From an uncultured Bacteroidales bacterium (GTDB lineage Bacteria > Bacteroidota > Bacteroidia > Bacteroidales > UBA10428), in contig CAWGCR010000001.1 of the NCBI GenBank assembly GCA_963821135.1, positions 145,547 through 209,546 on the forward strand: a stretch of DNA of 64,000 nt. The letters are read 5' to 3'. Below, in pieces: positions 1 to 64,000 of this stretch (its first letter is position 1; each line of letters opens with the position of its first letter). The translations under genes were made by a program, and so were the position numbers. The notes under the pieces were generated by a model. It ran no database searches. It worked only from the letters and a program-made list of their open reading frames with translations, and was not told the DNA's origin.

Positions 1-1225
1 TCATCCAGGAATACCATATGATGCTCCCATCTTTCGATTTAAACCGATTCTCAAAGGAGATCTGCTCCGCTTTCTTCTCCATTTGCTCACCGACATATCT
101 GAAAGTCCAATCCACATCATCGGAATGCAAAAACTCAGCAATATTATGTCCCGAAAATTCTTCGACAGAATAGCCGGAATTATACAGAAATGCTGGGTTC
201 ACTTTCTGAAGTACACCATCCAATGTGGCAATCCATATTGGGTTAGCCGATAGGTTGAATATTCTTTCAAAATCTTTAAGTGTCTTTTGAGCTTGTATTT
301 GTTCTGTTATATCAGAAAAGAAAGACTGCAATCGCCCGTCAGGTAGCATCTTAGTTCGCATCTCAATCGATACTTTCGACTTATCTTTCCGGACAACTTC
401 CCTGGTACGTATAACAACATGATTATCAATTAACAGATCGTATCTCAAAGGTTCCCTGTCAATTTCTTCGGGTGCGAAAAGTATTTTAATGTTCTGCTCT
501 ACCAATTCTTCTTTTTGGTAACCCGTCAGGGAAGTCATGGCAGCATTTGCCAACAAAATTTCACCCTCTATATTTCCAATAAGAATGCCTTCTGCGGCTT
601 CTTCAAACAGGTTTTTATAGTTCTCCCTGCTTGCCTCCAATGCATTTTCTGCCCTGGTACGCTCCGATAGTTCTTCAGTAATTCTTCTGATATAAGTATT
701 TACTTTCCGTAAATAAATGAAGCCAAGGGATGAAACAAGAAGAAGGATTATAGTGATATCGCGGGCATATACAAATACCTGTTTTGGAGGTTCAGGCACA
801 TAAATCCCTTTCATTTGAAGTATAACGGATAGCCAAATTGAAGTTAAGCTGGCAATCAGTAATGCGAGAGTGAATTTCCATCCATTTAACAGATAGGCAA
901 AAAGGAGCACTGCAAAGTAGGCAATTTCTGCACCATCGTATACTCCTTCACCGGTCCACATCATGTATGTTAATCCTGCCCACGAAGTAATGATCAACAC
1001 AATGCTCGGACCGACAATATACCCTTTCCTCACTATTAAATTCAATACAAGAAAAACAACTATCATTCCTGCCAGAATAAAATCACCATCTTTAATAGGT
1101 GTATAAGTAACCCTCCTGAGAATAAGTAGAAGTAAAATGAGGATTACTGAGGCAATGGAAACGCCTCTGAAAAAAGAATATCTCCACTTTTTCTGTTCCT
1201 GAACAAATACCTGGTTTGATAACAT
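1..1225 (-). CDS. Membrane-anchored PAS-domain sensor protein, probably a histidine kinase (partial, runs off the left edge)
   Basis: Not in the ORF track; translated by hand from ATG at 1225 (MLSNQVFVQEQKKWRY...). Several hydrophobic helices, then TEELSERTRAENALEASRENYKNLFEEAAEGILIGN...ANAAMTSLTGYQKEEL and a second PAS repeat (IFNLSANPIWIATLDG...VNPAF...FLHSDD). The kinase core is not in the window. Confidence 0.75.
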   Translation of the reverse strand, partial: MLSNQVFVQEQKKWRYSFFRGVSIASVILILLLLILRRVTYTPIKDGDFILAGMIVVFLVLNLIVRKGYIVGPSIVLIITSWAGLTYMMWTGEGVYDGAEIAYFAVLLFAYLLNGWKFTLALLIASLTSIWLSVILQMKGIYVPEPPKQVFVYARDITIILLLVSSLGFIYLRKVNTYIRRITEELSERTRAENALEASRENYKNLFEEAAEGILIGNIEGEILLANAAMTSLTGYQKEELVEQNIKILFAPEEIDREPLRYDLLIDNHVVIRTREVVRKDKSKVSIEMRTKMLPDGRLQSFFSDITEQIQAQKTLKDFERIFNLSANPIWIATLDGVLQKVNPAFLYNSGYSVEEFSGHNIAEFLHSDDVDWTFRYVGEQMEKKAEQISFENRFKSKDGSIIWYSWM

Positions 1226-1384
1226 AAAATAGATCTATGACATTTCGAATAAATCTAATGTACTCATTTTTTATTGTGAATCCATTAAAAAGAAAATAAT
1301 AAATATCCGCCCTTATAGAAAGCCTCTGATATTCTGCATTTAATTATTTTTTCCTTTCTTTGCCAAGTATTAAAGTTATAAGTT

Positions 1385-3259
1385 GTGAAGGCAGTTATTT
1401 TGGCTGGTGGTAAGGGAACACGTATGGGTAATCTGGCAAATGAAAAGCCAAAGCCCATGATTGAGGTGGGAGGAGAACCTGTAATTACGCATCAGATAAA
1501 ACTCCTCAAAAAATACCGGATTACCGAGATATTCATTCTCGTCAATCATCTTAAGAAATCCATTATTGATCATTTTGGTAATGGCCGGAAATACGGTGTA
1601 GAAATCAGTTATTTCGAAGAATCTGCCCCCCTGGGAACTGTTGGTGGAATCAAAGAGATTGAGAATGAACTTAAAGAGGACTTCCTGGTATTGTACGGCG
1701 ATGTGATGATGAATCTGAATCTGGAGCGCCTGATCTCATTTCATAAAAAGAATTCCAGTGAATGCACCCTGGTACTCCATCCCAACGATCATCCCTACGA
1801 TAGCGATCTTGTTGAAACCAATGAATATGGAAGAGTTACGAATTTCTTTCCTAAACCTCATAACTCCGAAAGCTTTTATCCTAATCTCGTAAATGCAGGA
1901 ATGTATATATTCTCTCCTGCAATTTTCAGCTTTCTGGAGGAAGGTAAGAAGGCAGATTTTGGTCGTGATATATTCCCCTCTATTTATTCCCATATAAAAA
2001 TGTACGGGTACAATACTGCTGAATACCTGAAAGACATGGGGACTCCCAGTCGATTGAAAGAGGTAGAAAAGGATTATGCAAGCGGTAAAATTCAACGGGC
2101 AAATTCTGAGCACCTGCAAAAAGCCATATTTCTTGATCGGGACGGGGTGATAAACAAAGAGATAAGTTTTATCAGTACCCCCGAGAATATGATTTTGTTT
2201 GATTTCACTTCGGCTGCAATCAGAAAGATCAATCAATCGGAATACAAGTCGATAGTAATTACCAACCAATCGGTTATTGCCCGTAACCTCTGCTCGCTCA
2301 GTGAACTGAAAACCATTCATAATAAATTGGAAACTCTGTTAGGCAGGGATAAAGCAAAAATTGATGCACTCTATTTCTGTCCTCACCATCCCGATAAAGG
2401 ATATCCTGAAGAAAGAGCTGAATACAAAACAGATTGCTACTGTCGGAAACCAAGGCCCGGAATGATCCTCGATGCCGCATTTGATTTCAATATCGATCTG
2501 AATAAATCATTTATGATTGGGGATAATGAACGTGATATCAAGGCCGGAATGAATGCCGGATGCACAACTGTGGGCGTAATGACCGGGTATGGTTTACGAA
2601 AAGCTACAATTCGACCACAGTTTTTCTTTGCTAACATTTTAGAAGCTGTCAACTTCATAATCGATGAACCTTATAAATATATTTATGAAAAAATAAGGAC
2701 CAGCAACCTGAAAACCCCGGCAATAATACTCATTGGAGGAAATGCACAATCAGGAAAAAGTACCCTGGCAGCCTACCTCGAATGGAAATTAAGATTAAGG
2801 AAAAGAAAAGTTATAAGAATTGAGCTTGACAACTGGATTATACCTGAGGAAAAAAGGGAAAAGGATATGAATGTATACGATCGGTTTCAGCTCGATAAAA
2901 TTGAAACCGACCTACAGCAGATCCTCTCAGGCATCCCGGTTAAAATGAACAGTTATGCGAATCATCCCGAAAGGAATCCTCAACCTCTTATCTATAGCTA
3001 TTCGGGGCAGGATTTCATTATCATTGATGGAGTTGTTGGCCTGAGTAGCGAGATTCTACGGGATCTTGCTCATTACAAGCTGTTCCTTTCGATAGACACC
3101 GAATTGCATAAAGAGCGAATTTTACACTACTACCAGTGGAGGAATACATCCGATGAAGACATTGAAGCCCTGTATAAGAGCCGACAGGATAACGAGTATA
3201 GCCTTATTGAAAAAGAAAGCAGTTTTGCCGATTTTATAGTAACTTCAACCGCGAAATGA
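1385..3259 (+). CDS. Three-domain fusion: HddC-like nucleotidyltransferase + GmhB-type HAD heptose-1,7-bisphosphate phosphatase + uridine kinase/PRK-like P-loop domain
   Basis: N-terminal LAGGKGTR...PKPM nucleotidyltransferase motif. Central FLDRDGVIN, TNQS, CPHHP...CYCRKPRPGM and MIGD motifs of GmhB. C-terminal GGNAQSGKST Walker A, ELDNW and IIIDGV. GTG start. Confidence 0.85.
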   Translation: MKAVILAGGKGTRMGNLANEKPKPMIEVGGEPVITHQIKLLKKYRITEIFILVNHLKKSIIDHFGNGRKYGVEISYFEESAPLGTVGGIKEIENELKEDFLVLYGDVMMNLNLERLISFHKKNSSECTLVLHPNDHPYDSDLVETNEYGRVTNFFPKPHNSESFYPNLVNAGMYIFSPAIFSFLEEGKKADFGRDIFPSIYSHIKMYGYNTAEYLKDMGTPSRLKEVEKDYASGKIQRANSEHLQKAIFLDRDGVINKEISFISTPENMILFDFTSAAIRKINQSEYKSIVITNQSVIARNLCSLSELKTIHNKLETLLGRDKAKIDALYFCPHHPDKGYPEERAEYKTDCYCRKPRPGMILDAAFDFNIDLNKSFMIGDNERDIKAGMNAGCTTVGVMTGYGLRKATIRPQFFFANILEAVNFIIDEPYKYIYEKIRTSNLKTPAIILIGGNAQSGKSTLAAYLEWKLRLRKRKVIRIELDNWIIPEEKREKDMNVYDRFQLDKIETDLQQILSGIPVKMNSYANHPERNPQPLIYSYSGQDFIIIDGVVGLSSEILRDLAHYKLFLSIDTELHKERILHYYQWRNTSDEDIEALYKSRQDNEYSLIEKESSFADFIVTSTAK

Positions 3260-4245
3260 TAATTTCAAGAACACCTTTCAGAATAAGTTTTGTTGGCGGA
3301 GGATCCGATATGGATACTTTCTATTCACAACATCAGGGGGCTGTTTTGAGCACCTCTATTGATAAGTACATGTATATATCTTCGCACCGTAACTTTTATA
3401 AGGATCAGATCCAGGTTAAGTACTCTCAAACTGAGACTGTCAAAGATTTAAATGATATGAAACATCCGCTCTTGCGCGAAACACTTCGTAAGACGGGTAT
3501 TCACGGGGGAATTGAGATCAGTTCCATTGCAGATATTCCTGCCGGAACAGGAATGGGTTCTTCCTCCTCCTTCACGGTTGGTTTACTTCATAACCTTTAT
3601 GCTATTAACCGAAGGTATGTTACACACGAAGATCTCGCCAGGGAAGCCTGCGAGATTGAAATTGACATTTTAAAAGAACCCATAGGTAAACAGGATCAAT
3701 ACGCAGCAGCTTACGGAGGGTTAAACATCATCTATTTCAACCGGGATGGCAGTGTAAAGATAGAACCACTCTATCTCGATAATGAGGCATACACTAGCCT
3801 TGATGAGAATCTTGTTATGTTTTATATCGGAAATCAGCGAAAGGCATCGAATATCCTGTCTGAACAAAAAAAGAATGCATCGCAGGAAGATAAATTCAAT
3901 ACGCTGAAAAAGATGGTTGAATTAGTGCCTGATTTACAATCTGTTCTTTATTCCGGAAATATCAACGATTTCGGGAAAATAATGCACGAGAACTGGATTC
4001 TGAAACAACAACTGGCATCGAAGATTAGTAATAATGAGATTAATGGAATCTACGATGCCGGATTAGCAAACGGGGCTTCCGGAGGAAAGCTTCTGGGTGC
4101 TGGTGGGGGTGGTTTCATGTTGTTTTATTGCGAAAAAGAAAAGCAGGAGAAACTAAAAACTGCTTTAAAAAAATACGATACTTTTAATTTTCATTTCGAA
4201 CGTGATGGTTCGAAAATAATATATTTTGCCGATGAATACCGCTAA
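3256..4245 (+). CDS. hddA: D-glycero-alpha-D-manno-heptose 7-phosphate kinase (GHMP kinase)
   Basis: RTPFRISFVGGGSD, PAGTGMGSSS, GKQDQYAAAYGG and GGKLLGAGGGGF motifs; located between gmhB-like and gmhA-like genes. Confidence 0.85.
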   Translation: MIISRTPFRISFVGGGSDMDTFYSQHQGAVLSTSIDKYMYISSHRNFYKDQIQVKYSQTETVKDLNDMKHPLLRETLRKTGIHGGIEISSIADIPAGTGMGSSSSFTVGLLHNLYAINRRYVTHEDLAREACEIEIDILKEPIGKQDQYAAAYGGLNIIYFNRDGSVKIEPLYLDNEAYTSLDENLVMFYIGNQRKASNILSEQKKNASQEDKFNTLKKMVELVPDLQSVLYSGNINDFGKIMHENWILKQQLASKISNNEINGIYDAGLANGASGGKLLGAGGGGFMLFYCEKEKQEKLKTALKKYDTFNFHFERDGSKIIYFADEYR

Positions 4246-4846
4246 TCCTTACTCCGATTACTTTATCCGACTGAAAGATGCCCTTGATAAGATTGATACC
4301 AGTGTGATCGATGAGGTTGTTGATGCACTCCTGCAGTGCCGCAGCGAAGGGGGCACTATGTATATTTTTGGTAATGGAGGAAGCGCTGCAAATGCATCGC
4401 ATATTGCAGGTGATTTTCTGAAAGGGATATCCTATGGTATGGATAAACGATTCAAAACACATTGTTTGAACGATAATGTTGCCGGAACTACTGCCATTAC
4501 AAACGACCTCTCATATAATGAGATTTTTATCGAACAACTTAAAACCTACCTTTCACCCGGCGATGTGGTGATTGGGATATCGGGAAGTGGTAATTCAGAA
4601 AATGTATTGAAGGCCATAAAATGGGCAAGAGACAATGGAGCTAAAACCATTGGACTTACAGGTTATAAAGGCGGTAAATTAATCGAAATCGCTGAAATTG
4701 CACTCCTTGTACCTGTGAATGATATGGAAATTACTGAAGATGCACACACCATTGTATTTCATGCCATTAAACAGGAAGTTAATCGCAGAATAAAGGGCGA
4801 AAACTACTCCATGGGTGCTGAATACGATAAACGGGTAAATCAATAA
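4232..4846 (+). CDS. gmhA: Sedoheptulose-7-phosphate isomerase (SIS domain)
   Basis: GNGGSAANASH, ND...IF.EQL, GISGSGNSENV and EDAH motifs. ATG at 4232 preferred over the TTG at 4226. Confidence 0.85.
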   Translation: MNTANPYSDYFIRLKDALDKIDTSVIDEVVDALLQCRSEGGTMYIFGNGGSAANASHIAGDFLKGISYGMDKRFKTHCLNDNVAGTTAITNDLSYNEIFIEQLKTYLSPGDVVIGISGSGNSENVLKAIKWARDNGAKTIGLTGYKGGKLIEIAEIALLVPVNDMEITEDAHTIVFHAIKQEVNRRIKGENYSMGAEYDKRVNQ

Positions 4847-4851
4847 TCTTC

Positions 4852-5808
4852 ATGAAGGCTTTTATTACAGGCGGTGCCGGGTTTATTGGAAGCAATCTGA
4901 CTGATAAATTGCTTCAGCTGGGACATAAAGTAATTGTATACGACAATTTCTGTACAGGTCAGAAACAATTTGTCGAACACAATCTTTCAAAAAAGGACTA
5001 CCTGCTTATTGAGGCTGATGCGCTGGACAAATCTAAGCTTACGGCTGCCATGCGAGGTGCCGATATGGTCTTTCATTTTCAGGCCAATGCCGATGTACGA
5101 GGTGGAATAGATAATACCCAGATTGATTTTGATCAAAATATTACTGGCACTCACAATGTACTGGAAGCCATGAAGGCTAATAACATCCAACGCATTGCTT
5201 TTGCCAGCTCAGCTACTGTGTATGGTGAACCAAAGAAAATTCCTACTCCTGAAGATATAGCGCCAATACAAACCTCCCTTTATGGAGCATCGAAATATGC
5301 TGCTGAAGCCTTGATACAAGCTTATTGTGAATACTATGATATGCAAAGCTGGATTTTTCGCTTTGTTTCTTTTATGGGACCCCGGTATACGCATGGTGTT
5401 ATTTTCGATTTTATGCGTAAACTGAAAAAGAATTCTTCAGTGCTTGAAATACTGGGTGACGGATCGCAACGGAAATCGTATCTGCATGTTGAGGATGGTA
5501 TCGAAGCCATTCTCACAGCCATTGAAAAATCGGAGAGTAAAACCAATATATTCAACCTTGGGAATAAGGAATGGATCAATGTAATCGATCTGGCCAATAT
5601 TGTTTGCAATACGCTTGATCTCAAGGATGTTGACTATGAATTCACAGGAGGTACCCGGGGCTGGAAAGGGGATACTCCTTTTGTTCATCTGGATATTGCA
5701 AAAATCAAAGCCTTGGGCTGGGATCCAAAACATTCAGTAAGAGATACTCTTGTGGCAACCATAAATTATCTCTCCGAAAACGACGATCTGCTGTTTGCAA
5801 GGAAGTAA
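4852..5808 (+). CDS. NAD-dependent epimerase/dehydratase (extended SDR)
   Basis: TGGAGFIGS Rossmann motif, SSATVYG and the YGASK catalytic motif; last gene of the heptose operon. Confidence 0.85.
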   Translation: MKAFITGGAGFIGSNLTDKLLQLGHKVIVYDNFCTGQKQFVEHNLSKKDYLLIEADALDKSKLTAAMRGADMVFHFQANADVRGGIDNTQIDFDQNITGTHNVLEAMKANNIQRIAFASSATVYGEPKKIPTPEDIAPIQTSLYGASKYAAEALIQAYCEYYDMQSWIFRFVSFMGPRYTHGVIFDFMRKLKKNSSVLEILGDGSQRKSYLHVEDGIEAILTAIEKSESKTNIFNLGNKEWINVIDLANIVCNTLDLKDVDYEFTGGTRGWKGDTPFVHLDIAKIKALGWDPKHSVRDTLVATINYLSENDDLLFARK

Positions 5809-6104
5809 AACAATCCCAAGTTGTCCTCAAAATATTTATCCCAACCTTTAAGGCTAATTTTATGGCATCTTAGACGGAATAAATGTAATTCTTCCTGCAA
5901 TGCAACCTTTTGCATGTTTCTTCAGGCCAATTTTTCTTACTCAACTTCAGATATCCAACACACATATAATGGAGAGTATGGGTTTGTTCCATGCTGTTTT
6001 TTAAGTCTAATCCAAAAAAAGTGTATTAACAACATCTGCTAAAAATCTAAATAAGTAATTTTGATAACTAAACTTATAAGTTTCAAAACAAACTAACTGA
6101 TATA

Positions 6105-7394
6105 GTGACTCAAGTCTTTAAAAAGTCTCTTGTTTGCGCAGTTATCCTGTCATCCTTGCTAAGTGCAAACTTTATTTACTGTCAGAATTATATTCAGATT
6201 ACTGGAAAGGTAGTAGATTCAGCAAGTCATCAACCTCTTGCATACAGTACAATAAAAATTGAAAGCACTACTCAGGGTATTATTTCCAATGAAACAGGAT
6301 ACTTTCAGCTACTTGTGCCTGATAGTCTGAAGAACAGTAATTTGTGCATAAGTTATATAGGATACAATTCCTATAATAAAAGTATCTCTTTGCTACTGAA
6401 TAAAAGTAATGTCATAAAACTCAGTCAATCAAAATATGCTATTAAAGAGGTTATCATCAGACGAAATACGCCGGAAATGATAATTAAAATGGCTATACGC
6501 AGAATCAAATATAACTACCCAATCGAACCATACAGGTCAAATGGGTATTATCGCGAAATTTTAAAAGAGAATGGCAATTACAATCAGTACCTTGAGGCAT
6601 ACCTCAACACCTACAATTTCTCATATCTTGATACCGGCCAAGTTCAGGTAAAAGTCGTAGAAGCACAAAAAAGAGATGATTTGCAATCGATTCAATTCAT
6701 GCAAAAAGAGGTGAAAAGCCGTTACAAAAGAATAAAGAAGCGGGCTAAAAAAAAGGGCGAAGAAGTTGAAGAACTTGATGTTGCTACCCTTAAATTATTG
6801 TTTGGAGGACCACACAGAATACTTGGTACCGATCCAATCAGGTATAGGTTTTATGCCCTCGACTCAATTAAAATGAAAAAATTCACCTATACATTTGAGA
6901 AGGATGAAATACTGGATGGACATGAATTGTTTGCCATTGCTTTCAAAGCCAAAAGAAAGATAGATTACATGAAATTCTCAGGGACCATCTACATTGATAA
7001 GGAATCATATGCAATTGTGAAACTATCAATGAACGGAGAATTGATTATGCCCATTTATGCAAAACCATTTCTTCAGGCTGCAGGACTTTCAATAGAAATC
7101 CCAAACTTAAAAATTGACCATCAATACAGTTCTGAGAACAATAAATGGTATCTGCATAAATCAATTCTTATGGGAGATGGTTATTTTGCAAAACGAAGGA
7201 TAGCAAAAGAAAATGATATTTCACATTTTGAAATCGAACATGCATTTGTATCTACCGAAGCAAAATTTGAACATGTAAGACCAATACCAAAAGATGAACA
7301 GTTAATTCATAAATCTTTCTCAGAACTCCTGAAAGATTACAATTCGGAGTTTTGGAATACACACAATAAAATTGCGATTGAATCCATAAAATAA
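6105..7394 (+). CDS. Exported protein with an N-terminal carboxypeptidase regulatory-like domain
   Basis: Signal peptide, then ITGKVVDS..QPLAYSTI...GIISNETGYFQL...ISYIGY and FSGTIYIDKESYAIVK, typical of this Bacteroidota family. Confidence 0.7.
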   Translation: MTQVFKKSLVCAVILSSLLSANFIYCQNYIQITGKVVDSASHQPLAYSTIKIESTTQGIISNETGYFQLLVPDSLKNSNLCISYIGYNSYNKSISLLLNKSNVIKLSQSKYAIKEVIIRRNTPEMIIKMAIRRIKYNYPIEPYRSNGYYREILKENGNYNQYLEAYLNTYNFSYLDTGQVQVKVVEAQKRDDLQSIQFMQKEVKSRYKRIKKRAKKKGEEVEELDVATLKLLFGGPHRILGTDPIRYRFYALDSIKMKKFTYTFEKDEILDGHELFAIAFKAKRKIDYMKFSGTIYIDKESYAIVKLSMNGELIMPIYAKPFLQAAGLSIEIPNLKIDHQYSSENNKWYLHKSILMGDGYFAKRRIAKENDISHFEIEHAFVSTEAKFEHVRPIPKDEQLIHKSFSELLKDYNSEFWNTHNKIAIESIK

Positions 7395-7431
7395 CTTCCT
7401 GATATCGAAAATCTTATACTTATCAGGAAGT
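7394..7431. terminator. Inverted-repeat hairpin, probable terminator
   Basis: ACTTCCTGATA (7394-7404) and TATCAGGAAGT (7421-7431) form a perfect 11-bp stem right after a stop codon; there is no strong U-tract. Confidence 0.45.
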
Positions 7432-7742
7432 AGAATAGTTATTTCCCTGCCTTTCTAAATTACCCCTATTCCTCTAATGCGGAATTATTAAAAGATTTCT
7501 TTTGCCCCCTTTTGGGGGTTTTGGGTCATATCAAATACCTGAGATCGCAAAACAACTTTATTTTCTCCTATGCAACCCTCCATAATATTTTTGGTCTTTA
7601 TAGAAATTCTATAAAGAACCCCAGTGATGATACCCAATACACAAAAAATGGAAAGCATGGGCTTATTCAAAGCCGATGTAATTGGAATTTTAAAAGATCT
7701 ACTGCGTAAACTAAACAAGTACAACTAGTTAAATATTAAGTC

Positions 7743-8168
7743 ATGGGAAGAACAGTTGTACTGATTGCCATTATTTTCTTTGTAATCTCTGGAAATACAT
7801 ATGCACAATATCATGTCAGCAGCAATGAAAAACTGTTTTTAGCAAATGCTCCGAAAGCAGAACAGATAGAATCTGCCGAAACAACAGCTCAAAATTTCTT
7901 CAAACTGGCTCAAAAAGGTATACGCGGGGAATGGGAACAACTGCTGGCCAGTAACTGTTTTAAGGAAAATGTACCCTGCGATTATGTAAATCTTTGGTTC
8001 GATTATCTCAGCTATCATAAAATGAGCTATAGCATAGTTAAGATCTCTTCTCCCAAAACCAATCAAAAGATAATTCAATACGTATCCTCACTTGAACCGG
8101 ATGAGAAAAAAAGAATGGTCCTTATTAAAGAAAAGGGAGAGTGGAGAATCTATCATGCCGGACTATAA
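7743..8168 (+). CDS. Hypothetical exported protein
   Basis: Signal peptide ending TYA-Q; C-terminal MVLIKEKGEWRI strand reminiscent of NTF2-like folds. Confidence 0.6.
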   Translation: MGRTVVLIAIIFFVISGNTYAQYHVSSNEKLFLANAPKAEQIESAETTAQNFFKLAQKGIRGEWEQLLASNCFKENVPCDYVNLWFDYLSYHKMSYSIVKISSPKTNQKIIQYVSSLEPDEKKRMVLIKEKGEWRIYHAGL

Positions 8169-8249
8169 ATATTAATTCCTTCCACAATATTTTCTGTTTT
8201 CCTTTCTATCGCCTATATTTAGGATGTATAAATCCCTAATTCTGACTTA

Positions 8250-8957
8250 ATGAAACGATTAATTCCTTTCATCCTGATTTCAATCATCCTTGTAAGCTGT
8301 AAAACTGATACGAAAACACCCGACATGGAATCAGAAGATGCGCTACCGGGAAAAGCTGTAACAGCCGTTTGCATTCATAATGGTCTTCCAATTCGGGAGG
8401 AACCCAGAAAGGATAGTAAATGGATTTCATCGATGAGCCTGGGTGAAACAGCTATTTACAAAGGTGAATTAGTAATTGACAGTGCCGATAAGGTGCGGGA
8501 ATATTGTAATCTGGAACTATCTGATGGTGCAAGTTATTGGGTTCAGAGTTATGGGATCCTCCTCGAAGCAAAGCCGGCAGCAGTTGTAAAAGAGACACCT
8601 CTGTATAAACGACCTGAACTTGTCACAAAAACAAACAAATCATTTAGTCCGTCAGAATTCCTCGCAATTATAAATGAGAAGGACGAATGGGTTGAAGTTA
8701 TTGGGGCGGAAAAAAGAAAAAATGGGTGGATAAATAAAGAAGTCCTTAGTACGCAAGCCGAAGATATTGCCATTGCCACATTAGCACAGAGGGAACTGTT
8801 GAATAAAGATGGAAGCATTCAGTTCGAAAAATTATCTGACTTTATGGAGGATATTCCATACAGGGAGGCCAGCCTGGCTATTTATCTGAATCAGCAGATG
8901 GAAGAATATGTGTCCTCAGCCATAGAAGAATCGATTAGAAAATATGAAAATGACTAA
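8250..8957 (+). CDS. Lipoprotein with probable bacterial SH3-like repeats
   Basis: Lipobox LVSC; LPIREEP...GE...YWV and TPLYKRP...EKDEWVEV...GWI segments resemble SH3b domains. Confidence 0.6.
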   Translation: MKRLIPFILISIILVSCKTDTKTPDMESEDALPGKAVTAVCIHNGLPIREEPRKDSKWISSMSLGETAIYKGELVIDSADKVREYCNLELSDGASYWVQSYGILLEAKPAAVVKETPLYKRPELVTKTNKSFSPSEFLAIINEKDEWVEVIGAEKRKNGWINKEVLSTQAEDIAIATLAQRELLNKDGSIQFEKLSDFMEDIPYREASLAIYLNQQMEEYVSSAIEESIRKYEND

Positions 8958-9126
8958 ATTGCTTTTACAGAAATCCTTGAAATTGGGTCTGGTATCCCCT
9001 AAAGTTTGAGTTGTCCACCGATAAAATATCAGGATTAGCAATAAGATTCTGCCCATCAACGTAATATAAAATTCCCATACCTGAGAAGTTCGTATATTAG
9101 TCAATGATAAATAAATCCTTTGTGCC

Positions 9127-10131
9127 TTGATTATTCAAACAAAATCGTACCCGCGGGCTGCATTAATCGGTAATCCTTCCGATGGCTACTATGGTAAAAC
9201 CATTGCTTTTGTTTTCAGTAATTTCACTGCAGATATTACCTTATTTCAAACTCCTGAACTGGTGATCCAACCCGAACAACTCGACCTGACTTCCTTTCAA
9301 AGTATCGAAGAACTCGTTGAGGATGTCAACCTACATGGCTACTATGGAGGAATGCGATTACTAAAAGCTACTGTCAAGGTATTCTACAATTATTGTACAG
9401 CATGCAATATTACACTGGATCAGCGCAACTTCACGATTCGTTACAAGTCTACTATTCCTCATCGCCTGGGTCTCGCCGGATCTAGTGCAATTATTACAGC
9501 GGGTATGAAAGCCCTTATGTCGTTTTATGGAATTGCCATTCCAAACCCCATTCTGGCAAACCTGGTCCTTTCGGTTGAAACCGATGAGTTAAAAATAGGG
9601 GCTGGTCTGCAGGACCGTGTAGCCCAGGCATATGAAACCCCTGTATTTATGGATTTTAATAAAGTATTTATGCAGAAGCAGGGTTTCGGCAAATACACCC
9701 CCATCGACACAAATAAATTTCCTGCTATGTACATTGCCTATCGCAGCGATCAATCCTCGGGTTCGGAAGTGGTCCATAATGACCTGCGCGCACGGTACAA
9801 CTACAAAGAACCTGAGGTATTAAAAGCCATGAAAGAGTGGGCAGAATTATCAGAGCAGGTTAAAGAAGTACTCGAGAGCTGTGATCATTATAAACTCCCG
9901 GCTTTAATCAACCGGAATTTTGATATCAGAGAATCTCTCATTTCTATTAGCAAAGAGAATATCGAGATGGTTAAGACGGCCCGCTCTACCGGAGCCAGCG
10001 CAAAATTTACCGGATCGGGGGGAGCAATTATCGGAACATACGAGGACGAAAAAATGTTCACCACTCTGAAATCCAAAATGAGCAAGAAAGGAACTGAAGT
10101 AATAAAACCCATAATTGTCAATCACCAGTAA
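9127..10131 (+). CDS. GHMP kinase, glucuronokinase-like
   Basis: RAALIGNPSDGYYGKTI, GLAGSSAI, AGLQDRVAQ and SAKFTGSGGA match the plant/animal glucuronokinase pattern. TTG start. Confidence 0.75.
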   Translation: MIIQTKSYPRAALIGNPSDGYYGKTIAFVFSNFTADITLFQTPELVIQPEQLDLTSFQSIEELVEDVNLHGYYGGMRLLKATVKVFYNYCTACNITLDQRNFTIRYKSTIPHRLGLAGSSAIITAGMKALMSFYGIAIPNPILANLVLSVETDELKIGAGLQDRVAQAYETPVFMDFNKVFMQKQGFGKYTPIDTNKFPAMYIAYRSDQSSGSEVVHNDLRARYNYKEPEVLKAMKEWAELSEQVKEVLESCDHYKLPALINRNFDIRESLISISKENIEMVKTARSTGASAKFTGSGGAIIGTYEDEKMFTTLKSKMSKKGTEVIKPIIVNHQ

Positions 10132-10143
10132 GCTATTATCTCA

Positions 10144-11013
10144 ATGATCAAAAAGGCAGTAATACCCGCAGCAGGATTCGGTACCCGATTTCTTCCCATA
10201 ACCAAATCGCAACCCAAGGAAATGATACCCATCGTCGACACACCCACCATACAATATGTGGTCGAAGAAGCCGTAAAATCAGGTATCACTGATATTCTGA
10301 TGATTATTGGAAAAGGGAAACGGGCCATTGAAGAACATTTCGACCGGAGCTTTGAGCTCGAAAATATGCTGATAGAGAAAAACATGGAGAAAGAACTTGA
10401 AGATATCCGAAACATTACCAAAATTGCCAATATCCATTTTGTCTGGCAGAAGGAAATGAGCGGACTCGGTGATGCTATCCGTTATGCCAAATACCATGTA
10501 GGAAACGAACCTTTTGCAATTCTTCTGGGCGATACAGTAATCGACGGCAAAGGAAAACCCATAACCAAACAACTAATGGACGTATTCGGTCGCTACAACA
10601 GTTCTGTGGTCGCTCTCGAAGAAGTAGATATTTCAAATGTAAGCCGTTACGGTATTCTCGATGGTAGCCCACTGGAAAAGAATGTACTGCTGGCTAACGA
10701 TTTTATTGAAAAGCCTTCGATAAAAGAAGCTCCCTCCAATCTGGCTATTGCGAGCCGCTATATTTTTACTCCTGAGATTTTCAAATACCTCGAAAACACC
10801 CAGCCGGGTATAAATAATGAAATACAGCTTACCGATGCTATGCGGGAAATGGTAAAGAAACATGCAATGTATGGTCTGAAGTTCGAAGGAAAGCGTTATG
10901 ATATTGGCAATAAGCTCGATTTCATCAAGACCAATATCGAATATGGTTTAAAGCACAAGGAGATTGGCAAAGAATTAAAGAAATATCTGAAGGAATTGTG
11001 TGAGAAGCTCTGA
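10144..11013 (+). CDS. galU: UTP--glucose-1-phosphate uridylyltransferase
   Basis: KAVIPAAGFGTRFLPITKSQPKEM, GLGDAI, EKPS, EIQLTDA and RYDIG motifs. Confidence 0.9.
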   Translation: MIKKAVIPAAGFGTRFLPITKSQPKEMIPIVDTPTIQYVVEEAVKSGITDILMIIGKGKRAIEEHFDRSFELENMLIEKNMEKELEDIRNITKIANIHFVWQKEMSGLGDAIRYAKYHVGNEPFAILLGDTVIDGKGKPITKQLMDVFGRYNSSVVALEEVDISNVSRYGILDGSPLEKNVLLANDFIEKPSIKEAPSNLAIASRYIFTPEIFKYLENTQPGINNEIQLTDAMREMVKKHAMYGLKFEGKRYDIGNKLDFIKTNIEYGLKHKEIGKELKKYLKELCEKL

Positions 11014-11063
11014 TGGTTAGTAACACAGGCATCTGTATTTATCAGAAAAAGATACTTTTTTTC

Positions 11064-12068
11064 TCATTCCTTCAGCAACAGTTCTTTTTTGCTGTCCTTT
11101 CCCTTCCTGAAGATCATTCGGAGAAAAATATTTCTCCAGACGCCCATTCCATAAGCAATGAGCAATTCAAATGAGGTTACTATGCTAAGAAAACCTACCT
11201 GCAGGCTGTGATTTCTTACCGAAGCATCGACGAAAACAGCCAGGAAATAAAAACCCAAAGTAATAAGGAACAACAAGAATAATGGCGGATAGATAAATGC
11301 CATGGCAATTCCGGCAAAAAGGAAAAGCACAAAAAAGCTCGGTAGCATGTGCACCAGTTTCAGTGCATCGCCATGTTTAATATGAAGATCGATACGTCCC
11401 TTACCGTGAAAATACAATTGCTTGTAAAACTTGTAAAAACTGGCCTTTCGTCTGTGAAAAACAAATGCTTCGGGGATCAGAGCCGTAACATACCCGGCTT
11501 TCAGCAACCGCATGCTCAGGTCAATATCCTCTGCTACCTGCATCCCACTGTATCCACCAACAGCGAAAAAAGCCTCCCGCCTGATTCCCATGTTGAATCC
11601 CCTCAGTTGAAATTTCCCTACATGTTTTTTCTTCCCGCGAATACCTCCTGTTGTCAGGATTGAAGTCATGGCATAATTTACCGCCTTCTGAAAAGGTGAG
11701 AAAGTGTCATCAGCCGCATCGGGGCCTCCATATCCATCAACCGATGGATTAACAACTAAAAAAGACTCAACCTTTTCAAAATAATCGGGGGGTACCACAC
11801 AATCGGAATCAATAAAAACCAGGAAATCGCCCCTGGCTTTTTCGCATCCCAGATTCCTCGACTCACTGGCACCAAGACCTTTTTCATGAAAATACTTCAG
11901 ATCAGTAATTCTTCTGTATTTCTCAATAACCGGATGCAATATATCATCAAGACTACCATCCACAACGATCACTTCAAAATCCCCGAATTTCTGTAGGGTC
12001 ATACTTTCAAGGAAATTTTCAACTTCATCGGGTCTGCCAAAAGTGGGCAGTATAACAGAATAGAACAT
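11064..12068 (-). CDS. Glycosyltransferase family 2
   Basis: SVILPTF, VVDGS, RNLG, FIDSD and EDIDLS motifs, plus C-terminal TM helices. Confidence 0.85.
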   Translation of the reverse strand: MFYSVILPTFGRPDEVENFLESMTLQKFGDFEVIVVDGSLDDILHPVIEKYRRITDLKYFHEKGLGASESRNLGCEKARGDFLVFIDSDCVVPPDYFEKVESFLVVNPSVDGYGGPDAADDTFSPFQKAVNYAMTSILTTGGIRGKKKHVGKFQLRGFNMGIRREAFFAVGGYSGMQVAEDIDLSMRLLKAGYVTALIPEAFVFHRRKASFYKFYKQLYFHGKGRIDLHIKHGDALKLVHMLPSFFVLFLFAGIAMAFIYPPLFLLFLITLGFYFLAVFVDASVRNHSLQVGFLSIVTSFELLIAYGMGVWRNIFLRMIFRKGKDSKKELLLKE

Positions 12069-12108
12069 GAATAAGTTTAAAGTTTAAAGTTCAAAGTTAC
12101 AAGTTTCT

Positions 12109-12200
12109 GGTTGGTTAGGGGCGTAGCATGTGCACGTGCTATATAATTTCAAGGTTGTTGGGTTGTCGGATTGAAGGGGCGTAGCATGCTACGCCCGTAA
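12109..12200 (+). repeat. REP-doublet element, copy 1
   Basis: Degenerate REP, then linker CTATATAATTTCAAGGTTGTTGGGTTGTCGGATT, then the perfect palindrome GGGCGTAGCATGCTACGCCC. Homologous to 15935-16032 and, inverted, to 23258-23362. Confidence 0.8.
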
Positions 12201-12282
12201 ATGTTCATTTAAGAACTGCGAATACTACCATCAACAAACTCTCTTCTACCTTTTCCCTCATTCCCTTCTCCCCTCTCTCCTC

Positions 12283-13233
12283 TCAAATCTCCTCCTCAAT
12301 CAAATAGCTATTTCGTTCTGCCGAATTGCGGGATACCAGCTCACCAAGAAATCCCGCTAAGAATAGCTGTGTGCCAATGATCATACAGGCCAGCCCTATA
12401 TAAAAATAAGGACTATTTGTAACAAGAGGTGAGAGTATGTGTTGTTTAACTGCAATCAGTTTCTTAATGCCTAAATAAGCTGCCATTGCAAATCCAAGGA
12501 TAAAAGTCAGGGTACCCAACAATCCAAAGAGATGCAGAGGACGTTTCCCATATTTGGAAATGAACATCACTGAAAGCAGGTCGAGGGGGCCCCGAATAAA
12601 TCGCTCAGCTCCAAATTTGGTGACACCGTATTTACGCTCCTGGTGGTGAACCACCTTTTCGCCAATTTTCTTAAATCCGGCCCACTTAGCAATCACAGGA
12701 ATAAAGCGGTGCATATCTCCATAAATTTCAATGCTTTTTACCACCCTGTTTCTATAGGCTTTTATTCCACAATTAAAATCGTGAAGTTTTATCCCACTTA
12801 CAGTTCGAGCCCACCAATTGTAAAATTTACTGGGCAGGTTTTTCGAGAACAGGGGATCGTGACGTTTCTTTTTCCATCCTGAAACCAAGTCGTACCCTTC
12901 CTCATTTATCATCTTATAAAACCCTGGGATTTCTTCAGGACTGTCCTGAAGGTCTGCATCCATTGTCATTACGACATTCCCCTTTGCAGCCTGAAATCCA
13001 GTATGCAGAGCTGCCGATTTTCCATAGTTGCGCCTGAATTTTATTCCACGAAGAGAGTCATTCTTTTGCTGAATTTCACTTATCACTTCCCATGAATTAT
13101 CAGTACTCCCATCATCGATCATTATTATTTCGTAGCTCAACTTGTTCTCCCGACAGACCTTACCAATCCAGGTGGTAAGTTCGGGAAGAGAGTCAGATTC
13201 GTTAAGCAGAGGTATTACAATTGAAATATCCAT
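12283..13233 (-). CDS. Glycosyltransferase family 2 (DPM1/ArnC-like polyprenyl-phosphate glycosyltransferase)
   Basis: ISIVIPLLNE, DDGSTD, RNYGKSAAL, MDADLQD, LHDFNCG and two C-terminal TM helices. ATG at 13233 preferred. Confidence 0.85.
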   Translation of the reverse strand: MDISIVIPLLNESDSLPELTTWIGKVCRENKLSYEIIMIDDGSTDNSWEVISEIQQKNDSLRGIKFRRNYGKSAALHTGFQAAKGNVVMTMDADLQDSPEEIPGFYKMINEEGYDLVSGWKKKRHDPLFSKNLPSKFYNWWARTVSGIKLHDFNCGIKAYRNRVVKSIEIYGDMHRFIPVIAKWAGFKKIGEKVVHHQERKYGVTKFGAERFIRGPLDLLSVMFISKYGKRPLHLFGLLGTLTFILGFAMAAYLGIKKLIAVKQHILSPLVTNSPYFYIGLACMIIGTQLFLAGFLGELVSRNSAERNSYLIEEEI

Positions 13234-13243
13234 GATAAGATAG

Positions 13244-13762
13244 TTAGACGTTTGATTGCTCGCCGGCAAGTGGATTAGTTTCTCGTTTCAACATCGCAGC
13301 CAGGGGTAAAGATAAAACGGAACCCCAAAAGGCCGCACTAAATAAATAACTTATTCCCATGACAAAAGGAGTGAAAAGCCGGGATTGTAATTCAATTAAA
13401 TCTTCCGATACACCACTATTCAACCATAATTCCTGCATTTCTTCAATTCTTGTTTCAAGTAATCCTGGCGAAAGATATTTATACAGAATATATTCATAAA
13501 AAGCCCATATAATGCCCGTAAATACACAAGTTAAAACAGCCGTTCCATATGCCCTTCCAAAGCTAAGGACTCCTCCGTTCTCATGATCGCGATATCGCTT
13601 AACCGATATGAAAATCCCGGCAACAAACATAAACAGGGCTATGTTTGGCATTCGTGGATTATTCATCATACCAAATACGTAAATTAATAAAAGAAAAAGA
13701 ATGATGGCTCCCCCTGTATACAAACTATACTTTACCGTATGCTGAAACTGTGTTGATTGCAT
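13244..13762 (-). CDS. DUF4199-like membrane protein
   Basis: Four hydrophobic helices with YRDHENGGVLSFGRA; usual position upstream of a GT2 gene in Bacteroidota. Confidence 0.7.
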   Translation of the reverse strand: MQSTQFQHTVKYSLYTGGAIILFLLLIYVFGMMNNPRMPNIALFMFVAGIFISVKRYRDHENGGVLSFGRAYGTAVLTCVFTGIIWAFYEYILYKYLSPGLLETRIEEMQELWLNSGVSEDLIELQSRLFTPFVMGISYLFSAAFWGSVLSLPLAAMLKRETNPLAGEQSNV

Positions 13763-13994
13763 TAAGAATTGAATTTTCTGTAAATTTTGCGATAAAAGTA
13801 AATAAAAAATGTCAACTCCGTTTCCCTTAGTGATAAGTCAGGGAGTAATTAAAATAAAAGTTGGTTACAGTCTCTAGGCTTTTTCCTCCCAAAAAAACTG
13901 ACCGACCGGCAGCTTGCTGGTTCGGGGTATTTCAGTAAACACAAATAAATTAATCTGAAATTGATTTTTTACTAGAAAAAAAGATAAAAGTTTA

Positions 13995-14002
13995 TACTTT
14001 TG
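13995..14002 (+). promoter_or_regulatory. Bacteroidota housekeeping promoter -7 element for the SRP RNA
   Basis: TACTTTTG matches TAnnTTTG and ends 7 nt before the RNA 5' end. Confidence 0.6.
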
Positions 14003-14008
14003 CCGCCC

Positions 14009-14107
14009 GGGGTAAGTCTTATACGACCAGCTCCTGCTGAACTCCCCCAGGACCGGAAGGTAGCAAGGGTAGGCGGTTGTAGCGGTGCGATATAAGTAGC
14101 TTACCCC
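14009..14107 (+). ncRNA. ffs: Signal recognition particle RNA (small bacterial SRP, 4.5S)
   Basis: Closing stem GGGGTAAG...CTTACCCC followed by a T-tract; conserved domain IV CAGGACCGGAAGGTAGCA with the GGAA tetraloop. Confidence 0.92.
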
Positions 14108-14118
14108 TTTTTTATGCA

Positions 14119-14207
14119 CCGAAGTTTTGACGAAGGCGCATTTTATTCGCCGAAGTCTTGACGAAGGCGCATTTTATTCGCCGAAGTCTTGACGAAGGCG
14201 CATTTTA
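14119..14207 (+). repeat. Tandem 31-bp palindromic repeat, about 2.9 copies
   Basis: CCGAAGTYTTGACGAAGGCGCATTTTATTCG at 14119, 14150 and 14181, with no spacers. Confidence 0.85.
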
Positions 14208-14294
14208 TATGCAAAATTGTATTTGATAGCTAAAACTTCGTGCCAGGAAATATTTGTACCCAGGCCTTTCTCAACCTCCACAGGTTTTCAACAG

Positions 14295-14753
14295 CTAACC
14301 CAGCACCTCAATCACCTCCTCAGGTGCCTGTACCAATTCTACCAGCACCCCCTCACTGCATAATGGAAATTCCTCATTCCCCTTTGGATGGATAAAACAT
14401 ATATCGTACCCACTGGCTCCGGGTCGGATGCCTCCTGGCGTAAACCGAACTCCTTGTGCAGTTAGCCACTCAACTGCTTTTGGAAGATCGTCAATCCACA
14501 GACCGATATGATTTAATTTTGGTTGATCAACTCGTGGTTTTTTCTCCAAATCGAGCGGTTGCATAATATCTACTTCAACGGCATTTGTCCCCTCTCCTAT
14601 CTTCAAAACATCTTCGTCAACATTTTCTCTTTCGCTGGTAAAGGTTTTTACTGGCGAAAGCCCCATAATATCTACCCAAAACTTTGCCAGCTTCGATTTA
14701 TCCTCTCCTCCAATGGCTATTTGTTGTATACCCAGTACTTTAAAAGGTCTCAT
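14295..14753 (-). CDS. VOC family protein (methylmalonyl-CoA epimerase/glyoxalase-like)
   Basis: [26 protein letters not shown] and GVLVELVQ motifs. ATG at 14753. Confidence 0.8.
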
Positions 14754-14936
14754 ATTTTTCAAATTTAACTCAGATATAAATTCAACAATATTGCGCGAAT
14801 GTAACCATTTTCTTTTTTCGTACTTACAGATTTACTCAACTGAATCGCTGACAACTTTACCTGATAATTTCTTCATTTATGATAAAAAGACTAAATTTAA
14901 ATTTGGTAGAAAAATGAGAGGCTATAAAACCGGACT

Positions 14937-15323
14937 ATGGAAAAACTCATTCTGGAAGGCAGCAACGATAAGCCAAAGGTAAATCTTGATAAGGACAAGG
15001 GATACTTATTCATTGGGGGATCTTCCCTCCCCGAAAATGTTCTGGAGGTTTATATTCCAATAATCGAATGGATGAATCAGTATATTATTGATCCAAATCC
15101 AAATACAATAATCGAATTTTACTTTGAATATCTTAATACCGCTTCAAGCCAGATGATCATGCGCATTCTCGAAAAATGTCTTGAACTGAAATCGCAATGC
15201 GATACGCTAAGCATTAATTGGTGCTATTCAGCAGGAGATATCGATATGCGTGATTTTGGTCAGGAAATGGCCGAACTTACGAATTATCCCATAAACATTA
15301 TCACAAGGGAACAACAACCATAA
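14937..15323 (+). CDS. SiaC family (DUF1987) protein
   Basis: KPKVNLD...IGGSSLPENV.EVY.PIIEW...FEYLNTASS...INWCY..GD.DM..GQE pattern. Confidence 0.8.
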   Translation: MEKLILEGSNDKPKVNLDKDKGYLFIGGSSLPENVLEVYIPIIEWMNQYIIDPNPNTIIEFYFEYLNTASSQMIMRILEKCLELKSQCDTLSINWCYSAGDIDMRDFGQEMAELTNYPINIITREQQP

Positions 15324-15333
15324 AACGAATACA

Positions 15334-15891
15334 ATGAAGTACTCCTTCAAACTCTTTCAATTATCATCGGTAATCCTTTTTCTTGGTGCAATTTTAGCAT
15401 CAGCCCAGAACGAATCAGTTGACCCAAAACTCCAGATGTTAGAAGTCAGGATTACAAGAGGTGAAGAAAAAGTCGCCGCTGCAGAACGCAAATTATTTAT
15501 TGCTGACTCGCTGATCAATACAGGAGAACAACAGATTATCGAATCTGAAGAAGAGTATGCAGAATTAGAGGAACAACAATCCATTCTCGAGAAAGAATAC
15601 AGAGACGAATATAAAGTGGTATCGAAACAGATGAAGTCGAAAGATCCCAACATTGCAGAAAAAGCTGAAGCCGATATGAAAGCACTTGATGCTCAATATA
15701 AAAGTGACTCCAGGACTTTGGAAACACGTATCAGGGAACTTACCCGCATTGCCGAAAAAGGTCAATCGAATATAGAAAAAGGAAGAGAACGTATGAAAGC
15801 GGCTCAAACCGCCCTAAAGGATGCTCAGGATTACCTTAATGAAGCAGAAATGAAGTACGATGAGGAGATTCGGAAACAGGAAGAAAAATAG
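15334..15891 (+). CDS. Exported coiled-coil hypothetical protein
   Basis: Signal peptide (ASA-Q) followed by E/K/A-rich heptad sequence. Confidence 0.7.
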   Translation: MKYSFKLFQLSSVILFLGAILASAQNESVDPKLQMLEVRITRGEEKVAAAERKLFIADSLINTGEQQIIESEEEYAELEEQQSILEKEYRDEYKVVSKQMKSKDPNIAEKAEADMKALDAQYKSDSRTLETRIRELTRIAEKGQSNIEKGRERMKAAQTALKDAQDYLNEAEMKYDEEIRKQEEK

Positions 15892-15934
15892 ATAGTTGGA
15901 AGTCAAAAGTGCCAGGATACTGTTAGTGGTTTAT

Positions 15935-16032
15935 TAGGTTGTCTGATTGCAGGGCCGTAGCATGCTTCGCCCGTACTATATAATTTCAAGGTAGTTAGGT
16001 CGTCGGATTATTGGGACGTTGCATGCTACGCC
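15935..16032 (+). repeat. REP-doublet element, copy 2
   Basis: AGGGCCGTAGCATGCTTCGCCCGTAC-TATATAATTTCAAGGTAGTTAGGTCGTCGGATT-GGGACGTTGCATGCTACGCC; same linker as copies 1 and 3. Confidence 0.8.
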
Positions 16033-16148
16033 ATGCGCCCATTCCCTTTTTCCCTTTTCCACTTTTCCCTCTTCCCTTTTCCCTAAATTTCCTACCTGCC
16101 ACTCACCGATAACTTTCAATTATCCATAATTCATAGCTATTTTTTCCC

Positions 16149-16156
16149 TACTTTTG
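16149..16156 (+). promoter_or_regulatory. Bacteroidota -7 promoter element
   Basis: TACTTTTG (TAnnTTTG) about 30 nt upstream of the ATG at 16185. Confidence 0.5.
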
Positions 16157-16184
16157 CGCCCTGTTAGTCAGAATCGAATAGCTG

Positions 16185-16961
16185 ATGGATAGCCTTATAA
16201 GAATTGCACTGAATACTATACCCCGAAAACATCTGATACGGTTAAGTTACCTGTTCAGAAAAATCTCACAGTATACTAACAAAGGGAACAGTGTTGAATG
16301 CCCTGTTTGTGGAAGTCAATACCGGAAATTTATGCCTTACGGATACCACATTGTCCGGAAAAACGTGCTCTGCCCAAAATGTCTTTCTTTGGAGCGTCAT
16401 CGGTTGGTATGGCTGTACCTGAATGAACGAACTCACTTTTTTACCAAACCTATGAAAGTTCTCCACATTGCACCGGAACAGACTTTCCTCGATCGATTCA
16501 AAAAGTTGGAAAATCTGACATACCTTACTGCCGATCTTGAATCACCTATTGCCGATTACAAGTGCGACGTACAGGAATTGCCTTTTAAAGAGAATGAATT
16601 CGATGTCGTAATTTGTAACCACGTACTGGAGCATGTCGATGATGATACCCGGGCCATGTCGGAAATCCTTCGTGTAATCAAACCCGGCGCTTTTGCCATT
16701 CTGCTTGTTCCCCTGTATTTCGATAGAGAAAAAACCTATGAAGATCCAAGTATAGTATCACCAAAAGAGCGGGCCAAACATTTTCTGCAGTATGATCATA
16801 AGCGATTATATGGTGTCGATTATCCAAATCGACTAAGAAAAGTTGGATTTATTATTCCTGAAAAGAACTTTCTCGATGAGATAGATGTTACTCTTAAAAA
16901 GCGATATGCTCTTCCTGAAAAAGAATTTATGTATGGCTATACAAAACCTAAAAACACCTGA
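16185..16961 (+). CDS. Class I SAM-dependent methyltransferase with an N-terminal Cys cluster
   Basis: CPVC...CPKCLSLERHR, VLHIAPE, FDVVICNHVLEHV and LRVIKPG motifs. Confidence 0.8.
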   Translation: MDSLIRIALNTIPRKHLIRLSYLFRKISQYTNKGNSVECPVCGSQYRKFMPYGYHIVRKNVLCPKCLSLERHRLVWLYLNERTHFFTKPMKVLHIAPEQTFLDRFKKLENLTYLTADLESPIADYKCDVQELPFKENEFDVVICNHVLEHVDDDTRAMSEILRVIKPGAFAILLVPLYFDREKTYEDPSIVSPKERAKHFLQYDHKRLYGVDYPNRLRKVGFIIPEKNFLDEIDVTLKKRYALPEKEFMYGYTKPKNT

Positions 16962-17067
16962 TTGTATTAGTATACAACCGACAAATCTTATTCAGTAATC
17001 CGACTGTATTGAATCCGGTATAAATTAAAAATAATAATGCTTAAAAGACATTTTAAAAATATTTCTC

Positions 17068-17075
17068 TATATTTG
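17068..17075 (+). promoter_or_regulatory. Bacteroidota -7 promoter element of the ilv operon
   Basis: TATATTTG about 20 nt upstream of the leader-peptide ATG. Confidence 0.55.
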
Positions 17076-17094
17076 TCCTTCGATTTACATAGGT

Positions 17095-17157
17095 ATGAGA
17101 ACAATTTCCGTCATAGTCGTAGTCCTTCTTATTAGCGTGGTAAACACGTTAAGGTGA
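17095..17157 (+). CDS. ilv operon leader peptide [20 protein letters not shown]
   Basis: 20-codon ORF in which 12 codons are Val/Ile/Leu; lies directly upstream of an attenuator hairpin and ilvD. Confidence 0.85.
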
Positions 17158-17187
17158 GAATGGTGCGATTTTGATGCAAAGATATTT

Positions 17188-17219
17188 AAAGCCATTCTTA
17201 CCACAAGGATGGCTTTTTT
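17188..17219 (+). terminator. Attenuator terminator of the ilv leader
   Basis: AAAGCCATTCTT-ACCAC-AAGGATGGCTTTTTT. Its left arm can instead pair with GTGAGAATGGT (17154-17164), which overlaps the leader stop codon. Confidence 0.85.
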
Positions 17220-17254
17220 CATATATTAATTTACAGATTAACAACCAGATTCCA

Positions 17255-19081
17255 ATGGAACGAAAATTACGAAGCGCAACAACAACCGAAGGCCGGCGAA
17301 TGGCAGGAGCCAGAAGTTTATGGAGAGCTGCCGGTATGAAAGAAGAACAAATCGGCAAGCCCATTATTGCTATTGTAAATTCCTTTACACAGTTTGTTCC
17401 CGGACATACCCATCTTCATCAAATTGGTCAGGACGTGAAAAAATGGATGGAAGCCGAAGGATGCTATGCTGCGGAATTTAATACCATAGCCATCGACGAT
17501 GGAATTGCCATGGGACACGATGGTATGCTGTATTCCTTGCCTTCGCGCGATCTGATTGCGGATAGCGTAGAGTACATGTGCAATGCCCATAAGGTTGATG
17601 CAATGATTTGTATCAGCAATTGCGATAAAATTACACCAGGAATGCTTATGGCTGCCATGAGATTGAATATCCCTGCAATATTTGTTTCAGGGGGTCCAAT
17701 GGAAGCCGGAAGGGCTTTGAACCGTAAATACGATCTGGTAGATGCCATGGTAATGGCTGCCGACAATTCAGTTCCCGACGATGAATTGTCGATTGTTGAG
17801 CAGGAAGCTTGTCCTACCTGCGGTTCATGTTCCGGTATGTTTACGGCAAATTCCATGAACTGCCTGAACGAAGCCCTCGGATTGGCACTTCCAGGTAACG
17901 GAACAATCGTTGCCACCCATAAAAATCGCCTAAAATTATTTGAAAAGGCTGCTAAACAGATTGTTAGCATAACAAAGAAATACTATTTCGAAGGAGATGA
18001 TTCAGTACTTCCCCGGGCTATCGGAAATAGACAGTCGTTTATGAATGCCATGACACTGGATATTGCCATGGGGGGATCGACAAATACGGTGTTACATATT
18101 TTAGCTATCGCAAACGAAGCAGGTGTTGATTTTAAAATGAAAGACATTGATGCGCTTTCCCGCAAGATACCTGTGCTGTGTAAAGTATCACCTAGCTCGC
18201 AATACCATGTGGAGGATGTGAACAGAGCTGGCGGCATTCTTGGCATACTTAACGAGCTTGATAAAGCCGGATTAATTGACAGCTCAGTTTCTCGTGCCGA
18301 TGGCCTCATATTAAGGGATGCCATGAAGAAATATGATATTACTTTGGAGAATCCGGACAAGGAAGCAATAGATATTTACAGCAGTGCACCTGCAGGAATT
18401 AAAAACCTGAAAATGGGCAGCCAGGGAGTTATTTTTAAACAACTTGATACCGATAGATCCAAAGGATGTATTCGCGACCTGGAAAATTGTTATAACAGAG
18501 ATGGCGGACTTGGAGTGCTCTTTGGAAATATTGCTCAGAAAGGAAGTGTGGTAAAAACTGCCGGAGTGGATGAATCCATATTCATGTTTAAAGGCCCTGC
18601 TATTGTTTTCGAATCGCAGGAAGATGCCAATGAAGCCATACTAAATGATAAAGTTAAAGAAGGCGATGTAGTCATCATCAGGTACGAAGGGCCCAAAGGT
18701 GGTCCGGGAATGCAGGAAATGCTGTATCCAACTTCTTATATCAAATCGAAAGGTTTAGGGAAAGCTTGCGCTCTCGTAACCGATGGCCGATTCTCGGGAG
18801 GTACCTCAGGTTTGTCAATCGGGCATGTGTCCCCCGAAGCTGCTGCAGGAGGTGCAATTGCACTCATTAAAGATGGCGATATGATTGAAATAAATATCCC
18901 CGAACGAAAATTAAATGTGCTCCTCAGCGAGGAGGAGCTTAAATTTCGACAACAGAAGGAAGAGCAACGAGGCGATACTGCCTTTACCCCAAAAGTCAGG
19001 GAACGCAAAATTTCCAAAGCATTAAAGATTTATGCTAAAATGGTGACTTCGGCCGATACCGGAGCAATTAGAGATATTTAA
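17255..19081 (+). CDS. ilvD: Dihydroxy-acid dehydratase
   Basis: [54 protein letters not shown] and TDGRFSGGT motifs. Start taken at ATG 17255, after the attenuator. Confidence 0.95.
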
Positions 19082-19105
19082 GTTGAATTTGCAATAAATA
19101 ATAAG

Positions 19106-20809
19106 ATGTCAACAAAAATTGCAGGATCGCATGCAGTAATGCGTTCACTTATCGAAGAAGGAGTTGAGCATATTTTCGGGTATCCAGGCGGAGCAATTAT
19201 GCCCGTATACGACTCTATGATGGATTATCAAAAACAAATTAAACATATTCTTACCCGTCATGAGCAGGGTGCTGTACACGCTGCTCAAGGGTATGCAAGA
19301 GTCTCCGGAAAGGTTGGAGTGTGTATGGCCACATCGGGCCCTGGTGCTACCAATCTTATTACAGGAATTGCCGATGCTATGATCGATTCGACTCCTCTTG
19401 TGTGCATTACAGGACAGGTTGGATCTCCACTGCTGGGTACCGATGCATTTCAGGAAACTGATGTTGTGGGTATTTCCATGCCTGTTACCAAGTGGAATTA
19501 CCTTGTTACCAAGCCCGAAGAGATACCTTGGGTAATAGCACAGGCATTTTATATTGCAAGTACCGGTAGACCCGGACCCGTTTTAATCGATATTACAAAA
19601 GATGCTCAGTTTGGTGAACTTGACTTTTATTATGAAAAATGCACCAGTATCCGGAGTTACGTTCCGCAGCCAAAGGTTGATACAACTGCAATTGATGAAG
19701 CAGCAAAACTGATTAACAGTGCTAAAAAACCTTATATTCTATTTGGCCAGGGAGTTATACTAGGAAATGCCGAGGATGAATTCAAGACTTTTTTGGAAAA
19801 ATCGGGTATTCCGGCAGCATGGACCATTCTTGGCGTATCAGCTTTGCCCTCTGATCATCCTCAGAATATGGGTATGCTGGGCATGCATGGAAATTATGCC
19901 ACCAATATCATGAACAACAAATGTGACGTTATGATTGCTATTGGTATGCGCTTCGACGATCGTGTAACCGGTACTTTATCAACCTACGCAAAACAGGCAA
20001 AGATTATTCATCTCGAAATAGATCCTGCTGAAATCGATAAAAATATTAAAGCCGATGTAGCTGTAATTGGAAATGTAAAAGAAACACTACCGCTACTTAC
20101 TGAGAAAATCGAAAAACGCAAACATGTTTCGTGGATCCAGGAGTTTAAAGATCTGTACGAAATTGAGTACAACAAGGTGATAAAAAATGATTTCTATCCC
20201 GATAAGGAAGGGATGACCATGCCCGAGGTGATCAACAAAATAAATGAGAAGACCAATGGCAACGCCATATTTATTACCGATGTAGGGCAGCATCAGATGT
20301 TTGCCTCGCGTTACTGCAAATTCGGGAAGAACCGGAGTTTCGTTACCTCGGGAGGTTTAGGAACCATGGGATTTGGACTCCCTGCTGCTCATGGAGCAAA
20401 AATAGGAGCTCCTGACAGGGAAGTTATTCTTTTTGTTGGCGACGGTGGATTTCAGATGACTATTCAGGAACTGGGTACAATTAACCAGACCGAGGCAGCC
20501 GTTAAAGTGGTTCTCCTGAACAACAAATACCTGGGTATGGTTCGTCAATGGCAACAAATGTTTTTCGATAAACGATATTCCGAAACTTATCTGATGAATC
20601 CGGATTTTATTACCGTTGCAAAAGGCTTTGGAATTGAAGGTAAAAAAGTACTGGAACGGCCTGAACTGGATGCAGCTCTTGATGAAATGCTAAATTTTAA
20701 GGGAGCGTATGTACTCGAAATTTCTATCGAAAAAGAAAACAATGTCTTCCCAATGGTACCCACGGGTATGTCTGTTTCAGAAGTTATTCTTGAAGCACCG
20801 AAAAAATAA
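19106..20809 (+). CDS. ilvB: Acetolactate synthase large subunit
   Basis: FGYPGGAIMP, RHEQGA, TSGPGATN, the TPP-binding GDGGFQMT...NN motif and GMVRQWQ. Confidence 0.95.
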   Translation: MSTKIAGSHAVMRSLIEEGVEHIFGYPGGAIMPVYDSMMDYQKQIKHILTRHEQGAVHAAQGYARVSGKVGVCMATSGPGATNLITGIADAMIDSTPLVCITGQVGSPLLGTDAFQETDVVGISMPVTKWNYLVTKPEEIPWVIAQAFYIASTGRPGPVLIDITKDAQFGELDFYYEKCTSIRSYVPQPKVDTTAIDEAAKLINSAKKPYILFGQGVILGNAEDEFKTFLEKSGIPAAWTILGVSALPSDHPQNMGMLGMHGNYATNIMNNKCDVMIAIGMRFDDRVTGTLSTYAKQAKIIHLEIDPAEIDKNIKADVAVIGNVKETLPLLTEKIEKRKHVSWIQEFKDLYEIEYNKVIKNDFYPDKEGMTMPEVINKINEKTNGNAIFITDVGQHQMFASRYCKFGKNRSFVTSGGLGTMGFGLPAAHGAKIGAPDREVILFVGDGGFQMTIQELGTINQTEAAVKVVLLNNKYLGMVRQWQQMFFDKRYSETYLMNPDFITVAKGFGIEGKKVLERPELDAALDEMLNFKGAYVLEISIEKENNVFPMVPTGMSVSEVILEAPKK

Positions 20810-20826
20810 TTTAAATTCTCCTGAAA

Positions 20827-21360
20827 ATGAAACCAACATATACAATAACAGCCTTTTCAGAAAACCACATCGGATTATTAAACCGTATTACCATCATTTT
20901 TACACGCCGTCTGGTGAATATTGAAACGCTTACTGTTTCTCAATCTGCCATTCCGGGAATCCACAAGTTTACCATTGTCGTAAGGGAAAATCAGGATAAA
21001 GTTGAGAAAGTAGTGAAGCAAATTGAAAAACAGGTTGAAGTGCTTAAAGCATTTTATCACCCTGATGATGAAATTGTACACCAGGAAATTGCCCTGTATA
21101 AAGTTCCTACCGCGGAATTACTTAGCAGTACAACTCTGGAGGAGACTATTCGTCGTCATAACGCCCGAATTCTGGAAGTAATGCCTGAATATACCGTCAT
21201 TGAAAAAACCGGACACAAGCATGAAACGCAAGATCTTTTCGATGATCTATCAAAATACGGCGTGAAGCAATTTACACGTTCCGGAAGAGTAGCGGTTACT
21301 AAACTTAGCGAGGAGCTGCTAACGAATTACCTTTCAGAACTTGACAATAATGAGAAATAG
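20827..21360 (+). CDS. ilvN: Acetolactate synthase regulatory (small) subunit
   Basis: ACT domain ENHIGLLNRITIIFTRRLVNIETL and C-terminal RSGRVA; operon position. Confidence 0.9.
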   Translation: MKPTYTITAFSENHIGLLNRITIIFTRRLVNIETLTVSQSAIPGIHKFTIVVRENQDKVEKVVKQIEKQVEVLKAFYHPDDEIVHQEIALYKVPTAELLSSTTLEETIRRHNARILEVMPEYTVIEKTGHKHETQDLFDDLSKYGVKQFTRSGRVAVTKLSEELLTNYLSELDNNEK

Positions 21361-21403
21361 AATAATAAATAATTTGAAAATTATAAAATAAACTGTTTTA
21401 ATC

Positions 21404-22447
21404 ATGGCAAAAATTAATTTTGGAGGAGTTGAAGAAACCGTAATAACCCGGGAAGAATTTCCTCTGTCGAAAGCACAGGAGGTACTCAAAGGCGAAACTA
21501 TTGCTGTAATCGGATATGGAGTTCAGGGTCCCGCCCAGGCTCTAAATATGAAAGACAATGGCATTAATGTGATCATCGGACAATCGCCCGATTTTAAAGC
21601 AGACTGGGACCGTGCTGTAGCGGATGGATTCGTACCCGGCGAGAGTCTTTTTCCTATCGAAGAAGCCGCTAAGAAAGCGACCATTATTCAATACCTGGTT
21701 TCAGATGCGGCCCAGCGTGCAGTATGGCCTTTGTTGGAAGGCTGCCTGAACGAAGGTGATGCACTCTACTTTTCGCATGGTTTTTCTATTACCTACAAGG
21801 ACCATACAGGAGTTATACCTCCTTCTAATATTGATGTTATACTATGTGCACCCAAAGGCTCGGGAACAAGTGTACGTCGTAATTTTCTTGCCGGTACAGG
21901 CATCAATTCAAGTTATGCTGTATTCCAGGATTTCACAGGAAAAGCGGAACAACGTACTCTTGCTTTAGGTATTGCTATCGGATCGGGGTACCTATTCCCG
22001 ACTACTTTCGAGAATGAAGTATATTCCGATCTTACAGGTGAACGGGGTGTATTGATGGGTGCCCTTGCCGGTATTATGGATGCACAATATCAGGTTCTTC
22101 GCGAAAATGGGCATAGCCCAAGCGAAGCCTTTAACGAAACTGTTGAAGAACTGACACAAAGTCTGATTCGCCTGGTTGATGAGAACGGAATGGACTGGAT
22201 GTATGCCAATTGTAGTGCAACTGCCCAGCGTGGGGCCCTCGACTGGAGACCTCAATTTAAGGATGCCACACTCCCAGTTTTTAATAAATTATACAAAAGG
22301 GTAAGATCGGGAGAAGAATGTGTGAGGGTACTGGAATCAACCGGTTCAGCCGATTATAAATCGAAACTTGAAAAAGAATTGAAAGAATTACGTGAGTCGG
22401 AAATATGGGCTGCAGGTGAGCAGGTTCGTAAGCTGCGCCCCCTTTAG
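21404..22447 (+). CDS. ilvC: Ketol-acid reductoisomerase (Bacteroidota type)
   Basis: IAVIGYGVQGPAQALN, FSHGF, APKGSG, SDLTGERG and CSATAQRGA motifs. Confidence 0.95.
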   Translation: MAKINFGGVEETVITREEFPLSKAQEVLKGETIAVIGYGVQGPAQALNMKDNGINVIIGQSPDFKADWDRAVADGFVPGESLFPIEEAAKKATIIQYLVSDAAQRAVWPLLEGCLNEGDALYFSHGFSITYKDHTGVIPPSNIDVILCAPKGSGTSVRRNFLAGTGINSSYAVFQDFTGKAEQRTLALGIAIGSGYLFPTTFENEVYSDLTGERGVLMGALAGIMDAQYQVLRENGHSPSEAFNETVEELTQSLIRLVDENGMDWMYANCSATAQRGALDWRPQFKDATLPVFNKLYKRVRSGEECVRVLESTGSADYKSKLEKELKELRESEIWAAGEQVRKLRPL

Positions 22448-22475
22448 TGATTCTGCAACGGTATAATTATTGATC

Positions 22476-22506
22476 AGGCCCTGGTAGCAATACCGGGGCT
22501 TTTTTT
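22476..22506 (+). terminator. Rho-independent terminator of the ilv operon
   Basis: AGGCCCTGGTA-GCAA-TACCGGGGCT followed by a T-tract. Confidence 0.85.
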
Positions 22507-22557
22507 ATCTTCGTTTTCCGGAATCTGCTATTATTGAATGCTAACTGGGAATTTTTT

Positions 22558-23223
22558 ATGACCGAAAAAGATAAAGATAAAGCAAACATTATTCAGGCAG
22601 CATGGTTGCCCCTTCTTTTTGTTGTTATATTATGGGTAGTTAGAATTACCGAGGTTTTGACCGGTACCAGTTTTGTACATTTTGGTCTATTCCCTCTTGA
22701 TATCATAGGCCTGCGTGGAATTTTATTTGCACCCTTTATACATGGCAGCTGGGAACATCTTTTCAATAATACCCTGCCATTACTTATTCTGGGCTGGGGC
22801 TTATTTTTCTTCTATAAACCTGTCGCCTATAAAGTTTTCTTGCTTGTATTTATCATCCACAATTTCTGGTTATGGTTTTTTGGCAGAGATTCTTATCACA
22901 TCGGTGCCAGTGGCCTGATCTACGGTTTAGGAGCTTTCCTGTTTTTAAGTGGAATTATTCGAATGAACAAGCACCTGCTTACCATATCCTTATTGGTGGC
23001 ATTTGTATATGGAAGTATGGTATGGGGTATTTTTCCTCTCGAGGAGAAAGTATCCTGGGAGGGACACCTGAGTGGCATGGCAGCCGGAATACTACTGGCA
23101 TTCTATTACAGGCAGTATGGTCCACAACGAAATATGGGATTAAAACCTGATTATCCGGAGGATGATTTGCCCGATGAAGATGACTTTTGGAATGTGGAAG
23201 AAGAGAAAGAGGGTAATCTGTAA
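22558..23223 (+). CDS. Rhomboid family intramembrane serine protease
   Basis: HGSWEHLFNN, GASGLIYG (catalytic Ser) and SWEGHLSG (catalytic His). ATG at 22558. Confidence 0.9.
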   Translation: MTEKDKDKANIIQAAWLPLLFVVILWVVRITEVLTGTSFVHFGLFPLDIIGLRGILFAPFIHGSWEHLFNNTLPLLILGWGLFFFYKPVAYKVFLLVFIIHNFWLWFFGRDSYHIGASGLIYGLGAFLFLSGIIRMNKHLLTISLLVAFVYGSMVWGIFPLEEKVSWEGHLSGMAAGILLAFYYRQYGPQRNMGLKPDYPEDDLPDEDDFWNVEEEKEGNL

Positions 23224-23257
23224 GAGGTGATCAGTGAAATGTGAATAGTGACAGGTT

Positions 23258-23362
23258 TGCGGGCGTAGCATGCTACGCCTCTGCAATCCATCAAACCAAC
23301 AGACTTGAAATTATATAGTACGGAAGTAGCATGCTACGCCCCTACAATCAGACAATCCAACA
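23258..23362 (-). repeat. REP-doublet element, copy 3 (inverted)
   Basis: The reverse complement reads GTAGGGGCGTAGCATGCTACTTCCGTAC-TATATAATTTCAAG...GGATT-GCAGAGGCGTAGCATGCTACGCCCG. Confidence 0.8.
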
Positions 23363-23443
23363 AATTAACAATCCTCAATCAGAAATTGTAATTTTGAACA
23401 TTAAAATTTAAACTTGCATCTTTAATCTCCTATCCTTCCAGCC

Positions 23444-24190
23444 ATGAAAAAAACAATAGTATTACTCTCCGTTTTTCTCTCAACCTTTTGCTTTTCACAA
23501 GAAAATATGAGACTTATTCCGGGCGGAGAATTTACCATGGGAAAAAACACCGAAAGAGGTGGCGATTTTCATCCTGCTCATAAAGTAGTTGTCGATTCAT
23601 TTTATATGGATTCGCATGAGGTAACCAATGCAGAATACCTAAAGTTTTGTCAGGAGACCGGGCACAAATTTCCTGAATTCTGGAATGTAGGTATTTTTCA
23701 TTGTGGAGAGAATTTTCCGGATTATCCTGTAATGGGTGTAAACTGGTACGATGCCATGAAATACGCCGAGTGGGCAGGAAAACGATTGCCCACCGAAGCC
23801 GAATGGGAATATGCTGCCCGGGGTGGTTTGGTTGATAATGAATTTCCAAATGGTAATACCTGGGAAACCTCTATACGAAGAAACAATACAACCGGCGAAT
23901 GGGAAAACCTGACCGTTGAAGTACAAAGTTTCGAGCCCAATGGATTTGGATTGTACGATATGGGAGGAAATGTATGGGAGTGGACCTTTGACATCTATCA
24001 ACACAATTATTATGAAAACAGTCCGGAAAACAATCCAAGGGGGGCCGAAGAGGGGACTTGCCGGGTAATTCGCGGGGGGAGCTGGCACTCGGGAAAAATG
24101 TGCCATAAAGTCTACTTCCGCAAAGGACTTACTTCAAACTGGGTGGATTTTGCCGTGGGATTTCGGTGTGTAAAAGATAGTCACAACTAA
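23444..24190 (+). CDS. Exported FGE-sulfatase (SUMF1/EgtB/PvdO) domain protein
   Basis: Signal peptide; GGEFTMG, EVTN, RLPTEAEWEYAARGG, NGFGLYDMGGNVWEW and RGGSW...GFRC motifs. Confidence 0.85.
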   Translation: MKKTIVLLSVFLSTFCFSQENMRLIPGGEFTMGKNTERGGDFHPAHKVVVDSFYMDSHEVTNAEYLKFCQETGHKFPEFWNVGIFHCGENFPDYPVMGVNWYDAMKYAEWAGKRLPTEAEWEYAARGGLVDNEFPNGNTWETSIRRNNTTGEWENLTVEVQSFEPNGFGLYDMGGNVWEWTFDIYQHNYYENSPENNPRGAEEGTCRVIRGGSWHSGKMCHKVYFRKGLTSNWVDFAVGFRCVKDSHN

Positions 24191-24311
24191 CTACAAATAC
24201 TGTACTTACTTGATTTGAGGCAGCAGGGCTCCGCATTTTACTATCATCCTATCTCTTTTCAAAATCGAAAGCAGTTTAATGTATTACCTTTACAGATAAA
24301 CAGTCAAGAAT

Positions 24312-24977
24312 ATGAGAGTTATCGTAACCGGTGCAACCGGAATGGTAGGAAAAGGTGTTCTGTTAGAATGCCTCGATCATCAGGATATCACCGAAGTATT
24401 ATCTATTTCCCGAAGAACATGCGGGATAAGCCATCAGAAACTGAAGGAGCTGATTCATGAAGATTTTTCTGAATTTGCTTCAATTAAAGACAAAATAAAG
24501 GACTATGATGCCTGTTATGCTTGCATGGGTGTGAGCGCTGCCGGCATGAAGGAAGAGTTATATACTAAACTTACCTATAATTATACCCTTTCCTTGGCCA
24601 ACGAACTGCTAAGTCTGAATCCGGCTATGACTTTTAATTATGTTTCGGGTGTGGGTACCGATTCCACTGAAAAAGGAAGAAGTATGTGGGCCAGAGTAAA
24701 GGGGAAAACTGAAAACGAACTTTTAAAGCTAGGTTTTCATCAGGCATTCATGTTCAGGCCCGGAGCAATCATTCCCTTAAGAGGAATTCAACCAAGCAGC
24801 AAAATTTACAAGTTATTTATTAATAACCTGAAGTGGCTCCTGAGACTGATCAAATGGTTTGCTCCAAATGCTGTGGTCAATACCAGCCAGATAGGTTTAG
24901 CCATGATAAACATCACAAAACAGGGATATGATAAGAATGTGATCACACCACGCGATATTCTGATCTTAGCCCAATAA
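24312..24977 (+). CDS. NAD(P)-binding Rossmann-fold protein (atypical SDR/epimerase family)
   Basis: VTGATGMVG, YVSGVGTDSTEKGRSMWARVKG and FRPG motifs. Confidence 0.8.
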   Translation: MRVIVTGATGMVGKGVLLECLDHQDITEVLSISRRTCGISHQKLKELIHEDFSEFASIKDKIKDYDACYACMGVSAAGMKEELYTKLTYNYTLSLANELLSLNPAMTFNYVSGVGTDSTEKGRSMWARVKGKTENELLKLGFHQAFMFRPGAIIPLRGIQPSSKIYKLFINNLKWLLRLIKWFAPNAVVNTSQIGLAMINITKQGYDKNVITPRDILILAQ

Positions 24978-24990
24978 AAGCAGGATTTAA

Positions 24991-25596
24991 ATGGATGTTT
25001 CAATTCGACAGGCCCGCATATCTGATTTGCCATACATCTATGATATATGCCTTAAAACTGGTAAAAACGGTGAAGATTCTTCCGGATTATTAAGTGATAA
25101 ATATATTGTAGGTCAATACTTTGCAGCTCCCTACCTGCATTTCGAAATTGATTTATGTTTTGTTATAGAAAAGAATTCCATTCCTGCTGGCTACATAATC
25201 GGTGCTTCATCCACTGAGGGCTTCAATACCTGGATGAATACCCATTGGCTTCCGGCTATAAGAGAATTTTATCCAGCTGGAATGAATCCAAAAAGTGATT
25301 TTGAAAAGTTTTTAATTGATACAATAAACAAAGATTGCTGTACACCAGATTTTCTACTCGATTACCCCAGCCACTTACATATCGATTTATTGCCTGGTGT
25401 CCAAAAAATGGGATATGGTAAAAAGCTGATGAGTACATTTATTGAAAAGTTAAGGTCGAAAAGATCAACAGGCGTTCATCTGGCTGCGGGGATAGAAAAC
25501 ACCAATGCAATTGAATTTTATAAAAGTATAGGGTTTAAAGAACTCAAAAAGGATCCGGGATCATTATTTATGGGAATACAATTTGATTCGATATGA
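24991..25596 (+). CDS. GNAT family N-acetyltransferase
   Basis: YPSHLHIDLLP.VQKMGYGKKL...GVHL...NTNAIEFYKSIGF motif. Confidence 0.85.
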   Translation: MDVSIRQARISDLPYIYDICLKTGKNGEDSSGLLSDKYIVGQYFAAPYLHFEIDLCFVIEKNSIPAGYIIGASSTEGFNTWMNTHWLPAIREFYPAGMNPKSDFEKFLIDTINKDCCTPDFLLDYPSHLHIDLLPGVQKMGYGKKLMSTFIEKLRSKRSTGVHLAAGIENTNAIEFYKSIGFKELKKDPGSLFMGIQFDSI

Positions 25597-25942
25597 GTCA
25601 ATCCGAGGAAATGGTAACTAATAGAATGCTTGAACATTTTTTGTAAAAATGGAAGACTGGAAAGTTGGAAAGAGGGGATTGAGAAAGGAATTATTCGTGC
25701 AATTTTCTCTGTTTGAAGGCAGTCAACATTCCGTTCTTTCTTAAAAAAGGAGTTTTATTAATTGTACTTCAAAACAATCATCTGACATCTTCATTAAACT
25801 CACAATAAAACAAGCTTGTCGTATACATGCCGTGTTTTCAAATAGGAAACATCCTCAAAGAACTAAAGTACCGAAGTATTCTTTAGTGTGATTCCCATCT
25901 GAAAGAAATCCCATATACCCGCTAGCATACAATAGTTACCGG

Positions 25943-26297
25943 ATATACAATTTGTTATTAAAAAGTTAATCTGTAACTTGCTGGAAGATTATTACTTCTC
26001 AATAACAGGATTGTTTCCAACCTGTTGACTCACTTATCTTTTCTCAGAAAATGAATGTACAAAATATCTGATTTTCAGTTTATAATTTAAGTAGATAATT
26101 ATTTAATAGTAAAAGGAAGACTATTATGAAATTCAAAACTGTGATGATTATTAAAGCCATAATCTGTTTAGGCTTTGGCCCTTTGCTGTTGTTTGTACCC
26201 GGTTGGTTGCTAAGTATACTGGGCTCATCATTTGGTCCGGGAGCTGCTCTGACAGCAAGGGAATATGGTGCAGTACTCATTGGAAATCTCTACTCAT
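25943..26297 (+). repeat. Left copy of the ~350-bp direct repeat bounding the PUL island
   Basis: Aligns by eye with 57982-58337, from ATATACAATTTG to GGAAATCTC(T)TACTCA, with roughly 20 differences. Confidence 0.95.
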
Positions 26298-26299
26298 AA
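26126..26299 (+). pseudogene. 3'-truncated copy (57 codons) of the membrane-protein gene at 58167-58547
   Basis: MKFKTVMIIKAIICLGFGPLLLFVPGWLLSILGSSFGPGAALTAREYGAVLIGNLYS* matches the N-terminus of the intact 126-aa protein, then ends at the island junction. Confidence 0.85.
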
Positions 26300-26958
26300 A
26301 TCTTTTCTAATATGACCGTATAAATACTTTCTTCACCATGAGGAGCTACACACCTTATATGATTATCTTCTGTAAAATCAATTTTAGTAACCTTATCTTC
26401 GATTTCTGTATTTCCCCAAAATACTTTTGCTTCAGGAGATTCTCTAAGCGTGGATACTAACGATTGGCTGATATCCACTCCTTCCGGAACTCTGATTGTG
26501 ATTGTGAAATTTATTTTATCAAGGTATGTATAGAGTTTAGGTTCAGATACTTTAAAGGACAGGAGTCTTGACCTTGTATCGATTACTGTTATCGTTTTTT
26601 CGAAAATAGATCTGTTGGAGTCTTGTCCCCAGTTTCCATAACTTGAACATATACAAGTAACTGTATAGGTTCCCCCGACGTAATATTTATATATGTACGT
26701 TGCTTCTGTCACTTCTACACCTGTGTCATCTGGGAAATTTTTATATTCATGACCTGGATGACCCATATATAGGGTTGTCATTTCTCCTTTTCCACTAAAT
26801 TCAAGCGTTAGCGGTGAGCCTGCTAAATAGGGCTCCTCATTTGCTATTGTAAAATGAGCGTCGACTTCAATGGGTTCTTCCTTTACACATCCTGTGAAAA
26901 GGAGTATACAAGCTGAAATTATTGTCGAACTTATATAAAGACTTTTTTTAACATTCAT
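26290..26958 (-). CDS. Surface lipoprotein (DUF5017/DUF5018-like; probable glycan-binding partner of SusC/D)
   Basis: Lipobox FTGC; FSGKGE...YMGHPGHEY and DFTEDNHIRCVAPHG...YTV segments; directly downstream of susD. Confidence 0.6.
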   Translation of the reverse strand: MNVKKSLYISSTIISACILLFTGCVKEEPIEVDAHFTIANEEPYLAGSPLTLEFSGKGEMTTLYMGHPGHEYKNFPDDTGVEVTEATYIYKYYVGGTYTVTCICSSYGNWGQDSNRSIFEKTITVIDTRSRLLSFKVSEPKLYTYLDKINFTITIRVPEGVDISQSLVSTLRESPEAKVFWGNTEIEDKVTKIDFTEDNHIRCVAPHGEESIYTVILEKIYE

Positions 26959-26996
26959 GTCTGTTTATTTTAAAAGTTAATACTTCCAATAAGGCA

Positions 26997-28595
26997 TTAC
27001 CAACCGGGATTTTGTTTCAATTTACCCTGCATTTTCGAAATTTCTGAAGTTGGAATTGGCAAATACTCATTTTTACCTTCAACAAAATATTTAATGTAAT
27101 CGGAAGGTTTAGGCCAATCGTCACCAATTTTCCCCCAGCGTACCAAGTCAAAATACCAGGTTCCTTCAAAACCGAATTCACAGGAGCGTTCATGCACGAT
27201 ATCCATAGGAGTCAACACTGTCAACGCTTCAAGGCCCGCTCTTTCTCTGACCTGATTAATTGCATTCAGGGCTAATGTAGTACTCCCGTTCACATGATAT
27301 TCAGCCTCAGCAAGCATTAATAAAACATCGGAATACCTGTACACTCTCCAGTCGTTTGGAGAATTCCAGGGTGCAGGTTCTTCTTCATGCATTGGATATA
27401 AATATTTTTTGATGCCAAAACCAGTATTTACAGCGGGCTCTAAATGACGGTCGGGATTAAACGGCACATAATATGTACTTTCCTTATTATTGGTAACTGT
27501 ATCGCCGGGAGAATAGATTGTGCAATATTTCCTGGGATCATACTTCAAACCGGCCGGATGATTTGGTGTTTCTTCAAATTCGTCAGCATATTCTACTGAA
27601 CAGGAGATATTTCCCCAGCCGTTTATTGAGATGTAATTATACAGTAAACCACCATCGCACATCCAACCCGGAAGATAATACGTTCTTACAAAATCAGTAT
27701 TTGCATATTGAATTGAAAAAATTGATTCGATATTGTTTTCGGCTTTATAGGTTCTGCCATTATTCGATAAGTCCATCGATGTGAAATTGCATTGATAGGC
27801 ATTTATATAGTCAGCAGAATCGTTTACTAGGGGCTTTGAGAGATCATATACTCCCAAATCGATAACTTTCTGACAGTATTCCTTGGCTTTTACCCATTTT
27901 TCATGATATAGATAGGTTTTTGCCATCAATGTTAAAGCGGCTCCTTTTGTAGCACGACCAATATTCGAATCGTCATATTCTTCGGGTAGTATGTCAATTG
28001 CTCCCGCAATATGATTACCTTTTTCATCATTATAGCCAATCAAATCTTTTTCAATTTGTTCTAAAAATTGTGGCCAGGTAGCATTTTCAAATACAGCCTG
28101 CATATCTAATATAACTTCATTTATCAGTGGAGGCTCATTAAATGTTGTATGTAAAATAAAATTGTACAACGATCGTGTGAATTTCATTTCAGCAATTAAT
28201 CTTTCACTTAGCTCTTCAGTTAATAAAGGATCCCTAATTTGTGGTATTTTATCCATTGCCAGATTGGATTTGGCAATCCCCCTGTATGCGTACCCGTAAA
28301 TAAACTTAACAAATTCATCTTCAGCGGGAAAAATTAATTCTTCGTAAACCGCATCTTCATAAACGCCCTGATCGTCCATCGCCATGAATAAAAAAATTAA
28401 GCGTAAACCATACAAGCCGTTTCCCTTCATGGCATCGTAGCCTGCAACTACTGCCTGATGTGCATGATCAACAGTAGTATAATAGGTGCTTTGGGAAATC
28501 GCATTTTTATTTTCTGCATCAAGAATATCCTCCGAACAGCTTACGGATACTAGTGAGAAAATAAAGCCCAAAATATAAAATTTATTTTTTTTCAT
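26997..28595 (-). CDS. SusD/RagB family lipoprotein
   Basis: Lipobox SVSC; AEMKFTRS, GRATKGAA, YRYSDVLLMLAEA, ERSCEFGFEG..YFDLVRW and QNPGW motifs. Confidence 0.92.
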   Translation of the reverse strand: MKKNKFYILGFIFSLVSVSCSEDILDAENKNAISQSTYYTTVDHAHQAVVAGYDAMKGNGLYGLRLIFLFMAMDDQGVYEDAVYEELIFPAEDEFVKFIYGYAYRGIAKSNLAMDKIPQIRDPLLTEELSERLIAEMKFTRSLYNFILHTTFNEPPLINEVILDMQAVFENATWPQFLEQIEKDLIGYNDEKGNHIAGAIDILPEEYDDSNIGRATKGAALTLMAKTYLYHEKWVKAKEYCQKVIDLGVYDLSKPLVNDSADYINAYQCNFTSMDLSNNGRTYKAENNIESIFSIQYANTDFVRTYYLPGWMCDGGLLYNYISINGWGNISCSVEYADEFEETPNHPAGLKYDPRKYCTIYSPGDTVTNNKESTYYVPFNPDRHLEPAVNTGFGIKKYLYPMHEEEPAPWNSPNDWRVYRYSDVLLMLAEAEYHVNGSTTLALNAINQVRERAGLEALTVLTPMDIVHERSCEFGFEGTWYFDLVRWGKIGDDWPKPSDYIKYFVEGKNEYLPIPTSEISKMQGKLKQNPGW

Positions 28596-28618
28596 ATTGG
28601 TAATTTTAATGTCTGTTT

Positions 28619-31600
28619 TTATAAATCAATCTGAATTCCAAAAATGATACTCCTTGGGATAGGGTAATATCCCTGATCAATTCCCATTGCTAATACATTT
28701 GTGCTTCCCACTTCAGGATCATATCCTTTGTATTTTGTAAAAACATGTAAGTTTTGAGCATTCACATAAATCCGACATCCAGTTAAATTTATCTTACTCA
28801 TGAGGTTACCGGGTAGTGAATATCCCAGCTGTACCGACTGTATACGCAGGAAGGAAGCATCCTCAACAAACCAACTTGAAATCCTGCCATTGTTGTGTGA
28901 ATCCTTTAAACTTAAGCGGGTTTGGGTATTTGTCGGATTCTCAGGTGTCCAATAATTTTCAATGCTTCTAAGTTTGTTTAAATCTTTTGATCGCCTGTCG
29001 GTAGCTAATCCAATATAAGAGTAGTGTTCATTGTAAACATCAAGATTTTGCATGCCATACAAAAATACCGCAAAGTCAAAACCATAATAACTCATATCAA
29101 AATTAATTCCATAGGTAAAATTCGGAATGGGTTTGCCAATGATTGTTCTGTCGGCACTGTTAATTATCCCATCTTCATTTAAATCTAAAAATTTGATATC
29201 CCCCGGTGATGCACCTTGTGAAACATAGTTGTCTATTTCCTCCTGGGTCTGGAAAATACCATCGGCAATATATCCGTAGAAACTACCAATTGCATTTCCT
29301 TCGCGGGTGATTGTGTAGTCGGTATAAATAGGAACGGAATTTGGAAGATTCACAACGGTATTTTTTATTGATGTGAAATTCCCACCAACACTATAGTTGA
29401 ATTTACCCAGGGTATTACGGTGTAACAAACTCATTTCAATTCCTTTGTTTTGTACATCTCCCAGATTGTACCATGGATTTGAGTTAGGATCATCAAAGTC
29501 CTTCCCATGTACTAAAGGCAGTTCAATGGTTGTTAACATGTTATCCTGGTTTTTTATATAATACTCGGCACTAAGTTCAAGTTTGTTTTCGAATGCATAT
29601 AAATCAAGACCGAAGTTAGTTATTATGGAGTGTTCCCATTGAACGAGAGGATTTCCAGTACTTCTTAAGTCGGTTGCTCCCAAGTGGAGTGTTTCGTTCA
29701 TTCCAAATAAATACCTGGAAGCATCAGGACGAAGCATAGTCGTCTCATAAACATAATCACCAATGTTCATATTCCCGGTATGGCCCCAGCCAAATCGGAG
29801 TTTTAACATGCCTATTTTATCCACCGAGGGCATAAAATCTTCATTTAGTTTCCAACCAACCGAAAAGGAGGGAAAGGTGCCATATCTCTCACCATCAGGA
29901 CCAAATCGAGAGGAGCCATCACGGCGAACACTTGCTGTAAGTAAATATTTCCCTCTGTAGTCATATATAAGTCTTGCCAGATAAGAATCGATAATATGTT
30001 CCGAATAATAAGAGCTTTTACCTGCAAGAGTTTCAGCCTGGGAAAGCTTATTATGATCCGGACTGCGAAAAGTTTGTCCGGTTACGCCAAATGCATCATA
30101 AATATCTTTTTGGCGCGAATGCCCGGCAAGAAGAGTAAAATTGTGATTTTTAATTTGATTGCTGTAGGTCAGTAAATTTTCAAGTAGAAATTGATTGTAA
30201 TATGCACTGTTTTCTGTTAGTAAGGCAGGCGAATGTGATCGGTTTCCTTTATTGCCTAATTCGTATTTGGGTATCCAATCTGTAGTTCGGGTATTTCCGA
30301 AAGTCAAACCCAGGTTAATTTTAAACTTTAATCCTTTTACAATAACTACTTCAGCATACATATTGGTTAATGCCCGTGTGCTAATTTTATCCTGATTACG
30401 TAGCATTTGCTCAGCAACAGGATTGGTTGTTTCGTTGGCTCCATTTATGGAGTCGGTTGGTCCTGCATATCCACCAAGATTCTTGGATTCATAAACGGGC
30501 ATTAGAGGGGTTGCATAGGTGGCTGTTACCCATTTGTTGCCCTGCCCTCCTGATCCTCCATGATGTTTTGTACGTATAAGTATAATTGACTCACCGATCT
30601 TCAGTCGATCCTTAAAAAGACTAAAATCTGAATTAGCCCGCAAATTAAATCGATCAAAGACGGTATTTACCATTACTCCCTGTTCTGTATAATAATTACC
30701 TGAAATACTAAAATTGCTATTTGCCTTTCCTCCTGATAATGCAGCATGATAGTTTTGACCCCATCCGGTTCTTAAAAGTTCATCCTGCCAGTCTGTATCT
30801 GTATTACCATAAGCATTTCTTAGCGAATCGCTGGCAATAATTTTTGGTTTTTTATCCGGGTCCGTAATATCATATGCCTCATTCATTATGGAAACATATT
30901 CTTCAGCATTCATTATATCATATCTACGATATTCTGGAAAATCGGACATTTTTGCATACGCCGAAAATGTGCCGCTTATTTTACCACTTCTATTCCCACG
31001 GTTCGTAGTGACAATAATTACCCCGTTTGCACCTCTGGCTCCATATATGGCTGTCGCCGAAGCATCTTTTAAAATTTGGACCGATTCAATGTCTTCAGGG
31101 CTAATGCCGTTTAAATTTTCAACAGGTAGATTGTCAACTATATAAAGTGGATCAGAAGAGCTATTAATTGATCCTATTCCACGAATTTTTATGGATACAT
31201 CTGAACCAGGACTTCCTGATGTCCTTGTGACAATTACCCCTGAAGCTCTACCCTGCAATGCCATGTCGACAGTAGAATAATTTGTTTTTTTCATTTCATC
31301 AACTGAGACCACTGAAACCGAACCGGTTAAATCCTCTGCTCTTTGGGTCCCATAACCGATCACCACGACTTCTTCGAGGGCTTCTATATCCGGAACCAAA
31401 GTGATATTTATTTCGGACTGACTATTGACTGCCATTTCCTGCTTTATGTAACCCACAAAAGAAAATTCAAGCACAGCATTTTCTAAAGCGACGTCGATTT
31501 GATAGTTGCCATTCAGATCAGAAATAGTACCCTTTGTTGTTCCTTTTACAACTATGTTTACTCCCGGCAGCGGCTCTCCAGTACCAGAATCAGTAATAGT

Positions 31601-31807
31601 ACCTTTTACAGGGTAGTTTTGAATCTGGGTGTCATTTTCAATCGGATTTTCGACAACCTGATCTTTAACATCGTAGCTTTCCCTTGAATTTAATGCATCA
31701 ACAGCTGTTGCATGGAAGAAGGGGAAAATTAAAAGTATACAGCTCAATTTCAGAATTTTAAAAAATTGAAACTGATTTTGCAAATTTTGCAGTGGTTGTT
31801 TGTTCAT
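28619..31807 (-). CDS. SusC/RagA family TonB-dependent transporter (no STN domain)
   Basis: Carboxypeptidase-like N-domain, LEEVVVIGYG, LKDASATAIYGARGANGVIIVTT, RRDGSSRFG and YKGYDPEVG...YPIPR motifs. Confidence 0.95.
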   Translation of the reverse strand: MNKQPLQNLQNQFQFFKILKLSCILLIFPFFHATAVDALNSRESYDVKDQVVENPIENDTQIQNYPVKGTITDSGTGEPLPGVNIVVKGTTKGTISDLNGNYQIDVALENAVLEFSFVGYIKQEMAVNSQSEINITLVPDIEALEEVVVIGYGTQRAEDLTGSVSVVSVDEMKKTNYSTVDMALQGRASGVIVTRTSGSPGSDVSIKIRGIGSINSSSDPLYIVDNLPVENLNGISPEDIESVQILKDASATAIYGARGANGVIIVTTNRGNRSGKISGTFSAYAKMSDFPEYRRYDIMNAEEYVSIMNEAYDITDPDKKPKIIASDSLRNAYGNTDTDWQDELLRTGWGQNYHAALSGGKANSNFSISGNYYTEQGVMVNTVFDRFNLRANSDFSLFKDRLKIGESIILIRTKHHGGSGGQGNKWVTATYATPLMPVYESKNLGGYAGPTDSINGANETTNPVAEQMLRNQDKISTRALTNMYAEVVIVKGLKFKINLGLTFGNTRTTDWIPKYELGNKGNRSHSPALLTENSAYYNQFLLENLLTYSNQIKNHNFTLLAGHSRQKDIYDAFGVTGQTFRSPDHNKLSQAETLAGKSSYYSEHIIDSYLARLIYDYRGKYLLTASVRRDGSSRFGPDGERYGTFPSFSVGWKLNEDFMPSVDKIGMLKLRFGWGHTGNMNIGDYVYETTMLRPDASRYLFGMNETLHLGATDLRSTGNPLVQWEHSIITNFGLDLYAFENKLELSAEYYIKNQDNMLTTIELPLVHGKDFDDPNSNPWYNLGDVQNKGIEMSLLHRNTLGKFNYSVGGNFTSIKNTVVNLPNSVPIYTDYTITREGNAIGSFYGYIADGIFQTQEEIDNYVSQGASPGDIKFLDLNEDGIINSADRTIIGKPIPNFTYGINFDMSYYGFDFAVFLYGMQNLDVYNEHYSYIGLATDRRSKDLNKLRSIENYWTPENPTNTQTRLSLKDSHNNGRISSWFVEDASFLRIQSVQLGYSLPGNLMSKINLTGCRIYVNAQNLHVFTKYKGYDPEVGSTNVLAMGIDQGYYPIPRSIIFGIQIDL

Positions 31808-31834
31808 GATTCAATAGGTGTTGTATAGTTACTA

Positions 31835-32272
31835 TTATGTTTTTGTATCTGAATTTATCCTGAGAAGAATATGTAATGTCAGGAGTTGTATCCATAAATC
31901 CGTCATACTATTAGCAGAGTGCTGAAAGTTTTTGGAATCGTCTTTATCAGAATTAATCTTGTTGTTGCCTGCAGAACAGTAAGGATTCTTAACAGGGATT
32001 AATCTGCCATCTTTTACCAGAAAAGGTATTTGCAGGTGTCCGGCATACCAATCCGTTTTCATTCTACATTGCCAATAAATATTGGTGCCCTCATAACCTT
32101 CCCCTACTCCTTGAGCAGGAATAATAGACCTGGGAAGGGCATTCCATTCTTCAAGAGAACATCCACTATCCATAAAAGTATGAGATTGTTTTTGAGTATT
32201 TGAAAACGAATTAAAAAACAATGAAGTCTTACGGGTAAAAAGTACAGACAATGTGCTGGTTGGTTTTTTCAT
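31835..32272 (-). CDS. Hypothetical protein (145 aa from ATG 32272)
   Basis: Fills the gap between a predicted ECF promoter and susC; the core CSLEEWNALPRSIIPAQGVGEGYEGTNIYWQCRMKTDWYAGHLQIPF looks protein-like. No family recognised. Confidence 0.5.
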   Translation of the reverse strand: MKKPTSTLSVLFTRKTSLFFNSFSNTQKQSHTFMDSGCSLEEWNALPRSIIPAQGVGEGYEGTNIYWQCRMKTDWYAGHLQIPFLVKDGRLIPVKNPYCSAGNNKINSDKDDSKNFQHSANSMTDLWIQLLTLHILLRINSDTKT

Positions 32273-32292
32273 TGCTATTGTATTCCTCAACA

Positions 32293-32325
32293 ATAAAAAA
32301 ACAGCCTTACCAATTTTTACCCTAC
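32293..32325 (-). promoter_or_regulatory. Putative ECF-sigma promoter (GTAGGGTA-N13-CTGTT), copy A
   Basis: Minus strand GTAGGGTA-AAAATTGGTAAGG-CTGTTTTTTTAT, upstream of the hypothetical-susC-susD unit. Confidence 0.75.
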
Positions 32326-32350
32326 CTACCCTTCATTATTAATTATGACT

Positions 32351-35300
32351 TTATTTATCATGGAAGCTAATGTATCTGCCTGTTCTTGGTTCAACAGGAA
32401 TGGTAAGGGCAACCCATCCGGATCCAATGTCCTTTAATGGAAATGTTTCTCCAGTGGCAAGATCATAAGCTAATTTGCTTGGGCGGTGCAATTTCACTTT
32501 ATATTCTTGGATTAAGTCTTGTTTTACATGACTGTACAATAATAAATAGTCTTTATTGTTTCGTTTTACCAAAGCTTTGTATATGTTTAGCTGGTCACTC
32601 ACAATCTCTTGTGGTGACAGATTAAGTGATTTAACCATTCGCACAAGCGTATGATTTCCTATTCGACCCTGTTCAAAATAATTCAATTTACCATCGAATG
32701 AATCCTCCTCATTATCCCATCCAGCTAATAAGATTGCCCCTTTGCCAAACGGCTTTCTTACAAGAATTGGATCACTATTTTCATCGGTTAAAAGAACCTC
32801 TCCATCGGAAATAACTGAAACGGCATTACCTGTCATGATACCTCCGCCAAAGTTTTCAGGAAAATTAACCTTCCTCATTTTTCGTTCTCCGTATTTAACA
32901 TCCTGAAGTTCCATTACTTCACGCAAGAATGTAATAGGAATAGCGGTTCTTCCTTCCACACAAGTATTTGGGAATACAACAATGCTTAATCCTTTTTCCA
33001 CACTTTCGCGTAAAAGCCAATACCAGTGCTCATCGACAGGAAGAAGTGAACCGCCTGTTGTATTAGTGCCGACATTTGCGATTAACTCATCGTTTGGTAA
33101 TACAAGTAGATCATAGCATGAAAAATCAAATCGATGAGCATGACCTAAAAGATCTGCCCGCTGGTCCATACGCACGGCGACCTGGCTTAGCGATTGATAA
33201 TCATTCCAGTTAACCAGATCGATTACCGCAATTTTTGCCGGAGTTTGCTCGGCACCCATTATTGTGCGTCTGATAAATCCAACCTTTGCTATCCCTTCAG
33301 GATCAGCAGAAAGATCAGGTGCCGGAATTGAAAAATAATCGGAATTGTACCGAAGTGAGCCAAATAATGCATCATCAAATTCCTTGTATCCTCCACCCAC
33401 TTGCCAGGGTTCTCCTCCCCATTCGGGACCGGAGTTATGCAGTTCGGTGTATTTATGTTCAAACTTTTTTTCTTCATTCCAGTGTCTGGCTTTAACATCA
33501 TACCAGCTTGCCGATAAATCGGAAATGGAACCTAAGCCATGACCGGGTAAATCTTTTGGAACTTTTTTCGGTGCATTCTTTGCACATATTGCAGCTACTT
33601 TCTGCATTCCGTTTTGCACACTCCATCTCCTGAAATCCAAATATATACGCCAGGATTCAGCTTCTTCAATATAAGGAACTGGTATATCTTCCCAATTATT
33701 GAAATTTTTACCATATACTAATGATATTTCTTCAAGACTATAATTCATATGGTTTCTTAAATACCTGGAAAATGCTGCACGCTCGTATTCAGAATAATCG
33801 AATAAATGAGGTGGATTTACATAATAATAGTATCCATACGGAAAATCAGAATTACCAAAATCCAGAACAAACTTGGACAGGTTACTGTTGTCAGCGAACT
33901 GTTTGGTAAATGCATCAATCATTCCAAAGTAATGTTTCCTATAGAAGGGACTCCAAAGTGTAGGATGAAATCCTTTGTTTCCATCCCTATCAATTGCCGG
34001 TTCCTTTAGTGTCCACCAGGGAACTCCGCCATCGCCCAGTCCTGAGCCTCTTGTTGTGGCAAACATCCAGAATGCCACCTGTATATTTTCTTCTCTGGCG
34101 AAATCCAATATATCACTCGGAATGCGCCAGTCATATACTCCTGGTTCGGGCTCAACATCTTCCCAGGGGATATTTGCCCGTGTATATTGAAAACCTAATT
34201 TTTTCATCTGCCTGCTAAAATATTTATAAGATTCAGGTACTTCAGGCTTCTGAAATGCCCAATAGGTTGAATAGCCAAAACCAGAGAATTCAGCAGCATC
34301 ATCAGGTAAAATATACTCTTTTGCTGTGGCCAGGATTGAAGATTCTCCATTAATATCAGCAGTAAGCTCGTAATTGTAGTATCCAAAAGTACCCGGAGAT
34401 TCAAGTTCTGCAACAAGCATTGTTTGTTTCGCCGGTATTTCGAGATCCTCCAATCCGAATAGTTCCCTGTTTGTCTGCAGGTCTTTCAATCGGATATTGC
34501 TTATTTTTTTCTCCTTCCGGGAAAGGTTGCGGAACCGAATAATAATCTTGTCGTTGGTGTTCCTTTTATGTACAGGAGTAATGTCAATTGCTCCTGCTAT
34601 TTCCGGTGTATTGTGGATCCATGCTGCCAAATGTTTTATGAGTGAGTCGCAACCATTCCAGTCTCTTGTTAGCATTCCCGGATCTCCTGTCCAATCCATT
34701 TGGTAAGCTCCGTCAACATTCTCACGGGGTTCTCCTCCATTAAATCCATAAACGCAAAGTCGTGCACCAAAAAATTTATTGCATTTTCTTTCTACAGCGA
34801 TAACTGCGGATAAAGCCCAGGCATCAGAATTATTTTTGATAAGATTATGGGTAACATCCGGGGGGTAGGCAGTAACTCTGACTACAGGGATGGAACGACC
34901 ATCAAAATAAGCTAAATCAGGCAGTGTCTCCAATATTTCAATTCCCTTTTCTGTCAAGCCTTCAACCTGCATTGCGTCTCCTGCTCTGGTCAGATAAAAC
35001 TCTGATGACTGCATATTCCGCAAAGGGTACCATTTATCCTTATTTGGAAGATCACCAATAAAAAACAATCCTCCGCCTTCTTCATGAAACTGAATCATTT
35101 TCTGTAAGGCCAATTCAGAAAAATTGCCTTTTATATAGGGAATAATAAGTAGCCTGGTTTCAGGATACTCTAACGTTTCAAGTTGTTTATGATTTATTGT
35201 TGTGCATGAAATTTTCTGTGTCTCAAATAAATGAATCACATCAACAGCATTATATTCAGGCATTGCTGTGAAATCTTCATCTTGAAAAATCCTAATGTCC

Positions 35301-35377
35301 GGAGTTTGAGCATAGAACTGAAATGAAATTAATCCCAGTAAAAAAATACTTGCAATTATTTTTTGTTTCAGATTCAT
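32351..35377 (-). CDS. Exported glycoside hydrolase, GH42/GH-A-like TIM barrel with GATase-like flanking domains
   Basis: Signal peptide from ATG 35377 (MNLKQKIIASIFLLG); YTRANIPWEDVEPEPGVYDW, VPWW, PTLWSPFYR, FDYSEY and WRIYLDFR motifs; C-terminal trimerisation-like region. Confidence 0.65.
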   Translation of the reverse strand: MNLKQKIIASIFLLGLISFQFYAQTPDIRIFQDEDFTAMPEYNAVDVIHLFETQKISCTTINHKQLETLEYPETRLLIIPYIKGNFSELALQKMIQFHEEGGGLFFIGDLPNKDKWYPLRNMQSSEFYLTRAGDAMQVEGLTEKGIEILETLPDLAYFDGRSIPVVRVTAYPPDVTHNLIKNNSDAWALSAVIAVERKCNKFFGARLCVYGFNGGEPRENVDGAYQMDWTGDPGMLTRDWNGCDSLIKHLAAWIHNTPEIAGAIDITPVHKRNTNDKIIIRFRNLSRKEKKISNIRLKDLQTNRELFGLEDLEIPAKQTMLVAELESPGTFGYYNYELTADINGESSILATAKEYILPDDAAEFSGFGYSTYWAFQKPEVPESYKYFSRQMKKLGFQYTRANIPWEDVEPEPGVYDWRIPSDILDFAREENIQVAFWMFATTRGSGLGDGGVPWWTLKEPAIDRDGNKGFHPTLWSPFYRKHYFGMIDAFTKQFADNSNLSKFVLDFGNSDFPYGYYYYVNPPHLFDYSEYERAAFSRYLRNHMNYSLEEISLVYGKNFNNWEDIPVPYIEEAESWRIYLDFRRWSVQNGMQKVAAICAKNAPKKVPKDLPGHGLGSISDLSASWYDVKARHWNEEKKFEHKYTELHNSGPEWGGEPWQVGGGYKEFDDALFGSLRYNSDYFSIPAPDLSADPEGIAKVGFIRRTIMGAEQTPAKIAVIDLVNWNDYQSLSQVAVRMDQRADLLGHAHRFDFSCYDLLVLPNDELIANVGTNTTGGSLLPVDEHWYWLLRESVEKGLSIVVFPNTCVEGRTAIPITFLREVMELQDVKYGERKMRKVNFPENFGGGIMTGNAVSVISDGEVLLTDENSDPILVRKPFGKGAILLAGWDNEEDSFDGKLNYFEQGRIGNHTLVRMVKSLNLSPQEIVSDQLNIYKALVKRNNKDYLLLYSHVKQDLIQEYKVKLHRPSKLAYDLATGETFPLKDIGSGWVALTIPVEPRTGRYISFHDK

Positions 35378-35432
35378 TTTTAGGTGGATTTTTGGAAGAT
35401 TTAAATGAGAATATCTAATGTTCGTGTTCAAC

Positions 35433-37763
35433 TTATGGCAAATCCATAACATTATCTTTATCAATGATATCTACAAACATTCCCCATCCGCCACCAAACT
35501 GATTAACCTTTACCAGTACTTTATTTTTACCCTGCCTGAAAGTTGTAATAAGAATGTCTTGTCCTCTCACAGAGCCTCGTGCTTCGTTATGGCGGTAAAT
35601 CTCTTTTCCATTTATCCAGATCACAATTCCGTCATCGCTACCAACAAGTATTGGAACTTCACATTTTGTATTCGCCTGGATTTCGCAGTATGCATATACA
35701 ACTCCCTCTTTATTCCTGTCAAACATATTCGCGAAATTCATTTCTTCTCCATCGACAACCGAAGTTTTTACCCATTTTATGTTTTCCCCGTAAGAATTCT
35801 TATATGTGGCACTAAGATTTACTTTTTCTTCAGGTGCATATTTTCTGAAAAAACCTTCATCATTAGGATTATCGAACACTCCAGCGATGTACCAGTTACG
35901 AATCATACCTCCACCTGTTATACCCAGATCGGGCAAAGCAAGAAGATTGTGCCTCAATACTGAACGCTCTTTAATAGGTAAATTATCCAACTCCTTAATC
36001 CACTCTTTCCATTGGGAGAAGTCGTTAAGAAGAAACCGGATTGGGTAGTACCGAATATCTTCTTTCTGGAGCAATAATTTTTGAACATTATTCGAAACTG
36101 ATGGTAGTGAATCACCTTTACTAATTGTTTCGCAGAATTGGTTGATAATACTATTTGTATATTGACTGTTCTTGAAGTATTCAATAAAAGATAATCCGTC
36201 AGATGATGTGTTTTTATCACCCTTACTATCAAGTATTGATAGATAGAGAGCCTCTTCCAGATTAAATGAAATTCGAGTATTTTTAAATCCAGCAGGTGAA
36301 TAGGGCTCTTTCCAAATAATGGTGTCAATGGCTTGTATCTCAAATTCTAAATCGGGGAACTGGCCTGCAAAAGATTCATTAATCATGCCGCTTAGATGTA
36401 CTTTTAGATCTTCGCCGATTTCTATTTTCTCGCTTATTTGGACTTTGTCAATCGACCAATTATTCGAGATGCACCTTAATTTAGCTTCAACAGATAGATT
36501 AAATGTGGTGGGAATTGAGAGGGCGAAATTAAAACTGAACCCGTCTTTATTCTTTTGAACGGATGACATCTTAAAACTCCGTTTCAATTTTTCTTCCAGT
36601 ATAAGCATATCAAATGCATAAAATTCATCGGTGCCTGAGTAAGAGCCTTTATTTAAAATGAAGGAATCAAATACTTTTCCATCAACATCAATTGCTTTAC
36701 CAATCATTTGATTGTTGTTAAATTCCAATTCTGTGAAATGGTGAATGGTTCGTCGGTAAGCCGTATATTCTTTTGATTCTGTTGGATATAGCGGGGCTCC
36801 ACCACCTGCTGAAATGATATAAGTAACACCGATAGGATCTTTTTGGGCTTTTCCGATGGGGAAGCTCCGGGAATAATAGTGGTCATCGCCACTAATCACT
36901 AAGTCAACATTGTATTTTTGAAACAATGGATGCCATTGCCATCGTAAATCATTTACATACCAGTCAGGGCGGGAACTAAATAAGGGATGATGGAACATAA
37001 CTATGATCCATTGCGCGTTCTTATTATTCTCCAGGTCATTCAATAACCATGTAAATTGATCAGAATCGTCAGGCTGATTGCTGTCTAAACCTATGATATG
37101 AACAGGCCCGTAATCGGTTGACCACCAGGCCTCATTGTTATTGAGAGAATAAAAATTATAATAATAAATGCAATTTCTTTCATGATTACCCAGAACAGTT
37201 AATATTGGAATTTCAGGACAAAATGGTTTTACGGGATCGAAAAATTGAGGTTTCCACGATTCCTGGTCGGCCCCATACATAACAAAATCGCCTGAATGAA
37301 GTACTAAATCGGGTTTAGATAATGCTATTTGCCGAGCTACTTTTGCATGATCAGGCGGATGACTTCTTGTGTCCCCATAAGCGACGATTTTTACTTTGCT
37401 TACACCCTGTGGAGGTGCAGTGCGAAACTGATAAACAGGCGTTTGCTCATTGTCCCACTTGCATTGGTAAAAATACGTCTTTCCTGCCTGGAGATTCGAT
37501 ATTTTTAGCTCATGAATTTTAACTGCTTTAATTTCTTCTACTTTATGTATCAATTTTCCACTGTCTTCTCCAAATTCAATATAGGCTTTTGTTTCAGAAC
37601 TTGTTTCCCACATAATTATGATGCTGTTTTGGGTAACATTCTGCAGGTAGGGTCCAAGCCAAAGCGCATTTTTTTTGTCCTGACTTTTTATACCATTTGT
37701 AGGAGAGCTAATTGCTAAAAGGCAGGTTGAAACTATGAAGGAAAGGATAAATAAATATCTCAT
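35433..37763 (-). CDS. Purple acid phosphatase-like metallophosphoesterase with an N-terminal FN3-like and a C-terminal PA14-like domain
   Basis: GPYLQ...WET...HELKISNLQAGKTYFY; YGD, GDFV, GNHE, FHHP and SGDDHYYSR metal motifs; C-terminal WYIAGVF...YAYCEI...GSDDGIVIWING...GKNKVLVKV. Confidence 0.8.
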   Translation of the reverse strand: MRYLFILSFIVSTCLLAISSPTNGIKSQDKKNALWLGPYLQNVTQNSIIIMWETSSETKAYIEFGEDSGKLIHKVEEIKAVKIHELKISNLQAGKTYFYQCKWDNEQTPVYQFRTAPPQGVSKVKIVAYGDTRSHPPDHAKVARQIALSKPDLVLHSGDFVMYGADQESWKPQFFDPVKPFCPEIPILTVLGNHERNCIYYYNFYSLNNNEAWWSTDYGPVHIIGLDSNQPDDSDQFTWLLNDLENNKNAQWIIVMFHHPLFSSRPDWYVNDLRWQWHPLFQKYNVDLVISGDDHYYSRSFPIGKAQKDPIGVTYIISAGGGAPLYPTESKEYTAYRRTIHHFTELEFNNNQMIGKAIDVDGKVFDSFILNKGSYSGTDEFYAFDMLILEEKLKRSFKMSSVQKNKDGFSFNFALSIPTTFNLSVEAKLRCISNNWSIDKVQISEKIEIGEDLKVHLSGMINESFAGQFPDLEFEIQAIDTIIWKEPYSPAGFKNTRISFNLEEALYLSILDSKGDKNTSSDGLSFIEYFKNSQYTNSIINQFCETISKGDSLPSVSNNVQKLLLQKEDIRYYPIRFLLNDFSQWKEWIKELDNLPIKERSVLRHNLLALPDLGITGGGMIRNWYIAGVFDNPNDEGFFRKYAPEEKVNLSATYKNSYGENIKWVKTSVVDGEEMNFANMFDRNKEGVVYAYCEIQANTKCEVPILVGSDDGIVIWINGKEIYRHNEARGSVRGQDILITTFRQGKNKVLVKVNQFGGGWGMFVDIIDKDNVMDLP

Positions 37764-37866
37764 CTTCTTCTTTTTTAAGTGTTTAACAAATACTCAATTG
37801 ATCCAAAAGAATTTAACTATTCAAAAATTTGCTCACCTTTTAGAGCTTCTTGTGTAATTATTGATC

Positions 37867-39870
37867 TTATTTAAATCTACCTTCAAATTCCTGCCACAAT
37901 GCATCTCTTTCATTCGGTGTAAACTCAATTTCCCAGTTTACTTCAGACAGGACTTTTTTTGTTTCTTCAAATTGAAATGCTTTCCAGGGAACTTCACCTT
38001 CAGCATATAAAATGTCTGGAGCCTGGTCTTGCATCCATTTTCCTGAGGCAAGCTTTTCCATTAGTTTTAAATGCGGTTTATAGTCGAGATATAATCCTCT
38101 GTAAATGGAATTACTGTCAGAAATACTGATTTTCAGTAATCCATGTACAGGCATTGAAAATCTGGCAGCCCCGTCGATCAATTTTTCAGTTTTAAGCAAT
38201 GAACCATTAATGAAAATATCAATGCTTGCCTCACTAATGTTGTTACCTTCAGGAGTGAGTAATGTTAAATTCACTTCAGATACCATAGGTTTAGGATCCT
38301 CCAAACCTTTGGGCCAAAAATAGAAAGGGCTGGTAATGCATACATTATGAATATCACCATTATATGGCGGAGTTTCAATTTTGAGTGATTTGTCACATAT
38401 TTTAATGATATCAAGATGTTCAGGATTTTCCCAGGCTTTTTTACCATAGGCTTTAACAACGTACCATGCCTGCTCTGTTTCAACAATTTCAAGAGATTCT
38501 TTAAATATTCGCAATTTTTCTTTCCGGGTGTCCCAAAGCTTAAAAATTTCACCATTTCTGTAAACAATAACATAGGAGAGATAATCTTCTATATCACCGG
38601 AAGCAAAAGCCTCTATATTCAAGCTGTGTTTACGGTGGTCAATTCTTATAATTTCTCCAATAGTATACTTTTCATCAATATTAACCTTAATAATGGGTCC
38701 GGAGGTAACAAAGGTTTCCCCACGACGAACAGCATCTGCAGCATGGGGTATTGAAAAATTGCCATTACATTGATAATAAGTTCGCATGGAACCGTAATAA
38801 AACCTGTCGTTTATTCCCAAACCACCATCCAGTTCAGAAATTGCCGGCATCCTGTATCCCTGATTTAAAATATGAAACCACAAATTCTGATATTGATAAT
38901 GATCGTGATTGTATCCCATCACCACCAATCCATCCCAAATTTTTCCTGCTAAAAGTCCAAACGACAGATAGGATGCAACATTTGTTGTATATTTTGTTAT
39001 CTCTCCACGTTTTTGCCACCACCATGAGGTAGGATGCGGCATGATAGCTACGGCACTATCTGCCTTTTTAAATCGCTGTACTACTTCGATATCTGGAATA
39101 TATGGAAAATTAATATCATCAAAACTCCATGCCGTTCCTGTTTTGGACTGGTAATATTTTTGTTCGTAGTTTTCGTCCATGCTATTCCAGTAATAGTCCC
39201 TTGTACTGGTTTGTCCAATCCACCATGTATGACCTGTTCGATATTTTGGCATCTCCGATCCATAATGAATTATAAAACGATCGTCGCAAAATTTGGCATA
39301 TCCACTCTGCCAGGTACTATCGTTATAACCAGCCCAACCCTGCGCCGCACATACAAAATCAATTCCCTGCGCCAGGCATATCTTTCGCACTTTTTCAATC
39401 ATTTCATCATCCTGATCATTGTCGGTATATAAATGGCAATGCCCTCCTCCTGAAATCCAACCTTCTTTTTTAAGGGAACACCATGTTTTGAGGAAAATAT
39501 TTGCTTCAAATCCCTGCTCACGGCTGACCTCGATTTGTACTTCTTGTGATTCGTAATCAATTCCATGATAAATAGAAATACTGTAACTTCCCGCTTTTAA
39601 TTTTTGCTCAAATGAGCCATCTTCATTTGTAAAAAAACCGGGTACATGTTTGTAGTATGAGTTAACGGTTTTACCCGATTCATCAACGATTACAACTCTG
39701 GCGGGTAGTTGTTTTCCGGTTTCTGCATCGGCAACGAATCCTCTGATTCCTGAAAAGGAAACAGGAGTCAAAGCAGTGACAAAATCATTATTTTTTTCTT
39801 CAATTTTATTGCTCTGATTGCAGGAAGTGAATAGTGCCAGCAGCGATAGTATATAAAGGAAATATTTCAT
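37867..39870 (-). CDS. Lipoprotein, CehA/McbA-like (PHP-fold) metallohydrolase
   Basis: Lipobox FTSC; carboxypeptidase-like domain; GWISGGGHCH, GHTW, MPHP, WFHILNQGYRMP, RTY and GETFVTSGP motifs. Confidence 0.65.
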   Translation of the reverse strand: MKYFLYILSLLALFTSCNQSNKIEEKNNDFVTALTPVSFSGIRGFVADAETGKQLPARVVIVDESGKTVNSYYKHVPGFFTNEDGSFEQKLKAGSYSISIYHGIDYESQEVQIEVSREQGFEANIFLKTWCSLKKEGWISGGGHCHLYTDNDQDDEMIEKVRKICLAQGIDFVCAAQGWAGYNDSTWQSGYAKFCDDRFIIHYGSEMPKYRTGHTWWIGQTSTRDYYWNSMDENYEQKYYQSKTGTAWSFDDINFPYIPDIEVVQRFKKADSAVAIMPHPTSWWWQKRGEITKYTTNVASYLSFGLLAGKIWDGLVVMGYNHDHYQYQNLWFHILNQGYRMPAISELDGGLGINDRFYYGSMRTYYQCNGNFSIPHAADAVRRGETFVTSGPIIKVNIDEKYTIGEIIRIDHRKHSLNIEAFASGDIEDYLSYVIVYRNGEIFKLWDTRKEKLRIFKESLEIVETEQAWYVVKAYGKKAWENPEHLDIIKICDKSLKIETPPYNGDIHNVCITSPFYFWPKGLEDPKPMVSEVNLTLLTPEGNNISEASIDIFINGSLLKTEKLIDGAARFSMPVHGLLKISISDSNSIYRGLYLDYKPHLKLMEKLASGKWMQDQAPDILYAEGEVPWKAFQFEETKKVLSEVNWEIEFTPNERDALWQEFEGRFK

Positions 39871-39904
39871 GGCTAGATTGTTCTTAAAATTTCTCTTTTC
39901 GTTT

Positions 39905-39937
39905 ATTAAAAAACAGGATTGAAGGATTATACCCTAC
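39905..39937 (-). promoter_or_regulatory. Putative ECF-sigma promoter, copy B
   Basis: Minus strand GTAGGGTA-TAATCCTTCAATC-CTGTTTTTTAAT, about 35 nt before ATG 39870. Confidence 0.75.
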
Positions 39938-40079
39938 TTGATTTGTAAAGAAATGCATCATCTATTTTTATTGATTATTGTTCAGTTGATCGATTTTTTG
40001 TATCGTTTGTAAAATAGGTCAAAAACAGGTGGAGCTTTCGTTGACGATTACTGGTTTGATTGAAAAATGACCAAAATTC

Positions 40080-41969
40080 CTACTCCTCTTTTAATACCAG
40101 TTTTAAACCCCAATCATTATCTGATGGAAATTCCGGCAATTCAATTCTTCCCCATCGGTCTGTCTGAAGTATTCCTTCGTTAATCGTTATCCATTCACCT
40201 GTTCGAGGATTGAACCAATGTGCATGGTATATGGCATTAATTTTTGCTCCACGGATTGTACTTTTTATACAATCTTTTTCAAAGTAGGCAAGAAAATAAT
40301 CCCTGTTTTCAGTAGCAGCACAATACGCCCATCCGGTAAAAGCTTTTAACTCATGCGTTTTATTAGGTGAGACCAGATCGCTGTTAGGTATAAGGTCCAT
40401 GTATCTTTTCCCTTCCGATAAAGAAAAAGTCTCTAAATGTTGCATATAAGTTGCAGAGATCCAAAGAAATGCATCCCACATATAAGGATCTGATCCCGAT
40501 TCCACATCTCCGCCCCAGAGACCCTGAGCGCCATAAATGATCCCGCCAAAACCGCCAGACAGAAAATTTCCATAGATGGCTGATCGCGTATAGAGTGCGT
40601 CCAGTTTGGATCCTCCTACCGGAACACTTTCATCTGAACCGTATCTAGTATCGCTTAAACCTGAATAATAGGGCTCACCATTAATGGCCGGCATGGAAGG
40701 CTCATTATGAAAAATTTCAGTCAGGTACCAATAATACTCATGTTCACGCCAATTCCCCGTTTGATGAAAAGTGATCCATTTATTATCCTCAAATTGACCA
40801 AAATTGATAAGCGAGGATGGAGATGCATTACATGAAACCAATGTTCCAAATGGCGGTGCTCCATATTTTTCGATAACGAAATTACCAACATCATTTATAT
40901 CTTTCTCCGATACCGCCATATGCCAGTGATCGTAATGCATGGGACTGTATAAGCAGCTATTGGCCTGATACCTGGCCCAGATATATTGAATGTACCTTGC
41001 GTAGGAATCGGGCCATCCATAAAATTCTTTCCAGGCCGAGCTGGCATCCCGACGCATTATTTCAATAAAGGGGATAAATCCATTCTCATTTAAGTAATCG
41101 ATTTTTCTATCCATATATTTAAAATACTCCGGATTAATCCTGTCTATATCAGGATAAACTTCTTCATAACCGGGTATCTTACCTGGAAACATAAAAGCCC
41201 TTCCTCCTTCGTTGTGCATGTCTTTGGCCCTCGTTTTGTCTCTCAACTCTCCTCCGCGCATATCTCCCTGGTGTACCCATGCTGAACGGACGCCCAGGTT
41301 CGCTTTTTCGTCTAGGACGATCCTCCAGGGATAACCATCCTCGGCCCATGCAGGAAATGCTGCTAGCATGGCAATGGCATTAAATCCCTGTTCCTTCCTG
41401 AATCTTACATAATCTTTAAACCCTGCCTGCGGTCCTATGGGTCGTTCCTGATCATCTTCATACCAGGGAAATCGAAACGTTGGAGTACTCCACCAGGTAT
41501 CTCCCAGAAGAATGAAGGGTGTTCCGTCGGCGTATTCAAAGGCATGACCATTTATTGTAGGTTTAATAAATCCGCGTCTGGTAGCTAATTCTTCCTTCTC
41601 CTTTTCCGACCATTCGATGGCTCTAAAACTGCCTGATTGTCCATTAAGACCATTATCTATTCTATTTGATCCACTTTCCCATGTCCATTCTCCAGGAGTG
41701 TTAGCAAGTATTCTCACTTTAAATACATTTTCACCATCCCAGAAGCCATAACAACGTTTCTCAAAATCCGGTCCTTTAAGATCGATCCAAATATCAAGCT
41801 CGGTATAGGGATTTTTATAAGCTTCCTGAGCTATAAAGGTGAGCTCTATTTTTTCCCAAACATGAAATTCCTCCTGAGCAGTAACCCTAAATGAAAACAA
41901 TAAATAGAAACAAAGTAGAATGATTATAGAAAAGTGCAAGTTATTTTGTGCGGTGATTTTTGTACCCAT
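40080..41969 (-). CDS. DUF5060/DUF4038 (apiosidase GH140-like) protein with a C-terminal collagen-binding-like domain
   Basis: WEKIELTF...NPY...GFWDGENVFKVR, YADGTPFILLGDTWW, RKEQGFNAI, NPEYFKYMD, PAINGEPYY and WFNPRTGEW motifs. Confidence 0.75.
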   Translation of the reverse strand: MGTKITAQNNLHFSIIILLCFYLLFSFRVTAQEEFHVWEKIELTFIAQEAYKNPYTELDIWIDLKGPDFEKRCYGFWDGENVFKVRILANTPGEWTWESGSNRIDNGLNGQSGSFRAIEWSEKEKEELATRRGFIKPTINGHAFEYADGTPFILLGDTWWSTPTFRFPWYEDDQERPIGPQAGFKDYVRFRKEQGFNAIAMLAAFPAWAEDGYPWRIVLDEKANLGVRSAWVHQGDMRGGELRDKTRAKDMHNEGGRAFMFPGKIPGYEEVYPDIDRINPEYFKYMDRKIDYLNENGFIPFIEIMRRDASSAWKEFYGWPDSYARYIQYIWARYQANSCLYSPMHYDHWHMAVSEKDINDVGNFVIEKYGAPPFGTLVSCNASPSSLINFGQFEDNKWITFHQTGNWREHEYYWYLTEIFHNEPSMPAINGEPYYSGLSDTRYGSDESVPVGGSKLDALYTRSAIYGNFLSGGFGGIIYGAQGLWGGDVESGSDPYMWDAFLWISATYMQHLETFSLSEGKRYMDLIPNSDLVSPNKTHELKAFTGWAYCAATENRDYFLAYFEKDCIKSTIRGAKINAIYHAHWFNPRTGEWITINEGILQTDRWGRIELPEFPSDNDWGLKLVLKEE

Positions 41970-42002
41970 AATATATCATTAAGTCTGTTTTCCCATTGAT
42001 TA

Positions 42003-42827
42003 TTATTCATCCATAGCTATTCTGAATCCCATAAAGTTGTACCAAATGATTTCAGTATTAATATATCGAAATGAGGTCCTGCACCTCCATGCCTCCTCTT
42101 TCCAGCTTCCCCCTCTAACTATTCTGTGTGTTCCTAAATTAGGCCCTTTGGGATTAACAGATTGACTTCTGCTATAATATGCTTTTTCATAAAAGTCCTG
42201 GCACCATTCAGCAACATTTCCACTCATGTCGTGGATGCCTAATTCATTGCTCATTTTTGTACCTACCCTTCTGGGACCCTCCATATTGGTGTTATCGGCA
42301 AACCATGCTACCTCATCTATTTTTTTACTCCCACTATAGGCATAGCCTTTGCTTCTTGTAGCTCCTTTAGCTGCAAATTCCCACTGAGCCTCAGTCGGTA
42401 AATGGTATTTTTTTTCGGTTTTTAGGCTTAACCATTCACAATATTCAACTGCATCGTACCAGCTTATATTAACCATTGGGTAATCGTCAATCCATCCCCA
42501 TGGTGGAACCTCAGGCATAATACGTCCAACAGCTTGACAAAAATCGCGGAATTGTTTTACGGTCACTTCATACTTACCAATATGATAGCTACTGAGCGTA
42601 ACTTCATGCAACGGCTTTTCATCTTCGTCTACACCATCTAGCTCGCTTCCCATGCTGAAACTTCCACCAATTACATATATCATTTCGGGAGCTTGCCAGT
42701 TTTTATAAAACCAAGTATTGTTCCTATTTAGTATGACAGTATCACCATTTGGAGTAACAGCCTCTTTTTGAGCTGTAACTATACAAAAAGACCAGAAGAT
42801 AAAAAAAATAAACAAAAACTTATTCAT
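42003..42827 (-). CDS. Exported FGE-sulfatase (SUMF1-like) domain protein
   Basis: Signal peptide; GGSFSMGS, EVTV, LPTEAQWEFAA, NELGIHDMSGNVAEW and RGGSW...GFR motifs. Confidence 0.85.
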   Translation of the reverse strand: MNKFLFIFFIFWSFCIVTAQKEAVTPNGDTVILNRNNTWFYKNWQAPEMIYVIGGSFSMGSELDGVDEDEKPLHEVTLSSYHIGKYEVTVKQFRDFCQAVGRIMPEVPPWGWIDDYPMVNISWYDAVEYCEWLSLKTEKKYHLPTEAQWEFAAKGATRSKGYAYSGSKKIDEVAWFADNTNMEGPRRVGTKMSNELGIHDMSGNVAEWCQDFYEKAYYSRSQSVNPKGPNLGTHRIVRGGSWKEEAWRCRTSFRYINTEIIWYNFMGFRIAMDE

Positions 42828-42926
42828 AATCAAATAGTTATACCGGTGATTCTTTGGAACTACAAATAGAAGGAAGAGTTCAGTTAATCAGTATTTAATA
42901 TGGAATTGTGAATTAGGTTTCACAAC

Positions 42927-45900
42927 TTATCTGACAATCAGTTTTCTGGTTACGCATGCCTCATGGTTAATAATATTCACAAAATATACACCTGAATTAA
43001 GATTATCGGTTGGCAATGAAAATTCTTCATTGTTGCCTGCATTAATTTTACTTAGTACAACTCTGCCATTTAAATCTTTCAGGCTGATAATCGCGTTTTT
43101 GAGTACTTCACCCTTAAGGTTTAACGGACCACCCTCAATTGGATTCGGATATATAATAAAATGTGATAGTGCTTTGTTATATACTAAGATGGGATTTGCA
43201 AAAACAGAAATAGTGCAGATGTCTTCAAAATCACCGTCGTCTGTAGTTACTGTTATTTCGGTATTTCCAACTGATTGAGCCGTTACAACACCATCGGAAC
43301 TTACTATTGCGACCAATTCATTTGAAGAACTCCAGCTAACATTCTGATTGCTGGCAGAATCGGGACTGACTTCCGCTGTTAAGTTATAAGAGGTGCCCAC
43401 TTCCAGGGAATCAACCGGGCAATTACCGATGACAACACCTTCAGTTAATACAGCTGCTTCAAAATCAATCCAGTTAATGTTAAAGGGATTGCCTGTGTTT
43501 TTGATTATTAAACTTTGCTGCCCTTCCTCGAGCGGGATAACCGAGATCACATTTATCCATTCTACCCACCCTCCTGTGTTTGGAATGCTTATGGTATCAA
43601 GAACACTTGTTCCACTGATTAACTCAAATTCGCCAGCATCCATTCCCCTGGCAACCCTGAATGTAGCCAGGTAATAGTCTGAATGCTCAACTTTAACTGC
43701 ATACTCCAGTGATTCTTGTTCATCAAACCAACCAACATAATCAGTACCATCGGTATCCTGTGCATCATCAACCTGAACTTCTCCCACAACAGCGTCATAA
43801 TCTTCGGCCTCGATTCTTCCCGGAATGTCTTTTCCTGAGAGCGTAAGCGTATCAAGAACATTGCTGGCCTCGGAAGTATATCCTGCATAATCAATGGCTT
43901 TAACATAAATTTCATACCTGCTATCTGCCATTAGATCTTCAATGGTACAATAGTTCAAAATCGATGTCCGCCAAATTGAATCGTTCACATAGACCTCATA
44001 TTCTTTAACTTCAGCATCATCGGTTGATGGATCCCAGGCTATACTTATAGCTAGTCGCTCAGTATTGGTAACATGAAGATTTCCGGGGACCGATGGATTT
44101 TTATCATCAACCACTACCAAAACAGTCTTTGATTTCTTAGTCTCACCCTCATTATACGCTAGGGCAGATATATTATAAACTCCAGCCGGTACAGTGTCTA
44201 AAATAAATTCATAAGGAGAAGTATCATCTTCTCCTACCATTATAGATCCTGAATACAGTTCAACTCTAGAAATAGTTCCTTCATATGTCGAAGCCGAAAC
44301 TAAAACTGCAACATCTGCACCCGGAATAAAGACAGTATCTTTTCCAGGTGAATCAATTTGGACAAGCATCTGCTTACCAGAGGATAAGGATTTCAGATAG
44401 GAAAACAGTGAAGCCATCGGAGAAATGGTTTCATATACGGTATATTCACCTGCCGGAACATAATACCGGATATCATTGCATTGTTCCATTAAGGGCCAGT
44501 CGTGCGGATCAGCAGGCTCCTTAAAATAATTCGGATCATAAACTGTATTAGTATGTTTAAAGGGTGGAATACCCGGTATCCAACCCGGAACATCGTCATA
44601 TGTAGATTCGAGGTTTAGCATATCCCTGAATGATCTTTCTGCATTTACAGATTCTGCACCACTAATAGAAACCTGTTGATCGTTGTTGACACCAAGATAA
44701 AAATCGGCAGTAGCAAACAAATAATCTAAAATTTCTTCATCGTCAGAAAGATGGTGATGCACCATTTGTAGCATGACATGCGGGTAATAACCTCCCCAGC
44801 TAACACCCCAATTAGACCTTCTGATATAACGCAAAGCCCTTTCCCTGGCCTGATCTGTTCCTTCCGTTAATGCTTGATTCTCTATTCTTGATTTCAAACT
44901 ATTTTGAAGATTCTTATCTTCAGTGGTAAAATTGGCCCAACGGTCGGAAGGAGTAAGACAAAAAACGAATGATCCTTTTTCCTTTTGTAGATCATTATAC
45001 CAGAATATACACTCATTAAAATCATCGATATATTGATGATTTCCTGTAATCCTGTATAAACTTGCTGCGGCATAATATTTCTGTACTATGTATTCCTTTC
45101 CCTCATTTCCCGGACTGGCTGTTTCGGCCCAGGAATAGGCATCTTCGGATTCCTGCACCCAATCGTCAATTACAGCTTGCTCAGCTCCTGCAAGTTCCAG
45201 ACAATATGCAAGCTGTGCTGCCAAACCGGAAAACTGCCAGGTTGTTATTGCTTCCTCTCCATAAGCATACCACATATGATCGTCTTCCCATGACGGATGA
45301 TAATAGCCCGTAGTTTCCAATCCTCCACAAATTCCACCGGTAGGGCCTTTCAATCTTCTGTAAAAATCAATGCCCCATTGAGCCTCATCAAGAATATCCG
45401 GATATCCATTACCGCTTTCAGGAATATTTAATTCCCCATCCTGAAATCTGTCAGGATGCATTTCATATATCAGCATCAGGTCTGTACTGACCTGCATATG
45501 CGTGCGTCTTCTGTCACAATCGGCGGCATCAAAATATCCACCCCATCCCCATCCATCGGATTCATCATTCATGTGGGGATGTGGATTATCAGGCCAAATC
45601 CATTCGGTAGCTGTAGCCGGTAGCTGATCAAAATTTATTCCGTCATCGCCCTGATACAGATGAGTTGAGTAGGTAACTTTAAAATTATTCACTCCGGGAG
45701 TATGGTCAACCGGCTTAACGAAGGGAGTATGTTCAGTTGTTCTCTCCGGGCCACTCCTCTGGTGATAAAGTCCCCTGGTAAGAAGATACGCTAAATCGGT
45801 ATACACATCTTTATCAATTCTGAATGGGAAGGAGCAGCCGATTCCTTCAACAGCAATCCTGTATTCACCAGGAGCTATGTTAACTGTAATACCAATTTCT

Positions 45901-46625
45901 GAAAAGTCACATTCCCAGATGTCACTGCCATGCCAACCAATGTTGGAAAAACTTGTGTTTTCCAATTGTAATTCACTTCTTAATTGTACACTCTTTCCAT
46001 AATCAGCACTAGAATAGACTATACTGTTATCAGAATTTCGAAGCAGGTAAAAGTTATTCCCTTCACAGGAAGAGAAATCAGTTCCACCGTCTGTACCCAT
46101 CCATTGATAGATATAGGCATACTTCATCCCTGCATTTGGGGCATAACCTACCTGGTTAATATGAATCGATTCGGAACGAAGATTTCTTGTGTTAAAAGTG
46201 AAAGTTTCAGAACTTCTGTTTGAGGCCAGGTCTCCCCAGCTAAGTGTATATGTTTTGTCTTCTGTTAGCTCATCAGGCAATTGCAGGTATACCCAATATG
46301 ACATGAGGGAACCTTCAATCTTGGCTTTATAGCTTATACTACTTGGATTTATCGACGTTGTATAATTCGGATCATCCGTGCTGGTTATAGTATAAGTAGC
46401 TGTGTTTTTTGCAGAAGCCTCATTAATAGGGCCTGAGTTCCAAATATCAGGGCAGATTGAGGATGTAAATTCGTGACACTCAGCAAAATTTTTCTCACCT
46501 TCCCGAAAATGCAACAATAAATAGTCTCCTTTTACAGGCGACACAAAAATTATATCGGCTGCTAGCAATCCATTAAAGAACAAAGTTAAAATGCCGAGCA
46601 ATAAAGCAAAAAATTTAGTTTTCAT
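42927..46625 (-). CDS. Modular GH9-like glycoside hydrolase (Ig-GH9-Ig-FN3-CBM6-like-Big_2) with a T9SS sorting domain
   Basis: IHINQVGY, LYHQRSG, GGYFDAADCDRR, DEAQWGIDF, ADFYLGVN and D-x8-E; FN3 WDPSTDD; CBM6-like IPGRIEAEDYD...TGGW...NINW; Big_2 WSSSNELVAIV; CTD IYPNP...SGVYFV...KLIV. Confidence 0.8.
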   Translation of the reverse strand: MKTKFFALLLGILTLFFNGLLAADIIFVSPVKGDYLLLHFREGEKNFAECHEFTSSICPDIWNSGPINEASAKNTATYTITSTDDPNYTTSINPSSISYKAKIEGSLMSYWVYLQLPDELTEDKTYTLSWGDLASNRSSETFTFNTRNLRSESIHINQVGYAPNAGMKYAYIYQWMGTDGGTDFSSCEGNNFYLLRNSDNSIVYSSADYGKSVQLRSELQLENTSFSNIGWHGSDIWECDFSEIGITVNIAPGEYRIAVEGIGCSFPFRIDKDVYTDLAYLLTRGLYHQRSGPERTTEHTPFVKPVDHTPGVNNFKVTYSTHLYQGDDGINFDQLPATATEWIWPDNPHPHMNDESDGWGWGGYFDAADCDRRRTHMQVSTDLMLIYEMHPDRFQDGELNIPESGNGYPDILDEAQWGIDFYRRLKGPTGGICGGLETTGYYHPSWEDDHMWYAYGEEAITTWQFSGLAAQLAYCLELAGAEQAVIDDWVQESEDAYSWAETASPGNEGKEYIVQKYYAAASLYRITGNHQYIDDFNECIFWYNDLQKEKGSFVFCLTPSDRWANFTTEDKNLQNSLKSRIENQALTEGTDQARERALRYIRRSNWGVSWGGYYPHVMLQMVHHHLSDDEEILDYLFATADFYLGVNNDQQVSISGAESVNAERSFRDMLNLESTYDDVPGWIPGIPPFKHTNTVYDPNYFKEPADPHDWPLMEQCNDIRYYVPAGEYTVYETISPMASLFSYLKSLSSGKQMLVQIDSPGKDTVFIPGADVAVLVSASTYEGTISRVELYSGSIMVGEDDTSPYEFILDTVPAGVYNISALAYNEGETKKSKTVLVVVDDKNPSVPGNLHVTNTERLAISIAWDPSTDDAEVKEYEVYVNDSIWRTSILNYCTIEDLMADSRYEIYVKAIDYAGYTSEASNVLDTLTLSGKDIPGRIEAEDYDAVVGEVQVDDAQDTDGTDYVGWFDEQESLEYAVKVEHSDYYLATFRVARGMDAGEFELISGTSVLDTISIPNTGGWVEWINVISVIPLEEGQQSLIIKNTGNPFNINWIDFEAAVLTEGVVIGNCPVDSLEVGTSYNLTAEVSPDSASNQNVSWSSSNELVAIVSSDGVVTAQSVGNTEITVTTDDGDFEDICTISVFANPILVYNKALSHFIIYPNPIEGGPLNLKGEVLKNAIISLKDLNGRVVLSKINAGNNEEFSLPTDNLNSGVYFVNIINHEACVTRKLIVR

Positions 46626-46671
46626 AATAATTTCTTTAAAATTGTAATAGATTCTGAAGCTTTAAATCTAT

Positions 46672-48969
46672 CTACTCACTAATTCTCGGTTGTGCCCCCA
46701 TTTCAAATATCAATTGCCCACCATTAATTATCGCTTCATGGGCAATCGTTTGACCTATGTGGATTTTCCCGTTCAAGCATATAGACTGGATATAAAAATT
46801 CTCTTCTGAATTATTTTTACTTTCAATAATAAACTCATCCGCCGGGTAATAATCAGGATCCAGTTTTAGTGTTATTTTATCAAATATGGGACTCCCAATC
46901 TGGTATTCTGAACTTCCCGGACAGGCAGGATAAAATCCCATGGCAGAAAAAATATACCAGGCAGATAATGTTCCGCAGTCATCATTGCCGGGTAATCCGC
47001 CCGGACTTGTATTGAAATATTTTTCCATAGCTTTTCTGACCTCTTTTTGTGTTCTCCAGCCTTCTCCTTCAAAATAGTCAAACAAATAGGGGTAAGCCAT
47101 ATCGGGCTCATTAAAAAGCATAAACCTTCCGGGGTAATCGAAACACGACTGAAGTTTATCAACAAAATTTGCATTCCCCATAAGATTTGCTAATCCTTGT
47201 ATGTCATGAGGTACAAAAAAATTGTATTGCCATGCATTTCCTTCTACATAACCAGGGCCTCCACTTTCCCAGTCTCCCGGTAAACTTCCACGTAAAGTAT
47301 CGATACTAAAATTTTCTATAATTGAACCATCCTTGTTCTTGGGAACTAAAAAGCTACTTTTCTCATCGTAAATTATTTTATACCCCATTGATTTTGAATA
47401 AAATCTTTTATAGTCTTCATCTTTCCCAAGAGACTTTGCTAGTTGTGCAATACACCAATCGGCATAATTGTATTCCAGAGTTGTTGCTGTAACTCCCCAG
47501 CATTCTGCAGCTTCTTTATGATCAAAGGGGATATAACCATATTCATTATAAGCACCATTACCTTGTCTGATCAGATTGTTTTCTGTTAAATCTGAGGATT
47601 TTACCATAGCTTCATACGCACTCTGTACATCAAAATCCTGCAATCCTTTTATATAGGTATCGGTAATTACCGGGCAGGATGGATCTCCTACCATAACATT
47701 AGACTCATTCCCTGTTATTTCCCATTTTGGTAAGTATCCACTTGTTTTGTACATATCTACCATTGTTTTAACCATTTCCAGTTGACGGTCAGGATAAAGC
47801 AGCGTTAATAGGGAATGTAAATTCCTGTAGGTATCCCATAAGGAATAAAGTGTATAATAATTCTTTCGGTCCTTCCCCAGTGTTTTTATTTCATTTGATC
47901 CCAAAGCAATATATTCACCGTTTACATCATTAAAAACATTTGGATGTAATAAGGCATGATAAAGAGCTGTGTAAAAAATTTTCTTTTGATCCTCTGTACC
48001 CCCTTCAACCTTTATTTTCGAAAGTTCTTCTTCCCAGGCCATTTTGGCCTTATTTTTCATTTCTTCGAAATCCCAGCCAGGCTGTTCAATATTGAGGTTT
48101 TCCCTGGCATTTTCTATACTGATATATGAAATGCCTGTTTTCATTAATATTGGATCATCCGGCCCGGCTCTAAATCTCGCATAAGAACCTGAGTGTTTAC
48201 CCGACAATGTGTCTTGTTTAGAGTAAACATCCACATTATTATATGTGCCATAGGTATAAAAGGATTTATTAAAACGAGCAACAAAATGAACTTTCTGGAT
48301 TGTTTCTCTATTACAAAAGCACCCGCTCAAGCACCAACCTTCAATTTCTGTGTCAGAAACAATCCTAACCTGTGCATCGGTTGCAGCAATAAGGCTGTGA
48401 TATAAATCAATAAGGATATTTGCAGAATCTGTAGTTTCCTCAAAAACATATTTACTTAATGTCGTTCTTTTTGTTACTGTTGATTCTATTTGAATTGACG
48501 GATCTTTTAGTGATACTCCGTAATAACCCGGAGATGCTATTTCCTCCTTATAACCGGATTTGTTCCTTATAAAATCAGAATAAATCTCTCCGGTTGTTGG
48601 CATTACCAATACATTTCCCAATCCGGGACATCCGGATCCGCTAATTAATACATGACCAAAACCATAAATGAATTCTTCACCAAATTTGTACCCGGTAGGA
48701 AGTTCTGTTAAAACCTCAGACCCACAATAAACATCTGTTTTGTCCATTAAATTTCTTGGCGCAAATGTTACCATTCCCCAGGGTACTAAGGCCCCCGGAT
48801 GTACACTTCCGCTGATGAAATGTGACATCATCCCTTCCGTTTCGCTGGCATTTCCGGTGCCAATAAAGGGATCTACCCAGGAAGTCAGATTCGGGGAGTT
48901 ATCTTTTTCAATGTGATTACAAGCAAATAAGAAATAAGTTAGAAGTATTATGGCGGACAGGTTTCTCAT
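46672..48969 (-). CDS. GH92 alpha-mannosidase (lipoprotein)
   Basis: VDPFIGT, PGALVPWGM, FYTALYH, SLWDTYR, MVGDPS, YVEGNAWQY, NEPD and GNDDCGTLSAWY motifs. Confidence 0.92.
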   Translation of the reverse strand: MRNLSAIILLTYFLFACNHIEKDNSPNLTSWVDPFIGTGNASETEGMMSHFISGSVHPGALVPWGMVTFAPRNLMDKTDVYCGSEVLTELPTGYKFGEEFIYGFGHVLISGSGCPGLGNVLVMPTTGEIYSDFIRNKSGYKEEIASPGYYGVSLKDPSIQIESTVTKRTTLSKYVFEETTDSANILIDLYHSLIAATDAQVRIVSDTEIEGWCLSGCFCNRETIQKVHFVARFNKSFYTYGTYNNVDVYSKQDTLSGKHSGSYARFRAGPDDPILMKTGISYISIENARENLNIEQPGWDFEEMKNKAKMAWEEELSKIKVEGGTEDQKKIFYTALYHALLHPNVFNDVNGEYIALGSNEIKTLGKDRKNYYTLYSLWDTYRNLHSLLTLLYPDRQLEMVKTMVDMYKTSGYLPKWEITGNESNVMVGDPSCPVITDTYIKGLQDFDVQSAYEAMVKSSDLTENNLIRQGNGAYNEYGYIPFDHKEAAECWGVTATTLEYNYADWCIAQLAKSLGKDEDYKRFYSKSMGYKIIYDEKSSFLVPKNKDGSIIENFSIDTLRGSLPGDWESGGPGYVEGNAWQYNFFVPHDIQGLANLMGNANFVDKLQSCFDYPGRFMLFNEPDMAYPYLFDYFEGEGWRTQKEVRKAMEKYFNTSPGGLPGNDDCGTLSAWYIFSAMGFYPACPGSSEYQIGSPIFDKITLKLDPDYYPADEFIIESKNNSEENFYIQSICLNGKIHIGQTIAHEAIINGGQLIFEMGAQPRISE

Positions 48970-48972
48970 ATT

Positions 48973-50535
48973 TTAGTATTGGATTTTATTTTTACCTGTT
49001 TCGATTTGAAAAACTGAAATGCTGTCATTCTTATGTACCTTCAGTTGGAAAGGTTTTTCGGCAGTAACCTCAAGGAAAATTTCATCTGAGGTAAATTCTC
49101 TTCTCTGACAGATCAGGGTTATGGTATTCTCCTCCATGACAATATTTTCGATACCATGTTTATCGGTACGTTGAATATACCAGTTTACTGTATTATTTAT
49201 GGCATCCAACCGAATACCTATTATATTTTCAATAAGCATGGCAGTGGGGCCAATTCCCGTAAATCCTACAAAATCCGGTTTAGCATGATTTCCCTGTGAG
49301 AGCGAATCCGGAGCATAGTTTTCCCATACAGTGTTGGTTTTATTGAATACGGCATACATTCCATCGAGGTATTTTTTAGTGGCCTGATATGCGAATTCAT
49401 CCTTGTTGTATTTTTCAAGACCTTTTATCACCATATAGTTTACCAATGACCATACGCCCCCAATCCAGTAGTTTCCCATGGGATCGTAGAAATGGTGATC
49501 GGCAGACAAAGTAGGGAAGGGTATGGTTCTCCAAAAAGTTGTACTATCCATTAAATTTTCTGTTAGCTTATCAGCTTGTTCAGAGGAACAAATACCAGCC
49601 AGCATAGGCCAAAATGATGCTATGGTTTTTATCTTTACCTGATTCCCCTGATCATCAACATCGTAGTACATGCCATCCTTGTGGTTCCACAACCAAAAAT
49701 TTATTTTCTCGGACACCTCGTTTGATTTGTGGGCATATTTATTTGCCTTTTCAATTTGACCTGTTTTTTCGCATATTTTAGACATATAGTGGTAATAAAG
49801 AGTCATTTGTGATGACATACAGATCCAGCCTGAGCCCGAGCGCGGAACATTGTCCATGCCGCTTCCTAAAGGAGAATTCCAGTAGAGATCGTGAGCAGTA
49901 CCCGATTTATGGCGACCTATATTGATCCATTCGGCATATTTTTCCAGGGCGGGAAGAATGGTAGCAAATCTTGAATAATCGCCTGTAATTTTATAGTATT
50001 CCCATTCAACCCAGGGATATAAAGGAGGATTGCAGGAATTGTATTTCCCTTCATAATAGTATTCACCTCCATCAATTTCACTGATTTCTCGACAGATATA
50101 TCCATTGGGATGTTGAAAACGATAAAAATTATCGTGTGATTGAATAGAAGGAAAAACGTGATGCAGGTATTTCCAAAAAAGAATCATAAAATGAGTATCC
50201 CATTGATACACATAATCACTAAAGGCTTCATCAATAAAGTCAGCAACCAGAGGAGATCCTTCCGGTGGTTTTTTGAGTTTCTTAAATGCTTCTTCCCAGC
50301 AAAACCAGTACATATCTATCCAGTCTTTATTATCCTCAAGTATTGGTACTGGAATTTGCGACTTGCTGCCTTCGAATGTTGGTAATGGAACGTTTCTACT
50401 CACATATTCTGATATCGGGAAATAGAGCCCCCTGTTTTCAGGTAAATCTCTCCCTATTTCAAATTCTTTTTGCGCTTGTGAATACAATATTGAAATGCTT
50501 AAGATGAATGTGAAAACCCACTTTCTATTCCTCAT
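48973..50535 (-). CDS. MGH1-like / GH63-related (alpha/alpha)6 glycoside hydrolase
   Basis: DEAFSDYVYQWDTHF, NPPLYPWVEW, GSGMDN, YWIGGVW and VWENY motifs; signal peptide. Confidence 0.75.
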   Translation of the reverse strand: MRNRKWVFTFILSISILYSQAQKEFEIGRDLPENRGLYFPISEYVSRNVPLPTFEGSKSQIPVPILEDNKDWIDMYWFCWEEAFKKLKKPPEGSPLVADFIDEAFSDYVYQWDTHFMILFWKYLHHVFPSIQSHDNFYRFQHPNGYICREISEIDGGEYYYEGKYNSCNPPLYPWVEWEYYKITGDYSRFATILPALEKYAEWINIGRHKSGTAHDLYWNSPLGSGMDNVPRSGSGWICMSSQMTLYYHYMSKICEKTGQIEKANKYAHKSNEVSEKINFWLWNHKDGMYYDVDDQGNQVKIKTIASFWPMLAGICSSEQADKLTENLMDSTTFWRTIPFPTLSADHHFYDPMGNYWIGGVWSLVNYMVIKGLEKYNKDEFAYQATKKYLDGMYAVFNKTNTVWENYAPDSLSQGNHAKPDFVGFTGIGPTAMLIENIIGIRLDAINNTVNWYIQRTDKHGIENIVMEENTITLICQRREFTSDEIFLEVTAEKPFQLKVHKNDSISVFQIETGKNKIQY

Positions 50536-50617
50536 ATTATTGATTATTAGCAGTTAATATGTGTTTTTAGCTATTGTATTCAGAAATACTGAGTTGATGT
50601 TTCAAATGGTTTAACTA

Positions 50618-50649
50618 ATTAATAACAGGACAATAATACTTTACCCTAC
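50618..50649 (-). promoter_or_regulatory. Putative ECF-sigma promoter, copy C
   Basis: Minus strand GTAGGGTA-AAGTATTATTGTC-CTGTTATTAAT, upstream of ATG 50535. Confidence 0.75.
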
Positions 50650-50773
50650 CTTTTGTAGCAGGGTATCACTGATTTACTTGAAGAGGATCTGATTATTTAG
50701 TTGTGCTGCTGAGTTTATTGGCGGGAAAACAATAGAAACTATATTTCAAGGGCGAAGAACAAAATTAGTTCTA

Positions 50774-52333
50774 CTAATTTGCCGCATTTGGTTTTAAATT
50801 GGGATTGGTATCCAAATCACCCTGAAAGAAGGGTAAAATTTCACTTACCCCGACACGAAAACCTGGAGCTGTAATTATCTCAGAAGCAATTCCCCATCGA
50901 ACAATATCATCCCATCTATGTGATTCTCCGGCAAATTCAACAAATCGTTCATGACGTAATGCGGTGGTAAGATCAGAAATTCGAATACCGTTAATAACCG
51001 GGGCCTGAGTTATTAACTCCTCTACACTTGGTACTGAACCTCCTTCAGGAAATTCATCAGTTGGCTGGTTGGCTCTTGTCCTTACCATATTAATATATTG
51101 AGCAGGATCACCTGTACCTAATTCAATGAGTGCTTCTGCGTACATAAGAAGAACATCGGCATAACGCATAACTCTTATATTAATATCCGAATCGGTGGTT
51201 TCACCAGATACATCATCACTGTATTTTCTCCAGCCATATTGTCCTGTATCATATAATTCTTCATATGATTTCCATATTCCATCTTCATTTTGATACAAAG
51301 CTCCATTTGGAACATAACAAGAATAATATTTTCTTAAGTCACCTTCTTCAAATTCATCTACTGTCTTTTGTGTTGGCATAGCATTCCACCATTGAATAAT
51401 ACTGGTCATTCCCCTCTCACGGTTATGAGATTCTCCTCCCCATGAATAATCCCCTCCATACCCCCAGACACTACCATACCCAATTGAAAATTGAATCTCA
51501 AAAATTGATTCTTCATTGTTTTCTCTAAATGAAGTGTGATTGTCTCGATAGTTACTACAAAGGGAATAGGTACCATATTCTTTATCAATAATTCTTTTTA
51601 ACACTGTAGCAGCTTTTTCCCATTCTCTACGAAACAAATACACCTTTCCCAGATATGCAGCAGCGGCTCCTTTGGTTGCCCTTCCAAGGTCAATTGTGTC
51701 GAGTTCCTCTTTATAGAATAACAGTTTTTCAGCTTCCTGAAGATCTTCAATTATTTGATCGTAAACTTCCCCTTCGCTTGCGTTAAAAGGGAAATAATCA
51801 CCTGAATTAGCAGGGGGTTCAAGAATTAACGGTATTTCTTCTCCAAATAGTAATACGAGGTGGAAATAATAAAATGCACGCAAAAACCTGGCTTCGCCTA
51901 TAAGTCTGTTTTTAAGTTGTTGGTCCTCAAATTCAATTGCCGGAATTTCCTGAATTGCCAGATTGGATTTCCAGACTCCGTTCCACATGTCTCTCCAATG
52001 CACTTCAACTGTTAAATTATCTCCGTTTGCCGAAAACGATTCTATTGGAATTAATTCACTTGCACCAACGGCTTTACTTGTTAGCTGTGCTTCGTCAGAA
52101 CGAATGGTTTGTGTAAAAGCAAAATAATATCCGTGAAAACCTTCTCTCTGTATCGCCGAATAGGCTGCATTTACAGAAACTAATGCATCTTCCTCGGTTT
52201 GGTAAAAAGAGGTTGCTAGCATTGAATTTGGATTACTCATTTCGAGTAAATCTTTATCACAAGATACTATAAGTAAAAGACCTAGAAGAATTTTACCCCA
52301 TAACGAAACTGAATAAAAATTTATATTTTGCAT
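50774..52333 (-). CDS. SusD/RagB family lipoprotein
   Basis: Lipobox IVSC; GEARFLRAFYYF, GRATKGAA, MRYADVLLMYAEA, ERFVEFAGESHRWDDIVRW and NPNL motifs. Confidence 0.92.
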   Translation of the reverse strand: MQNINFYSVSLWGKILLGLLLIVSCDKDLLEMSNPNSMLATSFYQTEEDALVSVNAAYSAIQREGFHGYYFAFTQTIRSDEAQLTSKAVGASELIPIESFSANGDNLTVEVHWRDMWNGVWKSNLAIQEIPAIEFEDQQLKNRLIGEARFLRAFYYFHLVLLFGEEIPLILEPPANSGDYFPFNASEGEVYDQIIEDLQEAEKLLFYKEELDTIDLGRATKGAAAAYLGKVYLFRREWEKAATVLKRIIDKEYGTYSLCSNYRDNHTSFRENNEESIFEIQFSIGYGSVWGYGGDYSWGGESHNRERGMTSIIQWWNAMPTQKTVDEFEEGDLRKYYSCYVPNGALYQNEDGIWKSYEELYDTGQYGWRKYSDDVSGETTDSDINIRVMRYADVLLMYAEALIELGTGDPAQYINMVRTRANQPTDEFPEGGSVPSVEELITQAPVINGIRISDLTTALRHERFVEFAGESHRWDDIVRWGIASEIITAPGFRVGVSEILPFFQGDLDTNPNLKPNAAN

Positions 52334-52355
52334 CCGTGACGTAAATTTCAATTCC

Positions 52356-55300
52356 CTAGAATTTAATTTGTAGCCCTACCAGAATGGTACTGCATTGAGG
52401 ATAATATCCGTAATCAATACCTTTTGCCAGATTTGCCCTCTGCAAACCTCTCTCTCCCTGTCCAAAAGCATAGGATCCTATTTCCGGATCCCATCCGGGA
52501 TATTTTGTGATAGTCAGCAGGTTTTGTCCTTGAATATATAATCGTAGATTAGAAATACTTAGCTTATTTAAGAATTTAGAATGTATGGAATATCCAATTG
52601 TAATATTTTTTAACCGGGAATATGAGCCATCTTTAATATACCTGTCAGAAATAGCCAGGTTGTTATTTGGATCCCCTGCAATTGGTCTTGGAATATTGGT
52701 ATTGGTATTTGTCGGAGTCCAGTGGTTTAATGCTGAAATTCCGGCATTTGAATTACTGTGAATTCCTTCAATCCATTTATTAGTAGCCATGAATATCTTA
52801 TTCCCATAAACTCCATAAAGATGTATGTAAAGATCAAAACCTCTATAATTTGCATTAAAACTTAGGCCATAGGTCATTTTTGGAAAAGGATTACCAATAT
52901 AATCTTTGTCCTCTTCGCTTAATAAGCCATCGTCATTTAAATCTTTAAACCGTATGTCTCCAGGTTCTGCATTTGGCGCAAACTGGTTGTATATCTGATT
53001 TCCGTTCTCATCCATGATATATTTATTCATGGCAAGTATCTCCGTTTCCGAATTATAAATTCCATCGGTGATATATCCATAAAATTGCCCAACAGGATAT
53101 CCCACTGCGGTGCGGGTAACATGACTACCATCAAAGTTACCTCCCCATATTGGATCATCAACAGCTCCTAACTTGGTGATTTCATTCTTTGAGGTAGCAA
53201 TATAGAAACTAATGGAATAATTGAAATTTTCATTCCTATTATTAAACATACCGGAAAATTCAAAACCTTGACTTCTTAGGCTACCTGCATTGGTAAAGGG
53301 AGGTGGAATGGCATTTCCGGTTGTATATGGAATGGGCACCTGAATCAGCATGTCATCGGTATTTTTCACATAATAATCCGCCGTAACCTGCAACCGATTT
53401 TTAAACATATATAAATCAAGTCCTAAATCCATCTGTTTTGTTGTTTCCCATTTTATTTCTTCATTACCAAAGTAAGAAGGGACAACCCCTGTAACTCTTT
53501 CCTGATCGGGGCCTAATACGTATCCCGCATAAAAGTTTAATCCTGTTTCATATTGATAGTCTCCAATTTCCTGATTGCCTATCAAACCGTAACTGCCTCT
53601 TATTTTAAGATTATTAATTACCGGGCGGGCATTAAAAAAATTTTCTTCACTAATTCTCCAGGCAGCCGAAATAGAGGGAAAGGTACTCCATCTATTGTCA
53701 CTACTGAATTTTGATGATCCGTCTCTTCTGATATTTGCTGTTAGTAAATATTTATCGGCAAAAACATAATTTATTCTTCCAAGGAATGATCTTATCGCAA
53801 ATTCACTCCAGTTTCCTAAGGTTTCTTTATTATGAGATCCGGCATCCAGACTTCGGATTTTATCGTCGGGGTATCCTGAATTTGCTGCAGAAAAATAATC
53901 TCTCCTTGAGTATTGTTCAGTATATCCAAATAAAAACACAAAATCGTGTTTACCCCATTTTTTTGAATAGCTCAAGATATTTTCAAAGAGTGAAGTAATT
54001 CTTTCATGCTGATAAACTGCCAGGTCCGCATCCAGATTGATATTATAATCCCCCATGGTATATTTAGAAGAATACTTTGTGTTTTTTAAGCTGATATAAT
54101 CAAGCCCTAAATTCAGTTTATAGTTTAATCCTTTGATGATTTCAAATTGACCAAAAAAATTTGCCAGTAAAGAGTAGGTATTAAGGTTATCTTCCAGGAG
54201 ATTGGCAGCTCCAACAGGATTTCCATAGTCTTGTGCGTGAATTTCTACGGTTGGGCCGGCATAACCTCCTATGGCGTCTTCATCGTATATAGCTAATCCG
54301 GGAGTTTGACGTATAGCATCAATTAATATGGAATTTCCATTGAACATTTTTTCACTGGCCTTATATGAACGGGTAAATCCTACAGATTCTCCAAATTTAA
54401 ACCGCTTTGTTTTCAACTCTGAATTAATCCTGAAATTATATTTTTCGTAGCCTGTTCCAATTATAGTGCCCTGTTGGTTAAAGTAATTTCCCGAGACATT
54501 GAACACTATGTTCTCCTTCCCACCTGAAATTGAGAGTGAATGATTTTGAATGGGGGCCGTTCTGAAGATTTCATTCTGCCAATCAGTGTCATAGGGCATG
54601 TTGTCGGGATCGGCAGATATTGGAATTAATCTTGCCCCTTCAATTCCCGAATTGATGGCATTTTGATTTATTTCATTGTTTAAAATTGCATACTGCCTTG
54701 CATCTAATAGATCTAATTTTTTGGGAATGGACTGTACACCAAAATATCCATCATAGCTCACTATAGTTTTGCCCGGATTACCTTTTTTTGTTGTAATCAT
54801 TATCACCCCGTTTGCACCTCTGGCTCCATATATGGCACATGCCGCAGCATCCTTAAACACTTCAACAGATTCAATATCAAGAGGATTAACGGTGTTTATA
54901 TTACTAACAGAAGGTTTATCAAAGTCAAAACTGGTTTCAACAATTGGAACGCCATCAATTACAAAAAGTGGGTTGGTACTGTTTATTGTCCCAATCCCTC
55001 GTATCAATATTATTGCTCCTTCTCCCGGCCCACCACGGTTTGAAACAACCTCAATTCCGGGGGATAATCCTTGAATTGATTGATGAAAGGTAGCTACAGC
55101 TGATTTATTTATTTCAACTGAAGAAATGCTTGCAATTGATGAGGTAAGGTCAGCTTTTTTTCGACTTCCATATCCAACAACTACAACCTGCTCAAGTGAT
55201 TCAATGTGCTCTTTCAATTCGATGGATAATTCGGATTTTCCGTCTATTGGAACAGTTCTTGAAACAAATCCAATAGCTGAAAATTTTATTATTGAATTAC

Positions 55301-55835
55301 TGGTCATTGCTGCCAGCGAAAAATTACCATTTATATCTGAAATTGTACCATTCTCGGTTCCTTCTTCAATAATATTTACGCCCGGAATTGGCATTCCATT
55401 TTCACCTGAGAGTACTATTCCTGATACAATAAAAGTTTCAGATTTGGAATCATCTTCACCATTATCCGAAATGGCGGCTAAAAGAATGTGATTACCCGAA
55501 ACTTTATAGTATACATTCGTCTTTTCAAAAAGCAACTCGAGTATTCTTTCAATAGTACCATTATTTACTTTTATTGTCACTTTCCGCGACAAATCAATTT
55601 CAGTATTATCGAATGCAAATGTGTAGTGAGTTTTATTTTCAATTTCTGAAAATACTTCTGCAACTGAAATATTGTGCAGGTTTAAAGATATAATCTCTTG
55701 TTGTGAACAGATTTTGTCTGGTGTAGCAAATAAAATAAAAAACAGGATAAACCTCCAAAATGGCAATAGGATATCAGATCTCCTATTCGGATAATGATTA
55801 TCAATATGGACGGGATTTACAGCACTTGTATTCAT
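52356..55835 (-). CDS. SusC/RagA TonB-dependent transducer with an N-terminal STN signalling domain
   Basis: ISLNLHNISVAEVFSEIENKTHYTF...TIERILELLF (STN), VVVVGYG, KDAAACAIYGARGANGV, RRDGSSKF and GWDPEIG motifs; directly downstream of fecR. Confidence 0.95.
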   Translation of the reverse strand: MNTSAVNPVHIDNHYPNRRSDILLPFWRFILFFILFATPDKICSQQEIISLNLHNISVAEVFSEIENKTHYTFAFDNTEIDLSRKVTIKVNNGTIERILELLFEKTNVYYKVSGNHILLAAISDNGEDDSKSETFIVSGIVLSGENGMPIPGVNIIEEGTENGTISDINGNFSLAAMTSNSIIKFSAIGFVSRTVPIDGKSELSIELKEHIESLEQVVVVGYGSRKKADLTSSIASISSVEINKSAVATFHQSIQGLSPGIEVVSNRGGPGEGAIILIRGIGTINSTNPLFVIDGVPIVETSFDFDKPSVSNINTVNPLDIESVEVFKDAAACAIYGARGANGVIMITTKKGNPGKTIVSYDGYFGVQSIPKKLDLLDARQYAILNNEINQNAINSGIEGARLIPISADPDNMPYDTDWQNEIFRTAPIQNHSLSISGGKENIVFNVSGNYFNQQGTIIGTGYEKYNFRINSELKTKRFKFGESVGFTRSYKASEKMFNGNSILIDAIRQTPGLAIYDEDAIGGYAGPTVEIHAQDYGNPVGAANLLEDNLNTYSLLANFFGQFEIIKGLNYKLNLGLDYISLKNTKYSSKYTMGDYNINLDADLAVYQHERITSLFENILSYSKKWGKHDFVFLFGYTEQYSRRDYFSAANSGYPDDKIRSLDAGSHNKETLGNWSEFAIRSFLGRINYVFADKYLLTANIRRDGSSKFSSDNRWSTFPSISAAWRISEENFFNARPVINNLKIRGSYGLIGNQEIGDYQYETGLNFYAGYVLGPDQERVTGVVPSYFGNEEIKWETTKQMDLGLDLYMFKNRLQVTADYYVKNTDDMLIQVPIPYTTGNAIPPPFTNAGSLRSQGFEFSGMFNNRNENFNYSISFYIATSKNEITKLGAVDDPIWGGNFDGSHVTRTAVGYPVGQFYGYITDGIYNSETEILAMNKYIMDENGNQIYNQFAPNAEPGDIRFKDLNDDGLLSEEDKDYIGNPFPKMTYGLSFNANYRGFDLYIHLYGVYGNKIFMATNKWIEGIHSNSNAGISALNHWTPTNTNTNIPRPIAGDPNNNLAISDRYIKDGSYSRLKNITIGYSIHSKFLNKLSISNLRLYIQGQNLLTITKYPGWDPEIGSYAFGQGERGLQRANLAKGIDYGYYPQCSTILVGLQIKF

Positions 55836-55997
55836 GAAATGATGAACTATATGTTACAAAGGCTGGTTGAAAAAGGTAAGTAAGACAAATTCCTAAATAC
55901 CTAAAAACATAAAGCTCTATGGGACCTAAAAGTAACAAAAAAATCTACATACCAAGAATTCAGGTATAAAATGGAGCTTGCATGATTGAATAGAGCA

Positions 55998-57038
55998 TCA
56001 TTCATCCCTTACTTCATCCAGGATAATCGTACTGCCAATAACGGAATAATTAAATTTCCCGGGAATTTTTAAAACATCTAAAACTTCAATTAAAGATTCA
56101 TCATTTAAAAATTTCGCGGTTATTCTTGTTTCACTGAATAAATTCTCATTGTATTCTAATTTCACATTGTACCAACGCTCAAGCCTTGTAATAACTTCAG
56201 AGAATTTCAAATTATTAAAAATTATATTATTATTTGTCCAGGATGTATATAGATTCACATCTACATATGACAATTCAATTTCTTTGGTTTCTTTAAAAAA
56301 AGTTGCTTTTTGATTTGGCTCTAAAATTTTTAATATATTGTTCTCTGCTTGTAAGCCGCTAATTTGTACTTCACCCGATACCAGCGTTGTTACAATATAG
56401 CTGTCTTCGGTATAGGAACAGATGTTAAAACTTGTTCCCAGAACCTGAACCAAAAGATCAGATGTCTCAATTATAAAAGGTTTTCGCTTGTTTTTAGCGA
56501 CCTCAAAATAGGCTTCTCCGGTCAGGAATACTTTTCTTTCTTTTCCCATAAATTTTTCAGGATACAAAAGTTTGGATTCCGAGTTTAGCCAGACTTTTGT
56601 ACCATCCGATAATTCCAAGGTTTCTTTTTTACCGGATGTAACTACCAATTCAGAAAGGCCAATATTCTTTTTGTTGATAATATTTTGCCGGAGAACCAGA
56701 ACAGATGCGACGGATCCAATTAGAATTAAAATTGCAACTGCCCATCTGAAAAAAGAATTAAATAGATACCTTGTTTTTTTGTCAGATAATTGATGATTCG
56801 TATTTTCTTCTTCCCACTCAATATTCTTCTCAAAGTCTCTCCAGGCAATATCTGCCTTATCTGAACTTAAATTAGATACTTTGCTGGCAAACCACACATC
56901 TTTGTAACGAATAAAAGTATTTTTATTCTCCTCACTCTCCTTAACCCAATTGGTTAAATTCTGGGCTTCTTTAGCGCTCAACTCACCATTTAAATACTTA
57001 GTAATCAAATCCATATTAAACTCTTCATTCACCATCAT
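55998..57038 (-). CDS. FecR family anti-sigma factor
   Basis: LITKYLNGELS, one TM helix, LSDGTKVWLNSES.L.YP, LTGEAYFEVAKN and VLGTSFN motifs. ATG start preferred because the TTG at 57053 overlaps the promoter. Confidence 0.92.
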   Translation of the reverse strand: MMVNEEFNMDLITKYLNGELSAKEAQNLTNWVKESEENKNTFIRYKDVWFASKVSNLSSDKADIAWRDFEKNIEWEEENTNHQLSDKKTRYLFNSFFRWAVAILILIGSVASVLVLRQNIINKKNIGLSELVVTSGKKETLELSDGTKVWLNSESKLLYPEKFMGKERKVFLTGEAYFEVAKNKRKPFIIETSDLLVQVLGTSFNICSYTEDSYIVTTLVSGEVQISGLQAENNILKILEPNQKATFFKETKEIELSYVDVNLYTSWTNNNIIFNNLKFSEVITRLERWYNVKLEYNENLFSETRITAKFLNDESLIEVLDVLKIPGKFNYSVIGSTIILDEVRDE

Positions 57039-57052
57039 ATTTTCCTTTCTCA

Positions 57053-57085
57053 ATTAAAAAACAGGATAAAAGGATTTTACCCTAC
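57053..57085 (-). promoter_or_regulatory. Putative ECF-sigma promoter, copy D
   Basis: Minus strand GTAGGGTA-AAATCCTTTTATC-CTGTTTTTTAAT, between the sigma and fecR genes. Confidence 0.78.
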
Positions 57086-57138
57086 CAATAACAAACTTTT
57101 ATATATAAAACGCTCATTTCTAATGATACCAACATCAG

Positions 57139-57738
57139 CTAATAGTTATCCGGAAAAATAAATAATAAAAATACGGGTAGATATTCTTTCAAGGCAATTC
57201 TTAACCTCGTTAAGGCAACAGAAATGTGTTTTTCTACAGCTTTCACCGAAATGTTGAGTTTTTCTGCAACCTCCCTGTTTTTCAATCCTTCTGATCGGCT
57301 TAATCTAAATACTTCTCTGCATTTTTCAGGTAAAGCATTAATGTTTATTTCTATTTTACCGGATAGTTCTTTTTCGAAAATACTACCTGATTCGCCTCCT
57401 AAGGAATTAAGAAAACATAAATTTTCAGAACGTTGTTTATTCGCGGCATGTTCTATGTGTTTATTCTTAACTCTTTGATGTTCAATATAATTTAGGCTTT
57501 TATTTCGAACCGAACGAAATAAATAGACATTCACCAAACCCAACATCTCTATTTCACCTCTGCGTTCCCATAAATTTGTAAACACATCCTGTACAATATC
57601 TTCAGCCGCATTCACATCTCTGACAAAACTTAAAGCATATCCATGTAATCCATTGTAATATGTTTTGAAAATAATTTCAAAAGCATCCTTCTTACCTTGT
57701 TTTAATTTTTGGACTATTTTATGGTCAGGTTTGTACAT
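57139..57738 (-). CDS. ECF-type RNA polymerase sigma-70 factor (Bacteroides expansion family)
   Basis: AFEIIFKTYY, AEDIVQDVF, YLFRSVRNKSLN and LPEKCREVFRLSR.EGLKNREVAEKLNISVKAVEKHI motifs. Confidence 0.93.
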   Translation of the reverse strand: MYKPDHKIVQKLKQGKKDAFEIIFKTYYNGLHGYALSFVRDVNAAEDIVQDVFTNLWERRGEIEMLGLVNVYLFRSVRNKSLNYIEHQRVKNKHIEHAANKQRSENLCFLNSLGGESGSIFEKELSGKIEININALPEKCREVFRLSRSEGLKNREVAEKLNISVKAVEKHISVALTRLRIALKEYLPVFLLFIFPDNY

Positions 57739-57981
57739 AGCAAAAGGTACAGATAAAGATCTATGAGTACAGCATAAATAGTAAAATTATCTGATCATTT
57801 GTAACAAAAATATAAATTTTTAGGATCCTTTGGAAAATCTGACTCTTGCAGCAAAAAATATGGAGCCCAATATAATTAGATTGTATGATAGGAGAGGAAA
57901 TTTCTGGAGATGAAAAGAACATTTTATCTTTAAGAAGTAACTAATACTGACCTGCCAACTAAAACCAGGACCATACACAGT

Positions 57982-58337
57982 ATATACAATTTGATATTAA
58001 AAAGTTAATCTGTAACTTGCTGGAAGAATAATGCTTTCTCAATAACAGGATTGGTTCCAACCTGTTGACTCACTTATCTTTTCTCAGAAAATGAATGTAC
58101 AAAATATCTGATTCTCAGTTATTAAATTTAAGTAGATAATTATTTACTATTAAAAGGAGGACTATTATGAAATTCAAAACTGTGATGATTATTAAAGCCA
58201 TAATCTGTTTGGGCTTTGGCCCTTTGCTGTTGTTTGTACCCGGTTGGTTGCTGGGTATACTGGGCTCATCATTTTGTCCGGGAGCTGCTCTGACAGCAAG
58301 GGAATATGGTGCAGCACTCATCGGAAATCTCTTACTC
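57982..58337 (+). repeat. Right copy of the ~350-bp direct repeat
   Basis: Matches 25943-26297; contains the upstream region and 5' half of the intact 126-aa gene. Confidence 0.95.
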
Positions 58338-58547
58338 ACATGGCTTGCCAGGAATGCTGATGATTCTATTGCCAGACGCGCTATTATTTGGCATTTGTTT
58401 GTCTATGATGCCATTGCACTTATCGCAACACTAATAATTCAGCTTTCAGGGGGTCTGAATTTCCTTGGATGGGGCATTATCGCAGTATACCTGTTTTTCA
58501 CAATTTTCTTTGGTTTATTACTCCTTCCTAAAGCTAAAACTGCATAA
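58167..58547 (+). CDS. Small four-helix membrane protein of unknown function
   Basis: Four hydrophobic segments; a strong AGGAGG 6 nt before the ATG. Confidence 0.8.
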   Translation: MKFKTVMIIKAIICLGFGPLLLFVPGWLLGILGSSFCPGAALTAREYGAALIGNLLLTWLARNADDSIARRAIIWHLFVYDAIALIATLIIQLSGGLNFLGWGIIAVYLFFTIFFGLLLLPKAKTA

Positions 58548-58677
58548 ACTGGTCTATTTTTAGAAGGAGTACTATATTTAGAAATAAATTTCCAGTAAGC
58601 ATCTGACATTGGAAACTGTTGCATGCAATGGATTGTTATGTCTTGTCCTTAAATAGAGTAACCAAATAATATTGAAT

Positions 58678-59547
58678 ATGAAAAGACGAATCGCACTCCT
58701 TCTTATCGTAATTAATTGCATAATAGTCGTTTCGCAGGAAACTTCAGAAAAAACTACATCCGGTTATAAGAACGGGACCTTAATAGTAATCGGTGGGGGT
58801 GCCTACACCGATTTGTTAATGAGTGAATTTAAGAAAAACGCGGGTGGTGACTCTGCAAAAATCGTAGTGATCCCGACAGCCAGTGAAGACAAATATATCA
58901 ATAACGATGAACTAGAGGCGCAATTTAAAAAGTACGGATTTAATACGATTACTGTTCTCCATACCCGGGATAGAGCCACAGCTAATTCGGAAGAATTCAT
59001 TAACCCCATCCAGTCAGCCACCGGAATATTTTTTACCGGAGGAAGACAGTGGCGAATCGCCGATGGATTTTTAAATACTAAGGCACACCGGGAAATGTTC
59101 AATTTACTCGACAGGGGAGGTGTAATTGCCGGATCATCTGCAGGAGCTACTATTCAGGGATCCTACCTGGCAAGGGGCGACTCAAAAAACAACCAGATTA
59201 TGATGGGAGATCATGAGGAGGGATTGGGATTTATATCAAATGTTGCCATTGACCAGCATGTAATGGTAAGAAACCGGCAATTTGATATGTTTGATATTCT
59301 CGATAAAAGACCGGAATTATTAGGAATAGGTATTGATGAACGAACAGCAATTGTCGTAAAAGGAGAAATTCTTACTGTTGTTGGGGATAGCTATGTGCTT
59401 GTTTATGACAGGACTTTTTGGTCGCGTGAAGGTTCTGATTTAAAGAATCTACCCGACGAAAACGAAATATTTTATTTTTTAAGATCGGGTGATAGGTATA
59501 ATCTAAAAGAAAGAAAGGTTATTAACAACATAACTGTGAATAATTGA
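58678..59547 (+). CDS. Cyanophycinase-family (peptidase S51) protein with a signal peptide
   Basis: LIVIGGG, VVIPTAS, FFTGGRQ, AGSSAGA (catalytic Ser), IDQH and GIGIDE motifs. Confidence 0.85.
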   Translation: MKRRIALLLIVINCIIVVSQETSEKTTSGYKNGTLIVIGGGAYTDLLMSEFKKNAGGDSAKIVVIPTASEDKYINNDELEAQFKKYGFNTITVLHTRDRATANSEEFINPIQSATGIFFTGGRQWRIADGFLNTKAHREMFNLLDRGGVIAGSSAGATIQGSYLARGDSKNNQIMMGDHEEGLGFISNVAIDQHVMVRNRQFDMFDILDKRPELLGIGIDERTAIVVKGEILTVVGDSYVLVYDRTFWSREGSDLKNLPDENEIFYFLRSGDRYNLKERKVINNITVNN

Positions 59548-59662
59548 AACAGCTTTTATAAGTATTCCACCCCTGTTTTGTACAATTGCTATATCGAACT
59601 CACAATATTTAACATTTTTTTCACACACATTCAGAGTTTGCTTTTGAACCCTTAGATTTAAA

Positions 59663-59692
59663 TTATGTTTATAACATAAGATGTTTATAACA
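59663..59692. promoter_or_regulatory. Probable tandem MarR operator
   Basis: Palindrome TTATGTT-TAT-AACATAA (59663-59679) and a second ATGTTTATAACA (59681-59692), just upstream of marR. Confidence 0.6.
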
Positions 59693-59699
59693 ACTATTT

Positions 59700-60170
59700 A
59701 TGGGAGCAATACTCAATAGCGATTTAGTAAGCAATAATCCATATATGAAATTGTTTGTGAGGATTATGAAAGTAGGTCATATTATCGAGAATCATGTGAC
59801 TGATATACTCAAAGAATTTGATATTACACATATCCAGTTCAATGTATTGAGAAGCCTGGAAGTAGTTTACCCCGGTATATTGTCGGTGGGTGAAATTAGG
59901 CAGCAATTACTCTTTCCGGCTTCAGACGTTACCCGCTTGCTCGATCGCCTGTTAAAGCATGGATTGATTGAACGTTGTGTTTGCCCAAAGAACAGGCGTA
60001 AAGTGGACGTTTCGATTACAAATAAAGGTTTGGAACTTATAAAAAAAATATTACCTGAATTTGAAAAGCAGTCCGAAGGTTATTTCAGGTTCATAATCAA
60101 TGAAGATGAGCGGGATCAAATACTCAGGGGACTGTTGCGTATTCAAAATCATTATCTCGAAAAAGCATAG
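59700..60170 (+). CDS. MarR family transcriptional regulator
   Basis: ITHIQFNVLRSL...SDVTRLLDRL..HGLIER...NRRKVDVSIT.KG motif. Confidence 0.9.
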   Translation: MGAILNSDLVSNNPYMKLFVRIMKVGHIIENHVTDILKEFDITHIQFNVLRSLEVVYPGILSVGEIRQQLLFPASDVTRLLDRLLKHGLIERCVCPKNRRKVDVSITNKGLELIKKILPEFEKQSEGYFRFIINEDERDQILRGLLRIQNHYLEKA

Positions 60171-60212
60171 TAAACAATTAAACAATAATATAAACACGTA
60201 AATCTTTTAAAA

Positions 60213-60839
60213 ATGAAATTAAAAATGTTATTCTATGGAAGTATTCTCATGATGGGAATAATAATGGCTGCCTGTTCGCAGCAAGTGAAGAAAAGTACAG
60301 CAGAAGCTACCACCGAGACTGCAACTCAAATACCTGCAGAGAAAATTAATCTTGCTGAAAGTAAAGTGATTTGGAATGGTACTTCGGTTGGTATGTACAC
60401 GCATATAGGTACAGTAAATTTTACCGAAGCTGTTTTGCAGGTTGAAGACGGAAAAATTACAGGAGGGAGTTTTACTGTTGATTTAACCAGCATGGTTGCC
60501 ACCGATGAAAACTTCAATCCTGAGGAAGGTTATACCAAAGAAAAGCTTATTGGTCATCTTTCTTCACCCGATTTTTTCGATGTAGCAAACTTTCCAACGG
60601 CCCGTTTTGTTATTACCGGAGTTGAAAAGAATGTTGCTACTGGTACTATGACAATTCGCGGAATAAGTAATGAAGAACGCGTTGAGAATATTTCTGTTAT
60701 TGAAGAGAATGGAAAAACGAAAATTACCGGTGACCTTATTTTCAAGCGTAAAAATTATAATGTGTCATGGGACTATGCAGCAAAGGATATGCTATTAAAA
60801 AATGAAGTGGAATTGAAAATTGAACTTGTAGGCGCTTAA
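60213..60839 (+). CDS. YceI family lipoprotein
   Basis: Lipobox MAAC; SKVIWNG...H.GTV, GGSFTVDLTS, LIGHLSSPDFFDVANFPTA and TMTIRG motifs. Confidence 0.88.
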   Translation: MKLKMLFYGSILMMGIIMAACSQQVKKSTAEATTETATQIPAEKINLAESKVIWNGTSVGMYTHIGTVNFTEAVLQVEDGKITGGSFTVDLTSMVATDENFNPEEGYTKEKLIGHLSSPDFFDVANFPTARFVITGVEKNVATGTMTIRGISNEERVENISVIEENGKTKITGDLIFKRKNYNVSWDYAAKDMLLKNEVELKIELVGA

Positions 60840-61082
60840 AATATTGGTTTAATAGCCAGCCAGGTTTCTTTATGTCTAGCCTGTTTAATTAACTTCGTTG
60901 AACTCGTCATTCTTCCTCGGTTCATAATTTTTATTTATTTGACTGGTTACGATAAAGTTAGACTAACCTTTCTGCGAAAACCAGATGTAACTAAATCGGG
61001 CTATCCCCGCTTTCTTCGGGGCATACGCTGCTTTGGCAGAGATAAATGTAAAAATCCATGAATAGGGCAGGCTAGAACTAAG

Positions 61083-61184
61083 CTGTCCAAAAAGTCTTTG
61101 TGAATGCCTGGGGAACTGTTCTTAAATATTTCTCACAAAGTTTCCCAGCGTGCTCACAGAGTTAAACAAAAACTTTTTGGACAG
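61083..61184. repeat. Long inverted-repeat element (MITE-like hairpin)
   Basis: Perfect 13-bp ends CTGTCCAAAAAGT / ACTTTTTGGACAG, plus an inner imperfect stem. Confidence 0.65.
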
Positions 61185-61313
61185 TTTCTTTTTATGGGTA
61201 CTCTATATTGCTAATCAAAACCCGTACGATGCAACGCCAAGAAAATCATTCCACCGTGTCGTTAGCAATTGAGCAATAACCTTGCTAAAACGACTAAAAA
61301 AACTAAATATAAA

Positions 61314-61853
61314 ATGTTAAAAGATAGAAAAGTAGTATTATATATTTCAATGAGTCTGGATGGATATATTGCTGACAGAAATGATGAACTTGGTTTTTTA
61401 TCTTTAGTAGAACAGGAAGGACAGGATTATGGGTATGTTGATTTTATAAATTCGGTTGATGCTATTATCATTGGCAGAAAGACCTATGAGAAGGTTATCT
61501 CAATGGGGTATAATTATCCACACACTCACAAAGACGTTTATATCATAACACATATTGAAAGACCAGCCATTGGGTCATTTAAGTTTTATACAGGAGACTT
61601 AACGGAACTGGTAACAAAATTGAAAAATGAGCAAGGAAAGAACATTTATTGTGACGGTGGAGCCGAAATTGTAAACGAATTGCTCATTAACAATTTGATT
61701 GACGAATTTATCATCTCAGTAATTCCAATTTTACTGGGAGATGGAATTAAACTTTTTCGAAAAGGACGGCTTGAACAAAAATTAGAGTTAATATCTGAAA
61801 AAAGTTTTGATAAAGGACTTGTGCAATTACATTATAAACGGGCAGACAACTAA
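61314..61853 (+). CDS. Dihydrofolate reductase-like (RibD C-terminal domain) protein
   Basis: VVLYISMSLDGYIA, IIGRKTYE, NIYCDGGAEI and LIDEFIISVIPILLGDGI motifs. ATG at 61314. Confidence 0.85.
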   Translation: MLKDRKVVLYISMSLDGYIADRNDELGFLSLVEQEGQDYGYVDFINSVDAIIIGRKTYEKVISMGYNYPHTHKDVYIITHIERPAIGSFKFYTGDLTELVTKLKNEQGKNIYCDGGAEIVNELLINNLIDEFIISVIPILLGDGIKLFRKGRLEQKLELISEKSFDKGLVQLHYKRADN

Positions 61854-61885
61854 ACTAAATAGTTCCGCCTGTCAATAAACTCTGC

Positions 61886-62040
61886 GTGTTTGTTCAGAAA
61901 GTTTGAGATCAAGGCGTATGAAAACTTAACGAAGTGATCTCACGAGCAATTGCGAGTAATTTTAAACCGCAGTATACTAGGGTATTCGAGGATTTAAAAT
62001 ATGAGCAACCGCACAGATATCGGACTTTACGGACGAACAC
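61886..62040. repeat. Imperfect inverted-repeat element (MITE or structured-RNA-like)
   Basis: GTGTTTGTTCAGAAAGTTTGAGATC (61886-61910) pairs with GATATCGGACTTTACGGACGAACAC (62016-62040); 4 of 7 mismatches are G-U compatible on the plus strand. Confidence 0.55.
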
Positions 62041-62314
62041 TTAATATAGGTGAAGAAAAAATCCCTAACCGCTAACAAGTGGAAAAAAAAGGCACTGGAT
62101 TGGTGGTTTCCCTTTGTCACGAATACTCGGGAATACGGAGCAGGAGCACGATCAACCTCTAGTTCAGGCGGCAAGCGGACGGGTAACCATGAAGGCTGCG
62201 GGAGCTTCTATGCTATCACTTATTGATGATAGCATTTGTTGCATAAATCAAACAAACCCTGCATTGAATGGTTAGAACTAACTGTGAATCATTGATACGA
62301 AAAAGTTAGAAAGT

Positions 62315-63340
62315 ATGGAAATAGGAATAGATAGCTTTGCAGCTGCACCCAAAAGGAGCGGTTCAAATACAGCTCGTGAAAATGCAAAGGCATTGGCAGA
62401 ATTGCTGGAAAGAATCGAATTTGCAGACAAATCAGGGCTTGATATTTTCGGAATAGGCGAACACTACCGTAAAGAATTTCTGGATTCTGCACCGGCCATT
62501 ATTCTTGCTGCGGCTGCAGCCCGCACGAAAAATATCCGGTTAACCAGTGCCGTTACAGTGCTTAGTGCAGCCGACCCCGTAAGAGCATTTCAGCAGTTTG
62601 CGACCCTGGATTTGATATCCCGGGGGCGGGCTGAAATAGTGGTCGGACGGGGATCCTTCACAGAATCATTTCCATTATTCGGTTTAAATCTCCAGGATTA
62701 CGATGCTCTTTTTTCGGAGAAGCTGGACCTTTTACTAAAGATCCGAGACGAAGAAGTCATCAATTGGTCAGGGAATTTTCGCCCCGCTCTCAAGGACCAG
62801 ACAATTTATCCCAGACCCCTGCAAAAGAAATTGCCGGTGTGGATAGGAGTTGGAGGCACACCTGCTTCCTTTGAACGTGCCGGGAGGCTTGGACTTCCTC
62901 TAATGGTAGCAGTAATTGGAGGCGAAACACATCGCTTTCGGCCCCTGGTGGATCTTTACAAACAGGCAGGCAAAGAGGCAGGACATGCTCCTGAACAATT
63001 GAAAGTTGGATTGCATTCTCTGGGTTATGTAGCAAACAATACGGAAGATGCACATGAATATTATTATCCCGGTTATGCAGAAACCTTTTCACAAATTGGA
63101 AAAGAGCGCGGATGGCCACCTGTCACCCGCTCCCGTTATAATCTCCAAACAGGTCCATCGGGTGCATTAGTAATTGGGAGTCCTGAGGAGGTCGCTGAAA
63201 AAATCCGCAGGCATAGTGAAGCACTGGGCGGTATTTCACGGTTTACTTTTCAAATGGATAATGCAGGATTATCTCATGACCAGCTGATGCATTCCATTAA
63301 ACTAATTGGCAAGAAGGTGTCTCCCCTGGTTAATCAATAG
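62315..63340 (+). CDS. LLM class flavin-dependent oxidoreductase (luciferase-like)
   Basis: GLDIFGIGEHY, RLTSAVTVLSAADPVR, GRAEIVVGRGSF and VWIGVGGTP motifs. Confidence 0.9.
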   Translation: MEIGIDSFAAAPKRSGSNTARENAKALAELLERIEFADKSGLDIFGIGEHYRKEFLDSAPAIILAAAAARTKNIRLTSAVTVLSAADPVRAFQQFATLDLISRGRAEIVVGRGSFTESFPLFGLNLQDYDALFSEKLDLLLKIRDEEVINWSGNFRPALKDQTIYPRPLQKKLPVWIGVGGTPASFERAGRLGLPLMVAVIGGETHRFRPLVDLYKQAGKEAGHAPEQLKVGLHSLGYVANNTEDAHEYYYPGYAETFSQIGKERGWPPVTRSRYNLQTGPSGALVIGSPEEVAEKIRRHSEALGGISRFTFQMDNAGLSHDQLMHSIKLIGKKVSPLVNQ

Positions 63341-63448
63341 TAATCAGTATTTGGAGAGTGAAATTAGTAAGGGCACCTAACAGGAATGGATTGACAAAAA
63401 AGAATAATAAACCATGCAACAGAAGAAACAAGTATGCTGCATTTTAGA

Positions 63449-64000
63449 TTACCAGCTTCCTCCGGCACCACCTCCACCGAATCCTCCACCACCAAATCCT
63501 CCAAAACTTCCACCGCCTGAACTAAAGCCGCCAAATCCTCCACCACTGCCCCTCCTGGATGATGAACTCATAAGCATGAGGGCAATCCATAAGCTGGTGT
63601 TATTGCTACGTGCATATCTTCGTGCTCCGCCAATTTTAGAAATAATTATAATAAAAACGATAAAGGCAAAAATTATTAGAGGAAAAAGGCTTCCTTCGCC
63701 ACCCGTTTTTCTGGTATACTCTTCTGCACTATATTCGCCCGCTGCCAGCTCCATGATAACATTGGTTGCTGCAACTAAACCACCATAATAATCCCTTTGT
63801 TTGAATCGGGGAATCATCTCATTTGCAACGATTCGTTTTCCAATGGCATCGGGAATAACAGCTTCAAGACCATAACCCGTCGCAATAAATGTCTCGCCTC
63901 TGCCATCAATCTCCTTAGGTTTTACCATAATCACAACACCATTGTCCTTACCCTTCTGCCCGACGCCCCATTTTTCGCCTATTGTATAGCTATAGGATGC
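63449..64000 (-). CDS. TPM domain-containing protein (partial, start beyond the right edge)
   Basis: KWGVGQKGKDNGVV, ATGYGLEAVIPD, a TM helix and the Gly-rich tail GGGFGGGGAGGSW. Confidence 0.9.
   Translation of the reverse strand, partial: ASYSYTIGEKWGVGQKGKDNGVVIMVKPKEIDGRGETFIATGYGLEAVIPDAIGKRIVANEMIPRFKQRDYYGGLVAATNVIMELAAGEYSAEEYTRKTGGEGSLFPLIIFAFIVFIIIISKIGGARRYARSNNTSLWIALMLMSSSSRRGSGGGFGGFSSGGGSFGGFGGGGFGGGGAGGSW

Follow-up and report, generated by a model that had tools for sequence, protein, structure and literature searches.

The window, a 64,000-nt stretch from an uncultured Bacteroidales bacterium, contains a minus-strand glycan-utilization locus (PUL) lying between two direct repeats. 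The features of this region are listed below in window coordinates.

17171..23223, plus strand: conserved left anchor, ilvD-ilvB-ilvN-ilvC-rhomboid
23444..25596, plus strand: lineage-specific left flank with an FGE-sulfatase-domain protein, a short epimerase-like protein and a GNAT acetyltransferase
25943..26296, plus strand: left direct repeat, 183 nt of upstream DNA and the truncated 5' part of a membrane-protein gene
26126..26299, plus strand: stub open reading frame (ORF), 57 membrane-gene codons followed by TAA, overlapping the convergent stop of the last PUL gene
26290..26958, minus strand: last PUL gene, 222 aa, without a Pfam family, its stop codon inside the left repeat
26997-28595, minus strand: SusD-like protein of pair 1 (SusD_RagB, 4.2e-40)
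28619-31807, minus strand: SusC-like TonB-dependent transporter of pair 1 (Plug and CarboxypepD_reg)
31835..50535, minus strand: enzyme block, by domain assignment a 152-aa unknown protein, a GH42-like protein (1037 aa), a metallophosphoesterase/purple-acid-phosphatase-N protein (776 aa), a 667-aa protein, an apiosidase-like protein (629 aa), an FGE-sulfatase-domain protein (276 aa), a 1232-aa CBM6/Ig/FN3/T9SS-tail protein, GH92 (5e-163) and a GH63/MGH1-like protein
50774-52351, minus strand: SusD-like protein of pair 2
52356-55835, minus strand: SusC-like protein of pair 2 (SusC 2), with an STN signalling domain (7e-12)
55998-57053, minus strand: FecR-type anti-sigma factor (FecR and FecR_C)
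57139-57738, minus strand: ECF sigma factor (Sigma70_r2/r4)
57053..57085, 39905-39937 and 32293-32325, minus strand: three copies of a 33-nt motif, each just upstream of a minus-strand gene
57982..58338, plus strand: right direct repeat, 185 nt of upstream DNA and codons 1-57 of the intact gene
58167..58547, plus strand: intact membrane-protein gene, 126 aa (precomputed family PF26941.1)
58672..60839, plus strand: right flank with an S51 peptidase (cyanophycinase-like), MarR and YceI

All 16 ORFs between the repeats lie on the minus strand and are of PUL type, no unassigned gap exceeds 428 nt, and none of the 16 encodes a recombinase or transposase domain. The earlier note's description of the whole interval as one minus-strand PUL with its own sigma/anti-sigma pair and no recombinase was therefore borne out. 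The locus has the hallmarks of a PUL, two adjacent SusC/SusD pairs with linked glycan-degrading enzymes, and the presence of GH92 and a GH63-like enzyme suggests that its substrate is probably mannose-rich. The components of ECF-sigma/anti-sigma control are also present, namely, the sigma factor, the FecR anti-sigma factor and the STN domain on SusC 2; an STN domain on SusC marks trans-envelope signalling to an anti-sigma factor. The 33-nt motif has no further occurrence in the 5.69-Mb genome, even when up to 7 substitutions are allowed, and is a candidate ECF-dependent promoter that may tie both SusC/D halves together. Five of the 76 other family genomes encode distant homologs of the last PUL gene, ∼220 aa in length, indicating that the gene is about full length. 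The FGE-domain proteins of the left flank and the PUL are 34% identical, and the apiosidase-like protein of the PUL is 24% identical to one encoded at C1:211 kb (contig C1). Such distant paralog similarity indicates that PUL genes have not recently been copied as a segment.

Local alignment pairs the left repeat (354 nt) with the right repeat (357 nt) in the same orientation, with 338 of 353 aligned columns identical (95.8%), and a global difference map resolves 15 substitutions and 5 indel columns. The two copies share identical blocks of 59 (the longest), 51, 41, 39 and 33 nt. Homology stops abruptly at either side. The left copy carries a single-nucleotide deletion 6 nt short of the homology end, and its final 7 nt contain the stop of the last PUL gene (26290-26292). 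The stub keeps its ATG at 26126 and ends at a TAA at 26297-26299. The earlier note had claimed repeats of about 350 bp around 32 kb, 94 to 95% identical by eye, with the membrane gene truncated on the left and intact on the right. Alignment and ORF reading agree with this; the repeats do include coding sequence as stated, but it spans 57 codons rather than ∼55. A BLAST search of the whole 5.69-Mb assembly with the left repeat located it in exactly two places, its own position and that of the right repeat (94% with gaps, E value of 3.5e−155). The repeat is therefore neither a chance match nor a dispersed multicopy element, the refuting possibility that the note had raised. Among 14 low-copy direct pairs in which both members share a contig, only this one brackets the PUL.

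The membrane protein has 845 homologs, the nearest of which are 95% and 92% identical and lie on short metagenome contigs. The stub and the intact gene differ at residues 30 (S versus G), 37 (G versus C) and 50 (V versus A). Any two of the stub, the intact gene and the nearest foreign allele (P0002) differ at 3 positions within residues 1 to 55, so that the two copies are as distant from one another as alleles of different strains. They nevertheless share a derived I31, and each is the other's closest relative. Outgroup polarization assigned four derived changes to the intact copy versus two and one indel to the stub, from only 6 usable coding differences, which are too few to choose between models of origin. 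On these counts, the stub shows no excess decay.

Mobility genes were sought in and around the locus. No transfer or mobilization gene occurs among the 16 ORFs, no tRNA or insertion sequence (IS) was found in the window, and the borders lack terminal inverted repeats, IS remnants and Rfam families. No tyrosine recombinase is encoded within 57 kb, the nearest PF00589 match being at C1:114321, ∼57 kb from the left repeat. CTnDOT-type TraJ was not found in the genome; by this single marker, in a genome that is 89.6% complete, there is thus no sign of a route for conjugative delivery. Tetranucleotide distances in 8-kb windows across the PUL fall between the 16th and 94th genome percentiles, with the sigma/SusC 2 end mildly atypical (91st to 94th), and GC content is 0.33 to 0.43 versus 0.39 for the genome. 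The compositional profile proposed in the earlier note as a check thus revealed no step at either border and a PUL that is native-like. An integrative element or classical genomic island was rejected for lack of an integrase, a tRNA/att site, transfer genes or foreign composition. Repeats of 354 nt that are 95.8% identical and partly coding do not fit att sites, and short identical att repeats are absent. A composite transposon was also rejected, as the repeats are a gene fragment without a transposase and have only two genomic copies.

The variable region that contains the PUL is lineage specific and lies downstream of ilvC-rhomboid. Synteny with genus relatives stops directly after these genes, and in all eight relatives with enough sequence, the genes that follow rhomboid have orthologs here on another contig, from C11:23005 onward. 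The GNAT gene was detected in none of the 24 other genus genomes at an E value of ≤1e−20, and an S51 peptidase of >70% identity was found in one of the 24, at a contig end with no MarR or YceI beside it. The membrane protein was searched for in 40 relatives, and the search was later extended to 76 family genomes; no orthologous locus was recovered, and homologs occur in 4 of the 76, at 50% identity or less. The best matches to the anti-sigma factor across the 76 family genomes were 34 to 40% identical, while GH92 reached at best 42% across all species genomes scanned, with no donor or syntenic PUL. The membrane protein identified 80 metagenome loci, none of which has a GNAT, S51, sigma, FecR or SusC/D neighbor. 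One of these loci (L041) has a metallophosphoesterase match at 25% identity, a weak paralog. An empty site was sought with the membrane protein, S51 peptidase, GNAT, anti-sigma factor and last PUL gene, and no orthologous locus was found with any of them. Together with the lack of conservation of the flanks (GNAT, membrane gene and S51), this means that there is no empty or filled site to compare.

The architecture matches that of a single-crossover (Campbell-type) integrant, since a DNA circle that carries part of its target locus and integrates in this way yields exactly such an arrangement; the interpretation in the earlier note is partly supported. We tentatively favor, at somewhat less than even confidence, the reading that one recombination event placed the 32-kb ECF-sigma-controlled PUL beside the small membrane-protein gene and left the repeats as its scar. 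The PUL would have arrived on a DNA fragment of a close relative, along with the upstream region and codons 1 to 57 of that relative's own membrane gene. An illegitimate joining of the two fragment ends would have placed codon 57 against the 3' end of the last PUL gene. Integration of the resulting circle at the resident membrane-gene locus, by one RecA-dependent crossover, would account for the dead 5' stub at the left and the intact gene at the right. Most of the 4% difference between the copies would in that case be divergence that already existed between donor and recipient. Since PUL tetranucleotide distances lie within the genome range, any donor would have been compositionally similar, which fits the need for ∼96% homology, but native-like composition is equally expected of a locus that was never transferred. 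The donor must also have had the PUL beside the membrane gene, and none of the 80 metagenome loci does so, as judged by sigma, FecR, SusC and SusD. The Campbell-type entry proposed in the earlier note therefore stands as to architecture but not as to direction and route, as no donor, empty site or second PUL copy was found in the genomes and metagenomes searched.

That same native-like composition suits an origin in place, which we consider unlikely but by no means negligible. With the PUL already beside the membrane gene, everything between the 3' end of the last PUL gene and membrane-gene codon 57 would have been copied by a tandem duplication or a template switch during replication. A later deletion would have taken away nearly all of one copy except the 354-nt stub, and the 4% divergence would have arisen in place afterwards. 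The genome has other tandem segmental duplications (C10:65191-71545 versus 74153-80466, 90.5%; C11:456143-459447 versus 471127-474424, 99.8%), and the mutual closeness of stub and intact gene, with I31 in common, is expected of such an origin. However, two events are required, with one deletion endpoint 185 nt upstream of the start codon, and repeats around 32 kb must outlast RecA until they are 4% divergent. A neutral stub should also exceed the selected gene in derived changes, which the polarized counts, small as they are, do not show.

The earlier note had proposed that RecA recombination between the repeats could excise or amplify the PUL, making it an integrase-independent metabolic cassette. 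Taken as a recurrent way of moving a metabolic trait, by excision of a 32-kb circle, tandem amplification and RecA-mediated reintegration, this reading is one that we regard as improbable. A RecA gene is present, which with the identical blocks makes some recombination physically possible. Furthermore, a 413-nt public contig that spans the left junction (26015-26427) carries right-copy letters at 26212, 26213 and 26234 and could be a gene-conversion tract. The same mosaic can arise by bubble-popping in a k=31 assembly when copies share stretches of at least 31 nt. Divergence of 4% lowers RecA recombination in mismatch-repair-proficient cells, and frequent exchange would homogenize the copies, so this divergence argues against a cassette. 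Reversal of a Campbell integrant is itself textbook behavior rather than a new system. The PUL occurs once and in no other genome searched, and no joint, circle or deletion junction is present among the public contigs listed. With no such junction among those contigs, and no empty site, second PUL or compositional step at the borders, a cassette that excises, amplifies or moves gained no support. A related scenario seems to us highly improbable, in which the PUL is an integrase-free "Campbell cassette" that loops out by RecA recombination between the 354-nt repeats, passes among close relatives as a circle or conjugated DNA and reenters the membrane-gene locus through one crossover; the mosaic contig would then be a real conversion tract, a sign that the copies recombine in nature.

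We give very little credence to an assembly artefact, in which the shared 354 nt would have served to join different strains into a chimeric contig, so that no single molecule has the bracket. The assembly is of the metagenome type (16 contigs, 89.6% complete, 3.9% contamination), and the public contigs, Logan contigs of 150 to 413 nt at depths of 2 to 5 from four runs in three studies, do not reach from the GNAT side across to the PUL side; most of them are shorter than the repeat. The best of these runs contains 0.26 of the sampled words. Against an artefact, an independent k-mer contig (run X1, possibly the source sample) crosses the stub-to-PUL junction and extends 131 nt into the PUL, and flank and PUL contigs at ∼100% identity co-occur in all four runs. 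Their depths are alike (∼2 to 5), but contig depth cannot measure copy number. Much harder repeats are also resolved in the assembly, among them an array of 231-nt units that spans 6.9 kb, and copies with 20 differences are easily separated. Neither a joint nor a loose end falls at 25943 or 26296 among the public-contig rows listed, which cover the left junction, leave out many more (12 joints, 494 loose ends, 667 pieces) and are not evidence of absence.

Homology-facilitated illegitimate recombination reportedly features in a paper on T6SS effector displacement. Like that process as it is described in the available portion of PMC3240628, the favored single-crossover reading combines one homologous and one illegitimate joint and can leave gene stubs, but the classical process deletes recipient DNA (∼1 kb on average), while here there is a duplication. 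In the Escherichia coli conjugation experiment in the same excerpt, 56 of 60 integrants were explained by a re-circularized, end-degraded molecule and a single crossover, and single-crossover integrants duplicated 109 to 950 bp of the target locus (PMC3240628). The locus described here resembles those integrants in that the insert is bracketed by partial copies of the target locus with no site-specific recombinase, and its 354-nt duplication is within their size range. It differs in that the insert is 32 kb of natural chromosomal DNA rather than a plasmid construct of 2 kb, that the two copies have a 4% difference and that the event was deduced from a single genome rather than observed. With this experimental precedent (PMC3240628, as excerpted), the structure is of a known kind, contrary to its earlier billing as a candidate undescribed system, and it looks like an ordinary scar that reveals no new system or type of mobile element.

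For PUL islands without mobile-element genes in Bacteroides ovatus and Bacteroides xylanisolvens, the portion of PMC8845570 consulted proposes that they are exchanged through Hfr-like conjugation, with homologous recombination in the core genes on either side. As in those islands, the whole PUL is lineage specific, lacks an integrase or transposase and lies just past core genes (ilvC-rhomboid here). In that portion, the islands involve a double crossover in two core genes with no duplication (PMC8845570), whereas our locus has a 354-nt duplication and non-core flanks, and with one marker, no chromosomal conjugative element was found here. The same text cites PULs borne on integrative and conjugative elements (ICEs) or plasmids, namely, porphyran, agarose and carrageenan loci, which are likewise PUL-sized cargo limited to some lineages (PMC8845570). 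Those carry integrase and conjugation genes, while the PUL described here has no integrase, att repeats, tRNA target or transfer genes.

The PUL today would be a resident chromosomal locus and an ordinary SusC/D system, whose own sigma/anti-sigma pair would sense glycan via the STN domain of SusC 2. The repeats are predicted to be functionless, beyond making it physically possible for RecA to delete or duplicate the PUL on rare occasions. The practical value of the locus is modest: the stub would date and orient the event, and the repeat pair marks a site at which to seek PUL loss or duplication in salt-marsh and sediment populations. If the single-crossover reading is true, the locus is a clean natural case of a complete, self-regulated glycan-utilization locus entering a Bacteroidota chromosome without dedicated mobility genes, for which host homologous recombination and one illegitimate joint would suffice. 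This reading complements the double-crossover model for PUL islands of gut Bacteroides.

The polysaccharide utilization locus (PUL) in the window is bracketed by direct repeats of about 350 bp, which a local alignment confirmed as real: 25943-26296 and 57982-58338 agree in 338 of 353 aligned columns. A global difference map counted 15 substitutions and 5 indel columns between the two copies, which have in common identical blocks of up to 59, 51, 41, 39, and 33 nt. With the left copy as query, a BLAST search of the whole assembly (5,691,517 bases in 16 contigs, 89.6% complete) returned just the query itself and the right copy. This rules out a dispersed multicopy element, a reading that the earlier note had left open. 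The features at the two borders are as follows.

25943-26296: left copy; upstream DNA, ribosome-binding region, and ATG (26126) retained
57982-58338: right copy; 185 nt of upstream DNA and codons 1 to 57 of the intact ORF
58167-58547: intact membrane-protein ORF, 126 aa

The membrane-protein gene is indeed truncated on the left and intact on the right. The stub, as we call the truncated copy, has a reading frame of 57 codons that ends with TAA at 26297-26299. The left copy carries a 1-nt deletion 6 nt ahead of the end of homology, and the minus-strand gene that ends the cluster (26290-26958) is convergent with the stub, its stop codon lying within the final 7 nt of the left repeat.

All 16 ORFs between the repeats are on the minus strand, in the following order from right to left.

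Minus strand, 1: ECF sigma factor, FecR anti-sigma factor
Minus strand, 2: SusC with STN domain, SusD
Minus strand, 3: GH63/MGH1-like enzyme, GH92
Minus strand, 4: 1232-aa CBM6/Ig/FN3 protein with T9SS sorting tail
Minus strand, 5: FGE-sulfatase-domain protein, apiosidase-like enzyme
Minus strand, 6: 667-aa protein, metallophosphoesterase
Minus strand, 7: GH42-like 1037-aa protein, 152-aa protein
Minus strand, 8: second SusC, second SusD, 222-aa protein (leftmost)

None of the 16 contains a recombinase or transposase domain, in agreement with the earlier reading, and the largest stretch between the repeats with no assigned ORF is 428 nt. Eleven tyrosine-recombinase matches were found genome-wide, the nearest ~57 kb to the left of the left repeat. 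The window contains no tRNA genes, and its sole Rfam match, at 14003-14110, is a Bacteroidales-type small SRP RNA (103.7 bits), which along with the T9SS sorting domains assigns the organism to Bacteroidota.

A 33-nt motif, which reads GTAGGGTA..CCTGTTTTTTAAT on the coding strand, occurs three times within the PUL.

57053-57085, minus strand: just upstream of the anti-sigma gene
39905-39937, minus strand: just upstream of the 667-aa gene
32293-32325, minus strand: just upstream of the 152-aa gene, which heads the second SusC/D block (SusC 1)

No further copy was found in the rest of the 5.69-Mb genome with up to 7 substitutions allowed. We take the motif as a candidate promoter recognized by the ECF sigma factor of the PUL, and it supports the proposal of a single regulatory unit spanning the interval.

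The left junction was sought in public metagenomes. Parts of a 10-kb probe across it were present in 11 runs, at best 0.26 of the sampled words, from salt-marsh and sediment samples. Four runs from three studies were compared with window positions 18000-37999; all four gave contigs of 150 to 413 nt at depths of 2 to 5 and with 0 to 3 differences, on flank and PUL alike, and among the matches listed, neither joints nor loose ends fell on the repeat borders. A 413-nt contig from one of these public runs (X1) spans 26015-26427, crossing from the stub into 131 nt of PUL, and supports the junction, though X1 is possibly the sample of origin. This contig has right-copy letters only at 26212, 26213, and 26234 and left-copy letters elsewhere. 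The mosaic may be a gene-conversion tract between the repeats, but we give it no weight because bubble-popping in a k=31 assembly would look alike where the copies share stretches of at least 31 nt.

Relatives were searched for a donor, a second copy, or an empty site. The GNAT gene was found in none of the 24 other genomes of the genus, and the S51 peptidase was found at >70% identity in one of them, where its 4.5-kb contig has neither MarR nor YceI. Across 76 other genomes of the family, the membrane-protein gene was present in four (≤50% identity), the anti-sigma factor had best matches of 34 to 40% identity, and the last PUL gene matched in five (27 to 39%). The best GH92 identity in a scan of all species genomes was only 42%. 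The 126-aa membrane protein had no match in a Pfam scan; it is part of a large family (precomputed PF26941.1), with 845 homologs. Its nearest relatives, 95% and 92% identical, lie on contigs of ~1 kb. At 80 metagenome loci with a homolog, no other window gene was found, apart from one paralog match at 25% identity, and in the nearest loci upstream conservation extends only ~50 to 70 nt from the ATG. The protein (homologs P0002 to P0120) is strongly conserved, at ~80 to 87% identity in MAGs labeled Bacteroidetes, Bacteroidales, Acidobacteriota, and "bacterium," and its gene neighborhood differs in every case. This may be a frequently transferred small gene; alternatively, the taxon labels may be binning noise.

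To the left of the PUL lies a core block, ilvD-ilvB-ilvN-ilvC-rhomboid (17171-23223). Eleven of the 24 other genus genomes have ilvC at 88 to 91% identity, and the rhomboid gene follows it in 10 of these 11 loci, the contig of the eleventh ending before that point. None of the 11 contains the FGE-domain, epimerase-like, GNAT, membrane-protein, S51, or PUL genes. Eight loci extend far enough downstream, and in all of them the two genes beyond rhomboid have orthologs on another contig of the source genome (C11:23005-24584), and four of the eight are colinear on to ~36.5 kb (C11:23005-36552). Synteny thus breaks right after rhomboid (~23224-23443), so the whole region from 23.3 kb on is rearranged or lineage specific; the PUL accordingly sits in lineage-specific, rearranged surroundings, with noncore genes directly on either side. 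A small palindromic intergenic element with the core GTAGCATGCTACGCC, which looks like a REP-like dispersed repeat (~30 matches on four contigs, both strands counted), lies exactly at the break (23260-23301 and 23321-23362) and also at ~12181, 15957, and 16018.

The rest of the contig carrying the window (C1) and the start of C11 mix housekeeping with accessory genes (48 of 51 ORFs scanned). Near the C1 end (C1:240168-241427) and the C11 start (C11:5142-6458) are group II intron reverse transcriptase/maturase genes, a DDE transposase/IS lies at the C11 start (C11:68-1701), and a multicopy element of ~2 kb is also present on C1, C7, and C12; the contig breaks are probably due to these. Elsewhere, a tandem array of a 231-nt unit is resolved at C5:352003-358925 (~30 copies, ~99.6% identity), which suggests a long-read assembly. 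The tetranucleotide profile is without a step at the PUL borders: 8-kb windows across the PUL fall between the 16th and 94th percentiles of distance among 1400 genome windows, mild deviation being confined to the sigma/SusC 2 end.

How the two copies arose was considered from their differences. Within residues 1 to 55, any two of the stub, the intact gene, and P0002, the nearest foreign allele, differ at three positions, and the stub and intact gene have the derived residue I31 in common. Polarized with 14 outgroup sequences, the intact copy has four derived substitutions (two synonymous) and the stub has two (one synonymous) plus the terminal 1-nt deletion, with no excess decay of the stub. 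Divergence of two alleles while both were functional would fit slightly better than a long-dead stub, with numbers too small to decide.

If a 5' fragment of the membrane-gene locus were on a circle that crossed over once with the chromosome, the expected product would be foreign DNA preceded by a truncated copy, which keeps its native upstream DNA, and followed by an intact copy. The anatomy behind the Campbell-type entry proposed earlier, with the stub left and the intact gene right, is structurally sound; the entry itself is unproven. In E. coli conjugation, single crossover of a recircularized, end-degraded molecule gave rise to 56 of the 60 integrants, with duplication of 109 to 950 bp of the target (PMC3240628). 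Classical homology-facilitated illegitimate recombination, in contrast, pairs insertion with deletion. In Bacteroides, PUL islands that lack mobility genes are described and attributed to Hfr-like transfer and homologous recombination at flanking core genes (PMC8845570). On these precedents we tentatively prefer entry by single crossover, from a close relative, to duplication in situ followed by deletion, which appears less likely. A genome self-comparison found 14 low-copy direct pairs 3 to 150 kb apart on the same contig, this one included along with several tandem segmental duplications; the repeat-bracketed structure is a single case and not a recurring device.

Because the genome has RecA, recombination through the repeats could, physically, delete or duplicate the PUL on occasion. 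The 4% divergence between the copies argues against frequent exchange, and the suggestion of an integrase-independent cassette, excised or amplified as a unit, found no support. Nor did the suggestion that the locus is an undescribed system: excision, even if true, would only reverse a well-known kind of integrant.
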